Source of the DNA: Victivallaceae bacterium
GTDB taxonomy: Bacteria; Verrucomicrobiota; Lentisphaeria; Victivallales; Victivallaceae
Length of the DNA: 64,000 nucleotides
Assembly (NCBI GenBank): GCA_045533055.1
Contig: JAZSHD010000236.1
Span: forward strand, 4,160-68,159
Direction: 5' to 3'
This document shows positions 1-64,000 of the stretch, piece after piece. How positions within the stretch are numbered: the first letter of the stretch is position 1; every line of letters starts with the position of its first letter. The translations under genes were made by a program, and so were the position numbers. The notes under the pieces are model-generated. The model was given only the letters and a program-made list of their open reading frames with translations. It was not told the origin of the DNA and made no database searches.

Positions 1-1
1 C

Positions 2-2452
2 CCCAATTACAGCCAAAGACCCTCGCAATGGGGAAGATTTCCGCAAGCTGATTGCTTTTTCAACTATGAGTCCGGCAATGTCGAGCAAGCCCGGACTGCG
101 GTGAAATTTGCCTACGACAAAAACAATCTCTATGTAGGGTATATTTGCTATGAGCCGGAAATGAAACTGCTGAAAAGCAGCATTACCGAGCATGACGGCA
201 ATGTCTGGAAAGACGATTGCGTGGAGTTTTTCTTTTACAGTCCCGAAAAAGATGTCATCAAACAGTTTATGACCAACCCCATGGGCACCAAAGCCGAAGT
301 TGAACGGGTCCAGGCACAAGCCGGCGATCCATACAAAGTCCGCAAATGGGATGGCGAATGGCAGACCAGAACCTGGAAAAACGCCAAGAGCTGGGAAGTT
401 GCGATGATCATTCCGTGGAAAACTCTGGGCTATGATACCATACCGGCGAATCCCATGGCAGTAAACTTTGTCCGCGAACGCTTTGCCAACAAAGAGGTCA
501 GCCAGTGGAACTGCTATGTGGGCGATTTGGCCGAAGTAAATAACTTTGCCCGGGTGGACTTTGCCAAAAAAGAGATGGTACGCAGCCGCAAGGTCGAAAA
601 AGTCAACTACATACCCCAGCGGAAAAAAACTCAATTCAAAAATCTCTTGAGCAACGAAAAAATCGCCCGCATCAATTATATGTGGAGCAATGAATACTTC
701 CTGGTCTATCAGCTGCCGGCGGTCAAAGCCAAACACACTCTGGAAAGTATTGCTTCCCACCAGCGGATGCTGCTCAAAGAATGGGCAAAAGCCGGAACCG
801 TTGCCGCCGGTATGCCTTATGTACTTTTGGCACGCAACACCGTTTTGAAAATCGACGAACTTGCTGCCAGCGGGGTGAAATTTCCTTTCGTGGCAAAAAG
901 CCACTCCAGATCCGCCAAAAATGCCGGGGCCAAAGCGTGGCTGGAAGTAAATCCCAATGACTACTGGGTGGATTTGACCGACTCCGTGGCGGTGGAAAGT
1001 TGTATGCGTGCCATCGACAGCGTGGCTGCTGACTTCAAAAGAGATCCCCGCAAAGCCAAAATGACCAGCTTTATACACGGTGTTGACGAACCCGGCAACT
1101 ATATCAGATACATTTACAGCCGCTCGCGGAACATCAAAAATGCGGCATTTCTGGATGAATTTGAAAAAATGCTCAAAGCCCAATACGGTTTCGGCAAATA
1201 TGGTTTGTACGACGATTACGGCATACCCACTGCCGATGATGCCTTTGAACGCATCGCTTTCTGGCGTTGGTGGAACGACCGTTTTGCAGCCTACTGTCAG
1301 GCATACGCCCAACGCTGCCGCCAACAGCTGCCGGGAGTGCCGTTTCAGGTATTCAACCGCAACACCTGTGCCGGAACCGACCCCATTGATGTTGCACTGT
1401 GCGGCAACGATGATTATATAATCAGTTCCGACCCGTACCCCACCAGTTCCCGCAGTTATTTCGGCATGGCACGGGCTTTGTACCACACCGGTTTTTCGGT
1501 CAAACTTATGCGTGACCTTGCTCCCAAAGCCACCATCAACTTTTACGGTCAGGGCTTCAACTACTGCGGCGGAACTCCCAAACCGGCGGATTTGCGTGAA
1601 TGGGCAAGTCAGGGTTTGAAAAACGGTGCCGATTATGTGCAGTGGTATACGGTAGGAGCACTGGCTGGCAATCCGGCGGTTTACAATGAAGTGTTGAATA
1701 TCACCCGGCAGATCAACGATTTGCCCAAACTCAAACTGCCCAAAGAAACCAAAACCGGTATTTTCTACTCCGACTTTGACCGTTGGGGGCTGAATGACGG
1801 TGCGGCACACTCGCAGTACACAGTTTATGCCATTCTGGGGGAACATATCAAAAGCAATTTCCGTTTTGTCAGCAAAAAAGATTTCAATGTTGCCGGACTT
1901 AAAATGCTTTACATACCCCGGATGCGTTTTACTGAACCTGATTTGACTGCCAAACTGGTCAAATTTGTGAAAGATGGCGGCACGATCGTGGTGCTCGATC
2001 CGGACTTCCTGCGTTTCAATATCGACGGCAGTGCTGTTGCCGAAAGAGCGGAACTTGTAAATGCTGAACTTGTCAAAAAAGCTGCCCCCGGCACTACTTT
2101 GCTTTACGGCAAAGCCAAACTGCCCTTGAGCAAAGTAAGCCATATCAACCAGAAAGAAAATGGTTCCATCCACGCTTTTGACTTTGCCCGGCTTCCTGCC
2201 GGAGCCAAAGTGCTTGCCAAGTACAACGACGGCAAACCGGCAATCATTGAGCGTGCTGTCGGCAAAGGCAAAGTGATCTTTTCTGCCGTGCTGCCCTTTG
2301 GTACTTCCGAAGCGGCACTTGCCCCCGTCGGCTGGAAACAGTTCATGGCAGACCGTGCCAAAGCTGTCGGCGAAAAAATGAATTTGCCCATCTGGGATTT
2401 TGTACTGCCGGAAGTAACTCAAGACAAATTCAATGTTAAAACCTTGAAATAA
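2..2452 (+). CDS. putative secreted glycoside-hydrolase-like protein with CBM9/DOMON-like N-terminal module (5' end cut by window edge)
   Basis: The frame of the 101..2452 ORF stays open back to nt 2, so the gene begins outside the window. KFAYDKNNLYVGY...WKDDCVEFFF resembles CBM9-type modules. IHGVDEPGNY and the C-terminal GGTIVVLDPDF / GKGKVIF segment resemble a clan-A TIM barrel plus a GH42-type GATase-like domain. Family assigned by eye only. Confidence 0.6.
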   Translation, partial: PNYSQRPSQWGRFPQADCFFNYESGNVEQARTAVKFAYDKNNLYVGYICYEPEMKLLKSSITEHDGNVWKDDCVEFFFYSPEKDVIKQFMTNPMGTKAEVERVQAQAGDPYKVRKWDGEWQTRTWKNAKSWEVAMIIPWKTLGYDTIPANPMAVNFVRERFANKEVSQWNCYVGDLAEVNNFARVDFAKKEMVRSRKVEKVNYIPQRKKTQFKNLLSNEKIARINYMWSNEYFLVYQLPAVKAKHTLESIASHQRMLLKEWAKAGTVAAGMPYVLLARNTVLKIDELAASGVKFPFVAKSHSRSAKNAGAKAWLEVNPNDYWVDLTDSVAVESCMRAIDSVAADFKRDPRKAKMTSFIHGVDEPGNYIRYIYSRSRNIKNAAFLDEFEKMLKAQYGFGKYGLYDDYGIPTADDAFERIAFWRWWNDRFAAYCQAYAQRCRQQLPGVPFQVFNRNTCAGTDPIDVALCGNDDYIISSDPYPTSSRSYFGMARALYHTGFSVKLMRDLAPKATINFYGQGFNYCGGTPKPADLREWASQGLKNGADYVQWYTVGALAGNPAVYNEVLNITRQINDLPKLKLPKETKTGIFYSDFDRWGLNDGAAHSQYTVYAILGEHIKSNFRFVSKKDFNVAGLKMLYIPRMRFTEPDLTAKLVKFVKDGGTIVVLDPDFLRFNIDGSAVAERAELVNAELVKKAAPGTTLLYGKAKLPLSKVSHINQKENGSIHAFDFARLPAGAKVLAKYNDGKPAIIERAVGKGKVIFSAVLPFGTSEAALAPVGWKQFMADRAKAVGEKMNLPIWDFVLPEVTQDKFNVKTLK

Positions 2453-2476
2453 TAACTTTTGAAAACAAGGAGTCGT

Positions 2477-3265
2477 ATGATGAGGAAAATCCATGTAAAA
2501 CCCCGTTCACGGGGGCGTGCGAAGCTGGGGAGCTTTACCCTTATAGAACTCTTGGTAGTTATAGCCATTATCGCTATTTTAGCGGCAATGCTGCTGCCGG
2601 CATTGTCGGCAGCCCGGGCCCGGGCAAAAAGCTCCAACTGCAAAGGGAACTTGAAAACTCTGGCGTTGGCATCCAATATGTATGCCGATGGAAATAATGA
2701 TTACATTCTGCCCTGGCGGAATGATTACGGCAACGACGGCAATCAGGCGACCGACAGTGTATGGCCCTATCTGGTTTGGGATGTAATGGGCATAAATACC
2801 GGCATGGGCAACAGCGGCCTGAATACCATAAAGTCATACCCGGAACAGGCCCGGATGTTCATGTGTCCGGCATCGTCGGTGGACTTTGCAACATATTCGG
2901 GCATGGCGTATTGTATCAATGATGATTATTCAAGCAGCGAAGCAAGCAACTTTGATATCCGCACCCGCAATGGTCTTGCCAATCGCTGCAGTTACGCCAC
3001 CACTGCCAACGGAAGAGCTTCCAGCATTGATGAAGCGGCATTGTTTTCCGACAATAATTACGATTCTGACGAAACCAATATGAATGGCGGAGTTAAAAGC
3101 AATATCTGGCGTGGTATGCGTGGTCATACCGACAACAACACCCGCCACTCCGGCACCATCAACTATGCGACCGTGGGCGGCTCGGTTTTTGAAGGCGTAG
3201 CAGTCAAATACGGCAGCAAAGGCTGGACAGTTCCGGTAAACGCCCAGGTGCCCAATAAACCGTGA
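2477..3265 (+). CDS. prepilin-type N-terminal cleavage/methylation domain protein, H-X9-DG-like (DUF1559-type pseudopilin paralogue)
   Basis: [33 protein letters not shown] is a class-III pilin/pseudopilin signal. The C-terminal [14 protein letters not shown] fits the H-X9-(D/G)G tail. Start moved from TTG 2459 to ATG 2477, which lies 4 nt after AAGGAG. Confidence 0.85.
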
Positions 3266-3615
3266 AAGATTTTTGACCCAAGCAGCTTTGCTGGACTAAT
3301 ATAAAAAGGCTCTGTTGCCAATATCGGTCAATATAATGTAGAGAGCCGACAGCAACAAGGGCGGTCAGCACCGCGAACGCATGGGAGGCAGTTTGCAGGA
3401 TAAATTCCTGCAAACCGAGCGGAAATGTTCCGCGAAGCCGACCGGAGTTGAGCGAAGCCTTCCGGCGTTTGAGGACGATTTTGAGCAAAGCTCAAAATCG
3501 CTTAAGGGGGCGTTCCGTCTTCACCAAGGTTACGCCGCGACAAGCCAGCCCCCGCCGTTGATTAAAAGTCGTTAGGAACTACGCTGGATATAGCAGGACA
3601 ATGAGCAAAGGGGAT

Positions 3616-3683
3616 CCAAGGGGAGAAAGCAATCTCCCCTTGGGATATGTCCCGATGAAGCATAAAAATTATGCTTCATCGGG
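3616..3683. terminator. two adjacent perfect stem-loops between convergent genes
   Basis: CCAAGGGGAGA-N6-TCTCCCCTTGG (3616-3643) and CCCGATGAAGCAT-N7-ATGCTTCATCGGG (3651-3683). There is no clear U-tract, so a terminator role is inferred only from the position between the pseudopilin gene (+) and the MATE gene (-). Confidence 0.4.
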
Positions 3684-3742
3684 ACGGGTTGTGTGCGAGA
3701 TAAATAAATTAAGTTTATCAACCCTGATTGGGAACAGAGCCT

Positions 3743-5137
3743 TCAGTTTTTCATGCGGGCAAGACTGACCCAGGCTCCGGAGCGGTAACGCCAGTAAAAG
3801 CCGCTGGAACGCACTATCCAATCAAAAACCATTGCTATCCATACGGCAATAACTCCGCTGTCGATCCAATCGGCTATAAGATAACTGCAGCCGATCCGAA
3901 CCACTATCATTGAACCGACGGAAATGATCATGGTAAATTTTACATCGTTCATAGAACGCAGTATGCAGGGAAATACAAATGTTACAGGCCACATCAGCAT
4001 CCCCAAACCATTGTGAATCAATATAAGATAAAATGCCAAATGTTTTGTATCAACATCTATCTTGCTGAAAAAACTCAAGATCAGAGGTGTCAAGGCAAAA
4101 AGCAATATGTTCCACGCAATGTGGCTGGTATATGCCCAGGTCATCATTTTAGATACATAATAGCGAACCTGTTTTACATCTCCAGCCCCCACCGCACGGC
4201 CGATAACAGTCACCACTGCCAGACAGAAAACATTTCCGCATACACATCCCAGATAATCAATAGTATTGGCTACTGCATTGGCAGCTATCTCCCGGGTGCC
4301 ATAGGATGCGATCAAGCCTAAAACCAACACACGCCCCAGTTGAAAAACTCCGCTTTCAACGCCCCCGGGGATCCCGATAAACAATATCTTTTTCACAAAT
4401 TGCCACGAAATGCGGAAGCCTTTCCGGAAATCTATAAAAATATTCAGGCTTCTATCGTGAATCATAAAAATAATGATCGCCACCGCCACCATCCGGGCAG
4501 ACAAAGTAGCATAAGCCGCCCCCGCGACCCCCAACTTGAAACCGTAAATGAGCAGAGCATTACCAATAACATTTATCATATTGCTGATAAGAGAAATATA
4601 CATGGTACGCTTCGTGCGGTTCATCACCCTGAACAATGCGGCACAACCGCCATAAACTGCGATTCCGGGGAAAGCCCAGAGCGTAATACTGAAATAACTC
4701 AAAACCGCCGTATGGACATCTTCGGCCAGTTTGCCATACAGAATGTTGATTATTTCATTCAAAAATAAATTGCCCAGCAGAAAAACTGCCACCCCGGCAA
4801 CCAGCACAACCGCCAGCAGTTGCCTGGCACCTTCGCGTGCCCTTACCAGACTGCCGGCACCGATATATTGCGAAACCACCACCGCACCGCCGGTAGCCAC
4901 CGCAAATATTATACTGCAGATACAGTTATTGAACATATCCACCAGTGATACTGCCGAAATGCTCGCTTCGCCCAATCCGGCAACCATAAGCGTATCAGCA
5001 CTGCCCACCAGCAAAAAAAGCAGTTGTTCAAAAAACAACGGAATAACAAGTTGGAGAATATCTTTGTTGGTAAACAGAGAATATTCTTTTTCGCTGAACA
5101 GAAAATGCAGTTTTTCCCGGAGAAATCTTAAAAACAT
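3743..5137 (-). CDS. MATE family efflux transporter
   Basis: 464 aa, polytopic and hydrophobic throughout. The N-terminal LQLVIPLFFEQLLFLLVGSADTLMVAGLGEASISAVSLV is typical of the MatE/NorM family. Confidence 0.88.
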   Translation of the reverse strand: MFLRFLREKLHFLFSEKEYSLFTNKDILQLVIPLFFEQLLFLLVGSADTLMVAGLGEASISAVSLVDMFNNCICSIIFAVATGGAVVVSQYIGAGSLVRAREGARQLLAVVLVAGVAVFLLGNLFLNEIINILYGKLAEDVHTAVLSYFSITLWAFPGIAVYGGCAALFRVMNRTKRTMYISLISNMINVIGNALLIYGFKLGVAGAAYATLSARMVAVAIIIFMIHDRSLNIFIDFRKGFRISWQFVKKILFIGIPGGVESGVFQLGRVLVLGLIASYGTREIAANAVANTIDYLGCVCGNVFCLAVVTVIGRAVGAGDVKQVRYYVSKMMTWAYTSHIAWNILLFALTPLILSFFSKIDVDTKHLAFYLILIHNGLGMLMWPVTFVFPCILRSMNDVKFTMIISVGSMIVVRIGCSYLIADWIDSGVIAVWIAMVFDWIVRSSGFYWRYRSGAWVSLARMKN

Positions 5138-5152
5138 AAATCCAGAAGCTCC

Positions 5153-5233
5153 TCAATATCGTTTTTCCGGAATGACCTCAAGCCAGTAGTTATTGGGCAC
5201 ACTTGTGATAACAGATAGTTTCCCATTATCCAT
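5153..5233 (-). pseudogene. remnant copy A of the 3' end of a glyoxalase/VOC gene (26-codon mini-ORF MDNGKLSVITSVPNNYWLEVIPEKRY*)
   Basis: The minus-strand translation aligns with the C-terminus of the intact VOC gene at 22116-22200 (DPNNYWLEVIPENRY*). It is ~85-90% identical by eye at nucleotide level to copy C (21007-21084). It is followed at 5286-5345 by sequence co-linear with the upstream region of the intact gene (22524-22583). Confidence 0.7.
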
Positions 5234-5446
5234 CTTTGCGTTTTTGAATACGCATATTGTGCATACATTATTGTTGGTAGCTTATAAAACATAATCCGGC
5301 AAGGCTTCAAATGCAAATCACAAATGTTTTTTCCAGCATCTTTTTTTACAGAAAACAGATTATATGATGTTATATCAGGCAGCTTGCCGTATCTCTTTAT
5401 ATTTTATCTTTATCTGGAACAAAACCGGAATGGTTGATCCGCTTAA

Positions 5447-6235
5447 TCAGCCCAGCAGACGCATTTCTATTTCGGTACGGGCTTTTTGCAGCAATGCAAG
5501 CTGTTCCAAGAGATATTTATCGTTGAGAAAGTAGCTGGAAAACGCACTGCTCAATGCTGCGATAGTTACTCCCTCATGACTGCGAACCGGGATCCCCAGA
5601 GAGCTTATGCCGAAAACACTTTCATCCCGCACCACCGAATACCCCAGCTGGCGGACTTCGGAAAGATCTTCTTTCAGCTGTTCCGGATCGCAAATCGTCC
5701 GTTCGGTCAGTTTACGCAAAGGCATTTTTTCCAGAAAACTCTCCAGTTCCGCTTCCGGCAAAGCACTTAAAAGCACCTTCCCGGCAGCCGTTGAGTGGTA
5801 TTGATCCAGCCACCGCTGCCGGATGGAAATGCTTATTGGGTTGCGGCTTTCGATAACATTTACCGCAATGACCTGATTTTGATGAAATACCCCCAGAAAA
5901 CAAGTTACCTGAATTGCCTGACTTAATTTTTGCAGCGGTTCCAGCGACGCTGTACGCAATTCGCTCCATACATCCGCATTATTGCCCAGAATAAATGTCT
6001 GCATACCCAATGTGTAACGCCCGCCACGGTGCTGATTTAAATACCCTCTGGCATACAGCGTGCGGATCAGATTGTTGGCAGTCGCCGGCGATACCCCCAG
6101 TTTGGAAGCGATCTCGCCATTGCGTACCGGTCCGGCAGCATTGCCCACGATTTCCAATATATCCAACGCCCTTTCCACAGATTGCACAAGGGTCTGCCGG
6201 GTATTACGGTTGATGTTGTGTTTTTTTTCTGTCAT
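5447..6235 (-). CDS. IclR family transcriptional regulator
   Basis: Winged-HTH VQSVERALDILEIVGNAAGPVRNGEIASKLGVSPATANNLIRTLYARGYL followed by an IclR-type effector domain. ATG 6235 (GGAG 6 nt upstream) is preferred over ATG 6247. Confidence 0.88.
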   Translation of the reverse strand: MTEKKHNINRNTRQTLVQSVERALDILEIVGNAAGPVRNGEIASKLGVSPATANNLIRTLYARGYLNQHRGGRYTLGMQTFILGNNADVWSELRTASLEPLQKLSQAIQVTCFLGVFHQNQVIAVNVIESRNPISISIRQRWLDQYHSTAAGKVLLSALPEAELESFLEKMPLRKLTERTICDPEQLKEDLSEVRQLGYSVVRDESVFGISSLGIPVRSHEGVTIAALSSAFSSYFLNDKYLLEQLALLQKARTEIEMRLLG

Positions 6236-6297
6236 ATACCACTCCATTACTAAATCATTGTGAAAAATTATAGCTTGTTTTTTGAAAAATACAAATC

Positions 6298-6368
6298 TAT
6301 TTTACAACAATATTGTATTTTTCTTAAATATAAAAACATCCTTGTTAATATTTTACAATAATAATGTA
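6298..6368. promoter_or_regulatory. two operator-like 20-mers in the divergent IclR/hydrolase promoter region
   Basis: TATTTTACAACAATATTGTA (6298-6317) and TATTTTACAATAATAATGTA (6349-6368) are 18/20 identical and 51 bp apart. Each contains TACAA-N5-TTGTA-type dyad symmetry. Binding by the adjacent IclR regulator is an inference. Confidence 0.35.
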
Positions 6369-6487
6369 AAACACCTGTATTTTGCAAAAAAAATAACGAC
6401 AGCCGGAAAACAGGCTTGATTTTTCGGATAGTCTGTGTAAATTTTATCGCAAAATAATTTTAATATCTGATTTGGAGTTTTTATTTT

Positions 6488-8842
6488 ATGACTGGCAATA
6501 CTCTGATCAAACTGCTCATGAGTTTTGCATTTATTGTACAAGGAGTTTTTATTGTGCAAAGCAATCCTTTGATCCCCATGGGGGCGTTGACCGGTAAACC
6601 CACCCGGGCCGAAATCCATGCAATTCTTGCCAAATACAAAGCCGCAGGCATAAATCAATATTTGGTATATCCCCGCAGCGGTTGCGAATTGGAATATTTA
6701 TCCAATGAATACCTTGATACTTTGGCAACGGTTTGCGAAGAAGCCGAAAAGCTGGATTTTTCCGCCATCTGGCTTTATGACGAATTCAACTGGCCCAGCG
6801 GCAGCTGCGGCAAACGCGTGCCGCTGGAAAATCCCAAGTTTGCCATGCCATTTATCTGTGCATACAAGCAAGACGGTAAGATAAAAGTGGAAATCCGGCA
6901 CAATCCGGACTATACAGCGTTAATGAATCCGGCAGCAGTTGACCGTTTTATTGAGCTTACCCACGAACAATATTATAAACGCTTGAAGCCATACTTCGGC
7001 AAGCTGATCAAAGGTATTTTTACTGATGAACCGGAAATCGGCTACTGGAAAGATAAGGCACCCGATGCCATTTTCTGCATGGGCTATTATGAGGGGTTGG
7101 AAGACGATTACCGCAAACTCACCGGCGGCGACCTGTTTGCTGATATTGCCGCCGGCTTGCGGGGCGACCCCAACTATTACCCGGCGGTGTGTGCCGAACT
7201 GCTTGCCAAACGCTTCCGTACTTCGTACATCGACCGCTTGCAGGCGTGGTGTGAAAAGCATGGCATTGTGCTGACCGGCCATTTGATGAACGAAAATCAC
7301 CCGGTAAGTGCCCGTAAAAGCAACGGCAATATCCTGAAAGTCCTGCCCGGGTTCGGCTTGCCGGGTATGGATGAGATCAACACAAAAAACACCATCTCAG
7401 GTGCCGAATGGCTGACCATGGGTACAGCCATGTACGCCATTGAAAAACGGGGCAACAAAGGTGGTTTAGGCGAACTTTTTGCAATAGGCCCCTGCGATTT
7501 GACTTTTACAAGATTGAATCAAATGCTTTACCTGACTGCAGCGTTCGGCGTTGACCACTATGTTTTGGGGATCGCACCTGTGGATTCCCGGGGGTGTGCT
7601 CATAAGCCAAACTGGTACAACTCTTTTGCCTCCGACCAGCCGCAGATGGCGGTTTTTGACGAATGGTCAAAGGCGGCAAAACGGGCTGCGGAACTGGCAA
7701 AAAAGGAACGCTCTTTTGAGATCGCAGTCCGTTACGGCAATGGCGAAGAGCGTTTACAAGATCTTCTGATAAGTCTGGTGCGGCACCAGATATCGTGGCG
7801 TCTGTTGGATAATGAGGAAGCTGCCCCGGATGATATACCCATGGTTTTGGTTTTGCGGAATGACGGCAAAGTCTGGGAAGAAAAAAACATCCTCAAATCC
7901 TATAACTTCGATTATTTGTGGGATATTGCCCTGAAAGACCGACTGCCCCTGAGTTCGGTGGTTTGCGATACAAATGGCAGACCGGTAGACGATGTTTTTC
8001 TCCGCCGTTACCGCGATGGCAGCGTGCTGGTTATTGATATGTCAGAAACCGACCGGGAGCTGGTTCTGCACCGCAACAAACAAAAAGAGCCGTTTATGCT
8101 TTATGCCAATGGCGTCAAAGAATTTCCGCCGACTGTAACCGGCAGCAAAACTGCCGGAAAAACCGCTGTCTTGGCACAAAAAATCCCAAATGGCTGGCAA
8201 GTGGAGTTTGACCGGCCGCACCTTTGCCGGATGCATTTCAACGAAAAAAATGTTGCAGAGCTGGAGCTTCAAGAAGCTCAAAACCTGCGTCTGGCTTTGC
8301 GAATATATAATTGCAAAGCGAAGGCAGAATTTAATGGCAAACTGCTGAAAAATCCCCGTCCCTGCACGGAATTGCCTGATACATTCAACACTCTCTATAA
8401 TGTTTATGATCTGGGGGTAGTTCCAGCAGGCAGACATCGGCTTGAACTGCACGATGCCGGGATCGAATACCCGTTTTTGCCGCAAGCGGTTTTTATCGGC
8501 GAAAAGTTGAGCGATTATGTAGGCAAGATCACTCAAAAGTGCCGTTACCAGCTGCCGGAAACTGCCGGAAAATTCCGGATCACCGAAGTTCCGGCCCCCG
8601 GAGCGGCAGAATTGCTGGTCGATGGTGTATCATTGGGTAAAAAACTTGTCAAACCCTACGAGTGGCAAATCCCCGCCGGATCGCAGGGCAAAAGTGTGGA
8701 AATTGTTGTTGAACACTATCTGTCCGTAGGCGGCTTATTCGGCACCCCGTGGACGGGCTCCGATGAGGCGTCCCGCTGGCGCCGGCAGGCATTAGCCCCC
8801 AAACGGCAGAAAGCCGGAGCTTTAACGGTTGAAATCGAATAA
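6488..8842 (+). CDS. putative glycoside hydrolase (TIM-barrel-like N-terminal half, beta-sandwich C-terminal half), family unassigned
   Basis: 784-aa ORF. WLYDEFNWPSGSCG and GIFTDEPEIGYW motifs resemble glycosidase catalytic regions. An alternative start is GTG 6554, 8 nt after AAGGAG, which would remove the hydrophobic N-terminus. Confidence 0.55.
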   Translation: MTGNTLIKLLMSFAFIVQGVFIVQSNPLIPMGALTGKPTRAEIHAILAKYKAAGINQYLVYPRSGCELEYLSNEYLDTLATVCEEAEKLDFSAIWLYDEFNWPSGSCGKRVPLENPKFAMPFICAYKQDGKIKVEIRHNPDYTALMNPAAVDRFIELTHEQYYKRLKPYFGKLIKGIFTDEPEIGYWKDKAPDAIFCMGYYEGLEDDYRKLTGGDLFADIAAGLRGDPNYYPAVCAELLAKRFRTSYIDRLQAWCEKHGIVLTGHLMNENHPVSARKSNGNILKVLPGFGLPGMDEINTKNTISGAEWLTMGTAMYAIEKRGNKGGLGELFAIGPCDLTFTRLNQMLYLTAAFGVDHYVLGIAPVDSRGCAHKPNWYNSFASDQPQMAVFDEWSKAAKRAAELAKKERSFEIAVRYGNGEERLQDLLISLVRHQISWRLLDNEEAAPDDIPMVLVLRNDGKVWEEKNILKSYNFDYLWDIALKDRLPLSSVVCDTNGRPVDDVFLRRYRDGSVLVIDMSETDRELVLHRNKQKEPFMLYANGVKEFPPTVTGSKTAGKTAVLAQKIPNGWQVEFDRPHLCRMHFNEKNVAELELQEAQNLRLALRIYNCKAKAEFNGKLLKNPRPCTELPDTFNTLYNVYDLGVVPAGRHRLELHDAGIEYPFLPQAVFIGEKLSDYVGKITQKCRYQLPETAGKFRITEVPAPGAAELLVDGVSLGKKLVKPYEWQIPAGSQGKSVEIVVEHYLSVGGLFGTPWTGSDEASRWRRQALAPKRQKAGALTVEIE

Positions 8843-8869
8843 AATTTTAAATATACAATGGAGGGAAAC

Positions 8870-9598
8870 ATGAAAAAACAATTCACTTTGATCGAACTTT
8901 TGGTGGTGATCGCAATTATTGCCATTTTGGCGGCAATGCTAATGCCTGCGCTTTCCACAGCACGGGAATCTGCCCGCAGTACCAGCTGTAAAAACAAACT
9001 CAAACAAATCGGGCTGGCTCTGCACATGTACGCCGGAAGCAATACAGATTATCTGCCTTACGCCTGGAGCAACAACAAGCATGTCGTCCGCTCCGGCTAT
9101 TATGGCACCAGTTACAAATACACCGACAGGCGGACATCGCCGAATATGCTGCTGGTAGGCGGCTACTTTGCCTCCGAAGCCGCCACTTCGGATGAAACGC
9201 AGAAAGTTCTTATGGAAAAATTTTTCAAATGCCCCAGCGATACCACCAACTTCGGAATAGTTAATGACACCATGACCGCTATAAGTTATGAGTGGTGGCA
9301 CATCGATCTGACCGATGCGGAAATAAAGGATCTTACCAACAAAAGCAATCTTGCCCGTATGGTGGTGGGGCGGGACAATCCTGTCTGCACAGTTTTTACC
9401 GATGCTTACGGTCCGATCAGCTGGACTTGCGTGCAGATCAATCACCCGACTTCGGCGAATATCCTGCGGTTGGGCGGCGATGTTGATTTGGTTACAATAC
9501 CTGTCCATGATACTAAAAAGTATCCTAAATATTATGCACACGGAACATCTTTTTTGCGCCGGATCGAAGGCGATACAAAAATCATTGATTGGGAATAA
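8870..9598 (+). CDS. prepilin-type N-terminal cleavage/methylation domain protein, H-X9-DG-like
   Basis: [36 protein letters not shown], with C-terminal [18 protein letters not shown] 8870 is preceded by GGAGGG. Confidence 0.85.
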
Positions 9599-9635
9599 GT
9601 TACAATCTCTATAAATATAAAAAAGGATCAGAAAT

Positions 9636-12600
9636 ATGAAGTTTTTTTCGATCGTCGGCAAGGCTCTTTGTGCCTTTTTTCTGCTGTTTGCAGCATGCGG
9701 CACAATAATTGCAGAAGCAGTGCAAGCACCTTGGATGCAGAAAATTCCGGTTATCGACGGCAAATTCGATGCCGCCGAGTGGCAGGATGCACTGGTTTGG
9801 AAACGCAGTATTTCCGGCAAAAACAAACTCCTTGCCTTGCGTAACACATTGTTTTACTTCGGCTGCGACGGCAAAAATCTCTACCTTGCCCAGCAAAGCG
9901 AGCTTAAACCATCTCATATTCAAGCTGAAGAAAAACGCTGCTGGGAGATAACCTTGCTGCCCCCCGGCGGCAAACAGGTTTCTTTTGCCATTGAGCCGGG
10001 CAAATCCGGCAAACTCCCTGCCGGAGCGGTGGTCAAATACGGTACAGCCAAAGGCTTCTGGCATGTGGAACTTGCCATACCCTTGAGCAGCTTCAGCGGC
10101 AAAGATCTTGCCGACGGCGTCTGGGGCGTGCAGATGTTCCGCAAGTGGAACATCCCCGGCGAAAAAGCCATGTGGCATTTGCCCACAGCTAAAGAGCCTT
10201 TGGCACAAATCAGGATCGTCCCCAAGGGCGTACTCTGCAATCTTGTTGACATGATCAATCATACCAAACTTGCCAGCTGGCGGCTGACCTGGCAAATCAA
10301 AAATACCCTCGATAAACCCGTAACGCTTCGCTGGACTGCCGATGTAAAATCACTGGAAGCTCCCGTCAACCGGGCAAAAAACATAACGCTGGCTCCGGGA
10401 GCAAGCGAAGAGGTGGTTATGCAGAGTATTTTTATGCCGGGTACTTACCGGACTTTTACAGCAGAAGTAAAAAATGCTGCTGACAACACGGTTTACTGGC
10501 AGCGTAAATTTTCGTGGGATTTTGCCCAAGCTAAAAAGTGGTTCGATCCCGATCCCCCCCTGCAGCTGCATTACGCAGTCCACCCCACGGCACAAACTTT
10601 GCGTGTGCGGGTCTTCTGCCGCAACGCCAAAAAATTTGCCAATGTAGCCAAAGCCGAAGTGCTGGTAACTCATGAATCCGGCAAAGTCGTTGCCCGCAAA
10701 GCGTTGACCAAGCGTGCCAACAAGGATTGGTTCAGCTATTGGAACGAGCCGGAAATGAAAAACTGGCCGCTGGGTAAATACACTCTGACCGTAAAAGCTA
10801 CCGGCAAAGACGGTAAAAACCAGGAACTCAAAGGTTCTTTCGGCAGACACAAGTTTGAGTGGGAAAATAACAAACTCGGAAAATCCGAACAATACATACC
10901 TCCCTTCAAGCCGCTCAAGGTCAAAAATAATGAGATCCACGCCCTGCTGACCGGCTACCGCCGCAGCGGAGTTTTCTGGGATGCTGTGTATGCTCAAGAC
11001 AAAAACATTCTGGCAGCCCCAATCGAACTTAAAATCAATGGCGAAACATTCAAATCCATCACTACAAGGCAGGTAAAAGCCCCCTTCGGCCATGTGATCT
11101 TTGAAACCGATTTTATATACAAAGACCTGAAACTTACCGCCGTGCATGATTACGACTACGACGGCATGTGCAAAGTTACACTCAAGTTCGCCCCGGTCAA
11201 GCCGGTGAAAATCGACAGCATGTACTTTGATATCGACCTCAAAAAAGAGTATGTAACGCTTTACAGTGCCATGGGGGCGCGGTTGCGCAACAACTTCCAC
11301 GGCTGGGTCCCCGAAAAAGAGGGCTTGGTCTGGGATAGTTTGCGTGGCAGAGTATTGAATCCGCTGCTCAAAGGATTCCGCCCCTACATCTGGGTCGGCG
11401 AACAATACAAAGGCTTCTGCTGGTTTGCCGAAACTCCCCATAACTGGAGCATCGACCCAAGCAAGCCCGCTCAAACCCTGACGGTGGAAAAATCCGCAGT
11501 CCGGGTGCGGATCAACCTGGTCAACAAACCTGTTACCCGGGATAAAAAGTTTGATATAGTTATGGGCTTCCAGCCCACTCCGGTCAAGCCACAGCCCAAG
11601 GTTGCTGCCATGCCAGGTCTGGTGCATCGGGTGAAGTTTGTACCCCGCTCCAAGTACAGAAATATCATAGCTTCTTACATATATATGTGTATGCGTTACG
11701 AAGACGGTATGCTTTCGGTACCGCCCAACAACGACTGGAGCTTTCTGGAATATGTTGCCGCCGACAAGTGGAAAACTCCGGCGGAAGCCCAGGCTTTTGC
11801 TCTGGATTATGTAAAACGCAATAAGCTGGATCAGAGCGAATACCGCAGTATATACGATTATTCGCCGGCATTGAGCAAAAATCTGCATTTGAGCATGCGG
11901 GCATTTTGCGAGGTCTACCGCCCCAGCAATGTACGCATCCAGTATCAGAATCCCCGTGCCGTAGCCCCAAACTCCAAAGAATTCAATATGTATAGCGATG
12001 AATGGAGCTTGTGGGAAACCCGTCCGCCGAGCCTTGAACGCATGAGCCACTTCGGCTGCGACCCTACGGACAAGCTGACTGATTTTATGCTTTACAACCT
12101 CCGCAAACTCTACAAATACGGGTTTACCGGCATTTATTACGATAATATTTTTGATACGCCATGCTACAATGTAGCCAAAGGCCCGGCCATTGAAGTAGAA
12201 CCGGGTAAAATCATGCCTTATTACCCTTTGTTTGAAATGCGTGAATTGCTCAAACGAAGTGCCCTGTTTCTGCATGAAGAAGGCAGATACCTCGGCGGAT
12301 ACCCCTTGCTGGAGTCGCATATAACCGATACAGTTATGATCCCGCTGGTGAGCTTTAATGCTGTTACGCTGGACTGGGAAATGAATTTCGGTTCCGATCC
12401 TTATCCCCGGCGTTTTTCGCAGCCGTATATCCTTACGAATACAGTAGGTACTCAAACCGGTACTCTGGGGGCAACCATTATCCAGCGTGATAAAACCATG
12501 CCCGGCGATGAGATCGAGCGTTCTGTTCTGGCGGTGCAGTTTGCCAATAACCTTATGAGCGGCAAACTCTACGCCACGCCCGGAATGTTCTATCAGAATG

Positions 12601-13331
12601 CCATCAACTATATCTTTGATTTCGGCTATGAAGCCGAAGGTACAGTCATTTATCCGGGATATCTCAAAAATAATCCGGTAAAGATCAACAACAAAGATGT
12701 TCTGGCAACCGTGGTAAAACGCAAAGATGGTGAAGTATTGCTGATGATCGGCAATGTGGGCAAAAAAGCGGTCAAGGCGACCTTTGATCTGGGCAAATTT
12801 GCTTCCGGTACTATCTATGATGCTGAAAGCAAAACCATCATCGGCAAAGGCAGTAAATTCACTTTGCCGATAGAAAAATACAGCTACCGGTTGATCCAAG
12901 TCGGCAAAGCTCCGGCAAACGCCCAAAAACTGTCAGGTGTTGCCAATTGGAACAAGGCGACCCGGGCGGTGCTGGAACACACAGCAGAAAGTTTGATCAT
13001 CAAAGATATCAAAAAAGATCACTACATCGTTAATAAGACTCTTCAGCTTGATACCAATAAAATCAGCACGATAACGATCAAATACCGTGCCCGCGGCATT
13101 GCCGGTAAAACCAACGGACAGCTTTATTTTGCCAAAGATAAGCAGAAGTTCGGTTCGCCCCGTTTTTTCCGGCTGCCCAGCTTAAAGAGTGATGATGCCT
13201 ACCGCACAATAACTATAAAAACCGCCAAAAATCCGGAGTGGAAAAAACTTGGCAAAGTTACTGCCATAAGATTGGATATGATGGATCAAGCTACTGGAGT
13301 TATTGAAATAAAAGATATAAAATTCCAGTAA
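9636..13331 (+). CDS. large secreted or lipoprotein-like hypothetical protein with CBM9-like N-terminal module
   Basis: 1231 aa. Signal/lipobox-like MKFFSIVGKALCAFFLLFAAC. The IPVIDGKFDAAEWQDA motif resembles other CBM9-like modules in this window. The central region (YGFTGIYYDNIFD) looks glycosidase-like, but no family could be assigned. Confidence 0.6.
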   Translation: MKFFSIVGKALCAFFLLFAACGTIIAEAVQAPWMQKIPVIDGKFDAAEWQDALVWKRSISGKNKLLALRNTLFYFGCDGKNLYLAQQSELKPSHIQAEEKRCWEITLLPPGGKQVSFAIEPGKSGKLPAGAVVKYGTAKGFWHVELAIPLSSFSGKDLADGVWGVQMFRKWNIPGEKAMWHLPTAKEPLAQIRIVPKGVLCNLVDMINHTKLASWRLTWQIKNTLDKPVTLRWTADVKSLEAPVNRAKNITLAPGASEEVVMQSIFMPGTYRTFTAEVKNAADNTVYWQRKFSWDFAQAKKWFDPDPPLQLHYAVHPTAQTLRVRVFCRNAKKFANVAKAEVLVTHESGKVVARKALTKRANKDWFSYWNEPEMKNWPLGKYTLTVKATGKDGKNQELKGSFGRHKFEWENNKLGKSEQYIPPFKPLKVKNNEIHALLTGYRRSGVFWDAVYAQDKNILAAPIELKINGETFKSITTRQVKAPFGHVIFETDFIYKDLKLTAVHDYDYDGMCKVTLKFAPVKPVKIDSMYFDIDLKKEYVTLYSAMGARLRNNFHGWVPEKEGLVWDSLRGRVLNPLLKGFRPYIWVGEQYKGFCWFAETPHNWSIDPSKPAQTLTVEKSAVRVRINLVNKPVTRDKKFDIVMGFQPTPVKPQPKVAAMPGLVHRVKFVPRSKYRNIIASYIYMCMRYEDGMLSVPPNNDWSFLEYVAADKWKTPAEAQAFALDYVKRNKLDQSEYRSIYDYSPALSKNLHLSMRAFCEVYRPSNVRIQYQNPRAVAPNSKEFNMYSDEWSLWETRPPSLERMSHFGCDPTDKLTDFMLYNLRKLYKYGFTGIYYDNIFDTPCYNVAKGPAIEVEPGKIMPYYPLFEMRELLKRSALFLHEEGRYLGGYPLLESHITDTVMIPLVSFNAVTLDWEMNFGSDPYPRRFSQPYILTNTVGTQTGTLGATIIQRDKTMPGDEIERSVLAVQFANNLMSGKLYATPGMFYQNAINYIFDFGYEAEGTVIYPGYLKNNPVKINNKDVLATVVKRKDGEVLLMIGNVGKKAVKATFDLGKFASGTIYDAESKTIIGKGSKFTLPIEKYSYRLIQVGKAPANAQKLSGVANWNKATRAVLEHTAESLIIKDIKKDHYIVNKTLQLDTNKISTITIKYRARGIAGKTNGQLYFAKDKQKFGSPRFFRLPSLKSDDAYRTITIKTAKNPEWKKLGKVTAIRLDMMDQATGVIEIKDIKFQ

Positions 13332-13351
13332 GTGGAGCTTAAAGTGAAGCT

Positions 13352-13406
13352 CGGGCTGTACATCAGCGGCAAATGACTTTTGCCTGAAGTACAGCCCGTA
13401 TTTTTT
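13352..13406 (+). terminator. rho-independent terminator of the 9636..13331 gene
   Basis: CGGGCTGTAC (13352-13361) pairs with GTACAGCCCG (13389-13398), and an inner GGCAAA/TTGCC stem lies within the loop. TATTTTTT follows. Confidence 0.7.
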
Positions 13407-13427
13407 ACAGCCTGTGCTGCTAATTAC

Positions 13428-13502
13428 TCAATAGCGGTTTTCCGGAATGACTTCCAGCCAGTAGTTGTTGGGGTCTATGAGCATAAACTATAGTTACCCA
13501 TT
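13428..13502 (-). pseudogene. remnant copy B of the VOC gene 3' end (…IDPNNYWLEVIPENRY*, upstream frame broken by a stop)
   Basis: The minus-strand translation ends WLEVIPENRY*, identical to the intact gene's end. The fragment ends at 13502, directly abutting the terminal CRISPR repeat at 13503. Confidence 0.7.
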
Positions 13503-14662
13503 GTTTGAGACCCCTATAAAACTGCACTACTCTCAAACATATGCACCCCACACCAGCTAATGGCAATGGGTTGAGACCCCTATAAAACTGCACTACTCTC
13601 AAACACATGTACGGATAAGAGTTACTATTATTGGGGTTGAGACCCCTATAAAACTGCACTACTCTCAAACTCTTTCTTTCCTACGCCCTCTGTGCAATAG
13701 GGTTGAGACCCCTATAAAACTGCACTACTCTCAAACTCAAGTTTAACTTGATATAACGGGGATTATGGTTGAGACCCCTATAAAACTGCACTACTCTCAA
13801 ACAAACCCCATAGCCATAACCTTGGCAGCTTGGGTTGAGACCCCTATAAAACTGCACTACTCTCAAACCTGCTCCCTTTTGTTGTTGCCTATACTTATGG
13901 TTGAGACCCCTATAAAACTGCACTACTCTCAAACCCGCGTGCTGTCATCTCTGTCCCATTGGGCGGGTTGAGACCCCTATAAAACTGCACTACTCTCAAA
14001 CTTGCTCTAATTATAATTTAGCACGAAAAAAGGGTTGAGACCCCTATAAAACTGCACTACTCTCAAACCCGGCGGTGTTGTTGATGTTACTTGCTTTCGG
14101 TTGAGACCCCTATAAAACTGCACTACTCTCAAACTATGTGCCTACCTCAAAGGTGCCAATTTGGGGTTGAGACCCCTATAAAACTGCACTACTCTCAAAC
14201 GGCGACTTTTGTATATATGTGAATCCATTGGTTGAGACCCCTATAAAACTGCACTACTCTCAAACCGCTGTAATGTCGGGATGTCGACAGGCATTGGTTG
14301 AGACCCCTATAAAACTGCACTACTCTCAAACTGAGTACCCTCCAAGGAGTATACCCATTGAGGTTGAGACCCCTATAAAACTGCACTACTCTCAAACTGC
14401 ACGGCAAGATACTTACAGTTAGTCGCCGGTTGAGACCCCTATAAAACTGCACTACTCTCAAACCGCTTGGCGGCGATAGGCTTCAACCCGCCTGGTTGAG
14501 ACCCCTATAAAACTGCACTACTCTCAAACATTGTTTATAATGTGATGGTTTGAACGCACGGTTGAGACCCCTATAAAACTGCACTACTCTCAAACCCTAT
14601 ATATATAGGCGATTTCAATTTTTGAGGGTTGAGACCCCTATAAAACTGCACTACTCTCAAAC
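13503..14662 (-). CRISPR. CRISPR array, 18 x 36-nt repeats and 17 spacers (29-31 nt), type II-A-like repeat
   Basis: Repeat in transcribed (minus) sense: GTTTGAGAGTAGTGCAGTTTTATAGGGGTCTCAACC. Repeats start (plus coordinates) at 13503, 13569, 13635, 13701, 13767, 13833, 13899, 13966, 14033, 14099, 14165, 14230, 14296, 14362, 14428, 14494, 14560 and 14627. The repeat at 13503 is degenerate (GTTTGAGACC instead of GGTTGAGACC on the plus strand), which marks the leader-distal end. Confidence 0.97.
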
Positions 14663-14785
14663 CTCAAATTTACTTTTTGGGATCGAGAATTATATCAGTT
14701 TTATAAGAAATTCACACATCGTAAGATGTGTTTTGTGACCCTGGCAATAATATAACAGTATTAACAGAAATGTCAAATCTGAAAA
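14663..14785 (-). promoter_or_regulatory. CRISPR leader with near-consensus sigma70-type promoter
   Basis: On the minus strand: TTGACA (14776-14771), a 16-nt spacer, then TATATT (14754-14749). The leader ends ...AAATTTGAG immediately before the first repeat (14669-14663). The ACACATC-GTAA-GATGTGT hairpin lies within the leader. Confidence 0.6.
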
Positions 14786-15451
14786 TCAAATTTCACACAA
14801 ATCATTGTCAATGAGCAACCGTTCTTCACGAGAAAGTTTTTTATAAACTTTGTTGTCAATAAGTAAAATATTATGTTCTTTCCGGCAGCAGGTTTCTGTA
14901 AAAAGCTCTAATACAGCATCGTCCAAAAAAGAACGGAGATTTACAAATATAAAAACAGAAGCCAGCCCGTTATCATTCATCAAATCCATATATACCAACA
15001 GTTTTTCCGCCAAGTCCGGATAATCTTCTTTTAACTGAATTCCTGCTGATTTTAACAAAGATGATATCGAAAGTCGTTCCGGCTCCAGTTCTAAATCATT
15101 TTGGAAGGCAAGATCATAAATTAATTTTTCAATACTCCCGAGTATCTGCTGACTCCGCTCGTAAAACTCCTGATTCATTGCCAGTTTTTCCATTTTAGCA
15201 AGAATTTTATTCAACAGAGTTTTCTGATTGATTTCGAAAGAAAAAAGGTCTGCAATCAGGACCAAATTACCGGAAACAGGAATCGGTTTTTCATCGACAG
15301 AGAGTACAACAGGACCATCTTCCCCGCAGCTTTGGTGATGCAAATCGTCGATAAAACGAAAAAACAAACTTGGATTTTCAATCACTAGCGACGGAAAGGT
15401 TCCGTTGTTAAACTTGATAACAGACTTGATTTCAGGATAAGCCAGCTTCAT
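14786..15451 (-). CDS. csn2: type II-A CRISPR-associated protein Csn2
   Basis: 221-aa ORF immediately downstream of cas2 (4-nt ATGA overlap) and immediately upstream of the leader. Its size and position are diagnostic of subtype II-A. Sequence similarity to known Csn2 is only weak by eye. Confidence 0.75.
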   Translation of the reverse strand: MKLAYPEIKSVIKFNNGTFPSLVIENPSLFFRFIDDLHHQSCGEDGPVVLSVDEKPIPVSGNLVLIADLFSFEINQKTLLNKILAKMEKLAMNQEFYERSQQILGSIEKLIYDLAFQNDLELEPERLSISSLLKSAGIQLKEDYPDLAEKLLVYMDLMNDNGLASVFIFVNLRSFLDDAVLELFTETCCRKEHNILLIDNKVYKKLSREERLLIDNDLCEI

Positions 15452-15768
15452 AAAATCACCAATGATTGTTCGGTTGTTACCACATCGCTTTTCATATCAC
15501 CGACGATAAATGAAATCCCAGAAAATTGTTTTTCCGTAATAATCATTGCACAAACCATTCCCTGGGGCGGCTTAAAACTTTCGATTCTAGCCACAACGCT
15601 TTTTGCCATTGCTTCGTTGATAACCATACGGCAATACACAGACTCCTGCAGCATAAAAAAGCCGTTTAAGATCAAATCATTGCGAATACGCCGATAATTC
15701 CGCCGGTTTTCAGAAGTTGCTGTCGGTAAATCAAAAAACACCATCAATCTCATAAATCTGTTACTCAT
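15448..15768 (-). CDS. cas2: CRISPR-associated endoribonuclease Cas2
   Basis: 106 aa. MSNRFMRLMVFFDLPTATSENRRNYRRIRNDL...QESVYCR closely parallels S. pyogenes Cas2 ([32 protein letters not shown]...QFSVYSK). Confidence 0.93.
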   Translation of the reverse strand: MSNRFMRLMVFFDLPTATSENRRNYRRIRNDLILNGFFMLQESVYCRMVINEAMAKSVVARIESFKPPQGMVCAMIITEKQFSGISFIVGDMKSDVVTTEQSLVIL

Positions 15769-15770
15769 TT

Positions 15771-16682
15771 TTATGTTACCGGTTCAGTAAAAGTTCGTTT
15801 TTTCTGCCATGAACAAAATTTCACAGCAGATAGCTTCCCGAGAGTAATTGTCTTGAAAATACTTCGGACATAGATCATAATACAATCGTCCAAACGCCGT
15901 TGAGTTCCATCAATAAAGAATGGCTGATTGAAAATTTCCAGCATCCGATGTTTTTCTTTAGAACCGAACTGAATGAATCCACAGGAATCAACCCAACGAT
16001 CGATCAGAATGCGGAACGGCTCCATCAGGTCGCAGCTCAGATTGAAGTGATTAAATGTATTATGATGTGTGATCCCCAACTGAGTGGAATAACCGCTGGA
16101 AACGATTTCACGGTTGAATGCCGATAAGATCAATGAATAACCGTAGTTCAAAGCGGAATCAACAGCCGATCCATCACCCCGCCTGAATGAATTTCCGAAG
16201 ATTTTATTGAAATAAACCTTTGCGGCATGACCTTCCCGATTGCTCATATCTCCGTATTGCAGATTTTTTACATAATCCATCAACATTTCAGACTCGCGGT
16301 TCATCTTTTTTTCAGCTAAAAATAATGCCTGATTGCGTATTTTCTCTGCAATGATTTCTGTCCAAAGCAGTTGGCAAAAATCTGTATTCCACTGAATTTG
16401 TTCCCGTAATTTTCCGGAAGACTCTCCATGTCCGTAACATGGGATCAGTTCTGCACAGGGAGAGTGCTTTTCATCACAGAAAATGACTTTGATCTTCCGT
16501 TTTATCAATTCTGCAAGCAGACAGCCCGTCACACAGCAAGATGGATTTTCCACAATCAGGGTATTTACCTCATCAAGAAAAACTCGTACGGTATCGTCAT
16601 CACGACGGATGACAAGATACCCCATGCGGAGATCAAGCTTGCTGCGTTTCTCAATAACAACTGTCCGGAAGCTCATGATCAA
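15771..16682 (-). CDS. cas1: CRISPR-associated integrase Cas1 (type II)
   Basis: 303 aa. NREGHAAKVYFNKIFG, ALNYGYSLILSAFNREIV and GITHHNTFNHFNLSCDLMEPFR match conserved type II Cas1 blocks. Confidence 0.95.
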   Translation of the reverse strand: MIMSFRTVVIEKRSKLDLRMGYLVIRRDDDTVRVFLDEVNTLIVENPSCCVTGCLLAELIKRKIKVIFCDEKHSPCAELIPCYGHGESSGKLREQIQWNTDFCQLLWTEIIAEKIRNQALFLAEKKMNRESEMLMDYVKNLQYGDMSNREGHAAKVYFNKIFGNSFRRGDGSAVDSALNYGYSLILSAFNREIVSSGYSTQLGITHHNTFNHFNLSCDLMEPFRILIDRWVDSCGFIQFGSKEKHRMLEIFNQPFFIDGTQRRLDDCIMIYVRSIFKTITLGKLSAVKFCSWQKKRTFTEPVT

Positions 16683-16684
16683 AC

Positions 16685-19600
16685 TCAGATCAAATCAAGA
16701 AGATTGACACTCTTTGTTTCATGCAAACCGCTGGCATCAGAGTAAACAATCCGAACCGTTGAAAATGTTTTTTTCCAGTTTGACAAACTACTGGGGAGTG
16801 TTGTTACCGCAGCATTCTCAACACCACCGATCGAACTCAAATCGACTCCAGAACCACTGCTTCTGCCCATACATTTGATAATTCCCAATAATATTTCAGC
16901 TTGTTTTTCCGGGGGAAGTGCAATAAACTTATCGCGTCCTTTTTCAAGATATTCCAGGGGATTTGCTGGTCGCTTGGCAAACATTCCTGTCCGCAATTTA
17001 TCCGTTAAGGCATCATAAAGTTCTACATTGCTGTCCACAGAAAATTTATCATACTCTTCGGAATACATAAATTTTGGATTTTTACGTTTTTTCTCATAGA
17101 ATGATTCCAAACGTTTGATGTACCGTTCCCAATAACTATCCAATAACAAAGGCGAAGCGATTCCTACACCAAGTTTACTTCCACCACTGCTTTTCCCGTT
17201 AAGGATGAACCGCAACCCATTATCGACCTCAAAAACAGTTTTGATCTTGATCGGTTTTATTCCCAGCGGGAACTTGACAGTAAAGTCTTTTTTCCCTGTC
17301 GGATCAATAAAGATTTTTACATACATCTCAGCAAAAGCCTTATCGTTCAAGTACTTATCTGCAATCATCAAATCAACCGGGACAAGAGTCAACTCTTTTT
17401 TAGTTTTCTTTTTTACAGTTTCTTCAGTTAAAACGAAAGAGAAAAATGCCGCTGCTGCTTTTCTGTAACCGCCATAAATTTCCGTCGGCTTCCCTTTTTT
17501 CAAAGGAATCAATCCAGATGTTGCAGGTTTGGGAGTCTGATCAAACAAACCTCCATGCTGGCAGAAAGTATAATTTGTAAAATGCATATAATTCCGTTTC
17601 AGGATATTTTTTACTTGAGCAATATTTCTGCTGCCATCCCAAATAATTTCGCTGTGCCTGTTTTTAAGGCGGCTTTTCTCTCCGAATACAACTTTTGTCT
17701 TTACACTGTATTCGTCAGAATGTTCCATAAAATAGTTGCGGGTGAAATATTCATGCCAGACATTTCCGACAACAATATTGAGATACGCATCTTTTCCATG
17801 ATGCAAATCATTGACAACACGAGATTTCACCAGATCGAATTCATGTCGAAAATCAGAAACCAGTCCGGCTTTGACGTAAACGATTTCGGTGTCCGGATAA
17901 CGCTCTTTCAGCAATTCTGTTAAGACTTTTGTTGACTGTCTGTTTTCCACCAGCTGCCGATTGATGAAGCCCCATTTTTCATCTTCAGAGAACGAAGTGG
18001 AACGAGTCAAACGGAAAAATTTTTCATCAGAGATCAAACCATTATCTTTCAAATATTTCCAGAACGGCGTCATTTTTTTGCGGATATCTGCATTCAGCGG
18101 GTAAGCATCACTCTTCGCACCATTGATTTCACTGCGAACCAGAACGAGGTTATTCAGAAGGCTGTCATCTTTCACCTTTGACTGCGGATAGATATGCTCT
18201 TTATTGCAAAGAGAAAGACCCGTGATTGATATGGATTCCCCTGTATACATATCCCGCCCAAGCTGCATGAAATACAGATAAAGAGTATCTTTTTGCAATG
18301 CAGCTTCGTCATAGCTGTCAAGTTCCTTACTGAGTCTTCTGATATCATCATCGGCTATACTTTCATAAAGTTTTTTCAGACTGACAATGCGTGAAAGTTT
18401 CCTTTTCCCTTTTTCCTTGCTGTCAACATCGCGAGCCATTTCCACAAAAATTTTCCGCGGAGCTTTTCCCATAGTCTTTACAATCTCATCAAGGATGGTA
18501 AAGGTACGGATGATCGGGCGTTTGACAGCGTTGGAAACATACATTTCATCAAGTCGATTCGTAAGCGACTGCGGTCTTTCGGAATAATATTCCCGTCTGG
18601 CAGCATCCACCATCTTCCGGAATGGATATTTATCACTCATCAACTGCTGTAGATTGAGATTGTATTCCCACATCATGTTGATGATGGAAAGTTTTCCTCC
18701 GGTTTTAACATCAAAATGCCCCGGTTCCGTCAGAAACTTTCTGGAAAGTCTTCCAAAACCCTGAAATTTTTTGAACGAGAGTTTTTTGACATCATCGTCT
18801 GATAGTTTTTGGAATTTTTTCAAATAATTGCGGTACCGGAGATTATCTTCCGTAAAAGATCTTTGGTGAATGATCTCTTCAGCTTCTGACTCTGTAAGTT
18901 TTTTCTCTTCAAAAAAAGGGTTAAAAATCTTCCAGCTGCTCAAAGAAGCCGTAATCGTATCATCAATTCCAGTTATACAGCTTTCATCCAATTCATTATA
19001 AAGATTGTTGGATTTCAAACAATTGAGTATTGTCTTTTTCGTAATCTTACTGTATTTGAAGAACAAATCATACAGCAACTGCTTGCATTTTGTTGTTACT
19101 GGAGCACCATTAATATGAATTGCGTTCAATAGATTTAACACCTCAAAACGCTGATACAGCAGAGAATGTTTCGGTAAAACTTCTTCATTGGGTAAATAGG
19201 TGCACTTATTGCACATTCGTTTGATGAAAGCTTCTTCGCTGGCTTCAAGATCAACTTTCTTTTCAAAATTCCACGGCAGAATCTTTCCCTCAGTTTTTCG
19301 TTTCAGCCAGGCAAAATTGCTGTGAGAGTTCAGAGGCCCGACAAAATACGGTATCTTGAATTCCATAATAGAAAGGATTTTATTTTTAACGGATAAACCA
19401 TCTTTATCGCATTCCAAAAGGAACGGTAAATATCCGGAAGCTTTGCTTAGCAGATTATTCAATTCATTCCAATACAACTGATAAGGAACCGTTCTGTTAT
19501 TAGTGACAACCTGTTTCGGCAGGAATTTATTTGACAAAATATCCAGCCCAATCTGATCAAAAAGACTTTGATCTGCGGAATCTTCAATCACCATATTTTT

Positions 19601-20761
19601 AAGTTTTGATTTGAGAAAGTTATAAAAATCTTCTGAATTGGCTCTTTTTTCTGCAGAACCGATATATGATACATAATTGGCTCTACTTTTGGTGTTGCGG
19701 AAAATTTCCTGAAAACCCTGTTTCGTCAAATACTTTTTTACAAGATATTTCAGCTGTTTCAAGTCAGACTTGTGCTTTTCATAAATCTTCACTTTTGAAT
19801 CAGAAATGTTCTTCCCGCCGCCAATAATATCCGCAAGAATTGACCAATCAAAAACTTTTTTCATAAGAAGCAGCAGTGCTGCATCCTCTTCAGACAACTC
19901 AGAAAGCATTTCTGCAATTTTTTCATCATCAGAATCAAGCAGAATTTTTATATCTTCATACTTGGCAGAGGGAAAGAGTTTTGCAGCTTTCGTTTCCAAG
20001 CCGCACAGCAGCCGCAAGAATTCATTTTCATCAATCCAAGGTAATTCGTCTGAGGAAAGAGCTTTTTTAAATTTTTTGACCTGAAGAAATTCCGCAACTT
20101 TTTTCCCTTTATCAGATCTTGTCGACGCCGATTTCAAAATATTTCCGATGTCAGTGATTTTTACGCCAAGATGTTTCCACGAAAAGATATATCCATTATC
20201 TTCGACATAATTTTCCAATTCGTTGTAGACAGACTGAAAATCAATTAATTCATCAACTTTTTCTTTTGCAACTTCACAGAAAAAATGTCCCCTGTGAACA
20301 ACCAGCCAGGCACAGGCAAGATATACAAGACGAACATCATGCGGAGAATCGGAATCCATCAGTTCGGAAATAAGATGATGAATTGTTGGATACTGCTTAT
20401 AAAAATCAACATCTGTGTATTCAGAATCAGAGAAGATCGCAAAACGGGGTTCTGAGGCATCTTTTTGCAGAGCACTGCAGTCGATCCGCTTAAAAAAGTT
20501 CCGGTCAACTTTGTCGATTTCTACTGAAAAAAGTTCCCGCAAAAGCTGTACCCTCTGCTGCCTGCGGTCAAGACGTCTCCTGGCGGCACGATGAGTCCGG
20601 CGTTCTTCTGCCAAGTTTGCAGTTTCAAAAAGATGGACACCCCATATCGGATGCTGCTGGTACTTGATCAAATCATAATTTGTCTCCGTTACAGCGTACC
20701 CGGTCGAATTGGTCCCAACATCAAATCCGACAAAATAATCAAGATTTTTTTGATTTTTCAT
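16685..20761 (-). CDS. cas9: CRISPR-associated endonuclease Cas9 (type II-A, ~SpCas9-sized)
   Basis: 1358 aa. RuvC-I GFDVGTNSTGYAV; Arg-rich bridge helix RRTHRAARRRLDRRQQR; RuvC-II IFVEMARD; HNH EHIYPQS...NLVLVRSEINGAKSD; RuvC-III DLHHGKDAYLNIV. Confidence 0.97.
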   Translation of the reverse strand: MKNQKNLDYFVGFDVGTNSTGYAVTETNYDLIKYQQHPIWGVHLFETANLAEERRTHRAARRRLDRRQQRVQLLRELFSVEIDKVDRNFFKRIDCSALQKDASEPRFAIFSDSEYTDVDFYKQYPTIHHLISELMDSDSPHDVRLVYLACAWLVVHRGHFFCEVAKEKVDELIDFQSVYNELENYVEDNGYIFSWKHLGVKITDIGNILKSASTRSDKGKKVAEFLQVKKFKKALSSDELPWIDENEFLRLLCGLETKAAKLFPSAKYEDIKILLDSDDEKIAEMLSELSEEDAALLLLMKKVFDWSILADIIGGGKNISDSKVKIYEKHKSDLKQLKYLVKKYLTKQGFQEIFRNTKSRANYVSYIGSAEKRANSEDFYNFLKSKLKNMVIEDSADQSLFDQIGLDILSNKFLPKQVVTNNRTVPYQLYWNELNNLLSKASGYLPFLLECDKDGLSVKNKILSIMEFKIPYFVGPLNSHSNFAWLKRKTEGKILPWNFEKKVDLEASEEAFIKRMCNKCTYLPNEEVLPKHSLLYQRFEVLNLLNAIHINGAPVTTKCKQLLYDLFFKYSKITKKTILNCLKSNNLYNELDESCITGIDDTITASLSSWKIFNPFFEEKKLTESEAEEIIHQRSFTEDNLRYRNYLKKFQKLSDDDVKKLSFKKFQGFGRLSRKFLTEPGHFDVKTGGKLSIINMMWEYNLNLQQLMSDKYPFRKMVDAARREYYSERPQSLTNRLDEMYVSNAVKRPIIRTFTILDEIVKTMGKAPRKIFVEMARDVDSKEKGKRKLSRIVSLKKLYESIADDDIRRLSKELDSYDEAALQKDTLYLYFMQLGRDMYTGESISITGLSLCNKEHIYPQSKVKDDSLLNNLVLVRSEINGAKSDAYPLNADIRKKMTPFWKYLKDNGLISDEKFFRLTRSTSFSEDEKWGFINRQLVENRQSTKVLTELLKERYPDTEIVYVKAGLVSDFRHEFDLVKSRVVNDLHHGKDAYLNIVVGNVWHEYFTRNYFMEHSDEYSVKTKVVFGEKSRLKNRHSEIIWDGSRNIAQVKNILKRNYMHFTNYTFCQHGGLFDQTPKPATSGLIPLKKGKPTEIYGGYRKAAAAFFSFVLTEETVKKKTKKELTLVPVDLMIADKYLNDKAFAEMYVKIFIDPTGKKDFTVKFPLGIKPIKIKTVFEVDNGLRFILNGKSSGGSKLGVGIASPLLLDSYWERYIKRLESFYEKKRKNPKFMYSEEYDKFSVDSNVELYDALTDKLRTGMFAKRPANPLEYLEKGRDKFIALPPEKQAEILLGIIKCMGRSSGSGVDLSSIGGVENAAVTTLPSSLSNWKKTFSTVRIVYSDASGLHETKSVNLLDLI

Positions 20762-20789
20762 TTGACTTTTTTCTTTTCTATGTTATCTT
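20762..20789 (+). promoter_or_regulatory. candidate tracrRNA promoter (extended -10)
   Basis: TTGACT (20762-20767), a 16-nt spacer, then TGT-TATCTT (20781-20789). The -35 box starts 1 nt from the cas9 ATG on the other strand. Prediction only. Confidence 0.4.
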
Positions 20790-20795
20790 AACAAT

Positions 20796-20893
20796 TGTAG
20801 TCTGTGACCCCTATAAAACTGCACTACGAGTTCAAATAAAAATTTATTCAAATCATTAGCACAAGCTAAATGCACGTTGGTGCATCTTTATTT
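20796..20893 (+). ncRNA. tracrRNA: tracrRNA (predicted)
   Basis: GACCCCTATAAAACTGCACTAC (20806-20827) is a perfect 22-nt complement of crRNA repeat positions 9-30. A GAG bulge follows, then TTCAAAT, which pairs with repeat positions 1-7 as in the SpCas9 lower stem. Next come an AU-rich nexus-like segment, the hairpins TTAGC-ACAA-GCTAA and TGCAC-GTTG-GTGCA, and finally TCTTTATTT. The 5' end is approximate. Confidence 0.8.
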
Positions 20894-21006
20894 GAGAGCT
20901 CTTTTCCCTTTTTGTATTTTATTGTTCTGTTACTATACTCTACAAGAGTGGACTTCTTTAGTCCACTCTATGAAAAAATCAGGAAAATTTTTTATTATTT
21001 CATTTT

Positions 21007-21084
21007 TTACCGGGTTTCCGGGATGACCTCCAGCCAGTAGTTATTGGGCACACTTGTCATAACAGATAGTCCCCCATTATTCAT
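21007..21084 (-). pseudogene. remnant copy C of the VOC gene 3' end (25-codon mini-ORF MNNGGLSVMTSVPNNYWLEVIPETR*)
   Basis: Very similar to copy A across the whole mini-ORF, with similarity ending within a few nt of the ATG and the stop. It overlaps the last 8 nt of the RhuM-like gene in another frame. Confidence 0.7.
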
Positions 21085-22093
21085 CTTTTGGACGGTTGCG
21101 GAGCGATTCTTCAAGCAGTTTCAACTCCTGTAAATCTTCCCAATCAGCCTGTTTGGCGGCTTCTGTTTTACGCCTTTGGCTGAATACTTCGTAGCGTTCG
21201 CTTACGATTGTTTTCATCTCATTATTGCTGATTGAACCCGCGTTGTTCAATATTTCAAAACCGTTGAACTCCAATAACTGATTGACATTATTCCGCCAAA
21301 AATTCATGGTTAGAGAACGACGATTTTTGATCCGCAATTCAGCCGACTCCAAAAAGATCATGACCAGGCGGTTAAGTGAATCTATTTCATCCCGGCTTAA
21401 AAAGTTTTTAGCAATAAATATATCCCCTTTGCGGACGATCGATCCAGCCCAACTGGTCGCACCGAAATTTGGCAGTTCGGCTTGGGCTCGTTGAACAATG
21501 ATCTCTGCAGCTGTAAGATGAGTTACCGCATAAAGCAGTTTATTCTGCGTTTCAGCAAAGAACATCTGGGTCGATTTGTCAGTAGCATCGTAATCACTGC
21601 TCAAACTGAATAATTCCCGAACCTTTTGGTAAAAGCGTTTTTCCGAAGCCCGAATCTCCCGGATGCGTTCCAGCAATTCATCAAAATAATCAGGGCGACC
21701 GTCAGGATTTTTCAAACGGTCATCGTCAATGACAAAACCTTTCCGCATAAATTCAACAAGATTGCGGTTCGCCCATTGCCGGAATTGCACGCCCCGCTTG
21801 CTCCGCACCCGAAACCCAATGGCAAGGATCATATCAAGGGAATAATAAGCCACATTGTAATCTTTGCCGTCGGCGGCAGTTGTTAAATAAAACTTAACAA
21901 CTGAATTTTCTTGCAACTCATTGTCTTCAAATATGTTGGATATGTGGGTTGAGATGTTAGCTTTGGAGGTGGCAAAAAGTTCAGCCAACTGATTTTGGTT
22001 CAGCCAAACACTGCCGTCTTTAGCCAATAAAGAGATATTCACCTTGCCGTCAGAGGTTGAATAAATGATGATTTCTTCTGAACTATTGTCCAT
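21077..22093 (-). CDS. RhuM family (virulence-protein RhuM-like) protein
   Basis: 338 aa. IIIYSTSDGKVNISLLAKDGSVWLNQNQLAELF...HISNIFEDNEL...AIGFRVRSKRGVQFRQWANRNL matches the conserved RhuM N-terminal region as I remember it. Confidence 0.75.
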   Translation of the reverse strand: MDNSSEEIIIYSTSDGKVNISLLAKDGSVWLNQNQLAELFATSKANISTHISNIFEDNELQENSVVKFYLTTAADGKDYNVAYYSLDMILAIGFRVRSKRGVQFRQWANRNLVEFMRKGFVIDDDRLKNPDGRPDYFDELLERIREIRASEKRFYQKVRELFSLSSDYDATDKSTQMFFAETQNKLLYAVTHLTAAEIIVQRAQAELPNFGATSWAGSIVRKGDIFIAKNFLSRDEIDSLNRLVMIFLESAELRIKNRRSLTMNFWRNNVNQLLEFNGFEILNNAGSISNNEMKTIVSERYEVFSQRRKTEAAKQADWEDLQELKLLEESLRNRPKDE

Positions 22094-22115
22094 ACTATTG
22101 TCTTTCTGAAAATCA

Positions 22116-22490
22116 TCAATACCGGTTTTCCGGGATGACTTCGAGCCAGTAGTTGTTTGGGTCGGTCACGAAGTAAATTCCCATTTCGGGGTTTTCGTAG
22201 CAGATGCAGCCCATTTCTTCGTGGCGTTTGTGGGCTCCTTCGTAATCATCGACCTTGAATGCCAAATGAAATTCGTTGTCGCCGAGGTCGTATGGGCGAT
22301 CCATTTCCCGCAGCCAGGTCAACTCAAGCTGATGGCTTGAATTGCCGTCTTCCAGATATACGATGATAAAGCTGCCGTCTTTAGCGTTGATGCGGCGGAC
22401 TTCGTGCATATCAAAAGCATCCTGATAAAATTTAATGCTCTTGTCAAGGTCAAAAACGTTCAAATTGTTGTGAACCATCCGGAATTTCAT
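22116..22490 (-). CDS. VOC family protein / lactoylglutathione lyase-like (glyoxalase I)
   Basis: 124 aa from ATG 22490 (AGGAGAG upstream). MKFRMVHNNLNVFDLDKSIKFY...HQLELTW...FHLAFKV...YWLEVI carries the H/E/H/E metal-ligand pattern of glyoxalase I-type VOC proteins. Confidence 0.85.
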   Translation of the reverse strand: MKFRMVHNNLNVFDLDKSIKFYQDAFDMHEVRRINAKDGSFIIVYLEDGNSSHQLELTWLREMDRPYDLGDNEFHLAFKVDDYEGAHKRHEEMGCICYENPEMGIYFVTDPNNYWLEVIPENRY

Positions 22491-22748
22491 AGAAAATCTC
22501 TCCTGTTTTAATGTATTGCAAACAAAACATAATACCACAACACCCTAAATGCAAATTCGGAATGTTTTTTCTTGCTGATATTTAACTTCTTTTTTATCGA
22601 TGCTGTCTGGGGATGGGCTAAACACGGAGAATGAACAACTGATATTTTTTATTATGAAAAAGTTAAATTTTCACAATATATGAGATTATTTTTTCGTTTG
22701 AGGTTGATTTTTTACTTGAACAGTGTTATTTTATAACATGGAGGAGTT

Positions 22749-23504
22749 ATGCACCAGCGACAGAAAAAAATCCTTGATATGCTGCAGAACGGCAAACTTT
22801 TGATTCCGGAAGCCGCCGAAGCTCTGGGAGTTTCGCAAATGACTTTGCGGCGGGATCTGCGGGAGCTGGAAAGCCGGAAACTTTTGCTGCAAGTCAAAAA
22901 TGGTGCCATCCCCCACCCGGCACGCTACGAACCGGAAAACTCTTCGGAAGATGAACTCATGCTCCGGAAGTTTGCTCTGGCAAATCTGCTTTACGATACT
23001 GTTATGCCGGTGAACAGCCTTTTTATTTCCACGGGCACCACCGCACTGGCGTTTGCCAAAGTTATTGCCCGGCGGAACAATTTGCCCGTAACGGTAGTGA
23101 CCAATTCCCTGCCGGTGGCATCGGCACTTTTCAAGACCAGCTGCAAAGTTATTCTGCTGGGCGGGGAACTGCGAACCAATTCGCTGGATCTGATCGGCCC
23201 GGCGGCAGAGCGTAATTTGCTGGATTACCGGGTGGATTATCTGGTATCAGGCTGCGATGCGGCATTGTCGGAGTATGGATTTTACACTTCGGATGTAAGT
23301 TTGGCACAACTGGAACGCAAGTCCATCCAAATCGCCGAAAAGAGTGCCATTATAACTGACAGCAGCAAGTTTGCCCTGGGAGCCTTGACCCGTTTTGCCG
23401 CATTAAGCGACATAAATTTGCTGGTAACAGATAATCTGCTGCCGGAAAAAGATTTGCAAAATTTGAAAAAATCCGCCATAGAAGTATTGCAATGCGATTG
23501 CTGA
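22749..23504 (+). CDS. DeoR/GlpR family transcriptional regulator
   Basis: N-terminal HTH RQKKILDMLQNGKLLIPEAAEALGVSQMTLRRDLRELE plus a DeoR C-terminal sugar-phosphate sensor domain. GGAGGAG lies before the ATG. Confidence 0.9.
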   Translation: MHQRQKKILDMLQNGKLLIPEAAEALGVSQMTLRRDLRELESRKLLLQVKNGAIPHPARYEPENSSEDELMLRKFALANLLYDTVMPVNSLFISTGTTALAFAKVIARRNNLPVTVVTNSLPVASALFKTSCKVILLGGELRTNSLDLIGPAAERNLLDYRVDYLVSGCDAALSEYGFYTSDVSLAQLERKSIQIAEKSAIITDSSKFALGALTRFAALSDINLLVTDNLLPEKDLQNLKKSAIEVLQCDC

Positions 23505-23626
23505 AACAGTGAAAAATCAAAGTGCAAGGCTTTGTTCCCGATAAAGGTTGCTTTGGAAGTCTTGGAAAACCAACACCCTTTTCCCTTGTCCGCCGTAGCC
23601 TTGGCGAAGGTGGAAAACCTTTTACC

Positions 23627-23663
23627 GGCATTTATCTATTTGCGTTGCAAATAGATAAATGCC
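23627..23663. terminator. 17-bp perfect hairpin between convergent genes (probable bidirectional terminator)
   Basis: GGCATTTATCTATTTGC - GTT - GCAAATAGATAAATGCC, lying between the DeoR gene (+) and the lipoprotein gene (-). Confidence 0.6.
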
Positions 23664-23730
23664 CTTTAAGTTTTGAAAAAGACTGATTCAATATCTTTTC
23701 TGTTTATCAGCCGATATGGGAAACAGATAG

Positions 23731-25617
23731 TTATTTTATTGCCAGATCCAATGTCAGCGTGTTGCCGTTGAAGGGGATTTTTACGAGCTTATATATGCCG
23801 GTACGGTTGACCGCGGTGCCGGAATTTTCTGCAGCTTTGCCATTGCTTTGGCAAGTTAAAGTTTTGCCTTGCATAACAGCTGTAAAGCCGCTTCCATGCA
23901 ATGCTAGTTCCGGTGTGTTCATGCCGTCAGACTCCAGTACCGGTACGATCATTGCCGGATCTTTGGCTTCGCCGGCAACACTCATTTTCAAAACGAGTCT
24001 GCCCGGTCGGGTGATATCGGCTTGATAAGTTACGACCGTATCACCCATATCGTAAACAACTTCCCACACTCCGGGAGCAACTTCATGGTATCGGGCAACA
24101 TTTTCATCCCATGCAGCAAGGCGGCAGATATTGCCTTTTTTATCCAGCCATTGGGGAGCAACCGATGCCGGGTATTCATTGGGCTTGAATTCAGGATTGA
24201 TCTGATAGCCCAGATTTTTTTCCGCAAAGGGCAAGCTGGGCAGCAATCCCCACGGTTGACCTTTCAGCAATATTCTGCCCAAGCCGTTGGCATCGTGTTT
24301 AAGATTGGGTTTAAGATCAAACTCCAGATAGTTGCCGCTATAGTTGCAGAAGAGTTTGTAAAAGTTTTTGGTCAAACCAAAGCCGAAACCGCCGATTTCC
24401 GATACTGCGGGTGCTTCGGCAATAGTATCGTCGGCGTAAAGTGCCGCCAGTGAATAAACCGATCCGGCAAAGAGCGTGTAAACCGAATAATGCCCGTAAT
24501 AGTCGCAGCCGTGTTTGGTGGCAGGATCAAAAAAGTTTTTCAAATGGAAAAGTTTGCCGTCGTTACGCAATATGCCCCTTGCCGAACTCTTGGCCGCCAG
24601 ATGTGCCTGCCGCTTGAAAGCTCCCGCAAGTTTGGGGTCGGACTCTTTGAATCGCCGGGCGGCAAGTTCGCACAACGCACTTACGATGCCCTCCTGAAAA
24701 TAGAACTGGCTCGACCGCCCGCCGAAAGGTACTTCGCCGGTGGGTGCCATAAAAAGCAGTGTGGCATACATTGCTTCGTCAAGATTTTTTTCCAGAACAT
24801 CTTTCCACTTGCCGTTGTAGCCATCGAATAGTGCTGCTTCGTACTGCAAGCGGGTGGTTATATCGTAAGTTATGGGGTCAAGGGGATCACGGTACATGCC
24901 GTATTCGTTGAACCGCCCCAGCTGGTATTCCACATATTTATCAAAGTATTTATTGCCCCAAATGCCATTGTGCACACTGTTGATATTAGCGGATTGCCGC
25001 ATACTTTCCCCTGCCGAACTGTAAACCACCCAGTTGTGGAAGTTGGCAAGATCTTCGGGCTTATTACTTACATACTTATAGGTCTTTTCGGGTTCGACCT
25101 GCGATAAAAGATTTTTCCACTTTGCCAGCCGTTCTGCCGGGGCAATGTTCTTCAGGCAGTTGTACGCCGTGACCAGCTCCCGCATCCAGAAGTTGGGCGA
25201 ACGGTTGATGGCGTCAGCTTGAGTGAGCGTATAGCAGCAGTGATCCATGACTTTGTAGAGTTTTTCTTTGAACTCCGTACACCGCCCGAAATAGATCGCC
25301 ACAGCACAAGTTGAAGCAAAACGGGGCGAAGTTTGCCCATGTTCATATTTCAAAACCGGGTCGATGACTGCACCATTATCATCCACCCACGGTTCGGCGG
25401 TACGGACGATCCTTTCGATTATATCCAAATAAGCGGTGCGATTTATGTTGCTTGGCTGCCAATCTGCCGGAGCTGCTTTCTGCAGTATATTCTGCACTAT
25501 TTGGCAGAGCTTGACTTGAGTTTTTTCCTCTTGACTCATATTTTTACACCCGGTTGATGCCGCAATCAGCAATGTAACTGAAAACATGGCAAAGATTTTT
25601 GATTTATTTTTCCACAT
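23731..25617 (-). CDS. hypothetical lipoprotein (last gene of the 33076..23731 operon)
   Basis: 628 aa with lipoprotein signal MWKNKSKIFAMFSVTLLIAASTGC. No family was recognised by eye. Confidence 0.6.
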   Translation of the reverse strand: MWKNKSKIFAMFSVTLLIAASTGCKNMSQEEKTQVKLCQIVQNILQKAAPADWQPSNINRTAYLDIIERIVRTAEPWVDDNGAVIDPVLKYEHGQTSPRFASTCAVAIYFGRCTEFKEKLYKVMDHCCYTLTQADAINRSPNFWMRELVTAYNCLKNIAPAERLAKWKNLLSQVEPEKTYKYVSNKPEDLANFHNWVVYSSAGESMRQSANINSVHNGIWGNKYFDKYVEYQLGRFNEYGMYRDPLDPITYDITTRLQYEAALFDGYNGKWKDVLEKNLDEAMYATLLFMAPTGEVPFGGRSSQFYFQEGIVSALCELAARRFKESDPKLAGAFKRQAHLAAKSSARGILRNDGKLFHLKNFFDPATKHGCDYYGHYSVYTLFAGSVYSLAALYADDTIAEAPAVSEIGGFGFGLTKNFYKLFCNYSGNYLEFDLKPNLKHDANGLGRILLKGQPWGLLPSLPFAEKNLGYQINPEFKPNEYPASVAPQWLDKKGNICRLAAWDENVARYHEVAPGVWEVVYDMGDTVVTYQADITRPGRLVLKMSVAGEAKDPAMIVPVLESDGMNTPELALHGSGFTAVMQGKTLTCQSNGKAAENSGTAVNRTGIYKLVKIPFNGNTLTLDLAIK

Positions 25618-25636
25618 AACAACAGTCCGATATGAT

Positions 25637-26458
25637 TTATTTACAGCAGAACTCCTGCCAGGAGTCCAGCATCACCTCAAGTTCCGGCAGATTTTTCCGC
25701 CAGAATTTTTCGTGTTCCAGCGTTACCGGCACCGTTACATTGTTTTCGCTCAACAATGTAAAAAGTTCATCCATAGGCACAAGACCTTCGCCGATGAGGT
25801 CGAATTCGCAATATTTCACCCCATCTTTGTAAGCGTAATGGCTGTCTTTGAAGTGTACGGCAACGATGTTGCCGGCGATTTTCTTATATGTATCAACAAA
25901 ATCTTCTCCGGCGATCTGGCGGGTGTGATGAGCATCCCAGATAATGGGCAGAGTTTCGCCGGAATATTCCTGCAATGCCAGACAGTGATCGCTGGTAGAG
26001 CATATATCGTGAGTTTCCAGTGCCAGACGGGCATTGAACTTCTGGCTCCGGAACCACTTCAGATTTTCCACGGCAGTTTTTATGCGGTCAGCGGTAAACT
26101 CTTCGCCGTAATTGCCGCCGCCGAAAATCCTTATATATGGTATATCAAAGTCATCGGCAGTGCGGGCGATCGCCGTCAATGCTTCCCGCTGACCGGGTTT
26201 GTCAGATGTTACCCCAAATGAACTGTCCAGCACCTGACAGCGACCGGCTGCTGAAAGTTCACGCATCACCGGTTCGTTTTCAGGGTAATAGAGCGTTTCC
26301 TGGGCGTTTACAGTATTATTCAGAGTACGGATCTCAAAATATTTTATTCCGTACCTGTCCGCCAGCTCCACAGCCTGCGGCAAATCATATTCCGGGCAGC
26401 CCAAAGTGGAGATACCCCAGTTGAGCTTGTTGTAACGGTTGACTCTTTCCATAATCAT
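25637..26458 (-). CDS. sugar phosphate isomerase/epimerase (xylose isomerase-like TIM barrel) family protein
   Basis: 273 aa from ATG 26458. This ATG overlaps the upstream stop codon as ATGA and is preceded by GGAG. YFEIRT...LALETHD...VHFKD... is a typical AP-endonuclease-2/xylose-isomerase-like TIM pattern. Confidence 0.75.
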   Translation of the reverse strand: MIMERVNRYNKLNWGISTLGCPEYDLPQAVELADRYGIKYFEIRTLNNTVNAQETLYYPENEPVMRELSAAGRCQVLDSSFGVTSDKPGQREALTAIARTADDFDIPYIRIFGGGNYGEEFTADRIKTAVENLKWFRSQKFNARLALETHDICSTSDHCLALQEYSGETLPIIWDAHHTRQIAGEDFVDTYKKIAGNIVAVHFKDSHYAYKDGVKYCEFDLIGEGLVPMDELFTLLSENNVTVPVTLEHEKFWRKNLPELEVMLDSWQEFCCK

Positions 26459-27486
26459 TTCTCCGCAGCTTTTTTGCGGCAATCGTTCAGTATCCGCATA
26501 AGTTCCATGCTCTCATGCAAAGGTACATAGGCGGGTTTGTTTCCGGCAAAATAGTCGTATATATAGTTGTAATAACTGGGTACATCCCAACTATCCACCG
26601 GCAGAGTTTCGGTTATCCAGGGTATGTTGGTTTCTATGGAATATGCCCGATCCTGTGCGGCGAGAGTTTTCTGCATTTCCAGCTCCGGCAAAGTGCCCGG
26701 CTCGATGTAGTTTATCACCCAGGATTTGGCATTGGCACAATACTTGGCACTGCCCAGCGTACCGAAAACCTCCCATGTATCAGTACGGACGGCGGAACCC
26801 AGATTGATTTCCACCGTGCCGCTGACTCCGGAAGAAGATTTCAAAAGCACACTTACCAGATCCTCGGCATCGCCGATGCCCACAGTACGCTGCATGACCG
26901 CACCCTTGACTTCCACGGTGCCGCCGAATGCAGCAAGGAACTGGTCTATATAGTGTGCTCCATAATTATTGAGCATACCGCCGCCGCAATCAACTCTGCT
27001 CTGCCAGTCGTTACGCCGGTTGTAAAACTCCAACACCCGCCGGGAGTGGGTGATAGTACCCAGCTTTTGCCGCACACTTTTCTGGAACATAAGGTATTCG
27101 CCCCAGTTCCGGTGGGGCTGGTAGAGCATGAGTTTGCCATTGGTGCGTTTTACTGCTTCGGCAACTTCTTGAGCGGCGGCGAGAGATTCGCACATGGGTT
27201 TTTCCAGAAAAACCATCAAGTTCCGTTCCAACGCCGCAACAGTTTGGGGTTTGTGGAACAAAGTGGGCGAAGCGATCACCGCCATATCGGCAGAGTTTTC
27301 CGCTGCGAGCATTTCGTCAAAATCAGCATAGGTGCGGATCCCGGGGTATTCGGCGGCGGCCTCGTTGCGGCGTTCTTCCACCGGGTCGGATATTGCCAGC
27401 AAGTTGAAGCGGCTGTCTGCTTTTATCTGGGGCAGATGGTAACGCCACGCAATGCGTCCCAAGCCGGAAACTACAACATTTATCAT
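26455..27486 (-). CDS. Gfo/Idh/MocA family oxidoreductase
   Basis: MINVVVSGLGRIAWRYHLPQI Rossmann N-terminus with the EKP motif (VFLEKPM). ATG 27486 is preceded by GAGGAG. Confidence 0.88.
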   Translation of the reverse strand: MINVVVSGLGRIAWRYHLPQIKADSRFNLLAISDPVEERRNEAAAEYPGIRTYADFDEMLAAENSADMAVIASPTLFHKPQTVAALERNLMVFLEKPMCESLAAAQEVAEAVKRTNGKLMLYQPHRNWGEYLMFQKSVRQKLGTITHSRRVLEFYNRRNDWQSRVDCGGGMLNNYGAHYIDQFLAAFGGTVEVKGAVMQRTVGIGDAEDLVSVLLKSSSGVSGTVEINLGSAVRTDTWEVFGTLGSAKYCANAKSWVINYIEPGTLPELEMQKTLAAQDRAYSIETNIPWITETLPVDSWDVPSYYNYIYDYFAGNKPAYVPLHESMELMRILNDCRKKAAEK

Positions 27487-27497
27487 AAATAAACTCC

Positions 27498-30400
27498 TCA
27501 ATCAACCAGTTTGAACTGGAACTGGTTGCCGGTAAAATAGGATTTACCGGGTACCAGCGTGTAATTATCGCTTTTGCCCTGCTCCAAACGGTTACGCATC
27601 AAGTTAAAAGGCACAAGTTTACCCTTTTCGGGCTTGCCGCCCAACACGCTCCACGGTACCGTTATCAGGCAAGTCCATGCTCCATCCCGGAGCGTGTATT
27701 TGGTCTTGACATCGCTGCCGGGGTGGATGATGTTTTTATCGCCGGCTTTCCGCAGCAAAGTCATATCTTCAGCATAGCGGCAGTCGGTGGTGTCGATGAT
27801 CATGTGATAGAGCATCCCCGGATCGTTGGTCTTTCCGGCAAAGAACTCCACGCTGTCGCAGAACCACGGCTTGTTGATCTTGCTGCCCTCGGTATTGGGC
27901 TTGCGGCCGGGGACTTCTTCGGCAGTGTAATGAAAATAGAGGTTTTTATCGTCCCAGCCCGCATGGACTTGGGTCTTCAAAGGTGCCATAGTCAATTTGG
28001 TGGCGTGCAAATTACCCAAAGACTGCAAATTTTTGACCGTGGGTTTGCCGGTGATCTTTTTGAATTCGATCACGGCGGTCTGGAGTTTGCCCAGCTGTAT
28101 GGGCTGGGCGGCGGCAGCTCCGGCGGGGAGTTCATCTGCAACCGCCAGCACTTCCAGCTCCAGCGAACGGTTGGGGCAAATATCTTCCATATACAGCGTC
28201 AACGCCATTTTGCCGTTCCAGTCGTTGGGGGCACCCAAGGCTTGCATATCCAGCCACAACTCTTTAGTTTCGGCGGTTTTGTTTATCACCAGATCATCCA
28301 GCATATAGATATTGTTGCAAACGCCTTTTTTGCCCCAGTGATTGGGGCGTTTGGATTTGCGTTTATCGGTCTGCAAGCCCAAACCGGCGGCGGTTCGGTG
28401 AGTGTACCCATTGCCGGAAGCAAAGTCCAATATCAAACCGGCAAAGACCGTGTGGCGGCTGGCACGCACCACATGGCTCTGGGGCTTGAGGCCGTAGGTG
28501 TTGTAGTAAATAAAACCGTTTTTGAGCCGCACTTTCACATAGCGTTTGGCGTGAAACTCCAGCATGGCACCGGTGCGGTTGAAGTGGTTTTCGATATTCC
28601 GCAAAGTAGTGATATGCAATGCAAGTTTACTGCTGTCAACTCTGGCTTCCGAAGCACCGGTGCTGGAAAGGGTGCCTTGAGCATAAACTTTTATGTTATT
28701 GACGGTTTTATCGACTTTTTCGATTTTCTGTTTATCCTTGAGGTCGATCAATATGGGCAGGAATTTCGTGGGCTTGCCCAGCTTGGGGAGCTTGATATTT
28801 TTGCTCAATTTGCCCGCTTTGACCGTATAAACTCCGGGGCGGATGGTGTCGGGCAAATCCAGCGAGAAACTGCCGTTGCGGGCAAGCACCAGATTGCCTT
28901 CGTTGTAAATGGTTACCGGCACATTGGCGGGTGCAACCTTTACAACCAAAGTGCGTTTTTTGCGAACTACGCTCAAACTCTTGACCTTGACTTCATCTGC
29001 CGGAGCAACGGCAAGTTCGATATTGCTGACACCTTTGCCAACTTTGACTACCGCCCAACGCATGTTGTTTTCGATCCTCAAATCAGCCTTGACCGGTTGA
29101 CCGTTGACCTTGACTTCTTTGATGGCTTGATTTTCTTCCAGCAGCAGACCGATTTCGGCAGAAGTGTATTCGCTTTTTACGGTAAATTTGCCGTTATCTC
29201 CATCAAGTTCGATGCCCGGCTGACCGGCAAGGTAGTAGTGCGACGGCTCATTTTCGATACTCAAAACTGCCGCCGGCACCTGGCTGAACATAAGCACTTG
29301 AGCTTCGTTGACTTTGAGCGGCACTTTCACGCTGATGCGTTCCGCATACTTTTGCTTGCCAAGATAATGCGGCACCACCGCCCGGTCGGTTATCCAGCCG
29401 GTTTGGGCGTAGGCTTTTGCCAGCTGGGGTTCGCCGAACATACCTTTATATTTTTTGCCGTTTTTGATGGTGTATCGCCAAATGTAAATGGGTTTGGCGG
29501 GGTCTTTGATATTCAAAGGTTTGGTCAATGCGGAAATTTCCCGGACTTCCGGCTTGGTGATGTGGGGATTGACGAAGATCCAGCCGTTGTTGAGCTGCTG
29601 AAGGGTCATACATTCCACATTTTCTTTGGCATCCATCCGCCAGTCGGGCTTAACATCGGCATCGGTGATCTGGGCTTGCCGGATCTCGTATCTGGCTCCG
29701 ATAAAGGGTATATCCGCAGCGGAGAGCGAACGGCTGTTGTATGAAGCCACCACCCCGATACCTGCCATGTAGTTGTGGAAAGCTCCATCCACCCCCGGCA
29801 GCCAGTAGATATATACCGAGTGGTGCAGCGGGTCTTTGTAGGCAAACATCTTGAACTTCCACATCAATATCGCCCCCCGCCGCCATTCGTTGGTCAGCGT
29901 GCCGCCGAAACTTTCCAGATAACCGATGTCCCCCAGCGGGTTTTCGCTGTGGTTGAAGAAGATTATCCGGTTGGGGTCACGCTTCTGTATGGCATTACGC
30001 ACTGCCAGATAAAAATCGGTCTGCCCCATGGGGTCGTCGATCTGCATGGTGTCCCAATCTTTGGCGAAAGCTCCCGACTTGCCGCCATCCAGATACCATG
30101 CATCCTGATTGTAGGCGTTGACGAATTTTTCGATCTGATCCACCGCCTCGTCCCGGGAATCTTTGAATTTCCAAAACCGCAAATAGTTGACATTCACTCC
30201 GGGGAACCAGGAAGCCGGCGACCCGTTGCGGAGCGTTTTTACAAACCATTCCGGGTGATTTTTTACCGGGGTGCTCCAGGGGAATGCACTCCAGAACCAG
30301 GTGTAATAAGCCAATTTCAGATTGGGTGCGATTTTTTGCAATCTGGCAACTTTCTCCCGCAGTTCATCGGCGGTGCTGCGGTTGCCGAACCAGCCGTAAA

Positions 30401-32363
30401 CGGCATCGCCTTCGGAAATGACATCGCCCCAGATGCCGTTGGAGTCGTACATCGCTGGATCAATAAGATACCCCCGGGGGGAGAAGGCTCTGTTCATATT
30501 TTCCGCATAACGCATACTGCTGCCGTGGTAAGCGCCGTTCCAGCCGGTGGACATGGTGCAGCGGAGATCCCGCAGCCATGCCGGACGCTTGACTTGCGAG
30601 CGGTAAGCGGCGGCTTCGGGCGTAGAAATATATTCGTCGTAGGCTTTGAGCATACCGCCATCGGTAATGGAAAAACGGTTTTCAAAGCTGTGTACTTTCC
30701 GGTCAAGGGGCACAATGGCTGCCGAAGTTATACGCCAGCCGTTGGCACGGAAGACCTGGAGATTTTCCTCTTCGGTGCCCACATCCATATAGGTAAAGCG
30801 GTCGTTGAACTTGAACCGGGTGTGCCAGATGACCTGACGGGTCACGGCATTTTCAAAGCCGATGGTGGGTATATTGGTAAAGCTGCGATCCATCTGCACT
30901 TCATTAGCAGGCAGGCGGAACATGCCGATCGCCACAGCGGTACCGGGCATTTCGTAAAAGCCCTGACTGCGGAACTTCTGCTCCAGAATAACATCGGTTG
31001 CCAGCCGCAGGAATTTGCGTTCTTTCATGCCTTTATCAATAACTTCGACCTTTTCAAACAAGGCATTTTTTACTACATAGTATGTACGCCGCAGTTCCAG
31101 CTGGGGCAATGCATCGTTGGTTACAGTCACCACCAGTTTGCCGTCAGGAGTTTGGATGCTTTTTACTTTATCCCGATTGCCGTCAACAACTGTATCCTTT
31201 GCCCGGGTCTGCAAGGTGTAAATGGGGGTCATACGCTGAACGATGAGCTTGTTTTTGTAGTATAGACCATTGACCACGCCGTTGGATTTAGCAACAAAAA
31301 GTTTGTAATCGCCCTGCTGGAAGATGGCGTAATTTCTGCTGTTGCGTTCCGGCATGGGTACGCCGTTATCGTAATTGAGTTCGGCGGCTTTTACGATCTC
31401 TGCTTCGGTGGGGGTGTGGCCGAAAAATTCCACTTCCGAAAATTCCACCGGAAAGTCCGACCGGGGCCGGGTGGCTTTAAGCCGGATAAATCTGCCTACA
31501 ATGGGTTTGTCCTTGCTTTTGAAAGTATATTCCACCAGTCTGGCTTTGGTGCCGCTATCTTCGTTGCGCAAGATCCCTGCCGGAACAAAGTCCTTGTCGT
31601 CAATGCCCGAAAAGATGGCGATCTCCGCAAAGTTGTGGGAGGGTGCCGAGTTGGCAGAAACTTTGATTTCGTCAATGGTGAACTTGCCCCCCAGATCGAA
31701 AGTGATGAACGGGTCGTCGCTGAACTGCCGGTAATGGATGTTTTTCTTTTTGTTGCCGTCGGTCAGGGTGGTGCCGTTTTCGCCGCTGGTGGGTTTGGCG
31801 CCGTTGTGGACATATTTCATAACTTTAAGCTGCCGGGTGCCGCTGGTTTTGGGCAGGAGTTTGAAGTCGGCAAACTCCATAAATTTGCCCTTGGCTGACA
31901 TATTTGCATAGGGCGTGATACGCATAGAGTGTGTTTCGTTGAAAGTTACGGTATTGCCCCGTTGAGCGGTAAAACTGTCTTTATCCAGCGGGATCACCAC
32001 TTTTGACCACTTTTGGCCTTTGCCGGAAGCAAACTTGCCGTGAACTCTGCCGGTTTGGCTTTCCAGAAAAATCGTCATGCCTTTGCCGGAAATATTGTGC
32101 CGCACATAAAACTCAATGGCAGAGTATTTGCCGAAATCCACCGGCGGAGTGAATTTACCCACTGCCCCCTGATATTTACCCGCAGCCGTCGCTTCGATGT
32201 GGACAGCATTTTTGCCGCCGGGACCTTTTACGGCACTGACTTCGGGTGCCGAAACCGCTTTAGCCTGATACCCCGACCACTCAATAACAGGGGCAAAAGG
32301 TTTATCAACAGCACCCAGGGTCAATGCTGTAAAACTCAAAATGATATATGCAAGAAATCTCAT
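27498..32363 (-). CDS. very large secreted multidomain glycan-active protein (discoidin/F5-8-type-C-like module, central glycosidase-like region, C-terminal CBM9-like module)
   Basis: 1621 aa. Signal MRFLAYIILSFTALTLGA. LTDGNKKKNIHYRQFSDDPFITFDLGGKFTIDEIKV resembles a discoidin domain. The C-terminal WDDKNLYFHYTAEE...WFCDSVEFFAG resembles CBM9. Confidence 0.6.
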   Translation of the reverse strand: MRFLAYIILSFTALTLGAVDKPFAPVIEWSGYQAKAVSAPEVSAVKGPGGKNAVHIEATAAGKYQGAVGKFTPPVDFGKYSAIEFYVRHNISGKGMTIFLESQTGRVHGKFASGKGQKWSKVVIPLDKDSFTAQRGNTVTFNETHSMRITPYANMSAKGKFMEFADFKLLPKTSGTRQLKVMKYVHNGAKPTSGENGTTLTDGNKKKNIHYRQFSDDPFITFDLGGKFTIDEIKVSANSAPSHNFAEIAIFSGIDDKDFVPAGILRNEDSGTKARLVEYTFKSKDKPIVGRFIRLKATRPRSDFPVEFSEVEFFGHTPTEAEIVKAAELNYDNGVPMPERNSRNYAIFQQGDYKLFVAKSNGVVNGLYYKNKLIVQRMTPIYTLQTRAKDTVVDGNRDKVKSIQTPDGKLVVTVTNDALPQLELRRTYYVVKNALFEKVEVIDKGMKERKFLRLATDVILEQKFRSQGFYEMPGTAVAIGMFRLPANEVQMDRSFTNIPTIGFENAVTRQVIWHTRFKFNDRFTYMDVGTEEENLQVFRANGWRITSAAIVPLDRKVHSFENRFSITDGGMLKAYDEYISTPEAAAYRSQVKRPAWLRDLRCTMSTGWNGAYHGSSMRYAENMNRAFSPRGYLIDPAMYDSNGIWGDVISEGDAVYGWFGNRSTADELREKVARLQKIAPNLKLAYYTWFWSAFPWSTPVKNHPEWFVKTLRNGSPASWFPGVNVNYLRFWKFKDSRDEAVDQIEKFVNAYNQDAWYLDGGKSGAFAKDWDTMQIDDPMGQTDFYLAVRNAIQKRDPNRIIFFNHSENPLGDIGYLESFGGTLTNEWRRGAILMWKFKMFAYKDPLHHSVYIYWLPGVDGAFHNYMAGIGVVASYNSRSLSAADIPFIGARYEIRQAQITDADVKPDWRMDAKENVECMTLQQLNNGWIFVNPHITKPEVREISALTKPLNIKDPAKPIYIWRYTIKNGKKYKGMFGEPQLAKAYAQTGWITDRAVVPHYLGKQKYAERISVKVPLKVNEAQVLMFSQVPAAVLSIENEPSHYYLAGQPGIELDGDNGKFTVKSEYTSAEIGLLLEENQAIKEVKVNGQPVKADLRIENNMRWAVVKVGKGVSNIELAVAPADEVKVKSLSVVRKKRTLVVKVAPANVPVTIYNEGNLVLARNGSFSLDLPDTIRPGVYTVKAGKLSKNIKLPKLGKPTKFLPILIDLKDKQKIEKVDKTVNNIKVYAQGTLSSTGASEARVDSSKLALHITTLRNIENHFNRTGAMLEFHAKRYVKVRLKNGFIYYNTYGLKPQSHVVRASRHTVFAGLILDFASGNGYTHRTAAGLGLQTDKRKSKRPNHWGKKGVCNNIYMLDDLVINKTAETKELWLDMQALGAPNDWNGKMALTLYMEDICPNRSLELEVLAVADELPAGAAAAQPIQLGKLQTAVIEFKKITGKPTVKNLQSLGNLHATKLTMAPLKTQVHAGWDDKNLYFHYTAEEVPGRKPNTEGSKINKPWFCDSVEFFAGKTNDPGMLYHMIIDTTDCRYAEDMTLLRKAGDKNIIHPGSDVKTKYTLRDGAWTCLITVPWSVLGGKPEKGKLVPFNLMRNRLEQGKSDNYTLVPGKSYFTGNQFQFKLVD

Positions 32364-32398
32364 AATTCACACTCTTGATTCTTTGCAAAATTTATTCT

Positions 32399-33076
32399 TT
32401 ACTCTTCAATTACAGTAAGATAAGCACTGTACTTATCCTTGACCGTCCCTTGATTATAGTTTTTGCGGGCTATACTGTCTTTATGCTCGTTTTCCACATG
32501 CCCATCGGCAAAAAGTGTATTGAACGATCTGTTATGCCGGGCATGGATATTGCCGTTGGTTTTGTTAAGCCCCATGTAAATAATGTAGCTCCCGCGCTGC
32601 GGATTACTGGAACCCGGATTTACCGAGTCGTGGATAAAACCGTATTCGCTGGGATTTTGCATTTTAAGCCGGTTGGGGGTGTTGACCGGAGTGATGTTGC
32701 CCAAACGCATACCATAAGTAGTGGACGGATAAACATATCCGCTTTCCGGTTCAGATGGGTGTGAAGGACAATAAAACAGTTTTCCGAAATCTTTGTTGGC
32801 TTCACCCTCGTTGAACATCAATGCCAGACGCTTTGACCATTGTACTTTGTTGTCGTCGGTTTCTGTAATTTGGGCAGGCGGGAAGTATTCTCCTTCGCAA
32901 CTGTCAGCATACATATTTACATAAGTACCAAGATTTTTCATATTAGATGAACACGATGATGTCCGTGCCCGCTCCCGGGCGGCTGACAATGCCGGCAACA
33001 GCATGGCCGCCAGGATGGCGATAATGGCGATAACCACAAGGAGTTCGATGAGAGTGAAACTGGTTCTGCTTTTCAT
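32399..33076 (-). CDS. prepilin-type N-terminal cleavage/methylation domain protein, H-X9-DG family
   Basis: [38 protein letters not shown], with C-terminal [16 protein letters not shown] (exact H-X9-DG). ATG 33076 is preferred over the TTG at 33109. Confidence 0.88.
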
Positions 33077-33290
33077 GACCTTTACCTTTCTATTGTTTAT
33101 ATAAGTCAACTTATTGATATTCCTCTATTAATATACAATAAAATCACGCCTTTGTGAATAGATGATATTTTGAATATCATATATATTTTTACGATTTAAG
33201 AATAAAATTATAAAAATATTATATCATTGCTTGACAAATCAAAAATCCAATACTATTGTAAACACAAACACGCCTTGGGGAATTTGCATT

Positions 33291-34133
33291 ATGAAGCCTC
33301 TGGAATATGTAGAAAACGCCATCGTGCAGCTGGAAAATTATCTGAAATTGCCCATAACCATCGTTGACCACGACGGTTGGTTCAACAATCGTCAGAACAG
33401 AAGAATTTTCAACGAAGTCCGCAAGTCGCACCGCAAACTTGCATTGTGCGATATGGTTTTCTGTGCCCGGTGCCGTGCCAACTGCCGTTATAAGATCAAC
33501 AATCTTTGCATGAATGAGCCATATTCACACTATACCGTTTGCTGGCAGAATTTCGGACAGATCGCCGTGCCGCTGCGGCACAACAACATCCATTACGGCA
33601 TACTTTATGCCGGACTTTTCCGGAACACCGCAAATCCCCCCGCCGGAATGACGGAAGAGTTTTGCCGTGCCTATAAAGCTTTGCCGTTATACAACAAAGA
33701 ACGCATTGCAGAATTTATGCAGGTGCTGGATATGTTCGGCAGGGGCTTGATCGACTATCTTTGCGAAGAAAATATCGTTGACCTTGATTACGATGCCCGC
33801 TTCCGCAAACTTATTGAGTATCTGGGAAATAACTATCAGCAGAATATCTCGCTGGACGATGTCGCCGGACTGCTGGAGCTCTCTCCAGCATACGCCAGCA
33901 GTTTTATCAAGCAATCATCCGGCTGCAACTTTTCGCAGTTACTGCGGGCAATACGCATTGAACACGCCAAAGAAATGCTGACTTTATCGGGTAAAAACCT
34001 GCGGGAAATCGCCAGGATGTGCGGTTTTTCCAGCGAATTTCATTTAAGCAAAGTATTCAAACAGCAATCCGGCGAAAGCCCCTCTGAATTCCGCAAACGC
34101 AAAAAAACAGCCCACAGACCGTTGCCCAAGTAA
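33291..34133 (+). CDS. AraC family transcriptional regulator with PocR-like Cys-rich N-terminal sensor domain
   Basis: The C-terminal double HTH (LSLDDVAGLLELSPAYASSFIKQ...REIARMCGFSSEFHLSKVFKQ) is AraC-type. The N-terminal CDMVFCARCRANC...CWQNFGQIAVPL...GILYAGLF resembles PocR. Start taken at ATG 33291. Confidence 0.8.
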   Translation: MKPLEYVENAIVQLENYLKLPITIVDHDGWFNNRQNRRIFNEVRKSHRKLALCDMVFCARCRANCRYKINNLCMNEPYSHYTVCWQNFGQIAVPLRHNNIHYGILYAGLFRNTANPPAGMTEEFCRAYKALPLYNKERIAEFMQVLDMFGRGLIDYLCEENIVDLDYDARFRKLIEYLGNNYQQNISLDDVAGLLELSPAYASSFIKQSSGCNFSQLLRAIRIEHAKEMLTLSGKNLREIARMCGFSSEFHLSKVFKQQSGESPSEFRKRKKTAHRPLPK

Positions 34134-34161
34134 TGCCATGGCTCCGGCTCGTCGCAAGCGG

Positions 34162-35586
34162 TTACCTGCTGCTTTTTTTCAGTTCACGCAATTTGGCTGC
34201 CTGGGGCATTTTTTTGTAAAAATCATCCAGCGGGAAACAACCGGAGATCATGCCGTGGCGGGGGCCGTTGGTACATTCTCCGAAAGTCCGGCAGATGCGG
34301 CGGCGATCCAATACTTTGCCAGCCAGAGCGTCAGCGGGCATTTGCGGGTAGGATAAGACCATTCTGCCGATACCGGCAAAATCAGCGTAATTATTTTCCA
34401 CAATATACTCTGCTGCCGCCGGTAAATATTCCTGCAAAGCGGTCAGGCCGGAAGCTGTTAATTTTATTTCCGGACAAAGTTCCTTCAGGCGTTTGGCTGC
34501 CGCAATGTGCCTCGATACATTGTAAAGGGGATTTTCCGGCATCAGATAGCCGTCGGCAACGGCGTACCAGGCGGGCCGCTGCATGTGCACATTGTAGTAA
34601 GGGCTGCCGATAGTGCCCACTATAAGCTCAAAATCGTATTGTTTGAGAAGCTGGGCAAATTTGATTACTTCGGTCAGGTTTTCATCCATATTCATACCGT
34701 CAACTGCGGCACCGAATGCGTATTTGGCATATTCGCTGCCCGGTTCCGCCATGGGTTTGCCGACCTTGTCTTCGCCTTTGATAAAGGGCAATATATCAAA
34801 TATGCTCAAGCGGCAGCCCAGCCCCAGACCGGGGCAATCCCGTTTGATCCCTTCCACGATCTCCCGGAAAAAACGGGTGCGGTTTTCAAAACTCCCGCCG
34901 TATGCTCCGGGGCGGTCAACGGCACTTAAAAACTCGTGCCCCAGATAACCGTGTGCCTGTTTTATATCCACAAAATCATAACCGGCAGCTTGTGCCATTT
35001 TAGCGGCATTGACAAAGTTTTCCACGATACCGGCGATCTCGCCGTCAGTGACCACATTGGCGGCACTGTTGTTGAATTTTTTATCCAGCAGCGGGTGTGA
35101 GTAAGCAGTGCGGCTTTCCAGTTTGGCATCGTCGTTGGGGTGGGCGTATCTGCCGGAGTGAGTGAGCTGCAAGCCGATAACAGCCCCAGAGCCATAGAGA
35201 TTCCGGCGGATCTTACGCATTTCCTTTACCGAATCTGCCAGCACCGGCAATGATTTTTCACTGACCAGCAGCTGCCGGGGATTGCTGCGTCCTTCGTGCA
35301 TAACGGCAGCGGCTTCCACCCCGGCGATCAATGAAGCTCCGCTGGCAGCAAAGTTTTTCCAACGGCGTAAAGTGTATTCAGTAGGTACACCTGCTGCATC
35401 GCAATCCCAGCCTTCCATGGGCAAAATCGCCCAGCGGTTGTCCAGCGTTTTGCCGTAAAGAGTGATGCTTTGCTTCATGGCGTTGGTGCCATTGGCAAAA
35501 CCGATGTTGATTTTTTCTTCGCTCAAATATTGCTGAAACTCCTGCAACGAGGCAAATTCAGCAACTTTCCGGTAATCACCAGCCAT
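34162..35586 (-). CDS. NADH:flavin oxidoreductase (Old Yellow Enzyme / 2,4-dienoyl-CoA-reductase-like) family protein
   Basis: LQLTHSGRYAHP and DFVDIKQAHGYLGHEFLS are hallmark OYE-family motifs. A Cys-containing C-terminal extension is present. Confidence 0.82.
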   Translation of the reverse strand: MAGDYRKVAEFASLQEFQQYLSEEKINIGFANGTNAMKQSITLYGKTLDNRWAILPMEGWDCDAAGVPTEYTLRRWKNFAASGASLIAGVEAAAVMHEGRSNPRQLLVSEKSLPVLADSVKEMRKIRRNLYGSGAVIGLQLTHSGRYAHPNDDAKLESRTAYSHPLLDKKFNNSAANVVTDGEIAGIVENFVNAAKMAQAAGYDFVDIKQAHGYLGHEFLSAVDRPGAYGGSFENRTRFFREIVEGIKRDCPGLGLGCRLSIFDILPFIKGEDKVGKPMAEPGSEYAKYAFGAAVDGMNMDENLTEVIKFAQLLKQYDFELIVGTIGSPYYNVHMQRPAWYAVADGYLMPENPLYNVSRHIAAAKRLKELCPEIKLTASGLTALQEYLPAAAEYIVENNYADFAGIGRMVLSYPQMPADALAGKVLDRRRICRTFGECTNGPRHGMISGCFPLDDFYKKMPQAAKLRELKKSSR

Positions 35587-35589
35587 ATA

Positions 35590-36129
35590 TCAAAACCTCT
35601 TGTTTTTCTTTATATGAGTTATAATAAGTTTGCAATCTTCCAAAACATTGTATTCGTGGTACAGCAAAGCGTCGAACTGCAATGACATGCCCCGTTCCAG
35701 CTTGTACTTCTGCCCGGCAACCGTGATTTCCACTACGCCTTCCTGCACCCAGCACATTTCCGAATCTTCCCGGTGAACCGAGGGCGTACAAAGTCTTGCT
35801 CCGGCGGCGGCAGCGGCAGTCATGCAGCGGATATTGCCGTAGCTGACCCGCCGGAAGGTAAAACCATCGTTGCAGTAATCCTGTTCAACGACCTGCTGGG
35901 CGGTGCGTTTTTCCGCCAACGCCAGAAGATCCGATAAATTCATGGAAAATGCCTGTGCAAGTTTGTAAAGTGTTTCCAATTCTGCCTTGTTCCAGTTCCG
36001 TTCCAGCTTGCTTATAACGCTGGCGGATACCCCGGAGCGTTCGCTTAAATCAGCTATGCTCCACTGAAACTGCCGCCGAAGCTGCCGCAATACGCCGAAA
36101 TCCCACCGCTTTTCCTGTAAATTAGTCAT
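35590..36129 (-). CDS. XRE-family HTH plus cupin domain transcriptional regulator
   Basis: WSIADLSERSGVSASVISKLERN is an XRE-type HTH, and the C-terminal half is cupin-like. ATG 36129 overlaps the stop of the upstream FAD-protein gene (ATGACTAA). Confidence 0.78.
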   Translation of the reverse strand: MTNLQEKRWDFGVLRQLRRQFQWSIADLSERSGVSASVISKLERNWNKAELETLYKLAQAFSMNLSDLLALAEKRTAQQVVEQDYCNDGFTFRRVSYGNIRCMTAAAAAGARLCTPSVHREDSEMCWVQEGVVEITVAGQKYKLERGMSLQFDALLYHEYNVLEDCKLIITHIKKNKRF

Positions 36130-38023
36130 ACATCTCCCCTGTACGGAACTCCTTCCATACTGTTTCAAACCAGCCGTCCGTTTCGGGTACCGGGCGGCAT
36201 TTTTCAAAGCCGATCTCCGGATAGCCCATTGCCCCGATAGAGCTGTACATAATGTAATTGCGGTACTCCGGAACTTCGGGCTTGATCCGCCATGCGTCGG
36301 AGAGTTTGCCGTTGATCAAAACGCCATCGTCCGAAAGCACCAACGCTCCCCCCCGGGAACCGATACGGTCAATCTGCATAAGGATCGCTTCAAGATAATA
36401 TATCTGGGCAAGCAAAAGCTGGCGGTTGCGTAAGGCTTCAGCAAGAGCTTGCGGGGCAAGAGCCTGCAAGCCATCGCTTTGCAAATCGTTCATCTGTTTA
36501 TATGCTTCGTCCAGAGCCTGCACCACGGTTTCGGTTTTGCGGATAAATGCCCCGGCACGGCTCATGCGGGTTTGGAAGAGCTGCCGCTGGCTCTGCCAAT
36601 CCAACTTGCAGGCTGTCTGCAAGGCTTTTTCCAGCATTGCCAGCTGGATGTTGCTGATTTCTTTGAAGTGTTCTTCATTGACCGTATTGCTCTGATACTT
36701 TGCGGCAATAAATTCTGCCGCCCGGATCGCTCCTGCCTGTCCGGAATTGAGGGCGGTTCCGCCGGGGCGGGTAACACCATGAGTGCCATTGACTTCGCCC
36801 ACCGGGAAAAGGTGCTTTATATTGACCGACTCCCACCAGATATTGCCCGCCAGACCGCCGTTGTTATGCTGGGCACAGACGGCGATCTCCAGCATCTCAT
36901 TTTCCAGATCTATATGGTTGTTTTTATATAATTCAATAGCAGGAGCATTGAGCATTTTAAGCCGCTCGATGGGCGAACTTTGCAAGGCGTTGGAGCGTTG
37001 CAGATACTCTGCTGCTTCGGCAGAAAGTCTTTCTATACACAGATCTGCCGGATCGCTGCGGTAGTCCAGATAGACTTTGCGTTTGCGTTCCACCGTTTCT
37101 ATATATGTATATATATCAATAAGCGACGACCCCGGCACATGCCCTGCGGCAAAGGGCCATTGATAGCCCTTGAGGAAAATTGCCGAATACATATCTTCGG
37201 CTGTATCAAAGTATTCACGCAAAAATTCCCGCTCATCGCCGCCGTCGGAACTGGTGGAAACGAACCGGGGCAATACCTGCATGTAGCTGCCTGAAACATT
37301 CCAGCGGAATTTCAGCGAGGCAAGCCCGTATTGTGATTCAGCTAAATTGTACGCCTTTGCCCCCACTTCCAACGCCAGCCCGATGGCTCCGGTATGGACT
37401 TGGGGGTAGACGCTTTGCTGATACAATCCGCCGGGACCGCCTACGGCAAAAACGGTGTTTTCGGCTTGCACGACTTCAAACTCACCGGTATTGGTGTTGA
37501 CAAAAATCGCTCCTGCCGCCCGGTTTTCTGCCGGATCGGTCAAAAGTTTTACTGCCACACGATCTTCAACTACTTCTATATTGCGCCGCTTTACCTCGGC
37601 AATCAAAGCCTGCACCATGTTTTTGGAGGTGTAAGGCCCGCAGCTGGTAGCACGCCGCTTGGGGTCGTGGTCGGTTTTGTAACCGATGTGCTGCCCCATG
37701 ACATCGTGGGGAAAGGGTACACCAAGATTGACCAGATTGAAAAAGCCCTGTGCCGAAACTGCCGCTTCGATCAAGGCTATATCGCCATGCATGGAGCCGC
37801 CCGCCGCCAAATCTTTTGCCATCAATACCGGGCTGTCGGGTTCGCTGCCATACATGCCGAGTTTGTAGTAAGTTTGTTTATCACTGCCGGTGTTTACCGA
37901 AGTACCCATGGCAAGACCTTCAGTATAAATGGCAATATTTTTAACATTCAAAGCGTGGAGCCGCACCGCCGCCGCCAAACCGGCGGCACCGCTGCCGATG
38001 ATCAGCGTATTGAGCTTTTTCAT
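36122..38023 (-). CDS. FAD-binding oxidoreductase (succinate dehydrogenase/fumarate reductase flavoprotein-like)
   Basis: The dinucleotide fold LIIGSGAAGLAAAVRL and the C-terminal LFPVGEVNGTHGVTRPGGTALNSGQAGAIRAAEFIA are typical of the SdhA/FrdA/NadB superfamily. Confidence 0.8.
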   Translation of the reverse strand: MKKLNTLIIGSGAAGLAAAVRLHALNVKNIAIYTEGLAMGTSVNTGSDKQTYYKLGMYGSEPDSPVLMAKDLAAGGSMHGDIALIEAAVSAQGFFNLVNLGVPFPHDVMGQHIGYKTDHDPKRRATSCGPYTSKNMVQALIAEVKRRNIEVVEDRVAVKLLTDPAENRAAGAIFVNTNTGEFEVVQAENTVFAVGGPGGLYQQSVYPQVHTGAIGLALEVGAKAYNLAESQYGLASLKFRWNVSGSYMQVLPRFVSTSSDGGDEREFLREYFDTAEDMYSAIFLKGYQWPFAAGHVPGSSLIDIYTYIETVERKRKVYLDYRSDPADLCIERLSAEAAEYLQRSNALQSSPIERLKMLNAPAIELYKNNHIDLENEMLEIAVCAQHNNGGLAGNIWWESVNIKHLFPVGEVNGTHGVTRPGGTALNSGQAGAIRAAEFIAAKYQSNTVNEEHFKEISNIQLAMLEKALQTACKLDWQSQRQLFQTRMSRAGAFIRKTETVVQALDEAYKQMNDLQSDGLQALAPQALAEALRNRQLLLAQIYYLEAILMQIDRIGSRGGALVLSDDGVLINGKLSDAWRIKPEVPEYRNYIMYSSIGAMGYPEIGFEKCRPVPETDGWFETVWKEFRTGEMYD

Positions 38024-38026
38024 AAC

Positions 38027-38791
38027 TTAAAACCGCTCCACAGTCAAGCCGCCATCGACATTTATCACCTGCCCGGTGGAGTAGGCAAAGGCTCCTTCCA
38101 CCAAAGCTGCGGCGGCTCTGCCCACATCTTCGGGCATACCCCAGCGGCGCTGCAAGGTCAAACCTTCGGCAATCATTTTATCATATTTGGCAGTGACCAC
38201 GCTGGTCATATCGCTTTTGATCACGCCGGGGCGCAGCTCGTAGACCGCAATATTTTCTTCGGCAAGCCGGACGGCAAACAGTTTGGTCGCCATAGCCACT
38301 GCCGCTTTGGAAATACAATATTCGCCCCGGTTGATGCTGGCGTAATCGGCTGAAACGCTGCCGGTGTTGATGATGCACTTGAAAGTTTTATCAGATTTAT
38401 CCTGCATCATAAGTTTTGCCGCCTGCTGGCTCAAAAAGAATGGCCCCCGGAGATTGATGTTCAAGACCCGGTCAAAGCTGCTTTCGGGCATATCCAGCAA
38501 ATCGGCCCGGACTTCCGGAGCCACTCCGGCGTTGTTGATCAACACATCCAAAGTGCCGAAGTCGGCAATAAAATCATTCAAAAGTTTGCTGTGAGCAGCC
38601 ACATCGGCTACATCGCACTGGTAATAGGCAAATTTGCCGGAGAAATTTGCCCGCAGTTCTTTCAGAAACTCCGCCGCACTTTCCGCCGCCGCTCTGCCGC
38701 AGAACCCCACATCATGCCCCTTGGCTGCCAATGCTTCCACAATACCCCGCCCGATACCACGGGCACCGCCGGTAACTAAAATATTACTCAT
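38027..38791 (-). CDS. SDR family oxidoreductase (3-oxoacyl-ACP reductase-like)
   Basis: TGGARGIGRGI cofactor motif, NNAG, and the catalytic YCISKAA (YxxxK). Confidence 0.9.
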   Translation of the reverse strand: MSNILVTGGARGIGRGIVEALAAKGHDVGFCGRAAAESAAEFLKELRANFSGKFAYYQCDVADVAAHSKLLNDFIADFGTLDVLINNAGVAPEVRADLLDMPESSFDRVLNINLRGPFFLSQQAAKLMMQDKSDKTFKCIINTGSVSADYASINRGEYCISKAAVAMATKLFAVRLAEENIAVYELRPGVIKSDMTSVVTAKYDKMIAEGLTLQRRWGMPEDVGRAAAALVEGAFAYSTGQVINVDGGLTVERF

Positions 38792-38984
38792 AAAAAAAAC
38801 TCATAATTTTTCTTTAATACTATATTTTATATGGTAATATAGCTTACAAGAAAATATTTGTCAAATTTTTAATCTGAAATATCCAAAGAAACCAACCCTC
38901 TATGCTGTTTGCCGATTTTTTACAAAAAACCGCCACCCCGCTGGACGACCGGCAAAAAATCGCCCGCGGAGCTGCCGGAAAACT

Positions 38985-39866
38985 TTATGCCGAACCGGCT
39001 CCGCCGGAGGCGTGTTTACGGTAAGCCCGGGGAGAGAGCTTGAACTGCTTTTGGAATTGTTTATTGAAGTGCGACAAAGTGTGAAATCCGCATGTATACG
39101 CTATTTCCGAAATGGGTACATTGGTGCCTTTGAGCATTTCAGAAGCTTGCAGCAAGCGGTAACTGTTCAAATAAGCTATGGGAGAACTGCCGGTTTGTTC
39201 AGTGAATTTGTGCAGAAAATAGCTCTTGCTCATCCCCACTGAACGGGCTATACCGTCTACTGAAAGATTTTTGGCATAGTGGCTTTTGATATATTGCTCC
39301 GCCGCCCGGATCGGGTCGCTGGCACGCATGGATTCAAAAAATCGCAGTTTGCTGTAACTTTCGCAAATATATTCGCCCAGCATTTGCACTAATTCTATGA
39401 GGCCTTCGGACTCTTCTTCGCTTAAAATGCGGGTTTTGGAGTAATATTCTTCCAACTCGCCGGGCGATAGTTTCAGAAAATCCAGCTCCTGGCGGATTTT
39501 TTTCAGCGTTTCGGCATCCGGCTGCTTTTTCAGGAACTGCCCCACACACAAACTGCCCATGTATTCTTCATTGACGAAAATCGGGATCAAGGCATCGTAA
39601 AACCCCGCATGGCAAGCCTTTATCACCGGTTTGCCGGTGCGTTTGGCTTCGGCGACCCGCCGGGGAACCAGTGCGGCACAGCGGGCAGCACCATGTTCGT
39701 TTTCCATGATCCTGGCACACAGGGCGTTGCAATGACTTTTGCCGCAAATGGTAAAGGTGGTGTTGTCCGGAGCCATAAAATCCAGCGGCAGATGAAAAAG
39801 CTTGTAAAAAGCATCGTGGTAGTTGTGCAGAAGTTTCTTCCGTGCCAGATCGTTGAATTTATCCAT
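38985..39866 (-). CDS. AraC family transcriptional regulator with PocR sensor domain
   Basis: CNALCARIMENEHGAARCA...KACHAGFYDALIPIF...GSLCVGQF (PocR-like) plus a C-terminal AraC double HTH. ATG 39866 (GGAG upstream) is preferred over TTG 39896. Confidence 0.82.
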   Translation of the reverse strand: MDKFNDLARKKLLHNYHDAFYKLFHLPLDFMAPDNTTFTICGKSHCNALCARIMENEHGAARCAALVPRRVAEAKRTGKPVIKACHAGFYDALIPIFVNEEYMGSLCVGQFLKKQPDAETLKKIRQELDFLKLSPGELEEYYSKTRILSEEESEGLIELVQMLGEYICESYSKLRFFESMRASDPIRAAEQYIKSHYAKNLSVDGIARSVGMSKSYFLHKFTEQTGSSPIAYLNSYRLLQASEMLKGTNVPISEIAYTCGFHTLSHFNKQFQKQFKLSPRAYRKHASGGAGSA

Positions 39867-39918
39867 TTTTGCTCCGTAAAAGGGTTTATTTTCCAAGATA
39901 ATATAGCTCTTTATGACG

Positions 39919-39953
39919 AAAAAAGCAATTTCGGAATAAAAAAAAGCAATATC
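39919..39953. promoter_or_regulatory. 21-bp-phased direct repeat (candidate AraC-type half-sites) in the divergent promoter region
   Basis: AAAAAAGCAATTTC (39919-39932) and AAAAAAGCAATATC (39940-39953), with register exactly 21 bp. They lie between the PocR-AraC gene (-) and the deacetylase operon (+). Confidence 0.45.
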
Positions 39954-40032
39954 AAGGTAGTATTAGCCACAGATTGTTGTATAATAATTTCAGAAAGATT
40001 TTTCGACAACTTTTAATATAAGGTTCTGATTT

Positions 40033-40725
40033 ATGAAAAAAGCATTAGTTCTCGGTGCCCATCTGGATGACTCGGTCATTGCCATGGGCGGCACTATCGC
40101 CAAAATGGTCAAAGCCGGTATTCAGGTGGATGTATTCTGTTTCGGCAACGGTGACGAAGCCTACACCCACCCCGGCGACTCTGCCAATGCGGTCAAGCGT
40201 TTCACCCGCGACGCCATCAAGGCCCACGAGCGTTTGGGCGTGGCAAGTTTTGAGTGCTACGATGTGCCGGACTTCGGCGTGGATGCCAACCGGGAGTTTT
40301 ATCAGCAGTGCATCCGGGTGATCCGTCAGCACAAGCCGGATGTGATCTTTGCCCATTATTGGAACGAATATTTTCAGCACCACGGCATGGCGACCATCAG
40401 CCGCGATGCGTGGAATCAGGCGGCGTGGGCGTGCAGTGCCGATTTTGGCGTGGAACCCCACCGGGCAAAGAAGTATTTTCACTTTGAGGTCAACGACCCT
40501 TTGCCGGAACCCAGCCATATAGTCGATATAACCGATACTTTTGAAGATAAAATGGCAGCGTGGATGTGTTTTGAAGATGCCCACGACCATCTGGGCGAAC
40601 TGGATAACGCTCTGGAGGCCCGTGCCCGCTACCACGGCAGCCGTGCGGGTTTCAAATATGGCGAACCCTTCCGCCAGAGTTTTTACCTTATGGAAAATAT
40701 TAAAGACATAAAGGAGATCTTCTGA
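40033..40725 (+). CDS. PIG-L/LmbE family deacetylase
   Basis: The N-terminal KKALVLGAHLDDSVIAMGGTIAK matches the LmbE-type AHPDDE motif region. 230 aa. Confidence 0.8.
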   Translation: MKKALVLGAHLDDSVIAMGGTIAKMVKAGIQVDVFCFGNGDEAYTHPGDSANAVKRFTRDAIKAHERLGVASFECYDVPDFGVDANREFYQQCIRVIRQHKPDVIFAHYWNEYFQHHGMATISRDAWNQAAWACSADFGVEPHRAKKYFHFEVNDPLPEPSHIVDITDTFEDKMAAWMCFEDAHDHLGELDNALEARARYHGSRAGFKYGEPFRQSFYLMENIKDIKEIF

Positions 40726-40727
40726 AA

Positions 40728-41615
40728 ATGAGCAAGCCCTTTTACTTTGCTATGAGTGTGGACGATGTGGCTCTGAAAGGCTGGAGCAAGCCGGAAAACT
40801 TTGAACACCTTATTGAGTTTTTTCAGGCAGAAAAAGTCCCGGCAACATTCTTTGTAGTGCCCATCGACGAAGAGAGCGATCAACCCTTTTACACCTTGAG
40901 CGACCGCTATTTGCCCACCATCAAAAACGCCAAAAAGCTGGGGTTTGACTTTGGTCAGCACGGTTTGCGGCACAACCGGTTTGAATTGGGCGTGCCGCCG
41001 GATATGGTGCTGGATCTGCCTCACGAAGTGGAAAACAAGCGTTACGCCCGGGAAAATGCCGCCGCTCTTGCTGCCGATCATTGCGTGGAAAATTGCCGTG
41101 CCCGGCTCCGTCAGGGCAGAGAAATATTGGAAAAGGCATTCGGTTTTGAAGTCAAAGGCTTCCGCTCCCCTGCTTTGCAGGAAAGTCCGGGCATGTTTCA
41201 GGCCCTTGCCGCCGAAGGCTATACCTACGACAGCAGCAACTGTATGCAGGAAACCGGCTGGGATTATCTGTTGGACAAAATGGATGTGCCGCCCCGGAAG
41301 ATCACCCGGGAGCGTTACGAAAGTCTGCGTGCCAAAGGCTATAACCTTATGCTGCCTTTAACTTGCGATTACACATGGTATCTGACTTGCGAACGCTATG
41401 CTAAAACTATGGAAATGGCAATTCAGGACTTGCAGAGCTGTATGCAGCAGGATATACCCTTTGTAACAGTTTGCCATATCGACCCGGTTCATGAGGGCGA
41501 AGGCTTGCGTTTTTTGCATGAACTTTATGCCAAAGCCGGAGAAATGGCTGCTGCCGCCGATCTGGATATAGAATTTGTCAACCTCCAAACTTTAGCAGAA
41601 AAGGTGAATTTGTAA
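40728..41615 (+). CDS. polysaccharide deacetylase-like (CE4/DUF2334-type) protein
   Basis: FAMSVDDV...ATFFVVP...GQHGLRHNRFE resembles the NodB-type Asp and His motifs. Assignment is tentative. Confidence 0.55.
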   Translation: MSKPFYFAMSVDDVALKGWSKPENFEHLIEFFQAEKVPATFFVVPIDEESDQPFYTLSDRYLPTIKNAKKLGFDFGQHGLRHNRFELGVPPDMVLDLPHEVENKRYARENAAALAADHCVENCRARLRQGREILEKAFGFEVKGFRSPALQESPGMFQALAAEGYTYDSSNCMQETGWDYLLDKMDVPPRKITRERYESLRAKGYNLMLPLTCDYTWYLTCERYAKTMEMAIQDLQSCMQQDIPFVTVCHIDPVHEGEGLRFLHELYAKAGEMAAAADLDIEFVNLQTLAEKVNL

Positions 41616-43096
41616 TGAATAAGAAAGTTCAGATAACCAGTTTTGATGCCGAAGATGCCGGTGTTTTCGGTGATGTTCTGACCAAACCCCTTATCCGCAG
41701 CAAAGCCAAAGTCGGCTTGCTGGCGTTGGGCTACTTTGAATATTGGCGGATGTATCCGGCACTGGAAGATCAGGTGGCAAGCGACCTCAACGGTGCCGCT
41801 GAACGGCTGAAATCGGTGTTGAGCGATTGCGAAGTAACCTACCCCGGCATGGTCGATACCCTTGACCGTGCCGAAGAAGCGGGTATGGCGTTCCGCAATG
41901 CCGAAATCGATGTATTGGTGGTGATCGCCGGAACCTATCTGCCGGACTTTATAACCATGCACGCCATCAACCGTTGTGCCGCCCGGCCCAAAGTCATACT
42001 GTTCAACACCCAGACCGGGTGCAATGTGAATCCCAAAGACAACTACATAGCCACCATGCGGAACTCGGCGTTGATCGCCATAACCCAGCTCTCCGGATCA
42101 TTCCACAAGATGAAGCTGGACTATAAAACCGTGGTGGGCGAAATCAGCGATATGACCTCTTACGCCAATATCGCCCGGGAAGTCAAAGCTCTCCACGCCG
42201 CCAAACGCCTTGCCCTTTCCACCTACGGCATCGTGGGGCATGTTTTCCGGGGCATGTATGATCTGGAATTCGACCGTGCCAAGGTGAAAGGTTTTCTGGG
42301 GCCGGAAATCATGACTATTCAGGCTGAACACCTGATCGATTTATGGAAAAAGGTCAGCGAAAGCGAGGCTGAAGAAGTTTCCGAAGCATTGCTCAAACGC
42401 TTCAAGAGCCGCAATGTGGATAAAGACGATGTGGTCAAATCGGTCAAGCTGGGTCTTGCCATGCGTTCTTTGTATAAAAAGTTCAATCTGGACGGCCTCT
42501 GCTTCCTCGGTCAGCATTACATCGAAAAGATGACCGGTGCCCCCGCCCGTATGGGAGCGTCGCTTTTGATGGAACACGACAAGTTCCCGGTGGCATGCGA
42601 AGGCGATGTGGGCGGTCTGGTGATGATGGATCTGATGAAAGATTTTACCGGCAACACTCCCTTTCAGGCAGAGTGGGGTCAGTTTGACGAAAAGAACAAT
42701 GCCCTCTTCCTGCTGGGCCACGGCATCGGCACGCCCGACCTTGCCGCTTCCGACGACGCCATAACCCTTACCGGTTCGCCGGAAGAATGGGGCTTCAAAG
42801 GCGGCGGACTCAACTATGAATTGATAATGAAACCCGGCACCGTGACTTTCGGGCATGTGCTTAACTGCGGCGAAACTTACCGTATGCTTATAAGCAAGGG
42901 CGAAAGTTTTGAATTCCCCACTTTGCCCTGCAACGAACTCCATGCCATGGTGCGGGTGGAAAAACCGGTCAAACAGTATTTGGAAGAGCTGATCTCTGTC
43001 GGTGTGGCACACCACGCCATTGCAGTCCACGGCGACTGCACGGCGGCATTGGAAAGAACAGCAGAACTTATGCGGATCGAAGTGGTGAAATTATGA
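41615..43096 (+). CDS. L-arabinose/L-fucose isomerase family sugar isomerase
   Basis: 493 aa. Overall organisation and the FLLGHGIGTPDL and HHAIAVHGD segments resemble the AraA/FucI superfamily. The start overlaps the upstream stop codon. Confidence 0.6.
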   Translation: MNKKVQITSFDAEDAGVFGDVLTKPLIRSKAKVGLLALGYFEYWRMYPALEDQVASDLNGAAERLKSVLSDCEVTYPGMVDTLDRAEEAGMAFRNAEIDVLVVIAGTYLPDFITMHAINRCAARPKVILFNTQTGCNVNPKDNYIATMRNSALIAITQLSGSFHKMKLDYKTVVGEISDMTSYANIAREVKALHAAKRLALSTYGIVGHVFRGMYDLEFDRAKVKGFLGPEIMTIQAEHLIDLWKKVSESEAEEVSEALLKRFKSRNVDKDDVVKSVKLGLAMRSLYKKFNLDGLCFLGQHYIEKMTGAPARMGASLLMEHDKFPVACEGDVGGLVMMDLMKDFTGNTPFQAEWGQFDEKNNALFLLGHGIGTPDLAASDDAITLTGSPEEWGFKGGGLNYELIMKPGTVTFGHVLNCGETYRMLISKGESFEFPTLPCNELHAMVRVEKPVKQYLEELISVGVAHHAIAVHGDCTAALERTAELMRIEVVKL

Positions 43097-43845
43097 GCAA
43101 ATTAACTGAAAAGCTCCGGATCTTTGAGCGGATCGAAGCGGGCAAAAATGTCCATGTATTGGCTCTGGGCAGCTCCAATACCGAACACTTTATGGTGGGG
43201 GCTCACTGGTTTGACTATGTAAATATCGGCTTTATGCACAAATACCGCCGCTGGACCGATGACCGCAGTTCGGTGGATAACCCCGCACTTTGTCTGAATG
43301 CGGGCACCAGCAACAACACCACAGCCGAACTCCTGAATCGTTTTGACCGGGATGTGGCACCGTTCAAGCCCGATCTGATGATCCTGACAGCCGGGATCAA
43401 CGATGCCAACCCCAACCGGAATGTCAGCAAAGATGAATACCGCAACAATCTTATTGAGTTGCGGAAACGGGTCAATGATCTGGGCGGCGATGTGCTTTTC
43501 CAGACCTATTACTCCTGCGACAAAGAAAAACTTATGGAAACCCGGCCGGATTGGGCGGCAAATTATGAGCCTTATATTGAAATAATCCGGGAAGTTGCCG
43601 GAGAGTATCTCAACGACAACTTCAAACGCTGGGAACGGCTGCGTAAATACGATATCAAAGCCTTCCGGCTGCTGCTGCGGGACAGTTTGCATCTCAATCC
43701 CGACGGCAACGCCGTCATCGGTCTGGATCTGGCACGCTTGCTGGAGCTGCCGGTGCCCGACGAAAACCTGCCCTGGATCAAAGCGGGGGTCTTCGCCCGG
43801 AAAACCATGGACTTGCTGGAAGCCATGGAAAAAATGGAGAAATAA
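43093..43845 (+). CDS. SGNH/GDSL hydrolase family esterase
   Basis: VHVLALGSSNTE (block I Ser), TAGINDAN (block III) and DSLHLN (block V Asp/His). 4-nt overlap with the upstream gene. Confidence 0.78.
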   Translation: MSKLTEKLRIFERIEAGKNVHVLALGSSNTEHFMVGAHWFDYVNIGFMHKYRRWTDDRSSVDNPALCLNAGTSNNTTAELLNRFDRDVAPFKPDLMILTAGINDANPNRNVSKDEYRNNLIELRKRVNDLGGDVLFQTYYSCDKEKLMETRPDWAANYEPYIEIIREVAGEYLNDNFKRWERLRKYDIKAFRLLLRDSLHLNPDGNAVIGLDLARLLELPVPDENLPWIKAGVFARKTMDLLEAMEKMEK

Positions 43846-43851
43846 ACAGTT

Positions 43852-44739
43852 TTACCGGTTCTCCGTGCGGTACTCTCCCGGACTGCAATTCAGATGTTTG
43901 CGGAATGCCCGGTTGAACTGGGATATGGAGCCGAAGCCGCAGAGAAAGCTTATTTCAGATACCGACAACGAAGTATCCGTAAGCATTTCTCTGGCTTTGG
44001 TGAGCCGTAAAAAAGTCAGGTAATTGCCGAAAGATACATTCAGCTCTTTTTTGAAAATGTGTGCCAGATGCCCGGAGCTGATAAAAAAGTGTTTGGCGAC
44101 CTGATTGATGGAAAGTTTTTTCATAAAATTGCTTTCCAGATACTTTTTTACCGATTCGATTTTTGCCGGGGTATTGAGTTTTTCCATCATCACAATATTG
44201 TCGTGGGTGGAACGCAAATGACGCCCGATGATGTTCAGAAATCCCAGCAGAGCCTCCAGTTGCACTTTGCTCAAGCGGGGCGACTGCCGGTAGGCATGAT
44301 AGAGTTTATCGGCATCAAGCTCGAACCGGCTGGCGATATCTTCGATCTGGCTGCGGCTCAATTCTTCGTTATCGTTCAAATGAAACTGCCCGGCGGTAAC
44401 GCTGCCGATGTAATTGCCGCTGCGGTCAAACAAAGGTACCATGACATCCGTCAATCCGGCATGACAGGTGTAGCACAATTCCTGCCGGGAGAGTTCGGCA
44501 GCTTTGGCGTATTTCAGGTCGCATTGAGAACATGCAGCGTTGCCGGATACTGACTGCCGGATATATTGACAGTAGGGGTTGAAATTCGCTCCGCCGGAGA
44601 GTTTGAGCATCTCCCCATCCGGTGCGGCAAAGTCGATGATTATTCCCAGCAATCCCTGCAGAACATGACTGTATTCGTGGAGCAGCCGTTCCTTGCCCAA
44701 TTTGGCAAAAGCCTGTTCGGTAATAGTGCGTTGTGCCAT
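43852..44739 (-). CDS. AraC family transcriptional regulator with PocR sensor domain
   Basis: FNPYCQYIRQSVSGNAACSQCD...CYTCHAGLTDVMVPLF...GSVTAGQF plus a C-terminal AraC double HTH. Confidence 0.82.
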   Translation of the reverse strand: MAQRTITEQAFAKLGKERLLHEYSHVLQGLLGIIIDFAAPDGEMLKLSGGANFNPYCQYIRQSVSGNAACSQCDLKYAKAAELSRQELCYTCHAGLTDVMVPLFDRSGNYIGSVTAGQFHLNDNEELSRSQIEDIASRFELDADKLYHAYRQSPRLSKVQLEALLGFLNIIGRHLRSTHDNIVMMEKLNTPAKIESVKKYLESNFMKKLSINQVAKHFFISSGHLAHIFKKELNVSFGNYLTFLRLTKAREMLTDTSLSVSEISFLCGFGSISQFNRAFRKHLNCSPGEYRTENR

Positions 44740-44830
44740 AAGCCAATCCTTCTGTTAAAACATTTTATGCAACTATAACACCGTTAAATGGCTTTGTCAA
44801 GCACCAAAAGGCTTGCAAAACGATCGTTTT

Positions 44831-44864
44831 CGCAGAATATGCGTAAAATAACGCAGAATACGCA
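44831..44864. promoter_or_regulatory. 21-bp-phased direct repeat (candidate AraC-type half-sites)
   Basis: CGCAGAATATGCG (44831-44843) and CGCAGAATACGCA (44852-44864), with register exactly 21 bp. They lie between the PocR-AraC gene (-) and the phosphotriesterase-family gene (+). Confidence 0.45.
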
Positions 44865-44932
44865 TTGCAAATAAATTTGTTTTGTTGTATAGTGTAGACA
44901 GAACGATGTTCCAAATATTCAGGGGTGGACAA

Positions 44933-45955
44933 ATGTCTGATTTTATTCAATGCGTGAATGGAGCAATACCGGCGGCGGATGTTGAAATGATCCTGCCGCA
45001 CGAACACTTTTTCATTGATTTGAGCAATCAGGCAAACCATGCGGAAAGTCGCCCGGTGACCCCGGCTGACCGCATGAAACTTATGCACGACCCTTACTGC
45101 ATGACCGATAATCTTCTGCTGGACGATCTTGATGCGGCTGTTGCGGAATGTAATGAACTTGCGGCAATGAACTGCAATCTGGTGGTGGATTGCTCCAACT
45201 CCTGCTGCGGGCAGGATGGGGAAAAATTGCAGGCTCTTTCTCAAGCGGGCAATATAAATATCGTTGCCGGTTGCGGATTGTATACCGCTGATACTCATCC
45301 CGGCTGGGTCAAAGATGCTCCGGTGGAAGAGATCACGGAATTTCTTATGCAGGAGATCACTTGCGGCATTGCCCCCAACGGCTGCCGGCCGGGGATCATC
45401 GGCGAAATCGGCACCAGTAAAACTGTTCTGCCTGCCGAACGCAAAGTTTTGCAGGCGGCGTTCCGGGCATGCAAAGCAACAAACCTTGCAGTAATGGTGC
45501 ATATCTACCCCTGGGCAGACAATGGTTTGGAAGTTCTGGAGATAATGCGGGATAATCAGGTCGCACCCGACCGGGTGGTGATCTGCCACAGCGATGTAAC
45601 CCCCGATAAAGATTATATATGGGAAGTTTTGAAACAGGGTGCGTTTATTGAGTTTGACAATTTCGGCAAAGAATTCACCTGCGAACCCGGCGGATTTGCC
45701 GACGGCAGTTTTATAAAAGATACTCAAAGAGTAAAACTTGCCGCCGGGATCCTCAAAAGTTCATACGCTTCGCAGCTTTTGATAACCAACGATATTTGCC
45801 TCAAGTGCATGCTCCGCAGCCGGGGCGGCGAAGGCTATACGCATATATTGCGTAACATAGTGCCGATGCTCGCACAAGAAGGCTTTGATATTGAAGAAAT
45901 AAAACAGCGTTTGCTGCACGATAATCCCTTGCGGATGCTTTGCGGCAAACTATAA
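44933..45955 (+). CDS. phosphotriesterase family (PTE/Php-like amidohydrolase; possible lactonase)
   Basis: The N-terminal ILPHEHFFIDL carries the HxH metal motif of the PTE family. 340 aa from ATG 44933 (AGGGGTGG upstream). Confidence 0.78.
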   Translation: MSDFIQCVNGAIPAADVEMILPHEHFFIDLSNQANHAESRPVTPADRMKLMHDPYCMTDNLLLDDLDAAVAECNELAAMNCNLVVDCSNSCCGQDGEKLQALSQAGNINIVAGCGLYTADTHPGWVKDAPVEEITEFLMQEITCGIAPNGCRPGIIGEIGTSKTVLPAERKVLQAAFRACKATNLAVMVHIYPWADNGLEVLEIMRDNQVAPDRVVICHSDVTPDKDYIWEVLKQGAFIEFDNFGKEFTCEPGGFADGSFIKDTQRVKLAAGILKSSYASQLLITNDICLKCMLRSRGGEGYTHILRNIVPMLAQEGFDIEEIKQRLLHDNPLRMLCGKL

Positions 45956-46002
45956 AAATAAAAAACAAACAAAAATCCCCCCTAAAGTAAGGAGTTGAAA
46001 AA

Positions 46003-46719
46003 ATGAAAAAAATCTTTTTGCTGACCGCAGTCTTGAGTCTGACAACAGCGGTGTTTGCCGCCGGAGAACCCTTTGCCGCATGGAACTTTGACAATGTGAA
46101 CGGCACCATCGTGCCGCCGGTTGCCGGCAAATGGAATTTGACCTTGCAGAATATGCCGAATGTCAAAGTCGTGCCGGGCAAAAACGGTCAGGCGGTGGCT
46201 TTTCTGGGCAAAGATAAGGAACGCAACACCGTGGGCAGCTCTTATGTAAGCAGTATAAAATTCGATTGCAGCAAGCCCTTTACTATCGAAACGGTTTTCA
46301 AGCTCAATAAAGATGCCGGATACCGCAATTTCAAAGAGATCATCTGCTTTGCCGACAGTGAACGCGGCCCCGGTTTGATCGTGGCTATCTTCTATGACCG
46401 TATCATCGTACGCAGCGGCGACGGCAAAAAGATTTTTGATATGAATACCGATGCTACCAAAACCGCCATCACCCGGGACAAATGGCACTTTTTGACCGTC
46501 ACCTACGATGGCAAGACTGTTTCCATCTATTTTAACGGTGTGCTGGCAGCAGCCAAAGAGCTTACCGTAACCTGCGGCAAATATACGACCATGTTTGTCG
46601 GTTCGTTCCGCAACGCCTACGCTTATGCTTTGCAAGGGGCAGTTGATGAGCTGAAACTCTACAACTTTGCCAAAACTTCCGCTGAAGTTGCCGAAGCATA
46701 TCTTGCCTTTGAAGAATAA
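46003..46719 (+). CDS. secreted LamG (concanavalin A-like lectin) domain protein
   Basis: Signal MKKIFLLTAVLSLTTAVFAA. WHFLTVTYDGKTVSIYFNGVLAA...VDELKLYNFAKTSAEV is the typical LamG tail. Confidence 0.75.
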   Translation: MKKIFLLTAVLSLTTAVFAAGEPFAAWNFDNVNGTIVPPVAGKWNLTLQNMPNVKVVPGKNGQAVAFLGKDKERNTVGSSYVSSIKFDCSKPFTIETVFKLNKDAGYRNFKEIICFADSERGPGLIVAIFYDRIIVRSGDGKKIFDMNTDATKTAITRDKWHFLTVTYDGKTVSIYFNGVLAAAKELTVTCGKYTTMFVGSFRNAYAYALQGAVDELKLYNFAKTSAEVAEAYLAFEE

Positions 46720-46743
46720 TATTTTTGAAAGGTCGTGGCTATT

Positions 46744-49278
46744 ATGAAAAAACATTTCCGGTTGATAATGGCAACTCTGCTGGGGTCATTTACTCTGCTG
46801 AACGCCCAGGTACCGTCGATCAAAGCCACCCGGGTCGAGCCCAAAGCGATCAAGATCGATGGGGTGCTGAACGAAAGTGTGTGGCAAAATTCGCCCAAAT
46901 ATACCAATTTCACCCGTTTGAACAGCAATGGTCAAAAGGCTGCCGAACAAACTGTTTTTCAGGTGGCGGCGTCACCGGAAGGCCTGTACTGGGCATTTCG
47001 CAGTATCGACAAAAGTTTGCAGTGCAATATAACCGCTCGTGATGGCGAACTCTGGCAGGAAGATTCGCTGGAACTCTTTATCTGTGCCGATGATCCGCTG
47101 CCCGAAGACCCCAATGTACGCCGGGGCAGACACTTTATATTCAACGCCCTCGGCACCAGATACGACGATACATTCCTGGCCGGAGTAAGCAATGCCAAAT
47201 GGAACTCGGATTGGAAATGTGCCGCCAAGAAAAATGCCGATGGGTTTACTGCCGAGATCTTTATACCCTATTACGCCATGGAACTGGATCAGGCAAAAAA
47301 GTTCTGGCGGTTCAATGTGGGTCGGGAAAATTACACCGGCGAAAAGATGGAAATTTCTGTCTGGAGTCCCACCAACGCCTTTTTGCACATGGACAACTTT
47401 GCGGTGCTGGAAGTACCGGCAGTCGATTACCGGCGGTTCGATAACAAGATATCTTCGCTGGAACTGAAAACTCTCCCCACCGCCGCCGGGGTCAGCCAGC
47501 AGCTTTCCGGCAAGATCACTGCGGCAAACAGCACTATTGCCACTTTGCAGGCAGTTGCCCGGCAGGATGGCAAGATCAAAGCGTTCAACCGCACCAATGT
47601 AAAACTCTCTGCCGACAAAGCCGTCAGTTTTTCACTGCCGCTGCCGGTAGGCAAATCCGGCGAATACCATCTGGCGATCACTTTGAAAGATGCTCAAGGC
47701 AAGATATTTTATACCGAAGCCAACTTTTCCATGCAAGCAGTACCCTTTACCATTATGCTGGAAAATCCCGCTTACCGCAAAAGTATTTTTGCCGGACAAA
47801 AGGATAAAACACTCCGGGTGAGCATGAAGTTCGAAGCCGACAGCAAACTTTTGAAAAACGCCCGCTGCGTGCTTACTGTCCGCGATAAAAATCAGAAAGT
47901 CATTTTCAGCCAGACCCAACCCGCCGCCAATAGAGTAACATTTGCCGCAGATACTGCCAAGTGGCAGCCGGGGGAATACACTCTTTGTGTGGAAAGCTCC
48001 GGCACCGCCGCATTAACCGGCAAACTTACCGAAAAAATCAGTATTGCAGCACCGCCGGAAGCGGGCAATACCGTTTATCTGGGCAAAAACCGGGAAGTCA
48101 TACTCAACGGCAACCCCTTCTTCCCCCGGGGTTTTATCGGTGGAGCTTACGAAGAAGAGTTGTTCAGTCTGCTGGAAAAAAGTTCTTACAATACGCTGCA
48201 CTTTTACATGCTCAACCGCCTTTCCATGGAGCGCATCCGTCAGGTATTGGATCAGGCGCAGCGGTACAACCTAAAAGTCATCATGTACCCTTATCACCAG
48301 ACCGGTATCGGATTTTTCGGCTTTTCGGAAAACGGCAAACGCAATCAGCCGCGTATGAGCGATGCGGCGTGGGAGCGTATGCGTAAAATGGTCAATGAAG
48401 TCCGCAAACATCCGGCATTTCTCGGCTGGTATTTGTATGACGAACCCCGTGGTGCAGAGTTCTGCGGCGAATTGCGGAAAGTCTACAGTTTTCTCCGTGA
48501 AACCGACCCTCACCACCCGGTCATAGGGACGGATTGCAGTGCCGACGGCTGTATCAGCAAAAACGAAGGCTTCTGCGATATACACATTCTTGACCTTTAT
48601 CCGCACCCGCTTACCGACGGCACCTTTGTCCGACCCATCTCTGCAGTCATGAGCAGTATGAAAATGGTCAATGAAAATATCGGGGCTGCCGGTGCATGGT
48701 TCTGCCCGGAAGCTTTTACCCCGCTGAAAGGCAATTACCGCACCATCAGCTACCGGGAGATCCGCTGTATCATCTACGGCTCCATCATCAACGGTGCTAC
48801 CGGTATTCTGCCCTACAAGATCGGGGATCCGCCCACCAAATATTACAGTACCTGGGTCAATGCGGGTATATTCTACCACCCGGATATGCGTTTGGGGTAT
48901 CTGGAAGGTATGGGGCCGGAACTCAAAGCGTTGGAAGATGTATTGCTTGAACCCCAAAGATTGCCGGTAACCAGCAATAACAAAGAGCTTTTGCTCATGC
49001 GTAAAGAGTATAAAGGCAAAACCTTTGTCTTTGCGGTGAACCCCACCGGCAAAACTTTTGAAGCCAAACTCCAGCTGCCCGGATTTTCCGGCGGCGAATT
49101 GAAAGTTTTCAACGAAAACCGCAATGTAAAAGTTGCCAAAGCAGCGTTTGCCGACACATTCAACGCCTACGCCACGCACATTTACACCGATTGCAGCACC
49201 ATAAAAGAAACGGTGAATGTTGCCGGATTGGAAGAAAAAATACGATTAGCAGATAACGAAGCAAAAAAACAAAAGTAA
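46744..49278 (+). CDS. secreted CBM9-like plus clan-A glycoside-hydrolase-like protein
   Basis: Signal MKKHFRLIMATLLGSFTLLNA. The CBM9-like region is IKIDGVLNESVWQNS...WQEDSLELFI. NTLHFYM...LGWYLYDEPRG is a TIM-barrel-like acid/base motif. Confidence 0.6.
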   Translation: MKKHFRLIMATLLGSFTLLNAQVPSIKATRVEPKAIKIDGVLNESVWQNSPKYTNFTRLNSNGQKAAEQTVFQVAASPEGLYWAFRSIDKSLQCNITARDGELWQEDSLELFICADDPLPEDPNVRRGRHFIFNALGTRYDDTFLAGVSNAKWNSDWKCAAKKNADGFTAEIFIPYYAMELDQAKKFWRFNVGRENYTGEKMEISVWSPTNAFLHMDNFAVLEVPAVDYRRFDNKISSLELKTLPTAAGVSQQLSGKITAANSTIATLQAVARQDGKIKAFNRTNVKLSADKAVSFSLPLPVGKSGEYHLAITLKDAQGKIFYTEANFSMQAVPFTIMLENPAYRKSIFAGQKDKTLRVSMKFEADSKLLKNARCVLTVRDKNQKVIFSQTQPAANRVTFAADTAKWQPGEYTLCVESSGTAALTGKLTEKISIAAPPEAGNTVYLGKNREVILNGNPFFPRGFIGGAYEEELFSLLEKSSYNTLHFYMLNRLSMERIRQVLDQAQRYNLKVIMYPYHQTGIGFFGFSENGKRNQPRMSDAAWERMRKMVNEVRKHPAFLGWYLYDEPRGAEFCGELRKVYSFLRETDPHHPVIGTDCSADGCISKNEGFCDIHILDLYPHPLTDGTFVRPISAVMSSMKMVNENIGAAGAWFCPEAFTPLKGNYRTISYREIRCIIYGSIINGATGILPYKIGDPPTKYYSTWVNAGIFYHPDMRLGYLEGMGPELKALEDVLLEPQRLPVTSNNKELLLMRKEYKGKTFVFAVNPTGKTFEAKLQLPGFSGGELKVFNENRNVKVAKAAFADTFNAYATHIYTDCSTIKETVNVAGLEEKIRLADNEAKKQK

Positions 49279-49290
49279 GGAGTAAATTCT

Positions 49291-50463
49291 ATGAGCAATA
49301 TCGTGATCCCCGCCAGCGAATTCAAAGAACGCATCGTAAAGATCCAGTGTGCCATGGCAGAAAAAAACATCGACGCCATGCTGGTCTACGGCGACGAATA
49401 CCGCAAAGAAAATCTGCGTTATGTCTGCAACTTCTGGCCCATTTTTGAACGGGCGGTCTGCGTGATACCCAAATGCGGCGAACCGGTGCTGGCTGGTGCC
49501 CCCGAAGGCGAAAATTACGCCCGGGAAATGTCCGTTTGGAGCAATTACTGCAATGTTAAAGAATTTGCCTGCGTATCGGTTCCCGAAGAGATCGACTACC
49601 CGCTGGCGACCTTTGCCAAACTTGCAGATATAATCGGCAATGCACTCAAGGGCGGCAGCCGCATCGGAGTGGTGGGCTGGTACGATATACCTGCACCGAT
49701 CTTCAAACGCATCGAAGAAGCTGCGGGCAAAGCCGAACTCTTTGACGCGTCGGAAATCATCTTCAAGCAGCGTCTGATCAAAAGCGATGCAGAAGTGGCG
49801 TGCCTAGCCGAAGCCGGTCGTCAGGCTTGCGAAGGCTACAAGAAACTGCTGGAATACGCCGTAGACGGCAATCCGGAAACCATGGCTGCCGGTGCCGCCG
49901 AAGGTGCCGCCCGCATGGCAGGTGCCGAAGATATCAACTTTATGGTTTTCGGTTCCGGCGAACGCACCAACACTGTCATCGGCCGAGCCACCAACAAGAT
50001 CATGCGTAATGGCGATATGCTTATGGCAGCTATGGCAGTGCAGTATCAGGGCTATGTGGCAACGGTGGAATACCCCTTTGTCGTGGGCAAAGCCTCCGAT
50101 GACCAGAAGTATTTTTTGAATGTTTTGTTCGAAGCCGCCAATGTCCAGCAGCAGTATCTTAAAGCCGGAACTGTTTCCGGCGAAATGGTCAAAGCGGTAA
50201 AAGCGGTCTTTGCCAAACACAACATGACCCAATACGACCTTTATCCGCCCATGCACGGCATTGGTCTGGCTGAAGCCGAGTCGCCCTACCCGGACGAAAA
50301 CGCCACCTACAAGTTCGAAGCCAACATGTGCGTCAACAGCGACATAAGTTTGTGGGGTTATCCTGCGGGCAGCAACCGCATCGAAGAAGGGTTTGTCATC
50401 ACCAACGACGGCCCCAAGTCCCTCACTCCCTTTATCCGTGAAATGGTAGCGAAAGGTTTGTAA
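49291..50463 (+). CDS. M24 family metallopeptidase (Xaa-Pro peptidase/creatinase-like)
   Basis: A creatinase/prolidase-type N-terminal domain plus the pita-bread fold (HGIGLAEAE..., EEGFVIT). AAGGAG lies before the ATG. Confidence 0.75.
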   Translation: MSNIVIPASEFKERIVKIQCAMAEKNIDAMLVYGDEYRKENLRYVCNFWPIFERAVCVIPKCGEPVLAGAPEGENYAREMSVWSNYCNVKEFACVSVPEEIDYPLATFAKLADIIGNALKGGSRIGVVGWYDIPAPIFKRIEEAAGKAELFDASEIIFKQRLIKSDAEVACLAEAGRQACEGYKKLLEYAVDGNPETMAAGAAEGAARMAGAEDINFMVFGSGERTNTVIGRATNKIMRNGDMLMAAMAVQYQGYVATVEYPFVVGKASDDQKYFLNVLFEAANVQQQYLKAGTVSGEMVKAVKAVFAKHNMTQYDLYPPMHGIGLAEAESPYPDENATYKFEANMCVNSDISLWGYPAGSNRIEEGFVITNDGPKSLTPFIREMVAKGL

Positions 50464-50465
50464 AA

Positions 50466-50831
50466 ATGGCTGGTAAAAAGAATTGGTATTTTGCCGACGG
50501 TTATCTGCCGGAAAAAGTCAATAATGGAGAAATGGAAGCCCACGAAGCGTTGATGCTCTTCAATCCTTCTGAAAAAGATATTGCCGTAAAGCTCAATGTG
50601 TATTTCAGCGACCGCGACCCCATTAAGGATATACCCATTACCGTTGGTAAAGAACGGGTGCTGACCATCCGGCTGGATCACCCCGAAGAGATGAACGGTG
50701 CCGTGATCCCGCCGGTAACGCAGTATGCTCTGCACATTGCTGCCGACGAGCCGATCATCTGCCAGTTCGGCAGACTGGATACCACCCAGAACGCCATGGC
50801 GTACTATGTGGGTGTGGGGCACGCTGAATAA
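50466..50831 (+). CDS. ASRT (Anabaena sensory rhodopsin transducer-like) family protein
   Basis: 121 aa. WYFADGYLP...HEALMLFNPSEKDIAVKLNVYFSDRDP...PIICQFGRLDTTQ parallels ASRT (WAIAEGYIP...HETVCILN...ITIYYSDKEP...PIVVQHTRLDSRQ), recalled from memory. Confidence 0.7.
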   Translation: MAGKKNWYFADGYLPEKVNNGEMEAHEALMLFNPSEKDIAVKLNVYFSDRDPIKDIPITVGKERVLTIRLDHPEEMNGAVIPPVTQYALHIAADEPIICQFGRLDTTQNAMAYYVGVGHAE

Positions 50832-50851
50832 ACAAGTTTTGAGGTTTGATT

Positions 50852-52891
50852 ATGTATAAGAGCGATTTTTCCCCCTGGGTCTGGACGGAGCTGCTGGCAT
50901 TTGACCGGGAAGCTCCGGATTGCGGGGTGGCGGGTTATCTGGACGAATTGGGCTTTGTGCCCGAAGGCATGTGTCTGTTGGTTTCCAGCCCCGACTTTAT
51001 TTTCTCTCACCCCGGAGCCATCACCGGCAGAAATCTGCCCGCAGATATTTGTGCCCGGAATGGTCAGCCGGGTAATGAACGGCGTAAACGGCAGGAGTGG
51101 ACCGATGTGGATTTGAAAAAACTTATCGCCGGTCTGACTCAAGCCGGAGTGGAAGTTTACTGCTCCTGTTTTACGGTTTTTATGGACAACAAGTTCACCC
51201 ACGAGTGGGTCAGCGATCACGAAGAAGTCCGTCTCTGCTGGGCGAATATCTGGCGGGGTGCCGAAATCAACCCCCTTGCCCAGCTTAAAGATGGATCGCT
51301 CTTTGAAGATCACATCATACCCAAAATCGTGGAAGTCTGCCGCGATTACGGATTTGCCGGCTGGCACGGACCCGACGGCTGGGGGCCGTGGAGTTCGGGC
51401 AACATCTGCGAACTGGATTTTTCCGACAGCATGATGGGGCAGTTTATGGAAGTTGTGGATCTGGATTTTCCGGAATTTTTCAGCGAAAAGATCCCCCATA
51501 TCGTGACCCAGCAGGAGGTCATGGCCGCCATGAATGCCGGTAAAGAAAAACCCCTTGCCGGATTGCCGGAGTTGCAGAAGCGTCAGGCATGGATAATCGA
51601 AAACTGCTTTGAAGAGTGGACGAACTTTCTGGTCGACCGCTGGTGCCGGTTCTGGGGCAAGGCGTTGACAGCTCTGCACGCCAATAACTTCAAGGGCGTT
51701 ATCAATTCGGCATGGACCAAAGGCTGTTTTGACGCTTGGACCGAATATGGCGTGGATTACCGCAAGATGGCGGCACTGGGGCTGGACGGTATGGTTGTGG
51801 AAACTGTGGCACTGGGTATGAATTCCACCCGGCCGCAAAGCACATTTTATCACAACTTTTACGCCGCGGCTTTAGGCGAGATCAAAGCCGCGATGCCGGA
51901 ACTCAAACTCATTGCCTTGCACGGCATAAAAGATGTGGACGAATTCTGGGACAATCTGCGGCACGCCACCACCGGGTACGAAAAAGAGATGTATAAACTT
52001 GGCAACATGTTTATCTACAACGATCAGGGCAAATTGCAGCACGCGGCAGACGGCTTTCTCTGCTGTCTGGCTGACGGCATCGAAAAGTCCGAGTGGGACT
52101 ATATAAGAGATCGCTGGCGGGTGGTCTTTGACAACGACCCCATACAAGCGGGCGTCATAACTGCCGTTTACAGCGATCGCTACATGGACAACTGTGCCGA
52201 CTATTGGCAGGATGGCTTTACCCCTGCATTGGATCAGGTGGCGAACTTTATGGACAAAGGTTTGGCGGTGCAGAGCTTTGTTCACAGCAAAAATGCTCAT
52301 AAAGTACCCGGCATGCTGCTGGTGCCCGCCGCCCATTTGTGGGAAAAGGCGGAACTCGATGATCTTATTGCCAACCACCGTTATCCGGTAGTGCTTTGCG
52401 GCAGAGCCGCTGCACTTGAAGATATTCCCGGCTGGAAACTTACCGACAGCTCCATAATGCTGGTGATCGCCGCCGGCGGCGTGGAAGCTCTGGAAACTGT
52501 GGAAAGCGTGACCGCAACTCAAGCTGCCCCGGATCACAACTTCTGCTATTTCAGCGAAAAGCGTTACCGCAAAGAGGTCGCCGACGAGTTCTGGGCAAAG
52601 GGTGCCGAAGCGGTCATCGAACTGGCAAAGAGTATATACCCGTGGATCAAAGCCAGCAACATGCCGGTAAATATCCTCTGCAAAACTTTGAGCGACAACA
52701 CTGTGGAGATCGGTTTGGAAAATATGGCAGTCTGGGGCCGCCCCCGGGTAACTGCGGCTGTGCCTTATGAGTTTGAAGTGCAAGAGATCGTCAGCACCTT
52801 TCCCAGCCGGGTGATGAGTGCAACAACTGAAGAGTTTACCATACCAGTACCGCCACGGGGGGTGACTGCGTTGCGGATCAATAAAAAGTAA
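50852..52891 (+). CDS. hypothetical cytoplasmic protein (679 aa), possibly glycosidase-like
   Basis: Long ORF in operon context with no signal peptide. No family recognised. ATG 50852 is preceded by GAGG. Confidence 0.55.
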
Positions 52892-52902
52892 AGAGGAGGA
52901 AG

Positions 52903-53715
52903 ATGAAAAGATCAATGAACACTCATTCACTCCAGCACGCTGGAGTGAAGCCCATGGGCTTCACGCTTATTGAACTGCTGGTGGTCATTGCGATTATTGC
53001 CATTTTGGCGGCAATGCTGCTGCCGGCATTATCGGCGGCCCGGGAACGGGCAAGAAGTTCAAACTGTGTAGGCAATCTGAAACAGATCGGACTGGCATTA
53101 AGCATGTATGCCGATGACAACAATGGTCGTCTGGTAAAATATCAGGAAAAAAATTATAAGAACAGCAACGGCAATACAATATCTTACGGGCATTGGGGGT
53201 TTTTGTTGACCGATAAAGGCTATATGCCCGGCGATCCGGATAAAGCTTCGCAAGCATTTTTCTGCCTTTCTTCGCCCAACTTGCCGCCCCGCAATGTAAC
53301 CGCAAAAGATTTTCCCAACTACGGACTCAACGAAAATCTGGTTCGGACAGCCGATCCGACTTCAACCTGGGGCAAACGGGCGGTTACCAATATTTACACC
53401 CTTGCCAATCCTCAACGGATGGCGGCAGTGGCAGATGCCGGTACTTCTGACAAAGAAACTGGTAAAGGTGAAGTCCGTTCCGATTATGTCATGGGTGTAC
53501 CCGGCAGTTATTGGAGCAGTGCTGTAAACTTTGATTATACTTCGGATACACCATGGGGTGTATCGCTGGTGCGTCATGGTGAACGGGCCAACATGCTTTT
53601 TGCCGATTGGCATGTGGACAGTATAACCCGCAAAAGTCTGCCGGAAGATATTACGGCATTTCCTTCGCCGTACCCCTATGATGTTGCATTCTTAAAGCAG
53701 CATGATCAAAATTAA
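52903..53715 (+). CDS. prepilin-type N-terminal cleavage/methylation domain protein, H-X9-DG-like
   Basis: [33 protein letters not shown], with C-terminal [27 protein letters not shown] lies before the ATG. Confidence 0.88.
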
Positions 53716-53750
53716 GAAATTTGTTTTAAGATAAATCAAGGATGATATAA

Positions 53751-56700
53751 ATGAAGAAGATTTTATTGTTTCTGACCGTACTGCTTTGTTTTTCAGCAGC
53801 AGTTCCCGGTGCCGAAAACAAGTTCGTTTCCGGCATGACCGCCCGACCGGAGGCGTTGAAAGTTTTTTCCATGCCCAAACCGGTAACGCTGGACAGTTTC
53901 CGTCGTTATCTGGATGCCACCGCGCTGGGGCTGAACATTTTTGAGCTTACACCAGCCACCGGCAGCATGGCTGTTGTCTGGCAGGATGGCTCTATGATCA
54001 AAGCAGTTTACCGCAACAGCCAGTGGCAGATATTTTTCAAAGACCCCAAGATGGCGGAGTTGAAGCAAGTTGAGGTTATCAAATCTGCCAATCTTACTGC
54101 GGCTTTTCACGGTACGGGCTTTATATTCCGCACGCCGGAAAATAAAGATATACATGTTTACGGCGGTTTTACCGCTGCGGGGGCAAAGCTCTATTTACCC
54201 GAAAATATAAAAACTCCGGCGATCCGGCAGCTGGAAATCATCAACAACGCTCTGTTGTGGTGCGTTACCGAAGAAGTCGCCTGGGAGTATGAGCGTGCCA
54301 AAAAGATTTATCTTGATAATACAAACGAACTTAAAAAGAACTCTGCTACTTCCCGGATGCTCTGGAGCTGGAGCCAGCGTTTGCGGCAGGCGGAAAACAG
54401 CTTTGCCAAGCTCAAGAATGAAGTTATCAATGAAAGCGAAAATTTTGTGCCGACCCTCGCCAGTGACCCTTTGATGCGTGACCGTTACAACTGGCTGGTG
54501 TGGCTGGCGGTGCGTATGCCGCACTTATCCAACTATTTCAGCGGCTGGACGCGGGATGTATGGTACACCAAATCGCTGGGCAGAGGCGAACTTACGGATT
54601 CACTGCTGTTGAGCCGCAAGCTCAAAAATATTGTTTCCCGGGTTCGCAGAGTCAACAAATGTGCTTTCAATGAAGCGTACAACTTCAAAGGTATCCTTGC
54701 GGGCGGATTTCTTCACAGTATGAGCGAAGTTCTTCCGCAAGGCGGCTTGCTTACTCCTCTTAAAACCACCGCCAATTTGCGTGCCGCCCGGGGGGAAGGC
54801 GAAAGCACACTGCTGGTGCTGACCAGTGCCGGAGAAGCCTTGAAAGATCTTTCTGTAACCATTACAGCCGACACCCCCGATGCCCCCGTTGCCACGCTGG
54901 AACGGCTGGAGTACATAAATCTTTTGGAAAGCCCCATATTGCAGCTGCCGCTGGCTCCCGAAGGCAACAGCAATTATTTTGATGTTTGTCTGCCCCTTGC
55001 CAACGGCGAAAAGTTCAACCTTGCCCGACAGAGCAATCAGCCAATTCTGGTATCTTTGCAAAGCCGCAACGACACTCCTGCCGGGATATACAACTACACG
55101 ATTTCGGTAAAACTGGGCAGCAAAAATGTTATGCAAATGCCCCTTTCGCTTAAAGTCGAAAAGTTTGCTCTGGGCAACCGTCTGCCCAGTTTGCCGGGGT
55201 TGCGGCCGGACAACATCAACCGCTGGTACTCCAACGAAAAAATTGCCGCCCAAGCCCGGCGTAATTTGATCGATGCCATGCTGCGTTTCCGCATGGAACC
55301 CTTGAACCTTTACCGTACCAGTCCGGTAAAAGAAGATTTATCTTATACCATAAAAAAGGGTGTAAACAGCATATTGCTGGACGGCAGTCTGGAACGCTTC
55401 GGCGATCCCCGAGCTGATATGATCAAAAAAATGGAGTTTTACGGCAGCTGCGACGGCAAAACCTTTGAGCGGGTCCCTGCCAAATTCCAATGGGTCCGCC
55501 GCAACCAAAATGATCCCCTTTCGCCAACAGATATGCAAATAACGCCCCAAGCGGATACCGCCCAATACAAATATTGCAAAATACACTACAATCAGGATAA
55601 TTCCAAACATTACTCCCGCTATACTTTTATGCCCAACGGCACTTTGGGCAGCCGCAAACGCACCATGCTGGTCAACGGCAAAGTTATGCTCAAAGAAATA
55701 CGGCTCATCCGGCCGGATACCCAAGTTGGCTCCAACGGCATGGAAAAATCTAAAAAAATCTACAACAACAACTTTGATGTGATCAATAAGATTTGCTACA
55801 AGCCCTCGCTGATCTGGAAAAATGAAGTTGACTCCATAAAAACTCTGCTGCTCTACGATTACTGCCGGGAAACCCATCTGAAAGAGTTTCAGCAATATTA
55901 CAACGAAGCTAAAAAATATGCCGGGAACAATCTGACTGTGTATTTTTACGGCTTTGACGAAGTTGGCGAATATATGAATCCTTTGCTTTTGAACGCCATA
56001 AAAAACAGCCGTCAGGCATTTAAAAATGTCAAGATCGTTACCACCGCCCGGAATATCGAAGCTGATCCGGAGCTATTTGACGCCATTGATTATCTTGCCC
56101 CTGCCAACGGCTACGCCAACACCCGGCGGAACATTTTCAACAGCCGCTACCACCGTATACGCTACTGGACTTATGTGGGCGGCGGGGCGTATTACCCCTT
56201 CGGCAACTTTGAGCGGGTGGATCAGCCCATGATCTACGGCAGAGCCTTCTTCTGGAGTTTGATCGCTCTTGACCATGTGGAAGGCTGGCTCTACTGGTCG
56301 ATCAACCACTGGTCAGGCAACATGCACTTGAAGGATATGAAGAATATGGATTGGAGTTTGTGGAATTGCAATCACGGCAACGACAACGGTATGCAGGCAC
56401 TTTTCTACCCCGGCAAAGATGGGGCGATCTACCCCTCGTGGCGGGCAACTGCCATGCGGGATGGTTTGGAAGATGCAGACCTTTTCCGCATGGCCCGTGA
56501 TCTGGCAAAAACGCCCGCCGACCGGGCGGAAGTTGAAGCTATCCGCAACGGCTTCGCCAAGTCCATGAGCGTATATTGCCGCGATGTGGAAGCAATGGAA
56601 AAACTCCGCACCAGACTTTACGACCTGTTGAACAAACTGGTCAAGCAGCCCAAAGTAACGCAAAAAGATTTCGGCAACTTAAATCACCATAAAAACACCA

Positions 56701-57815
56701 TTTTTCATCCGGCGGTGGCGGTTCTGAAAGATGGCAGATACTTTGCAACTTTTCAGGAGATCAACAACTCCGATGTTTACTCCCAGCCCATGTATACAAT
56801 CAGCAGCGATCAGGGTAAAAGCTGGAGCAAGCCGCAAGCGATCGAAGCATTCAAATCCACTATGCTGGCCGACAACAGCGGCAGAATGGAAGGAGTTGCC
56901 GACCCCCGCCCTTTTGTGCTGCCCGACGGTTCGGTGGCGGTCATAGCGTGTGCCACATTCTATAAAGGCAACAGCCTTTCAGTATTAAGCGGTGATAAAT
57001 CAGCCCAACTTGCCACGCCGCTTGCCCGGAGTTTTTACACCATCTGGTCGCCGGAAAGCAACAAGTGGAGTCCCCGGCATACGCTGGAACTGCCCGGCAT
57101 AAAAACCAGCCGTTACAGTGCGGCATGTACCCAGATCGCCATCAGAGATGACGGCAAGATAATCGTGCCTGTGTATGTAGATATAAATGTTAAAGTCAGG
57201 CACGACAGCCCCATCCACCAGAGGCGTTTTGGCGTAATGACAGCTCTTTATGACTACAAAAACGGCAAGTTTGAGTTTGCCGGAAAAAGCCGGATTTTCA
57301 GTATTCCTGTAAAACGGGGCATGTGCGAACCTTCGGTAATCAAACTTGGTAAATCCAGCTATGCCATGACCATCCGTGCTGAAGACCGCCACATGTATTG
57401 CTCCACCAGTAAGGATGGTATAAATTGGAGCCAGCCCGTTCCGTGGCGTTGGCAGGAAGATGACCAACCGATCATAACCGACAGCACCCAACAGCATTGG
57501 CTCAAACTGGGCAATAAGGTCTTTCTGGTCTACACCCGCTTTGACGGCAGCAACGGTGACTGTATGCGTTTCCGGGGGCCGCTTTACATGGCACAAGCCG
57601 ATCCGGCAAAAGCAAAACTTATCCGTTCAAGCGAAGTGGTAGTCTTTCCCCGGGGCAAACAGGAAGATGTGGAAGGCTTGCTGGGCAACTTTCATTGCAC
57701 CCAAATCAATGAAAAAAGTGCATTGGTCAGCGATGCTTTATTGTTCCGCAAAAACATGGGCAAAGGCAAACCCCGAAAATTTTCAACTATTGTAAAAGCA
57801 GCTCAAATCAACTGA
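53751..57815 (+). CDS. secreted fusion protein: GH123/DUF4091-like glycosidase region plus C-terminal BNR (Asp-box) sialidase-like beta-propeller
   Basis: 1354 aa, signal MKKILLFLTVLLCFSAAVPGA. WTYVGGGAYYPFGNFERVDQP...GWLYWSINHW is DUF4091/GH123-like. The C-terminal region carries the Asp-boxes SSDQGKSW (about 56803-56826) and SKDGINW (about 57408-57428). Confidence 0.6.
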   Translation: MKKILLFLTVLLCFSAAVPGAENKFVSGMTARPEALKVFSMPKPVTLDSFRRYLDATALGLNIFELTPATGSMAVVWQDGSMIKAVYRNSQWQIFFKDPKMAELKQVEVIKSANLTAAFHGTGFIFRTPENKDIHVYGGFTAAGAKLYLPENIKTPAIRQLEIINNALLWCVTEEVAWEYERAKKIYLDNTNELKKNSATSRMLWSWSQRLRQAENSFAKLKNEVINESENFVPTLASDPLMRDRYNWLVWLAVRMPHLSNYFSGWTRDVWYTKSLGRGELTDSLLLSRKLKNIVSRVRRVNKCAFNEAYNFKGILAGGFLHSMSEVLPQGGLLTPLKTTANLRAARGEGESTLLVLTSAGEALKDLSVTITADTPDAPVATLERLEYINLLESPILQLPLAPEGNSNYFDVCLPLANGEKFNLARQSNQPILVSLQSRNDTPAGIYNYTISVKLGSKNVMQMPLSLKVEKFALGNRLPSLPGLRPDNINRWYSNEKIAAQARRNLIDAMLRFRMEPLNLYRTSPVKEDLSYTIKKGVNSILLDGSLERFGDPRADMIKKMEFYGSCDGKTFERVPAKFQWVRRNQNDPLSPTDMQITPQADTAQYKYCKIHYNQDNSKHYSRYTFMPNGTLGSRKRTMLVNGKVMLKEIRLIRPDTQVGSNGMEKSKKIYNNNFDVINKICYKPSLIWKNEVDSIKTLLLYDYCRETHLKEFQQYYNEAKKYAGNNLTVYFYGFDEVGEYMNPLLLNAIKNSRQAFKNVKIVTTARNIEADPELFDAIDYLAPANGYANTRRNIFNSRYHRIRYWTYVGGGAYYPFGNFERVDQPMIYGRAFFWSLIALDHVEGWLYWSINHWSGNMHLKDMKNMDWSLWNCNHGNDNGMQALFYPGKDGAIYPSWRATAMRDGLEDADLFRMARDLAKTPADRAEVEAIRNGFAKSMSVYCRDVEAMEKLRTRLYDLLNKLVKQPKVTQKDFGNLNHHKNTIFHPAVAVLKDGRYFATFQEINNSDVYSQPMYTISSDQGKSWSKPQAIEAFKSTMLADNSGRMEGVADPRPFVLPDGSVAVIACATFYKGNSLSVLSGDKSAQLATPLARSFYTIWSPESNKWSPRHTLELPGIKTSRYSAACTQIAIRDDGKIIVPVYVDINVKVRHDSPIHQRRFGVMTALYDYKNGKFEFAGKSRIFSIPVKRGMCEPSVIKLGKSSYAMTIRAEDRHMYCSTSKDGINWSQPVPWRWQEDDQPIITDSTQQHWLKLGNKVFLVYTRFDGSNGDCMRFRGPLYMAQADPAKAKLIRSSEVVVFPRGKQEDVEGLLGNFHCTQINEKSALVSDALLFRKNMGKGKPRKFSTIVKAAQIN

Positions 57816-57827
57816 AGGAGTCAAACT

Positions 57828-58340
57828 ATGAAAAAACTTATCATGTCGGTTGCAGCATTCGTATTTGCCGCAAGTGTTATGGGAGCCGAAAATCTGGTAC
57901 AAAACGGTACCTTTGAACAGCTCGTTGCCGGAAAACCCGCCGTGTGGATCGTTAAAAACACCACCGGTATAACCTTTTCCGGCGACGGCGCACCCGAAAG
58001 CGGATTTGTAAAATTCGATCTGGTCAAAGAGGGCAAAAAGGCTTCCGCAACCATCTGGCAGAGCATCAATAAAGTTGTAAAAAGCAACGCCCAATATAAC
58101 TTGAGCTTCAAGCTCCGCACCAGCTCTTTCCGGGGCAATATCCGGGTGATCGCCATCAACGACGGCTGGCAGAAAGGCGCCGGACTTTCCGTAGGCGGCA
58201 GATTCCCCGCAGACTGGAAAGAATACAAAAAAGTTATCACCATGCCGGAATTCAAAAAAGATGCCCGGCTGCTCGTAATGATCACTGCCACCAAAGGCAC
58301 AGTGGATATAGCGGATGTAAAACTCGAACCGGTCAAGTAA
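57828..58340 (+). CDS. small secreted carbohydrate-binding-module-like protein (CBM4/9-type)
   Basis: Signal MKKLIMSVAAFVFAASVMGA followed by ENLVQNGTFEQ, a common opening of CBM_4_9-type modules. 170 aa. Confidence 0.5.
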   Translation: MKKLIMSVAAFVFAASVMGAENLVQNGTFEQLVAGKPAVWIVKNTTGITFSGDGAPESGFVKFDLVKEGKKASATIWQSINKVVKSNAQYNLSFKLRTSSFRGNIRVIAINDGWQKGAGLSVGGRFPADWKEYKKVITMPEFKKDARLLVMITATKGTVDIADVKLEPVK

Positions 58341-58365
58341 ACAGATCACAAAATATATTAAAATT

Positions 58366-58407
58366 AGCATTGCAAGACCTTCTCCAAGTTTGCAATGCTG
58401 ATTTTTT
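58366..58407 (+). terminator. rho-independent terminator of the 53751..58340 transcription unit
   Basis: AGCATTGCAA (58366-58375) pairs with TTGCAATGCT (58390-58399). GATTTTTTG follows. Confidence 0.65.
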
Positions 58408-58426
58408 GTTCAAAATGAACAAAAAT

Positions 58427-58462
58427 GGAACTGCCTTTATCAGCTTTAATAAAGGCAGTTCC
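58427..58462 (-). terminator. terminator hairpin downstream of the Gfo/Idh/MocA gene
   Basis: 14-bp perfect stem GGAACTGCCTTTAT / ATAAAGGCAGTTCC with an 8-nt loop. ATTTTTGTTCATTTT follows on the minus strand. Confidence 0.6.
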
Positions 58463-58487
58463 AACGAAAGTTTTTCAAAAAAACTTT

Positions 58488-59558
58488 TTACTTGACGATC
58501 GAGATCTTTTTGCCGTTGCTGCGGGCAGATTTGTGGGCTGCTTCGCAAAGCTCAAGATTCCGCAGACCGTCAACTGCGTTCAAAGGACGCTTGGAAAGCA
58601 CGCTCTTGGCGTGTTTGGTGATCAGAGCCTGATAGATGTTCTGGACTTTGCCGGGAGCCAGTTTCTTCTGGGTCTTGCCGTTATCCATTTCCAAACGCAT
58701 CTTGATAGGTTCATCTTCGTAACCGGAGAGCTGGAACATGGTGCCGAAACCACGCAGAACCGCCTGATTACCATAGATTTCATAGCCCAGGTTGGTCAGA
58801 GTGCCGGCCAGACCGCCACGCATTTCGCTGAAAGCGACCTTGGCGGAAGCAACGATGCCGTTGGCCATACCGAATTTGATGTAAGCACCGTCTTCGGCTT
58901 TGATATCCATAAGTTTGGGCAGGTAAGCAGCGGCAACCCATTCCACGGTGGAGTTGAAGATATATTCAGCTACATAGAAGCAGTGGCTTGCCACATCGCC
59001 GATAGGGCCGCCCATTTCTTTGATGTTGCTGCAACGCCAGGAGGCAGCTTCGGCAGGGTCGTAACCAAAGGCAAATTCCATGTGGAAGCAGGCGTCGTTC
59101 ACATCGCCCAAAGCTCCGGAAGCGACCACTTTACGGGCTTTGATGTTGTAGATATTGTTGACCATCATGTGGTCAACGGAAAGGGAAAGCTTCATCTTTT
59201 TGGCAGTTTCCACCATCTTTCTGGCATCGGCAATGCTGGTAGCCATGGGCTTTTCGGTAATAACATGCTTACCGGCCTTGAGAGCGGCGATCGCCAGTTT
59301 GGCGTGAGTGGCGTTGTTGGTAGCTACATAGATAGCATCCAGTTCCGGGTCAGCAATCATTTCTTCGCTGGACTTGTACCACTTGAGCCCCAATGCTTCG
59401 GCAGCAGCCTGACGGGCGGGGTTCACATCGGTAGCACCCACGAGAACTGCGTTGTCCAGAGCTGCAAAACGGGCCTTGTCACAGGCAAAACCTTCTTTGG
59501 CAATACGATTTTCAGCAATGCCGCCGAAACCGATCAGACCGTACTTGACTTTTTCCAT
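58488..59558 (-). CDS. Gfo/Idh/MocA family oxidoreductase
   Basis: MEKVKYGLIGFGGIAENRIA Rossmann N-terminus and HVITEKPM (EKP motif). Confidence 0.88.
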   Translation of the reverse strand: MEKVKYGLIGFGGIAENRIAKEGFACDKARFAALDNAVLVGATDVNPARQAAAEALGLKWYKSSEEMIADPELDAIYVATNNATHAKLAIAALKAGKHVITEKPMATSIADARKMVETAKKMKLSLSVDHMMVNNIYNIKARKVVASGALGDVNDACFHMEFAFGYDPAEAASWRCSNIKEMGGPIGDVASHCFYVAEYIFNSTVEWVAAAYLPKLMDIKAEDGAYIKFGMANGIVASAKVAFSEMRGGLAGTLTNLGYEIYGNQAVLRGFGTMFQLSGYEDEPIKMRLEMDNGKTQKKLAPGKVQNIYQALITKHAKSVLSKRPLNAVDGLRNLELCEAAHKSARSNGKKISIVK

Positions 59559-59751
59559 AACTCAAAACCTTTCTTAATTGGTTGGTAAAAACAATGTTAT
59601 CCTTAATGTAACGCTATAAACCTGACTTTGCAATTCCCGAAAGGGTGCTTTTTGTTAAAAGTCATTGGAAAAAATGCTTTTTTTGTGGTAAATATCGCCT
59701 AAAGGTGTTATATTACTGCAAATTATAACAAATCTTCAGGAGGATAAATCT

Positions 59752-60108
59752 ATGATCCATACACCCGGCGATTACAAAAGCGAAGTCCGCGAAGCTATGC
59801 GCGGCGGCGATAAATCTGTAAAAATCACCCATTATTTTGACGAAGCCAACGAGCTGATGTCCCCCACCAGACTCTGTGCCCAGCTGGAACTGGAGCCCGG
59901 GGCAAGCATCGGTTTTCATGCCCACGAAAACGAAGAAGAAATTTTTATCGTGCTGAACGGAACTGCTTTGATCGACGATAACGGTGTGGAAAAAACCGTC
60001 AAAGCCGGCGACAGCATCCTTACCGGCAACGGAGCCGGTCATGCAGTAAAAAATATTGGCGACGAACCCCTCCGCATGGTGGCAGTGATCGTACCTTTTG
60101 CCAAGTAA
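59752..60108 (+). CDS. cupin domain protein
   Basis: 118 aa. GASIGFHAHENEEEIFIVLNG...GDSILTGNGAGHAVKN is the two-motif cupin signature. CAGGAGG lies before the ATG. Confidence 0.75.
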   Translation: MIHTPGDYKSEVREAMRGGDKSVKITHYFDEANELMSPTRLCAQLELEPGASIGFHAHENEEEIFIVLNGTALIDDNGVEKTVKAGDSILTGNGAGHAVKNIGDEPLRMVAVIVPFAK

Positions 60109-60118
60109 GGGTGGATTT

Positions 60119-61339
60119 ATGGTAGAACAAGCTCAACTGCTGGAACTTGCCAAACTTTACGGTACTCCCCTTTATGTGTACGATGCAGATTTGGTGGTGG
60201 CAAATTATCAGTCGCTTTACAAGTTTATTCCTTATAATAAACTGCAGGTGCATTACGCCCTTAAAGCCAACTACAATATAGCCTTGCTGAAAGCTCTGCG
60301 GGATGCCGGTGCCGGGTTGGATACTGTAAGCCCCGGCGAAGTGCATCTGGCACTGGCACTGGGCTTTGACCGCAAAAAAATCATTTTTACAGCCAACAAT
60401 CTTAAAGATGAAGAAGTTGCCGAAGTCCAGAATTTAAATGTATTGTTCAACATCGGCAGCACCTCCCGTCTGGAAAAATACGGCAAAGCCTATCCCGGCA
60501 GCCGGGTCTGCGTAAGATTCAACCCCGATGTGGTCGATGGCGAAAATGCCGCTACTGCCACCGGCGGCGATCTTGCCAAGTTCGGTATCCTGATGCAGGA
60601 TGTGGATAAAGTCGTAGCGATTGCCAAAAAATATGACCTCAAGATCGTAGGTTTGCACGAACATACCGGCAGCGGTCTGCAGCACACGGAATCGGTCTTC
60701 CAGAGCATGAAAAACCTTATGAGCCTGGCAACGAAAGAGCGTTTCCCGGATCTGGAATTTCTGGATTTCGGCGGCGGATTCAAAGTGCCCTACAAGCCCG
60801 ACGAAGCCAGAGTGGACTATGTGGCAATGGGCAAAGAAATTTGTGCATTGTTCAACGATTTCTGCAAAAATTACGGCAAAGAGCTGGAGCTGAAGTTTGA
60901 GCCGGGCAAATACATAGTTGCCGAAGCAGGAACCATGCTTACAACGGTAAATACGCTCAAATTCAACCGCACCCGCACCATCGCTGGTTGCGATGCCGGG
61001 TTCCCCCAGCTGATCAGGCCGGTCTTTTACGGAGCTTATCACCGGATAGAAAACCTTTCCAACCCCGACGGGGCAAAGAAAGTTTACGATGTTTGCGGCA
61101 ATATCTGCGAAACCGGCGACCGTTTTGCCGAACAGCGGGAACTGCCGGAGATCCGGGAATACGATGTGCTGGCGATCTGCAACGCCGGAGCCTATTGTTA
61201 CAGCATGGGCGGCATCTACAATCTCCGGAGCATGCCCGGCGAAGTGGTGGTAAGCGGCAACAAAGCAGTTTTGACCCGGAAACGCAAAAGCAATACCGAT
61301 CTGGTGGCTGAACTTTTGAACGATAATATAGAGCTTTGA
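60119..61339 (+). CDS. lysA: diaminopimelate decarboxylase
   Basis: YGTPLYVYD, the PLP-lysine motif HYALKAN, FGGGF, and GNICETGD are typical of LysA. ATG 60119 is preceded by AAGGGTGGA. Confidence 0.85.
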   Translation: MVEQAQLLELAKLYGTPLYVYDADLVVANYQSLYKFIPYNKLQVHYALKANYNIALLKALRDAGAGLDTVSPGEVHLALALGFDRKKIIFTANNLKDEEVAEVQNLNVLFNIGSTSRLEKYGKAYPGSRVCVRFNPDVVDGENAATATGGDLAKFGILMQDVDKVVAIAKKYDLKIVGLHEHTGSGLQHTESVFQSMKNLMSLATKERFPDLEFLDFGGGFKVPYKPDEARVDYVAMGKEICALFNDFCKNYGKELELKFEPGKYIVAEAGTMLTTVNTLKFNRTRTIAGCDAGFPQLIRPVFYGAYHRIENLSNPDGAKKVYDVCGNICETGDRFAEQRELPEIREYDVLAICNAGAYCYSMGGIYNLRSMPGEVVVSGNKAVLTRKRKSNTDLVAELLNDNIEL

Positions 61340-61349
61340 GAGTGATAAA

Positions 61350-62030
61350 ATGGCAGAATTCCAGGCAGCAATAGATCTCTCCGGCAACGCCGCCAGAATG
61401 TGCGTAGCCGATGCGGAAGGTAAGGTTTTGCGTAACGGCATATTGCCCATGAAACGGCGGGAGTCGGCACATTTGGCAGAATTTGCCGCAGGCGAAGTGG
61501 CAAACTGCGGCGGGACCCTCGATGATGTGAAGTTCTGGAGCGTAGGCATCGGCCCCGGCAGCTTTACAGGTATGCGTCTGGCGGCGGCATTGATTGCCGG
61601 ATTGACCCACGGTGACAGCACAGTAAAGAGCCGTGGAGTCCCCACCGCAATAGCAATAAGTATGGCTGCGGGAAAAAATTTGCAAGAAAATTCAAAAATT
61701 GCAGTGCTTTTTGATGGCAGAAATCACGAAGTGCTTGTATATTGTGTAGTACGCAAAAATAATGTGGACGAAGGCTGCGGCGAAGGCACAGTGCTGAACA
61801 GGGAACAGGCGGAAGAGTTTTTTGCAGAAAACAAGTTCGATCTGATCTGCGGACAAGCCCACGAAGGCGAAGCGATCAAAGCCATACTGCCGGAAAGTGC
61901 AAGTAAAGAGCTGCAGCTGGTGGAAGATTTTGATTTGGCAAGCCTGTTGAAGTCCAATAAAGAGTTCGACAATAATTTGCGTGATTTGATCTACATAAGA
62001 CCGGCAGTATTCACGAAGCCGATCAACTGA
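61350..62030 (+). CDS. tsaB: tRNA threonylcarbamoyladenosine (t6A) biosynthesis protein TsaB
   Basis: 226 aa. VGIGPGSFTGMRLAAALIAGL is the hallmark TsaB/YeaZ motif. Confidence 0.8.
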   Translation: MAEFQAAIDLSGNAARMCVADAEGKVLRNGILPMKRRESAHLAEFAAGEVANCGGTLDDVKFWSVGIGPGSFTGMRLAAALIAGLTHGDSTVKSRGVPTAIAISMAAGKNLQENSKIAVLFDGRNHEVLVYCVVRKNNVDEGCGEGTVLNREQAEEFFAENKFDLICGQAHEGEAIKAILPESASKELQLVEDFDLASLLKSNKEFDNNLRDLIYIRPAVFTKPIN

Positions 62031-62049
62031 AAAAGAGAATGAATGGTAC

Positions 62050-62137
62050 GCCCGGATGGCGGAATAGGCAGACGCAACGGACTTAAAATCCGTTGTCCGA
62101 AGAGGACGTGCGGGTTCGATCCCCGCTCCGGGTACCA
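62050..62137 (+). tRNA. tRNA-Leu (anticodon UAA), CCA encoded
   Basis: Folded by hand. Acceptor stem GCCCGGA/TCCGGGT (G1-U72 wobble); D stem GCG/CGC; anticodon stem ACGGA/TCCGT with loop CT-TAA-AA. Long variable arm GTCC-GAAGA-GGAC; T arm GCGGG-TTCGATC-CCCGC; discriminator A plus CCA. Confidence 0.93.
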
Positions 62138-62146
62138 AAAAATATA

Positions 62147-62174
62147 AAGCCGCATTTTGCGGCTTTTATTTTTT
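62147..62174 (+). terminator. rho-independent terminator after tRNA-Leu
   Basis: GCCGCA-TTT-TGCGGC followed by TTTTATTTTTT. Confidence 0.8.
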
Positions 62175-62257
62175 GCCACCACAGAGCGGTTGTAGGATTG
62201 GTTGCCTTGCGTTACAGCAGGCTCTGAATCAGGTACTATTTTTGCCTTTGGCAAAAA

Positions 62258-62448
62258 ATGAAGCCTGCCAAGGCTTCGCTTCATGCCGCTGCCAAGCGGA
62301 GCTTCATACATTGCAGCGTTGCTGCAATGTGCTTCATACGGCGACAGCCGTGCTTCATTTTTTACAAGCCTTGTCAGATGAAGCATTGTTCCGCTGACGC
62401 TCCTCAATATGAAGCAGCTGCGGCTGTGAAGCACAAGCGTCTGAAGCC
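62258..62448. repeat. dense array of the heptamer GCTTCAT / ATGAAGC interleaved with short perfect hairpins
   Basis: GCTTCA at 62278, 62301, 62331 and 62352; TGAAGC at 62259, 62379, 62410, 62427 and 62442. Intervening hairpins include GAAGCC-TGCCAA-GGCTTC, CCGCT-GCCA-AGCGG, ACATTGCAGC-GTT-GCTGCAATGT (62308-62330), ACGGC-GACA-GCCGT and ACAAGCG-N8-CGCTTGT. Confidence 0.8.
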
Positions 62449-62893
62449 GCTTGTATAATAAGGTATTGAGCTATTAGAGCATTCAGCTTAAACAGCGGCA
62501 AGATGCCTTGAATACATTAACTCAATGCTCGAACTACTTCAAAATACATTACCGATATTTTTTCATTCCATGTAAAACATAAATCAAAAGGCGATGAAAT
62601 GTGGAAAATTGTTTGAATTTTAAAAATCAAAAAAAAATGACGATTATATTTGAATTTGTCAAAAAATATGATAACATATAGTGTTTGAATACTTTTGGGT
62701 CACCAACTGCACTGCAACCCTTGCTTCCGGAGGAAAAAACATCACCGGGCATCTGGGCACAAGAAGTTGGAACACGCTGGCTATGCTGGTACGCAAGATA
62801 TGATATGCCAGTAGATAGAATTTTTGTGTCGAAGCGGGGATTTTTTCCCGCTTTTTCCAATCATCCTGATAATGAAACAAAAGCAGGTCTTAT

Positions 62894-64000
62894 ATGAAAA
62901 AATCATTATGGTTTGTTGTCATTTATGTTATTGTGCTGTTTGCTGTTGTGCCCTGGCAGGCTCAATGCTGTACCAGTTGGATGATTTTTTCTGACCTGAC
63001 CGGAAAAAACACACATATTCTCCATAAAAACCGGGATTCTATTTCCCGGAAAATAACCGTTGCCATAAGTCCGGATAATGCTCCGCGCAAATGGGTGGCT
63101 CTGGGGAATAACGGTCCCAACAGCGGGATGAACGCTTCCGGGCTTGCCGCTGTAATGAACAGCGGAGAAGTATGTATTGATCCACCCGATGTCAAAGGCA
63201 AAAAAACTACCGAGGGAATTATCCGTGCCGTTCTTGAATCGTGCGACAATGCCGCGCAAGCAGTTGCCGCATTAAAGAAATTTATTGCCGAAGGTAATTA
63301 TTCGCATGGCAAAAGCGGTTCTATTTTTCTTTTTATGGATCAAAAAGAGGGTTATATTTGTGAAATTACCGCCAAAGTCTGTTCGGTTCAGCGTTATGAA
63401 TCCGGCTATGCCGTGCGCGCCAGCAACTGGCGCAATCCCGATATGATCCAATATATCAGAAGCGATATTACCCGTTTTTTCAAAGCCAGTGCCCGGGAAT
63501 ACAGTGCGTTTTCCGGTTTGAATAAGATAATTGATAACAACGGCAAGATCACTTTGCCTGAAATATTCAACTTGTCCCGCAACTTCCAGATGCCGAAAAA
63601 ATCACCGTTAAAACGTGCGGTCTGCGGCAATACAACCAACTCAGCAGCGAGTTTTGAAATAGATAAACAATATCCGGATATACTTTCAACCGCTTATTTT
63701 GCTGTAGGTCATCCCCGTCACACGGTCTATATACCAATCCCGATTTGTGTAAAAAGCATCCCTTCAATAATGAAAAGCCGCAAATGGTCGGCAACTGCCT
63801 TTGCGAGGCTGGATAAGCTGAAACTCGAATCGCCGCTGCCTGAAGAGTGGATAAAGTTTGAAAATGACTCCATGGCTTTGTATGCTAAAGCACAAGCCAA
63901 AGCCCGGAAAATGTTGGCAGAAAACAAACGCGATGAAGCAGTAAAATACCTGAATTTTGTCACCAGAAAGATCTGGTGCGATGCAGCTGGAATTTTGAAG
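62894..64000 (+). CDS. secreted Ntn-hydrolase-like protein (C45/C59/C69-type N-terminal Cys), 3' end beyond window
   Basis: This ORF is not in the supplied track because it has no stop in the window. I translated it by hand from ATG 62894 and found 369 codons open to nt 64000. MKKSLWFVVIYVIVLFAVVPWQAQC-CTSWMIFSD...ILHKNRDS fits a signal peptide followed by the Cys nucleophile and the RN(x)D block of Ntn hydrolases. Confidence 0.6.
   Translation, partial: MKKSLWFVVIYVIVLFAVVPWQAQCCTSWMIFSDLTGKNTHILHKNRDSISRKITVAISPDNAPRKWVALGNNGPNSGMNASGLAAVMNSGEVCIDPPDVKGKKTTEGIIRAVLESCDNAAQAVAALKKFIAEGNYSHGKSGSIFLFMDQKEGYICEITAKVCSVQRYESGYAVRASNWRNPDMIQYIRSDITRFFKASAREYSAFSGLNKIIDNNGKITLPEIFNLSRNFQMPKKSPLKRAVCGNTTNSAASFEIDKQYPDILSTAYFAVGHPRHTVYIPIPICVKSIPSIMKSRKWSATAFARLDKLKLESPLPEEWIKFENDSMALYAKAQAKARKMLAENKRDEAVKYLNFVTRKIWCDAAGILK

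Follow-up and report, generated by a model that had tools for sequence, protein, structure and literature searches.

The 3′ end of a VOC gene as a probable accretion site for defence cassettes without a recombinase gene in Victivallaceae

The last ~70 bases of a VOC/glyoxalase-I-like gene probably serve as an accretion site, at which defence cassettes lacking a recombinase gene have accumulated, a reading to which we assign a probability of about 0.72. The architecture of the cassettes and their presence/absence variation were seen directly by comparing the window (the whole 64-kb stretch of DNA analysed) with 64 related loci taken from gut MAGs and metagenomes of Lentisphaeria/Victivallaceae. 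All of these relatives are MAGs or metagenome contigs, many of them short, and empty sites are known at the population level, by comparing genomes. From these patterns we infer a circular intermediate and an enzyme that acts on it.

Copies of the VOC 3′ end and the segments between them

The VOC gene is the anchor of the arrangement and its 3′ end is the docking site. The 34-mer CCCAAYAACTACTGGCTNGARGTCATYCCGGAAA was searched for with up to three mismatches allowed and occurs four times, always on the minus strand (5164-5197, 13439-13472, 21015-21048 and 22127-22160); a fifth copy is absent from the 64-kb window. None of 100 dinucleotide shuffles gave a match, so the copies are well beyond chance, and they occur only at the junctions where a sequence-only reading of this DNA had placed four minus-strand VOC 3′-end copies. 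A repeat search recovered the same four VOC-tail copies, with 89% identity between A and C across 81 nt, and tblastn with the VOC protein as query matched these VOC fragments only. The features concerned are as follows.

22116..22490, minus strand: intact VOC/glyoxalase-I-like gene, 124 aa (Pfam Glyoxalase; NCBIfam glyoxalase I-like)
22116..22200, minus strand: copy D, with a VOC-type left arm, the core and a right arm that moves with RhuM
21077..22093, minus strand: RhuM-family gene, a single-gene cassette (Pfam PF13310, E=7.6e-103; PADLOC PDC-S05, E=1e-141)
21007..21084, minus strand: copy C, with a pseudo-VOC left arm that overlaps the RhuM stop codon, the core and a native-type VOC end (..PETR-stop)
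20945..20969, minus strand: hairpin AGAGTGGAC-N7-GTCCACTCT beyond an A-rich stretch, a native terminator-like region downstream of VOC
13428..13502, minus strand: copy B, with a degenerate pseudo-VOC left arm, the core and a right arm fused to the GH123 flank
5447..13331, mixed strands: glycan-utilisation block with a GH123-like protein of 1231 aa, a DUF1559 pseudopilin, a 784-aa protein and IclR (Pfam)
5286..5345, minus strand: copy of the VOC upstream region
5153..5269, minus strand: copy A with the remnant of a four-helix-bundle gene; its right arm meets the MATE start 16 nt downstream
3743..5137, minus strand: MATE efflux gene (Pfam MatE)

The VOC protein is 100% identical in eight metagenome contigs whose genes differ at 19-40 nucleotides, every difference being synonymous. 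The RhuM gene, which belongs to the PADLOC candidate defence family PDC-S05, starts 22 nt past the VOC stop; its ORF (21077-22093) fills the interval between C and D, as had been claimed, with the stop codon running into the left edge of C. The resulting 1.1-kb cassette, whose gene ends reach into the site, is present or absent as an exact unit between two cores (missing in L009, present in L015), and the right arm of copy D (CTCGAAGTCATYCCGGAAAACCGGTATTGA+TGATTTTCAG) stands before RhuM in seven loci irrespective of the left-hand sequence. The ~60 nt to the right of copy C are, judging from the intact VOC genes of relatives, the native VOC terminator region. In L027-L030 and L042 the hairpin and A-rich element found there follow an intact VOC, and in L010, L016 and L050 they follow VOC fragments. 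The right flank of copy B recurs behind an intact VOC or another fragment in L001 and L012 (98.5% identity) and in L005 (87% over the 110 nt available).

At copy A, the earlier suggestion of a collapsed extra VOC locus is supported and can be made more exact, in that a VOC gene together with a four-helix-bundle cassette would have collapsed there. The stretch just left of the copy (5238-5269, ...RIQKRKDG-stop) is what is left of a four-helix-bundle gene, its 3′ end; L013 has this gene intact, and copy A plus remnant (5153..5269) is 91% identical to that locus over 120 nt. The proposed co-linearity of 5286-5345 with the VOC upstream region was also confirmed; the similarity is modest (36/48 between 5286-5333 and 22524-22571) but above that of shuffles, the local alignment score of 36 comparing with 18.9 +/- 2.8 for shuffled sequence, a value that 1 of 2000 shuffles attained. 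L001, L013 and L016 also conserve this upstream stretch ahead of VOC. By comparison of the loci, MATE is the ancestral downstream neighbour of VOC: in L041 a 464-aa MatE gene lies 14 nt past VOC, and homology to the window begins at the core of copy A. The glycan block between A and B had been read as a further inserted unit, a view that we abandon because its GC content (0.47-0.51) is that of the remaining window, its genes are of mixed orientation, and it terminates in a VOC-promoter-like stretch without a pseudo-VOC arm. It is more likely to be resident DNA with a VOC locus on either side than a cassette.

The Cas9 module and the related loci

The interval between B and C holds a complete CRISPR-Cas9 module:

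20795..20895, plus strand: tracrRNA-like gene, an anti-repeat followed by a terminator hairpin, with a 61% repeat-like copy at 20798-20848
16685..20761, minus strand: cas9, 1358 aa, type II-A (homologues with Cas9 Pfam domains)
14786..16682, minus strand: cas1 (15771-16682), cas2 (15448-15768) and csn2 (14786-15451) (Pfam Cas_Cas1, CRISPR_Cas2 and Cas_Csn2)
14676-14785: CRISPR leader
13503..14675, minus strand: CRISPR array of 18 repeats of 36 nt and 17 spacers, the terminal degenerate repeat abutting copy B

The assignment to type II-A follows from cas9, cas1, cas2 and csn2 forming one operon, accompanied by an array of 36-nt repeats and an anti-repeat tracrRNA. Homologues of this Cas9 carry Cas9_REC, HNH_4, Cas9_RuvC and Cas9_PI domains; the closest (92, 88, 85, 78 and 66% identical) lie on Lentisphaeria-type contigs, one of them source-named Lentisphaerae, and Clostridia-named homologues are ~48% identical. 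The putative tracrRNA was assigned from its complementarity to the CRISPR repeat, and an Rfam search of this gene gave no match. Its terminator hairpin (20870-20885, followed by a T-run) lies on the plus strand, opposite to the array, and about 110 nt from copy C, in keeping with the ~115 bp proposed earlier; at the other boundary, copy B ends at 13502 and the degenerate repeat starts at 13503, exactly as had been read. No spacers are shared between this array and those of relatives.

The II-A module stands directly after a VOC core in four lineages (loci L042-L049, L050/51 and L052-54 besides the window), with upstream genes that differ per group, and a pseudo-VOC fragment comes after the CRISPR array in L042, L043 and L045. 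Window positions 21039-14167 are 83.7% identical to L042, and 21049-16149 are 87.8% identical to L050, whereas host genes are only 68-74% identical across the same genomes. Since module identity (84-88%) exceeds that of the host genes and the GC content of the module is low (0.36-0.40 vs 0.47-0.52 in the flanks), the comparison of sequences demonstrates that the module has moved horizontally as a unit. The idea that the Cas9 locus is a discrete cassette stands in part: the module is bounded by cores elsewhere and is more alike between genomes than the host genes are, but its ends are not unrelated to VOC. The proximal ~110 nt are native VOC end and terminator, which makes the module a core-to-core segment that formerly lay behind an intact VOC. 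Because it always stands behind a native-type VOC end, it could, as a point against the accretion-site reading, be an old VOC neighbour that was in part vertically inherited.

Unoccupied sites were found with three types of neighbour. VOC is joined directly to MATE in L041, to the GH123 block by way of the copy B flank in L001 and L005, and to AraC in L003, L004, L006, L008 and L009, whereas in L015 the order is fragment, RhuM, fragment, AraC. L042 differs from L043 by one additional 361-aa gene bounded by a perfect 40-nt duplication. The cassettes that recur between fragments, in other orders and in other genomes, comprise RhuM, the four-helix-bundle gene, Thoeris with a 364-aa gene, a GmrSD/HNH nuclease paired with a methylase, and type II CRISPR-Cas of two kinds. 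Behind VOC follow, for example, four-helix-bundle gene, RhuM, four-helix-bundle gene and RhuM stub in L013; ThsA, ThsB, 364-aa gene, fragment and fragment in L016; methylase, GmrSD/HNH and fragment in L019 and L022; and four-helix-bundle gene, fragment and cas9 in L052. Arrangements vary even among genomes 90-98% identical to one another. Insertion through the VOC 3′ end, serial or of the Campbell type, as the sequence-only reading had envisaged, gains support from the empty VOC-MATE and VOC-GH123 sites, the presence/absence of RhuM and the core-bounded Cas9 elsewhere. Cargo genes point in the same direction as VOC and start 0-80 nt past the preceding stop codon, so that, going by this layout, they may be expressed by read-through from upstream transcription.

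Fragment anatomy, proposed mechanism and alternatives

Nineteen distinct fragments from five lineages align without gaps and have a common left arm (ATGGG..TTATGA..GTGCCC), and every displaced fragment carries a pseudo-VOC left arm of one fixed length (33 nt). The codon behind TTATGAC is variable at all three positions. From the Leu codon to the stop, 29 nt co-segregate with the right flank (92.6% vs 81.2% identity; Mann-Whitney p=6e-4), RhuM has its own right arm in every case, and sequence to the right of a ~12-bp zone goes with the downstream cargo. This combination of a fixed-length left arm with right-hand sequence that moves with the cargo fits Campbell insertion and not target-site duplication. 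Exchange is not confined to one position: in copy B a right arm of the AraC type is joined to a GH123 flank, and L006/L008 are mosaics, a pattern that resembles gene conversion or homologous recombination. The intact VOC of L052 and the fragment of that locus end in the same unusual tail (..PAGKY-stop), which suggests local duplication or homogenisation rather than import.

A cassette in circular form would consist of the core, a VOC-like right arm with the stop codon at its end, the cargo, and the 33-nt pseudo-VOC left arm. A single crossover in a short core zone (about CCN-AAY-AAY-TAY-TGG) would put the circle behind VOC or any earlier fragment; the VOC reading frame would then be completed by the right arm of the cassette, and the former VOC 3′ end would be displaced downstream, behind the pseudo-arm. 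Repeated insertion would build an array, each addition leaving one VOC-tail copy behind, and the reverse reaction would delete cassettes. Read in the direction of VOC transcription, the window would thus comprise VOC; RhuM, closed by copy C; native VOC end and terminator, tracrRNA, cas9-cas1-cas2-csn2 and array, closed by copy B; the resident glycan block; a second VOC locus, which would have collapsed through deletion to a promoter copy, the four-helix-bundle remnant and copy A; and MATE.

Pfam scans of all long ORFs found no recombinase in the window, so the earlier statement that it contains no integrase, transposase or recombinase holds. Among cargo proteins that were scanned or Pfam-annotated no recombinase was found either, and no Phage_integrase-family match adjoins VOC in the array-bearing loci or occurs in the long ORFs of the window. 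With no such gene in any cassette or in the window, the enzyme would be either a recombinase encoded elsewhere or RecA. Between these we lean, at slightly better than even odds, towards a site-specific recombinase whose gene lies elsewhere in the genome rather than towards RecA using 40-70 bp of homologous sequence. A more specific and tentative proposal, which we hold to be possible rather than probable, is an integron-like, previously undescribed Victivallaceae platform in which a dedicated recombinase encoded elsewhere would recognise the ~70-bp pseudo-VOC site and capture, reorder and export defence cassettes, including an entire type II CRISPR-Cas9, behind VOC.

Homologous recombination by itself could have produced the pattern if one ancient duplicate of the VOC tail was followed by RecA-dependent unequal crossing-over, gene conversion and allelic replacement after DNA uptake through VOC and its flanks, with no dedicated recombinase. 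The mosaic right arms (copy B; L006/L008), the homogenised tails of L052, the collapsed or inverted VOC copies in the A locus of the window, L001 and L012, and the tandem order in L013, which resembles unequal crossing-over, are all consistent with such a history, as is the failure to find a recombinase anywhere in the window or the scanned cargo; VOC, extremely conserved in DNA, could be the homology anchor. We nevertheless consider this account rather unlikely, as the common stretch measures just 40-70 bp, is 80-95% identical and contains uninterrupted matches of about 14-20 bp, a poor RecA substrate, and arrangements nonetheless differ among closely related genomes. Exchange points cluster to the left of the Leu codon, and the length and motif of the pseudo-arm are constant across lineages whose host genes are ~70% identical. 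A duplicated 3′ end of the target gene is the classic mark of integrase-mediated insertion, and tandem accretion with integrase-less derivatives (CIMEs) is documented; the fragments might thus be att scars of self-mobile prophages, ICEs or IMEs, each with its own VOC-targeting integrase, that have since decayed to cargo. This is improbable given that no integrase, excisionase, relaxase or phage gene occurs in ~10 cargo types across the 64 loci, the cassettes are as minimal as that of RhuM, three pattern scans of viral contigs gave 0 matches to the site, and identical fixed-length arms are not expected from independent decay.

Co-oriented cargo packed closely behind a fixed platform, each cassette closed by a recombination-site-like repeat, would also be expected of an integron or a cluster of attC sites without integrase (CALIN), with the fragments recombined as folded single strands by IntI. 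The fragments are conserved in sequence, not structure (RNAalifold consensus for 18 fragments, -2.9 kcal/mol with 0 covarying pairs, hence no structure-conserved attC), no IntI or other tyrosine recombinase lies beside the array in the window or any array-bearing locus, and the site belongs to coding sequence, at the 3′ end of a housekeeping-type gene; we give this explanation hardly any weight. It is equally far-fetched that the fragments are genuine small genes encoding 25-aa peptides such as MNNGGLSVMTSVPNNYWLEVIPETR, or products of chance or assembly. An in-frame ATG is indeed present in copies A and C, and most fragments keep an open frame, but that of copy B is broken and the codon behind TTATGAC varies at all positions; the shuffles put the chance expectation at 0, and the same junction types recur in independent assemblies from many samples, with repeats too short and divergent for misassembly.

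If the accretion-site reading is right, a complete CRISPR-Cas9 and other defence genes can cross species without a mobility gene, as site-flanked cassettes at the tail of a conserved gene, and the logic of SCC/rlmH and of integrons would extend to an unrelated, poorly studied gut phylum. The short, concrete DNA site (33-nt arm and ~40-nt core) offers a handle for finding the responsible enzyme, and could be used to mine metagenomes for new defence genes, candidates being the 361/364-aa protein and the four-helix-bundle protein; a recombinase specific for the VOC site, if one exists, could serve as a tool.

Comparison with known systems

The closest analogue of the VOC array is found in staphylococci, where SCC composite islands at the rlmH/orfX 3′ end include defence cassettes in tandem that Ccr recombinases mobilise in trans (PMC10055296), and CRISPR-cas has been located inside SCCmec (bioRxiv 10.1101/2023.03.19.533347). 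In both systems the docking site is the tail of a conserved gene of housekeeping type, and tandem units are bounded by direct repeats of that 3′ end (here by analogy, the target being VOC and not rlmH); many units lack their own recombinase, and the cargo is rich in anti-phage defence, including whole CRISPR-Cas loci. Unlike SCC, where at least one unit carries a Ccr large serine recombinase, no VOC unit shows a Ccr-like serine or other recombinase, and the Resolvase/Recombinase domain of the Ccr type is absent from the scanned or Pfam-annotated cargo proteins, a search confined to the loci. The two systems are unrelated in target gene, phylum (here Lentisphaerota) and site sequence; a VOC unit may consist of one gene directly behind the preceding stop codon, and left of its core each unit has a 33-nt stretch that imitates the target gene.

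ICESt1 and CIMEs accrete at the fda 3′ end in Streptococcus thermophilus, again with site-specific tandem accretion at a gene 3′ end and integrase-less, att-flanked elements that can be mobilised in cis or trans. Such a site has an integrase-bearing partner element, whereas none was found at the VOC site among the 64 loci. Sedentary chromosomal integrons carry defence cassettes and resemble the VOC array in their co-oriented, tight cassettes, fixed platform, terminal recombination site and strain-variable order and content; they differ in IntI and the folded attC-type site, in place of which the VOC array has a coding 3′ end, and multi-gene operons such as the 7.5-kb CRISPR-Cas serve as VOC cassettes. 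Among Xer-dependent elements (IMEX at dif and the pdif modules of Acinetobacter plasmids), modules without a recombinase gene likewise use a host enzyme and accumulate in tandem or flanked by sites. The VOC site differs in being intragenic and does not appear dif-like, the fragment alignment showing by eye no clear dyad symmetry of the 11-6-11 type, and a XerC/D-like gene lies near VOC only in a fragment-free lineage. That gene is the sole tyrosine recombinase seen near a VOC gene.

The VOC gene and four copies of its 3' end

The window was searched with the 34-mer CCCAAYAACTACTGGCTNGARGTCATYCCGGAAA, allowing up to three mismatches, and four pattern matches were obtained:

5164-5197, minus strand, copy A
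13439-13472, minus strand, copy B
21015-21048, minus strand, copy C
22127-22160, minus strand, copy D, the end of the intact VOC gene

No further match was present in the 64 kb, and none was returned from 100 dinucleotide-preserving shuffles. A repeat search recovered the same four-copy family (A and C share 89% identity over 81 nt), and tblastn of the window with the VOC protein as query matched these pieces alone. The four minus-strand copies of the last ~25 VOC codons described in the sequence-only reading are real, and the interpretation given to them there is largely right. The junctions that it drew also hold. The degenerate first CRISPR repeat begins at 13503, immediately after B; the RhuM gene (21077-22093; Pfam PF13310, E=7.6e-103) occupies the C-D interval, with its stop codon overlapping the left edge of C; and the tracrRNA-type terminator (20870-20885, plus strand) lies ~110 nt from C. 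With no match from an Rfam scan of the CRISPR region, the assignment as a tracrRNA is based on complementarity and the terminator.

The VOC protein scores as glyoxalase-I-like. Among 185,579 species-representative genomes, the exact site pattern occurred in only eight stretches, all of them Lentisphaeria/Victivallaceae MAGs and, where the record titles state a source, from sheep colon or roe deer cecum. A JGI metagenome scan matched a single contig, which carries a single-copy VOC. On eight metagenome contigs the VOC protein is 100% identical even though 19-40 of the 375 DNA positions differ from the window; every one of these differences is synonymous and nearly all are at third codon positions, which points to very strong purifying selection on VOC. 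Displaced VOC 3' ends (a pseudo-VOC left arm, the core, and a right arm; hereafter fragments) were absent from the more distant VOC lineages P0073, P0068, and P0016, where the downstream regions are variable or plain. In P0068 (L055-L064; VOC at 81% amino acid identity), a 332-aa XerC/D-like tyrosine recombinase is encoded ~3 kb downstream of VOC, behind a protein-kinase gene; as this lineage is without fragments, the proximity is probably coincidental.

Core-to-core units in related loci

In the direction of VOC transcription, the window reads VOC (D), RhuM, C, the type II-A Cas9 module, B, a glycan block, A, and MATE. Among 64 related loci from Lentisphaeria/Victivallaceae gut MAGs and metagenome contigs (L001-L064), relatives without the inserts were found in three arrangements. 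In L041, whose VOC protein is 90% identical, a 464-aa MatE gene lies 14 nt past VOC and homology to the window begins in the core of copy A, at 5197; compared with this locus, the whole 17 kb from D to A is extra. The right flank of B is joined directly to intact VOC in L001 and L005 (L001 is 98.5% identical to window 13475-10601), and an AraC-type gene is joined to VOC in L003, L004, L006, L008, and L009. A fragment, RhuM, and a second fragment stand ahead of that same AraC flank in L015, which together with the AraC-joined loci forms a precise presence/absence pair for a 1.1-kb RhuM unit. The difference between L042 and L043 is a single 361-aa gene, flanked by a perfect 40-nt duplication.

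Cargos located between VOC cores in the relatives comprise RhuM (PADLOC candidate defence family PDC-S05, E=1e-141), a four-helix-bundle protein of 198-206 aa (TIGR02436/TIGR04258), Thoeris ThsA-Macro and ThsB-TIR followed by a 364-aa protein, an EcoRI-type methylase with a GmrSD/HNH nuclease, and, in L010, a II-C-like Cas9 locus (Cas9 of 1232 aa); the II-A locus of the window is core-bounded cargo as well. The loci are arrays in which such core-to-core units vary in presence and in order: VOC, four-helix-bundle gene, fragment, RhuM, fragment, four-helix-bundle gene, fragment, and RhuM stub in L013; VOC, ThsA, ThsB, the 364-aa gene, and two fragments in L016; VOC, four-helix-bundle gene, fragment, and cas9 in L052. 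Defence cargo is co-oriented with VOC, and its first gene starts 0-80 nt past the stop codon, the exception being an inverted CRISPR-Cas remnant in L013.

That remnant (L013 1-1861) consists of cas1, cas2, and an array whose junction falls within a truncated RhuM gene, its cas9 being outside the stretch fetched; the array's repeat is related to that of the II-C-like system of L010 (1-5352; cas1, cas2, and a 36-nt repeat unrelated to the window's), which sits in the same slot behind RhuM, a fragment, and the hairpin described below. Exact-protein look-ups with the window's Csn2 and RhuM returned no record of either. RhuM homologues at least 70% identical to the window's (21077-22093) occur in Bacteroidota and Planctomycetia genomes, an unusually high conservation across phyla that suggests this candidate defence gene is often transferred horizontally. 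The 361-364-aa protein forms a fragment-bounded cassette in two lineages (L016 4837-5931; L042 16969-18054; L015 1-582). Found in one case by itself and in another behind Thoeris genes, it is a candidate for a new defence gene, and since the 364-aa protein matched nothing in Pfam, PADLOC, NCBIfam, or PDB sequences, it may be a novel enzyme.

Anatomy of the site and route of insertion

The alignment of 19 distinct displaced fragments, drawn from five lineages, is free of gaps; each consists of a 33-nt left arm, the core, and the stop codon. The left arm (ATGGG.A..TA....TTATGA.....GTGCCC) derives from VOC codons ~102-110 as a copy that has diverged and carries a frameshift; it starts at or overlapping the stop with which the preceding cargo gene ends (TAATGGGG). 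The last 29 nt, counted from the Leu codon to the stop, vary together with the right flank: they are 92.6% identical between fragments with the same right flank and different left arms, and 81.2% identical between those with the same left arm and different right flanks (Mann-Whitney p=6e-4, for pairs that are not independent). The 12 nt AAYAAYTAYTGG are uninformative. The co-segregation with the right flank supports the proposal of Campbell-type insertion through VOC, being the pattern expected if circles inserted by single crossover with the exchange placed no further right than the Leu codon. Such a circle would comprise core, right arm, cargo, and left arm. A target-site-duplication model is rejected because RhuM has one and the same right arm at every location. 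Three exceptions, namely an AraC-type right arm on the GH123 flank at copy B, a mosaic in L006/L008, and an odd ..PAGKY* tail common to the intact VOC and the fragment of L052, show that the loci undergo gene conversion or homologous exchange as well.

The window has no recombinase gene according to a scan of all its long ORFs, in agreement with the sequence-only reading, and no recombinase family was matched among the cargo proteins scanned or Pfam-annotated. As the enzyme that would carry out the exchange, we prefer a site-specific recombinase whose gene lies elsewhere in the genome, given a short and imperfect shared stretch, a narrow exchange zone, and an arm of fixed length and motif across lineages whose host genes are only ~70% identical. 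The same three features speak against RecA-driven exchange following one founding event, which we regard as a serious, if rather unlikely, rival. An integron-type mechanism is not supported: the fragments lack a conserved, attC-like fold (no covariation; -2.9 kcal/mol), nor did any IntI turn up. An origin from the attP of a phage or other element is likewise not supported, with 0 matches in a viral-contig collection across three pattern scans (strict core; pseudo-arm plus core; degenerate core).

Tandem accretion at the 3' end of a gene, as in the window, is of a kind already known; ICE/CIME accretion, integron arrays, and Xer-dependent modules are analogues. The closest is SCC at staphylococcal rlmH, where tandem defence-rich cassettes are bounded by repeats of the gene 3' end and Ccr recombinases act in trans (PMC10055296); SCCmec can also carry CRISPR-cas inside (bioRxiv 10.1101/2023.03.19.533347). 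The window shares the tandem defence-rich units bounded by gene 3'-end repeats. It differs from the known systems in that VOC as target, the site sequence, and the phylum are all unrelated, a recombinase was found in none of the units, single-gene units are packed tightly behind the preceding stop codon, and each unit carries a pseudo-copy of the target gene.

The Cas9 module and the A-B interval

Cas9 homologues 92, 88, 85, 78, and 66% identical to that of the window lie on Lentisphaeria-type contigs, one of which its source labels Lentisphaerae, and Clostridia/Clostridiales-named homologues are ~48% identical. In every context retrieved, cas9 stands directly behind a VOC core, and the genes upstream differ:

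L042-L049, PIG-L and related genes
L050/51, a GFO_IDH gene
L052-54, a DEAD helicase gene, VOC, and a four-helix-bundle gene

The window is 83.7% identical to L042 from 21039, inside the core of C, to the array, and 87.8% identical to L050 with homology from 21049; in the same genome comparison, identity is 70-74% for the VOC body and 68-71% for other shared host genes. GC content is 0.36-0.40 across the module and 0.47-0.52 outside it, and in L042, L043, and L045 the array is again followed by a pseudo-VOC fragment. Judging from the core at each end, the homology above that of host genes (83.7-87.8% versus 68-74%), the low GC, and the varied contexts, the Cas9 module has moved horizontally between lineages as a core-ended unit, the discrete cassette that had been proposed. 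No spacer is common to the window and the arrays of its relatives, so a recent array transfer finds no support there; the arrays have evolved independently since transfer.

Delimiting the unit as the B-C interval stands as regards its core-to-core extent. Its ends are not unrelated to VOC, however, as the ~110 nt after C (cggtaa, an A-rich run, and a hairpin AGAGTGGAC..GTCCACTCT at 20945-20969) are the native downstream region of VOC: this stretch lies behind intact VOC in the cassette-free L027-L030 and in L042, and behind fragments in L010, L016, and L050. With this region at its start, the module looks like a segment once excised from behind an intact VOC. The terminal repeat abuts the pseudo-VOC arm at window 13503 with 0 nt between them; a ~230-nt trailer separates the two in L042 and L043 (L042 16599-16830). 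In L050/L051 (6683-7950), the II-A locus is reduced to cas9, a truncated cas1, and an 8-repeat array, cas2 and csn2 having been lost, and a fragment follows immediately past the intact VOC stop.

The glycan block of the A-B interval (a GH123-like protein, a DUF1559 pseudopilin, a 784-aa protein, and IclR) had been taken for a further insert. With normal GC, mixed gene orientation, and an end in a copy of the VOC upstream region instead of a pseudo-arm, we read it as resident DNA between two VOC loci. That copy (5286-5333) matches VOC upstream 22524-22571 at 36/48 positions, a local score reached in 1/2000 shuffles, and is followed by the last four-helix-bundle codons (5238-5269; 91% identity to L013 over 120 nt in this region) and then by A. 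This supports the recognition of A as a collapsed extra VOC locus; in our reading, this second locus (VOC, four-helix-bundle gene, fragment, MATE) collapsed by internal deletion. L012 and L001 also carry collapsed or inverted VOC remnants of a similar kind. The one in L001, an inverted, internally deleted VOC pseudogene (L001 703-919; 69-85% amino acid identity) ~800 nt upstream of intact VOC, adds to the signs of VOC duplication and subsequent decay around these loci.

A rearrangement breakpoint lies on the 5' side of VOC as well, since the 16-kb segment between VOC and a PocR/AraC gene (38985-39896), window 22600-38900, is inverted in L014 (1687-7615) and absent in L002 (204-1079), where PocR is the gene immediately before VOC; a search of the segment ends (22.6-38.9 kb) found no inverted repeats. 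The window (1-64000) has one tRNA gene only, Leu-TAA at 62050-62137. Outside the array, it is dominated by glycan-utilisation loci, in each of which very large CBM9/GH123/BNR proteins are combined with a DUF1559 pseudopilin-like gene and a regulator of the PocR/AraC or a similar type.

Follow-up and report, generated by a model that had tools for sequence, protein, structure and literature searches.

The window analysed here, a stretch of 64,000 nt from a Victivallaceae bacterium, contains a CRISPR-Cas9 locus composed of cas9, cas1, cas2, csn2, a leader, a repeat-spacer array and a predicted tracrRNA gene (Table 1). The initial annotation had described these parts as a complete type II-A system, and every testable detail of that description held. 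None of the four cas ORFs is truncated, and their lengths agree with those of relatives; csn2 and cas2 overlap by 4 nt. Cas9 matches TIGR01865 with 856 bits and comprises the Pfam domains Cas9_REC, Cas9_PI, Cas9_RuvC, HNH_4 and Cas9-BH. Its catalytic motifs, reported earlier as intact, are indeed all found, as D14, E774, H856, N880, H988 and D991 upon alignment to the SpCas9 and FrCas9 chains; the HNH histidine is preceded by Glu855 instead of Asp, the equivalent residue of SpCas9 being Asp839. The fourth gene, following cas1 and cas2, is csn2, which in that place marks subtype A. Its product is a full-length match to the TIGR01866 equivalog, far above the cut-off of 35 bits, and Csn2 was also 221 aa long in five of six relatives looked up, the L099 relative having a 142-aa fragment only.

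Table 1. Features of the CRISPR-Cas9 locus, with positions counted from the first nucleotide of the window
Feature	Position	Strand	Basis
Bracketing imperfect direct repeat (~70 nt), left copy	13432..13502	+	
CRISPR array, 18 repeats (GTTTGAGAGTAGTGCAGTTTTATAGGGGTCTCAACC) and 17 spacers	13503..14662	-	repeat search
Spacer 8	14164..14135	-	
Spacer 5	14361..14332	-	
Leader, 123 nt	14663..14785	-	
csn2, 221 aa, short form	14786..15451	-	TIGR01866, 174 bits
cas2	15448..15768	-	TIGR01573
cas1 (type II), listed ORF start TTG	15771..16682	-	TIGR03639, 292 bits
cas9, 1358 aa, type II-A	16685..20761	-	family and structure matches, tree placement
Promoter-like site of tracrRNA gene, TTGACT-16-TG-TATCTT	20762..20789	+	consensus scan
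Predicted tracrRNA	20796..20893	+	ends predicted from promoter and terminator
tracrRNA anti-repeat	20806-20827	+	
tracrRNA GAG bulge	20828-20830	+	
tracrRNA lower-stem strand UUCAAAU	20831-20837	+	
tracrRNA nexus (pairs 20841:20848, 20842:20847)	20838-20849	+	
tracrRNA hairpin 1	20856-20869	+	
tracrRNA hairpin 2 / terminator	20870-20885	+	
tracrRNA U-tract	20886-20893	+	
Bracketing direct repeat, right copy	21008..21078	+	

The array is built of 36-nt repeats, of which the 17 leader-proximal ones are identical and the leader-distal one carries a single base change, and its spacers, 29-31 nt long, are each unique; neither a second array nor a protospacer was found in the 3.6 Mb of the bacterium's own genome. 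The leader had been said to bear a promoter, and a consensus-type -35/-10 pair is present (TTGACA-16-TG-TATATT, 14776..14749, 11 of 12 consensus positions) and recurs in several relatives, although the consensus scan for promoters and terminators returned no excess of such matches over shuffles. The leader ends in ATTTGAG (14669..14663), a motif conserved among the relatives, which directly abuts the GTTT of the first repeat, so that the junction carries one of the two motifs (ATTTGAG or CTRCGAG) that define II-A leader ends. Among II-A leader-end motifs, ATTTGAG is that of Group 1, and the ATTTGAG/GTTT junction was shown to be necessary for adaptation (PMC5382924); by analogy, we infer the same role here. 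The same ATTTGAG stands directly before the first-repeat GTTT of Streptococcus thermophilus CRISPR1, likewise of Group 1 (Wei 2015, Van Orden 2017), whereas the remainder of that leader is unrelated to ours.

The tracrRNA gene is predicted on the strand opposite to cas9, where the -35 box of its putative promoter abuts the cas9 start codon and a putative terminator hairpin followed by CTTTATTT closes the gene. At the matching place, the relatives L094 and L095 possess a -35/-10 pair and L006 only a weaker, -10-like TATTTT. As had been proposed, the anti-repeat forms a perfect 22-bp upper stem with repeat nt 9-30 (100 %, E 4e-6), and it is the only other match to the repeat of at least 22 nt in the whole genome. 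The position, strand and fold drawn earlier likewise stood, the predicted fold being backed by covariation in 33 orthologues: 82 % of its cells were paired as compared with 24-52 % when the partners were slid, 11 of 13 pairs showed changes on both sides, and none of 500 shuffles reached the observed score. Compensatory changes occur in both 3' hairpins, which had been placed correctly downstream of the nexus, as well as in the 2-bp A-U nexus stem, and in the upper stem the anti-repeat co-varies with the repeat of each respective locus. A tracrRNA lies at the same place and on the same strand in about 55 related loci. The proposed sgRNA scaffold, which joins repeat nt 1-12 through GAAA to tracrRNA 20824-20893, folds as drawn (-19.8 kcal/mol, z = -3.15). 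An Rfam scan of positions 13000-21500 returned no family at E <= 1, including the tracrRNA family RF02348; the covariance model of the latter was presumably built on Streptococcus-type tracrRNAs, and its miss does not lower the functional reading of the tracrRNA.

Three details that had been singled out as distinctive are present yet not special to this genome. The G5:C pair belongs to a lower stem, GUUUGAG/UUCAAAU, that does not vary among the 32 loci tested, many of them from gut Clostridia, and both the GAG bulge and the sequence of the AU-rich nexus are common to most of these 32 loci.

Could the conserved block upstream of cas9 instead be a 5'-UTR or promoter element of cas9 itself, read from the minus strand? 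With only ~40 nt between it and the cas9 start, the block must be crossed by cas9 transcription, and the strand assigned to it is deduced from the DNA. This reading would nevertheless leave unexplained the plus-strand promoter-like site, the anti-repeat, the co-varying helices and the hairpin with its U-tract; above all, covariation of the anti-repeat with the repeat of its own locus is explicable only by a partner that base-pairs with the crRNA. We consider it highly improbable that the block is not the tracrRNA drawn here, and both functions could in any case coexist in it.

With that of S. pyogenes, the locus shares the order cas9-cas1-cas2-csn2-leader-array, a tracrRNA encoded upstream of cas9 on the opposite strand, the aligned catalytic residues, and the guide modules of lower stem, bulge, upper stem, nexus and 3' hairpins that make up the well-established SpCas9 layout. 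However, similarity to SpCas9 stops near residue 1003, leaving the PI domain unaligned, the guide differs in its lower stem, its GAG bulge and an A-U nexus stem with a UUUA loop, and the leader ends in ATTTGAG rather than in the ACGAG type of S. pyogenes. The II-A loci of gut Clostridia and Oscillospiraceae with GTTTGAGAG repeats (e.g. L013, L007 and L019-L093) represent the sister Cas9 clade. These have in common with the window the repeat's 5' end, the position of the tracrRNA, its core GAGUUCAAAUAA, the nexus and two hairpins, but belong to a different host phylum, and their Cas9s are only 43-52 % identical to that of the window. Furthermore, the clostridial tracrRNAs possess a third, terminator hairpin that is absent from the Lentisphaeria versions shown; in most of the latter, including that of the window, the U-tract directly follows hairpin 2, and none is found in L006 and L096.

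In the Cas9 tree, which was built without II-B or II-C references, the enzyme fell inside a monophyletic Lentisphaeria/Victivallaceae clade that is sister to the II-A Cas9s of gut Clostridia, the two being united with 100 % support, and that is nested among II-A sequences of Bacillota. The best PDB matches are also II-A enzymes, and csn2 is present in every close relative whose locus was readable. Assignment to II-A, as originally given, therefore stands on the adjoining csn2, the ATTTGAG leader end and the grouping of Cas9 with II-A enzymes. Not sustained was the view of an isolated orthologue outside the Firmicutes, as no fewer than 20 clusters (55-92 % identity) make up the Lentisphaeria clade, and some of its members already bear the name Cas9 in NCBI. 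The locus of the window is an unexceptional representative of a well-known kind. To our knowledge, no Cas9 from Lentisphaeria has been characterised. What the analysis contributes for this Lentisphaeria-dwelling Cas9 clade is a checked annotation and a guide-RNA scaffold validated by sequence comparison.

With a GC content of 36-42 % against 47-52 % in its flanks, the locus forms a low-GC island. It is bracketed by direct repeats derived from the 3' end of a glyoxalase gene (22116-22538), and four copies of this repeat exist, all in the contig of the window. A putative excised or empty form from run X1 (joint 13463->21041) was discarded: it was represented by a single contig with a 30-nt shorter side, and its junction ran across repeated sequences. 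The drop in GC of about 10 points and the clostridial nearest outgroup of Cas9 might also point to an erroneous bin or assembly, in which the locus would really belong to a co-resident gut Firmicute. Against this speak the contig itself, at least 68 kb long with PVC-type genes on both sides (DUF1559/N-methyl pseudopilin, GH123-like, CBM9), DNA contigs of other samples covering both the array trailer and the flank on the tracrRNA side, and at least seven independent Lentisphaeria/Victivallaceae assemblies carrying the same Cas9 clade, in three of which a glyoxalase gene adjoins it. A chimera thus appears scarcely credible, and the PVC host proposed at the outset was borne out by genomes of the same family and by the closest Cas9 loci, which are titled Lentisphaeria or Victivallaceae. 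Within its order the locus has a patchy distribution, being present in 7 of 251 genomes, and none of nine other genomes of the same genus has it. Probably, it was gained once by an ancestor within the Victivallales, from gut Bacillota, and was lost repeatedly thereafter.

With respect to targets, the search of the spacers had a divided outcome. The whole array gave no match in the phage and plasmid collections (distant mode), nor did exact seed scans of IMG/VR with spacers 8, 5, 1 and 2, but two protospacers were found in mobile elements of the same bacterial family, one of which is inovirus-like. For spacer 5, 28 of 30 positions match a methylase-bearing element from a genome of that family; for spacer 8, 27 of 30 match a 6.7-kb contig with genes for Rep_trans-like and Zot-like proteins. 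In both cases the mismatches lie away from the PAM-proximal end. The 3' flanks, CGAAA and CAAAA, suggest that the PAM may be NRAAA, a motif read from only these two protospacers. To extend the sample, 176 spacers of the Lentisphaeria clade were searched locally and two further arrays order-wide. Five protospacers of an 84 %-identical relative (3' flanks ACGCTGG, ACCTTGG, CACAAAG, CTCGGCG and GTTCCGC) had no common 3' motif; because one of them is a perfect self-target, these flanks were not pooled into the PAM.

FrCas9 of Faecalibaculum rodentium (PDB 9jwk/9jwn; PMC12926199) is the closest solved structure, aligning over residues 3-1355 (E 1e-192, 646 bits). It is a II-A enzyme of similar size with the same RuvC and HNH motifs, but the PAM-interacting domains are only weakly alike (43 bits). 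The FrCas9 residues that contact its NRTA PAM, N1137, Y1198, R1213, T1214, K1321 and Q1334, align to K1101, K1174, K1190, S1191, G1303 and N1316, four of the six being replaced by unlike residues and two conservatively. PAM position 3, a T in NRTA, is an A in both protospacer flanks of the window. A distinct PAM, as initially suggested, is hence plausible if weakly evidenced, its basis being two protospacers and six changed contact residues. Together with the A-rich flanks, these changes make the enzyme a reasonable, unexceptional candidate for a PAM screen.

Taken together, we regard the locus with high confidence as an intact type II-A CRISPR-Cas9 adaptive-immunity locus of a Victivallaceae (Lentisphaeria) bacterium from the animal gut, complete and probably working as phage defence; its transcription, RNA ends, cleavage and PAM we infer by analogy. 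Our model follows characterised II-A systems. The leader promoter would drive transcription of the array into pre-crRNA, each repeat of which would be bound by the divergent, ~95-nt tracrRNA through a 7-bp lower stem, a bulge and an upper stem of at least 22 bp. This duplex would then be processed by Cas9 and the host RNase III, for which the genome encodes a match above the cut-off (TIGR02191, 230 bits, G000:C121). The loaded Cas9 would cut spacer-matching DNA beside a 3' PAM by means of HNH and RuvC, and Cas1, Cas2, Csn2 and Cas9 would extend the array with new spacers, inserted where the ATTTGAG leader end meets the first repeat.

A less favourable reading holds that the locus is a relic, either silent or recently inactivated, maybe heading for loss and providing no present immunity. 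Its patchiness in the order and absence from the other genomes of the genus would fit such a fate, as would five related genomes that retain only a tracrRNA scar; its expression is predicted rather than observed, and its spacers matched no known phage record in the collections searched, including IMG/VR for four of them. The sole metatranscriptome (X21), which may contain DNA, yielded only a 90-95 % relative of cas9 and repeat-spacer contigs, and did not cover the tracrRNA. A relic, however, would hardly be expected to keep four full-length cas ORFs with the lengths of its relatives, 17 identical leader-proximal repeats, and two spacers matching mobile elements of its own family. In addition, spacer sets differ among samples with near-identical cas genes: in three DNA runs, whose cas genes show at least 99.7 % identity, the same repeats are separated by different spacers, with none of the 17 among them. 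We therefore consider a dead locus improbable and favour the intact, immunity-providing one.

A more original lead stems from solo repeat/tracrRNA elements in five of the 251 genomes of the order, all without cas9 and one of them in the genus of the window. Their 5' part is of the repeat type (GTTTGAG...), and the remainder is a full tracrRNA. As the tracrRNA lies on the strand opposite to the array, the anti-repeat is, at the DNA level, a direct repeat of the CRISPR repeats, and we lean towards the view that this provides the loci of the clade with a built-in route of self-deletion. The solo hybrids are the product expected from one crossover between repeat and anti-repeat, and their structure suggests that they are scars of loss. 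A narrow literature search found no paper on such hybrids. They would represent a simple recombinational route by which a type II locus erases itself and, if general, fossils from which the loss of Cas9 could be counted across bacteria. That the solo hybrids might be guide mimics carried by phages (bioRxiv 2026.06.01.729453) was also considered and rejected, since the hybrids are devoid of a repeat-like arm ahead of the anti-repeat and sit among ordinary chromosomal genes (RtcR, WYL, GH42-like, amidohydrolase and peptidase M20).

The locus belongs to an already known kind of system, and the complete type II-A CRISPR-Cas9 locus claimed by the initial annotation was borne out by four cas genes, a leader, an array and an anti-repeat (see table). 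In the ORF listing the cas genes are close-packed on one strand, and Cas9, Cas1, Cas2 and Csn2 were each identified by Pfam and NCBIfam, far over the cut-offs. In alignments to the chains of FrCas9 from Faecalibaculum rodentium (PDB 9jwk), the closest solved structure (E 1e-192), and of SpCas9, the next, the RuvC/HNH catalytic positions are D14, E774, H856, N880, H988 and D991, and Cas9 is, to judge from these alignments, intact. HNH D839-H840 of SpCas9 is replaced by K854-E855-H856, with Glu855 a conservative change from Asp839, and this triplet is invariant in a 24-sequence alignment of the Lentisphaeria clade.

Coordinates of the features (window positions unless a locus is named; L, loci fetched for comparison; G, genomes of the order Victivallales; C, their contigs)
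Feature	Position	Strand	Remarks
cas9	20761..16685	minus	1358 aa; TIGR01865, 856 bits
cas1	16682..15771	minus	TIGR03639, 292 bits
cas2	15768..15448	minus	Pfam/NCBIfam match
csn2	15451..14786	minus	TIGR01866, 174 bits
CRISPR array	14662..13503	minus	18 repeats of 36 nt, beyond the 123-nt leader
Leader hairpin	14714-14731	minus	between promoter and first repeat
Promoter-like TTGACT-16-TG-TATCTT	20762-20789	plus	precedes tracrRNA; consensus match only
Anti-repeat	20806-20827	plus	complementary to repeat nt 9-30
tracrRNA-ending hairpin	20870-20885, then CTTTATTT	plus	consensus match only
Direct repeats bracketing locus	13432-13502; 21008-21078		imperfect, ~70 nt
Further copies	5152-5229; 22116-22163
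Glyoxalase gene	22116-22538
Spacer 5 protospacer	G170:C86		28/30 match; near phage-type DNA methylase; 3' flank CGAAACT
Spacer 8 protospacer	G172:C369 (L121), 463-492		27/30 match; 3' flank CAAAAAA
Solo hybrid	L122:7456-7544 (G002:C78)		same genus as window
Solo hybrid, G028 copy	L123:6428-6523 (G028:C53)		full-length
Solo hybrid, G028 copy	L113:1444-1531 (G028:C83)		full-length
Solo hybrid	L116:1435-1532 (G014:C13)		full-length
Solo hybrid	L110:1531-1627 (G182:C3)		full-length
Solo hybrid	L146 (G013:C19)		partial

The 17 spacers (29-31 nt) include no repeated one, and none matches the own 3.6-Mb assembly, in which no second CRISPR array was found. Seventeen of the 18 repeats are identical, the leader-distal one differing by a single base: it (13503-13538) ends in ...CTCAAAC, the form found in most Lentisphaeria-clade relatives with a ...GGGGTCTC... 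repeat, and the others (13569-14662) end in ...CTCAACC. A base change seems to have arisen in the leader-proximal repeat and to have passed by copying into every later array unit. The leader's 3' end, ATTTGAG, abuts the GTTT of the first repeat; it is the type II-A leader-end motif of Group 1, needed for adaptation in S. thermophilus (PMC5382924), and is kept in relatives, in several of which this leader's TTGACA/TATATT-like pair is also recognisable. The leader further contains a hairpin, ACACATCTTACGATGTGT, recognisable also in the close relatives L004 and L094, and boxes CAGGGTCACAAAAC and TTATAAAACTG that resemble degenerate pieces of the repeat.

The predicted tracrRNA stood up in position, strand, anti-repeat and fold. 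Its anti-repeat, ~45 nt upstream of where cas9 starts, is the sole other repeat match of at least 22 nt in the 3.6-Mb assembly, and among ~100 related loci nearly all with a readable array have their best anti-repeat at this position and on this strand. The Rfam tracrRNA model had no match in 13000-21500 at E <= 1. RNAalifold on 33 distinct aligned tracrRNAs recovered both 3' hairpins, with compensatory changes. When the structure drawn from the window sequence was applied to this alignment, standard pairs filled 82% of cells versus 24-52% with partners slid by 1-3 columns, 11 of 13 pairs showed changes on both sides, and none of 500 shuffles reached the observed covariation score; drawing the structure from one aligned sequence somewhat favours it, but the compensatory pair types are independent of that choice. 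The nexus, a 2-bp stem with a UUUA loop, is 95.5% paired (inner pair A-U 19, G-C 9, U-A 2), and hairpin 1 is 94% paired with four of four outer pairs compensatory. A third, GC-rich terminator hairpin occurs in Clostridia tracrRNAs (L007, L013, L019, L033, L042 and others); the Lentisphaeria tracrRNAs shown lack it, and most go to the U-tract directly after hairpin 2.

Guide-RNA features presented as unusual to this genome are present as described, but proved clade-wide across the compared loci. Across 32 loci the lower stem never departs from GUUUGAG/UUCAAAU, most have a GAG bulge, and the upper stem varies in sequence with pairing maintained. The proposed sgRNA scaffold (repeat nt 1-12, GAAA, tracrRNA 20824-20893) is predicted to fold exactly as drawn (-19.8 kcal/mol, z = -3.15), and the genome encodes RNase III.

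Phylogenetic placement, which had been called for, put this Cas9 in a clade of Lentisphaeria sequences (SH-aLRT 100, 50-sequence tree) that unites with a gut Clostridia clade at 100% support; outside the union fall other Bacillota and one Spirochaetales sequence, the tree being rooted, not securely, on a Bacillota sequence. Assemblies bearing the name Lentisphaeria or Victivallaceae contain the nearest Cas9s at 55-92% identity, followed at 43-52% by gut Clostridia and Oscillospiraceae. The locus has 36-42% GC versus 47-52% in its flanks, and Cas9 of this clade is carried by 7 of 251 species genomes of the order and by none of nine other genomes of the genus. Read most simply, the locus was transferred once, long ago, out of gut Bacillota, then spread among Victivallales and was often lost.

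The most original observation of our analysis is that five genomes without cas9 carry solo repeat/tracrRNA hybrids, which match the whole tracrRNA at 85-88% identity and sit between ordinary chromosomal genes. Native tracrRNA genes have an AT-rich promoter followed by tgtaGTCTG...; in all five full-length orphans the start is GTTTGAG..., a perfect match to the repeat's 3' end in complement, and the DNA ahead of it is GC-rich and unrelated. Because the tracrRNA lies on the opposite strand, anti-repeat and CRISPR repeats are direct repeats at the DNA level, and a single crossover between them would remove the stretch from cas9 up to and including the array, the product being exactly such a hybrid. 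The hybrids look like scars of crossovers that removed cas operon and array, and such deletion would explain the patchy distribution of the locus.

Direct repeats of another origin, derived from the glyoxalase gene's 3' end, bracket the locus itself. The four copies, all in the window's contig with no others in the genome, bound three tandem blocks: a RhuM gene, the CRISPR-Cas locus and an 8-kb glycan block (IclR, DUF1559 and GH123-like genes). In three relatives, too, cas9 adjoins a glyoxalase gene. One weak DNA contig from run X1 joins 13463 to 21041.

The search for spacer targets succeeded in part: phage and plasmid collections and IMG/VR (four spacers there) gave no match, but searching 251 genomes of the order yielded two protospacers, where our own estimate of chance expectation over the search space is <1e-2. 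All mismatches fall outside the PAM-proximal part, the 3' 14 nt (spacer 5) and 3' 20 nt (spacer 8) being perfect. The spacer 8 target, a 6709-nt contig with Rep_trans-like and Zot-like genes by family matches, probably represents an inovirus-like element from a Victivallaceae host. The flanks suggest N-R-A-A-A as a tentative PAM, two being too few to define one, and protospacers of an 84%-identical relative shared no common 3' motif. The six FrCas9 residues that contact NRTA have K, K, K, S, G and N as aligned counterparts in this Cas9, which fits a different PAM. A spacer of that relative (array L101/L004) perfectly matches a different contig in its own genome (L126, G113:C111:17475-17505; 3' flank ACGCTGG), possibly a self-target tolerated for want of a PAM.

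As a sign that the locus may be active in nature, three animal-gut DNA runs contained the cas genes at >=99.7% identity and none of the 17 window spacers, different spacers standing between the same repeats. The one metatranscriptome contained only a 90-95% relative, for which DNA carry-over is possible.
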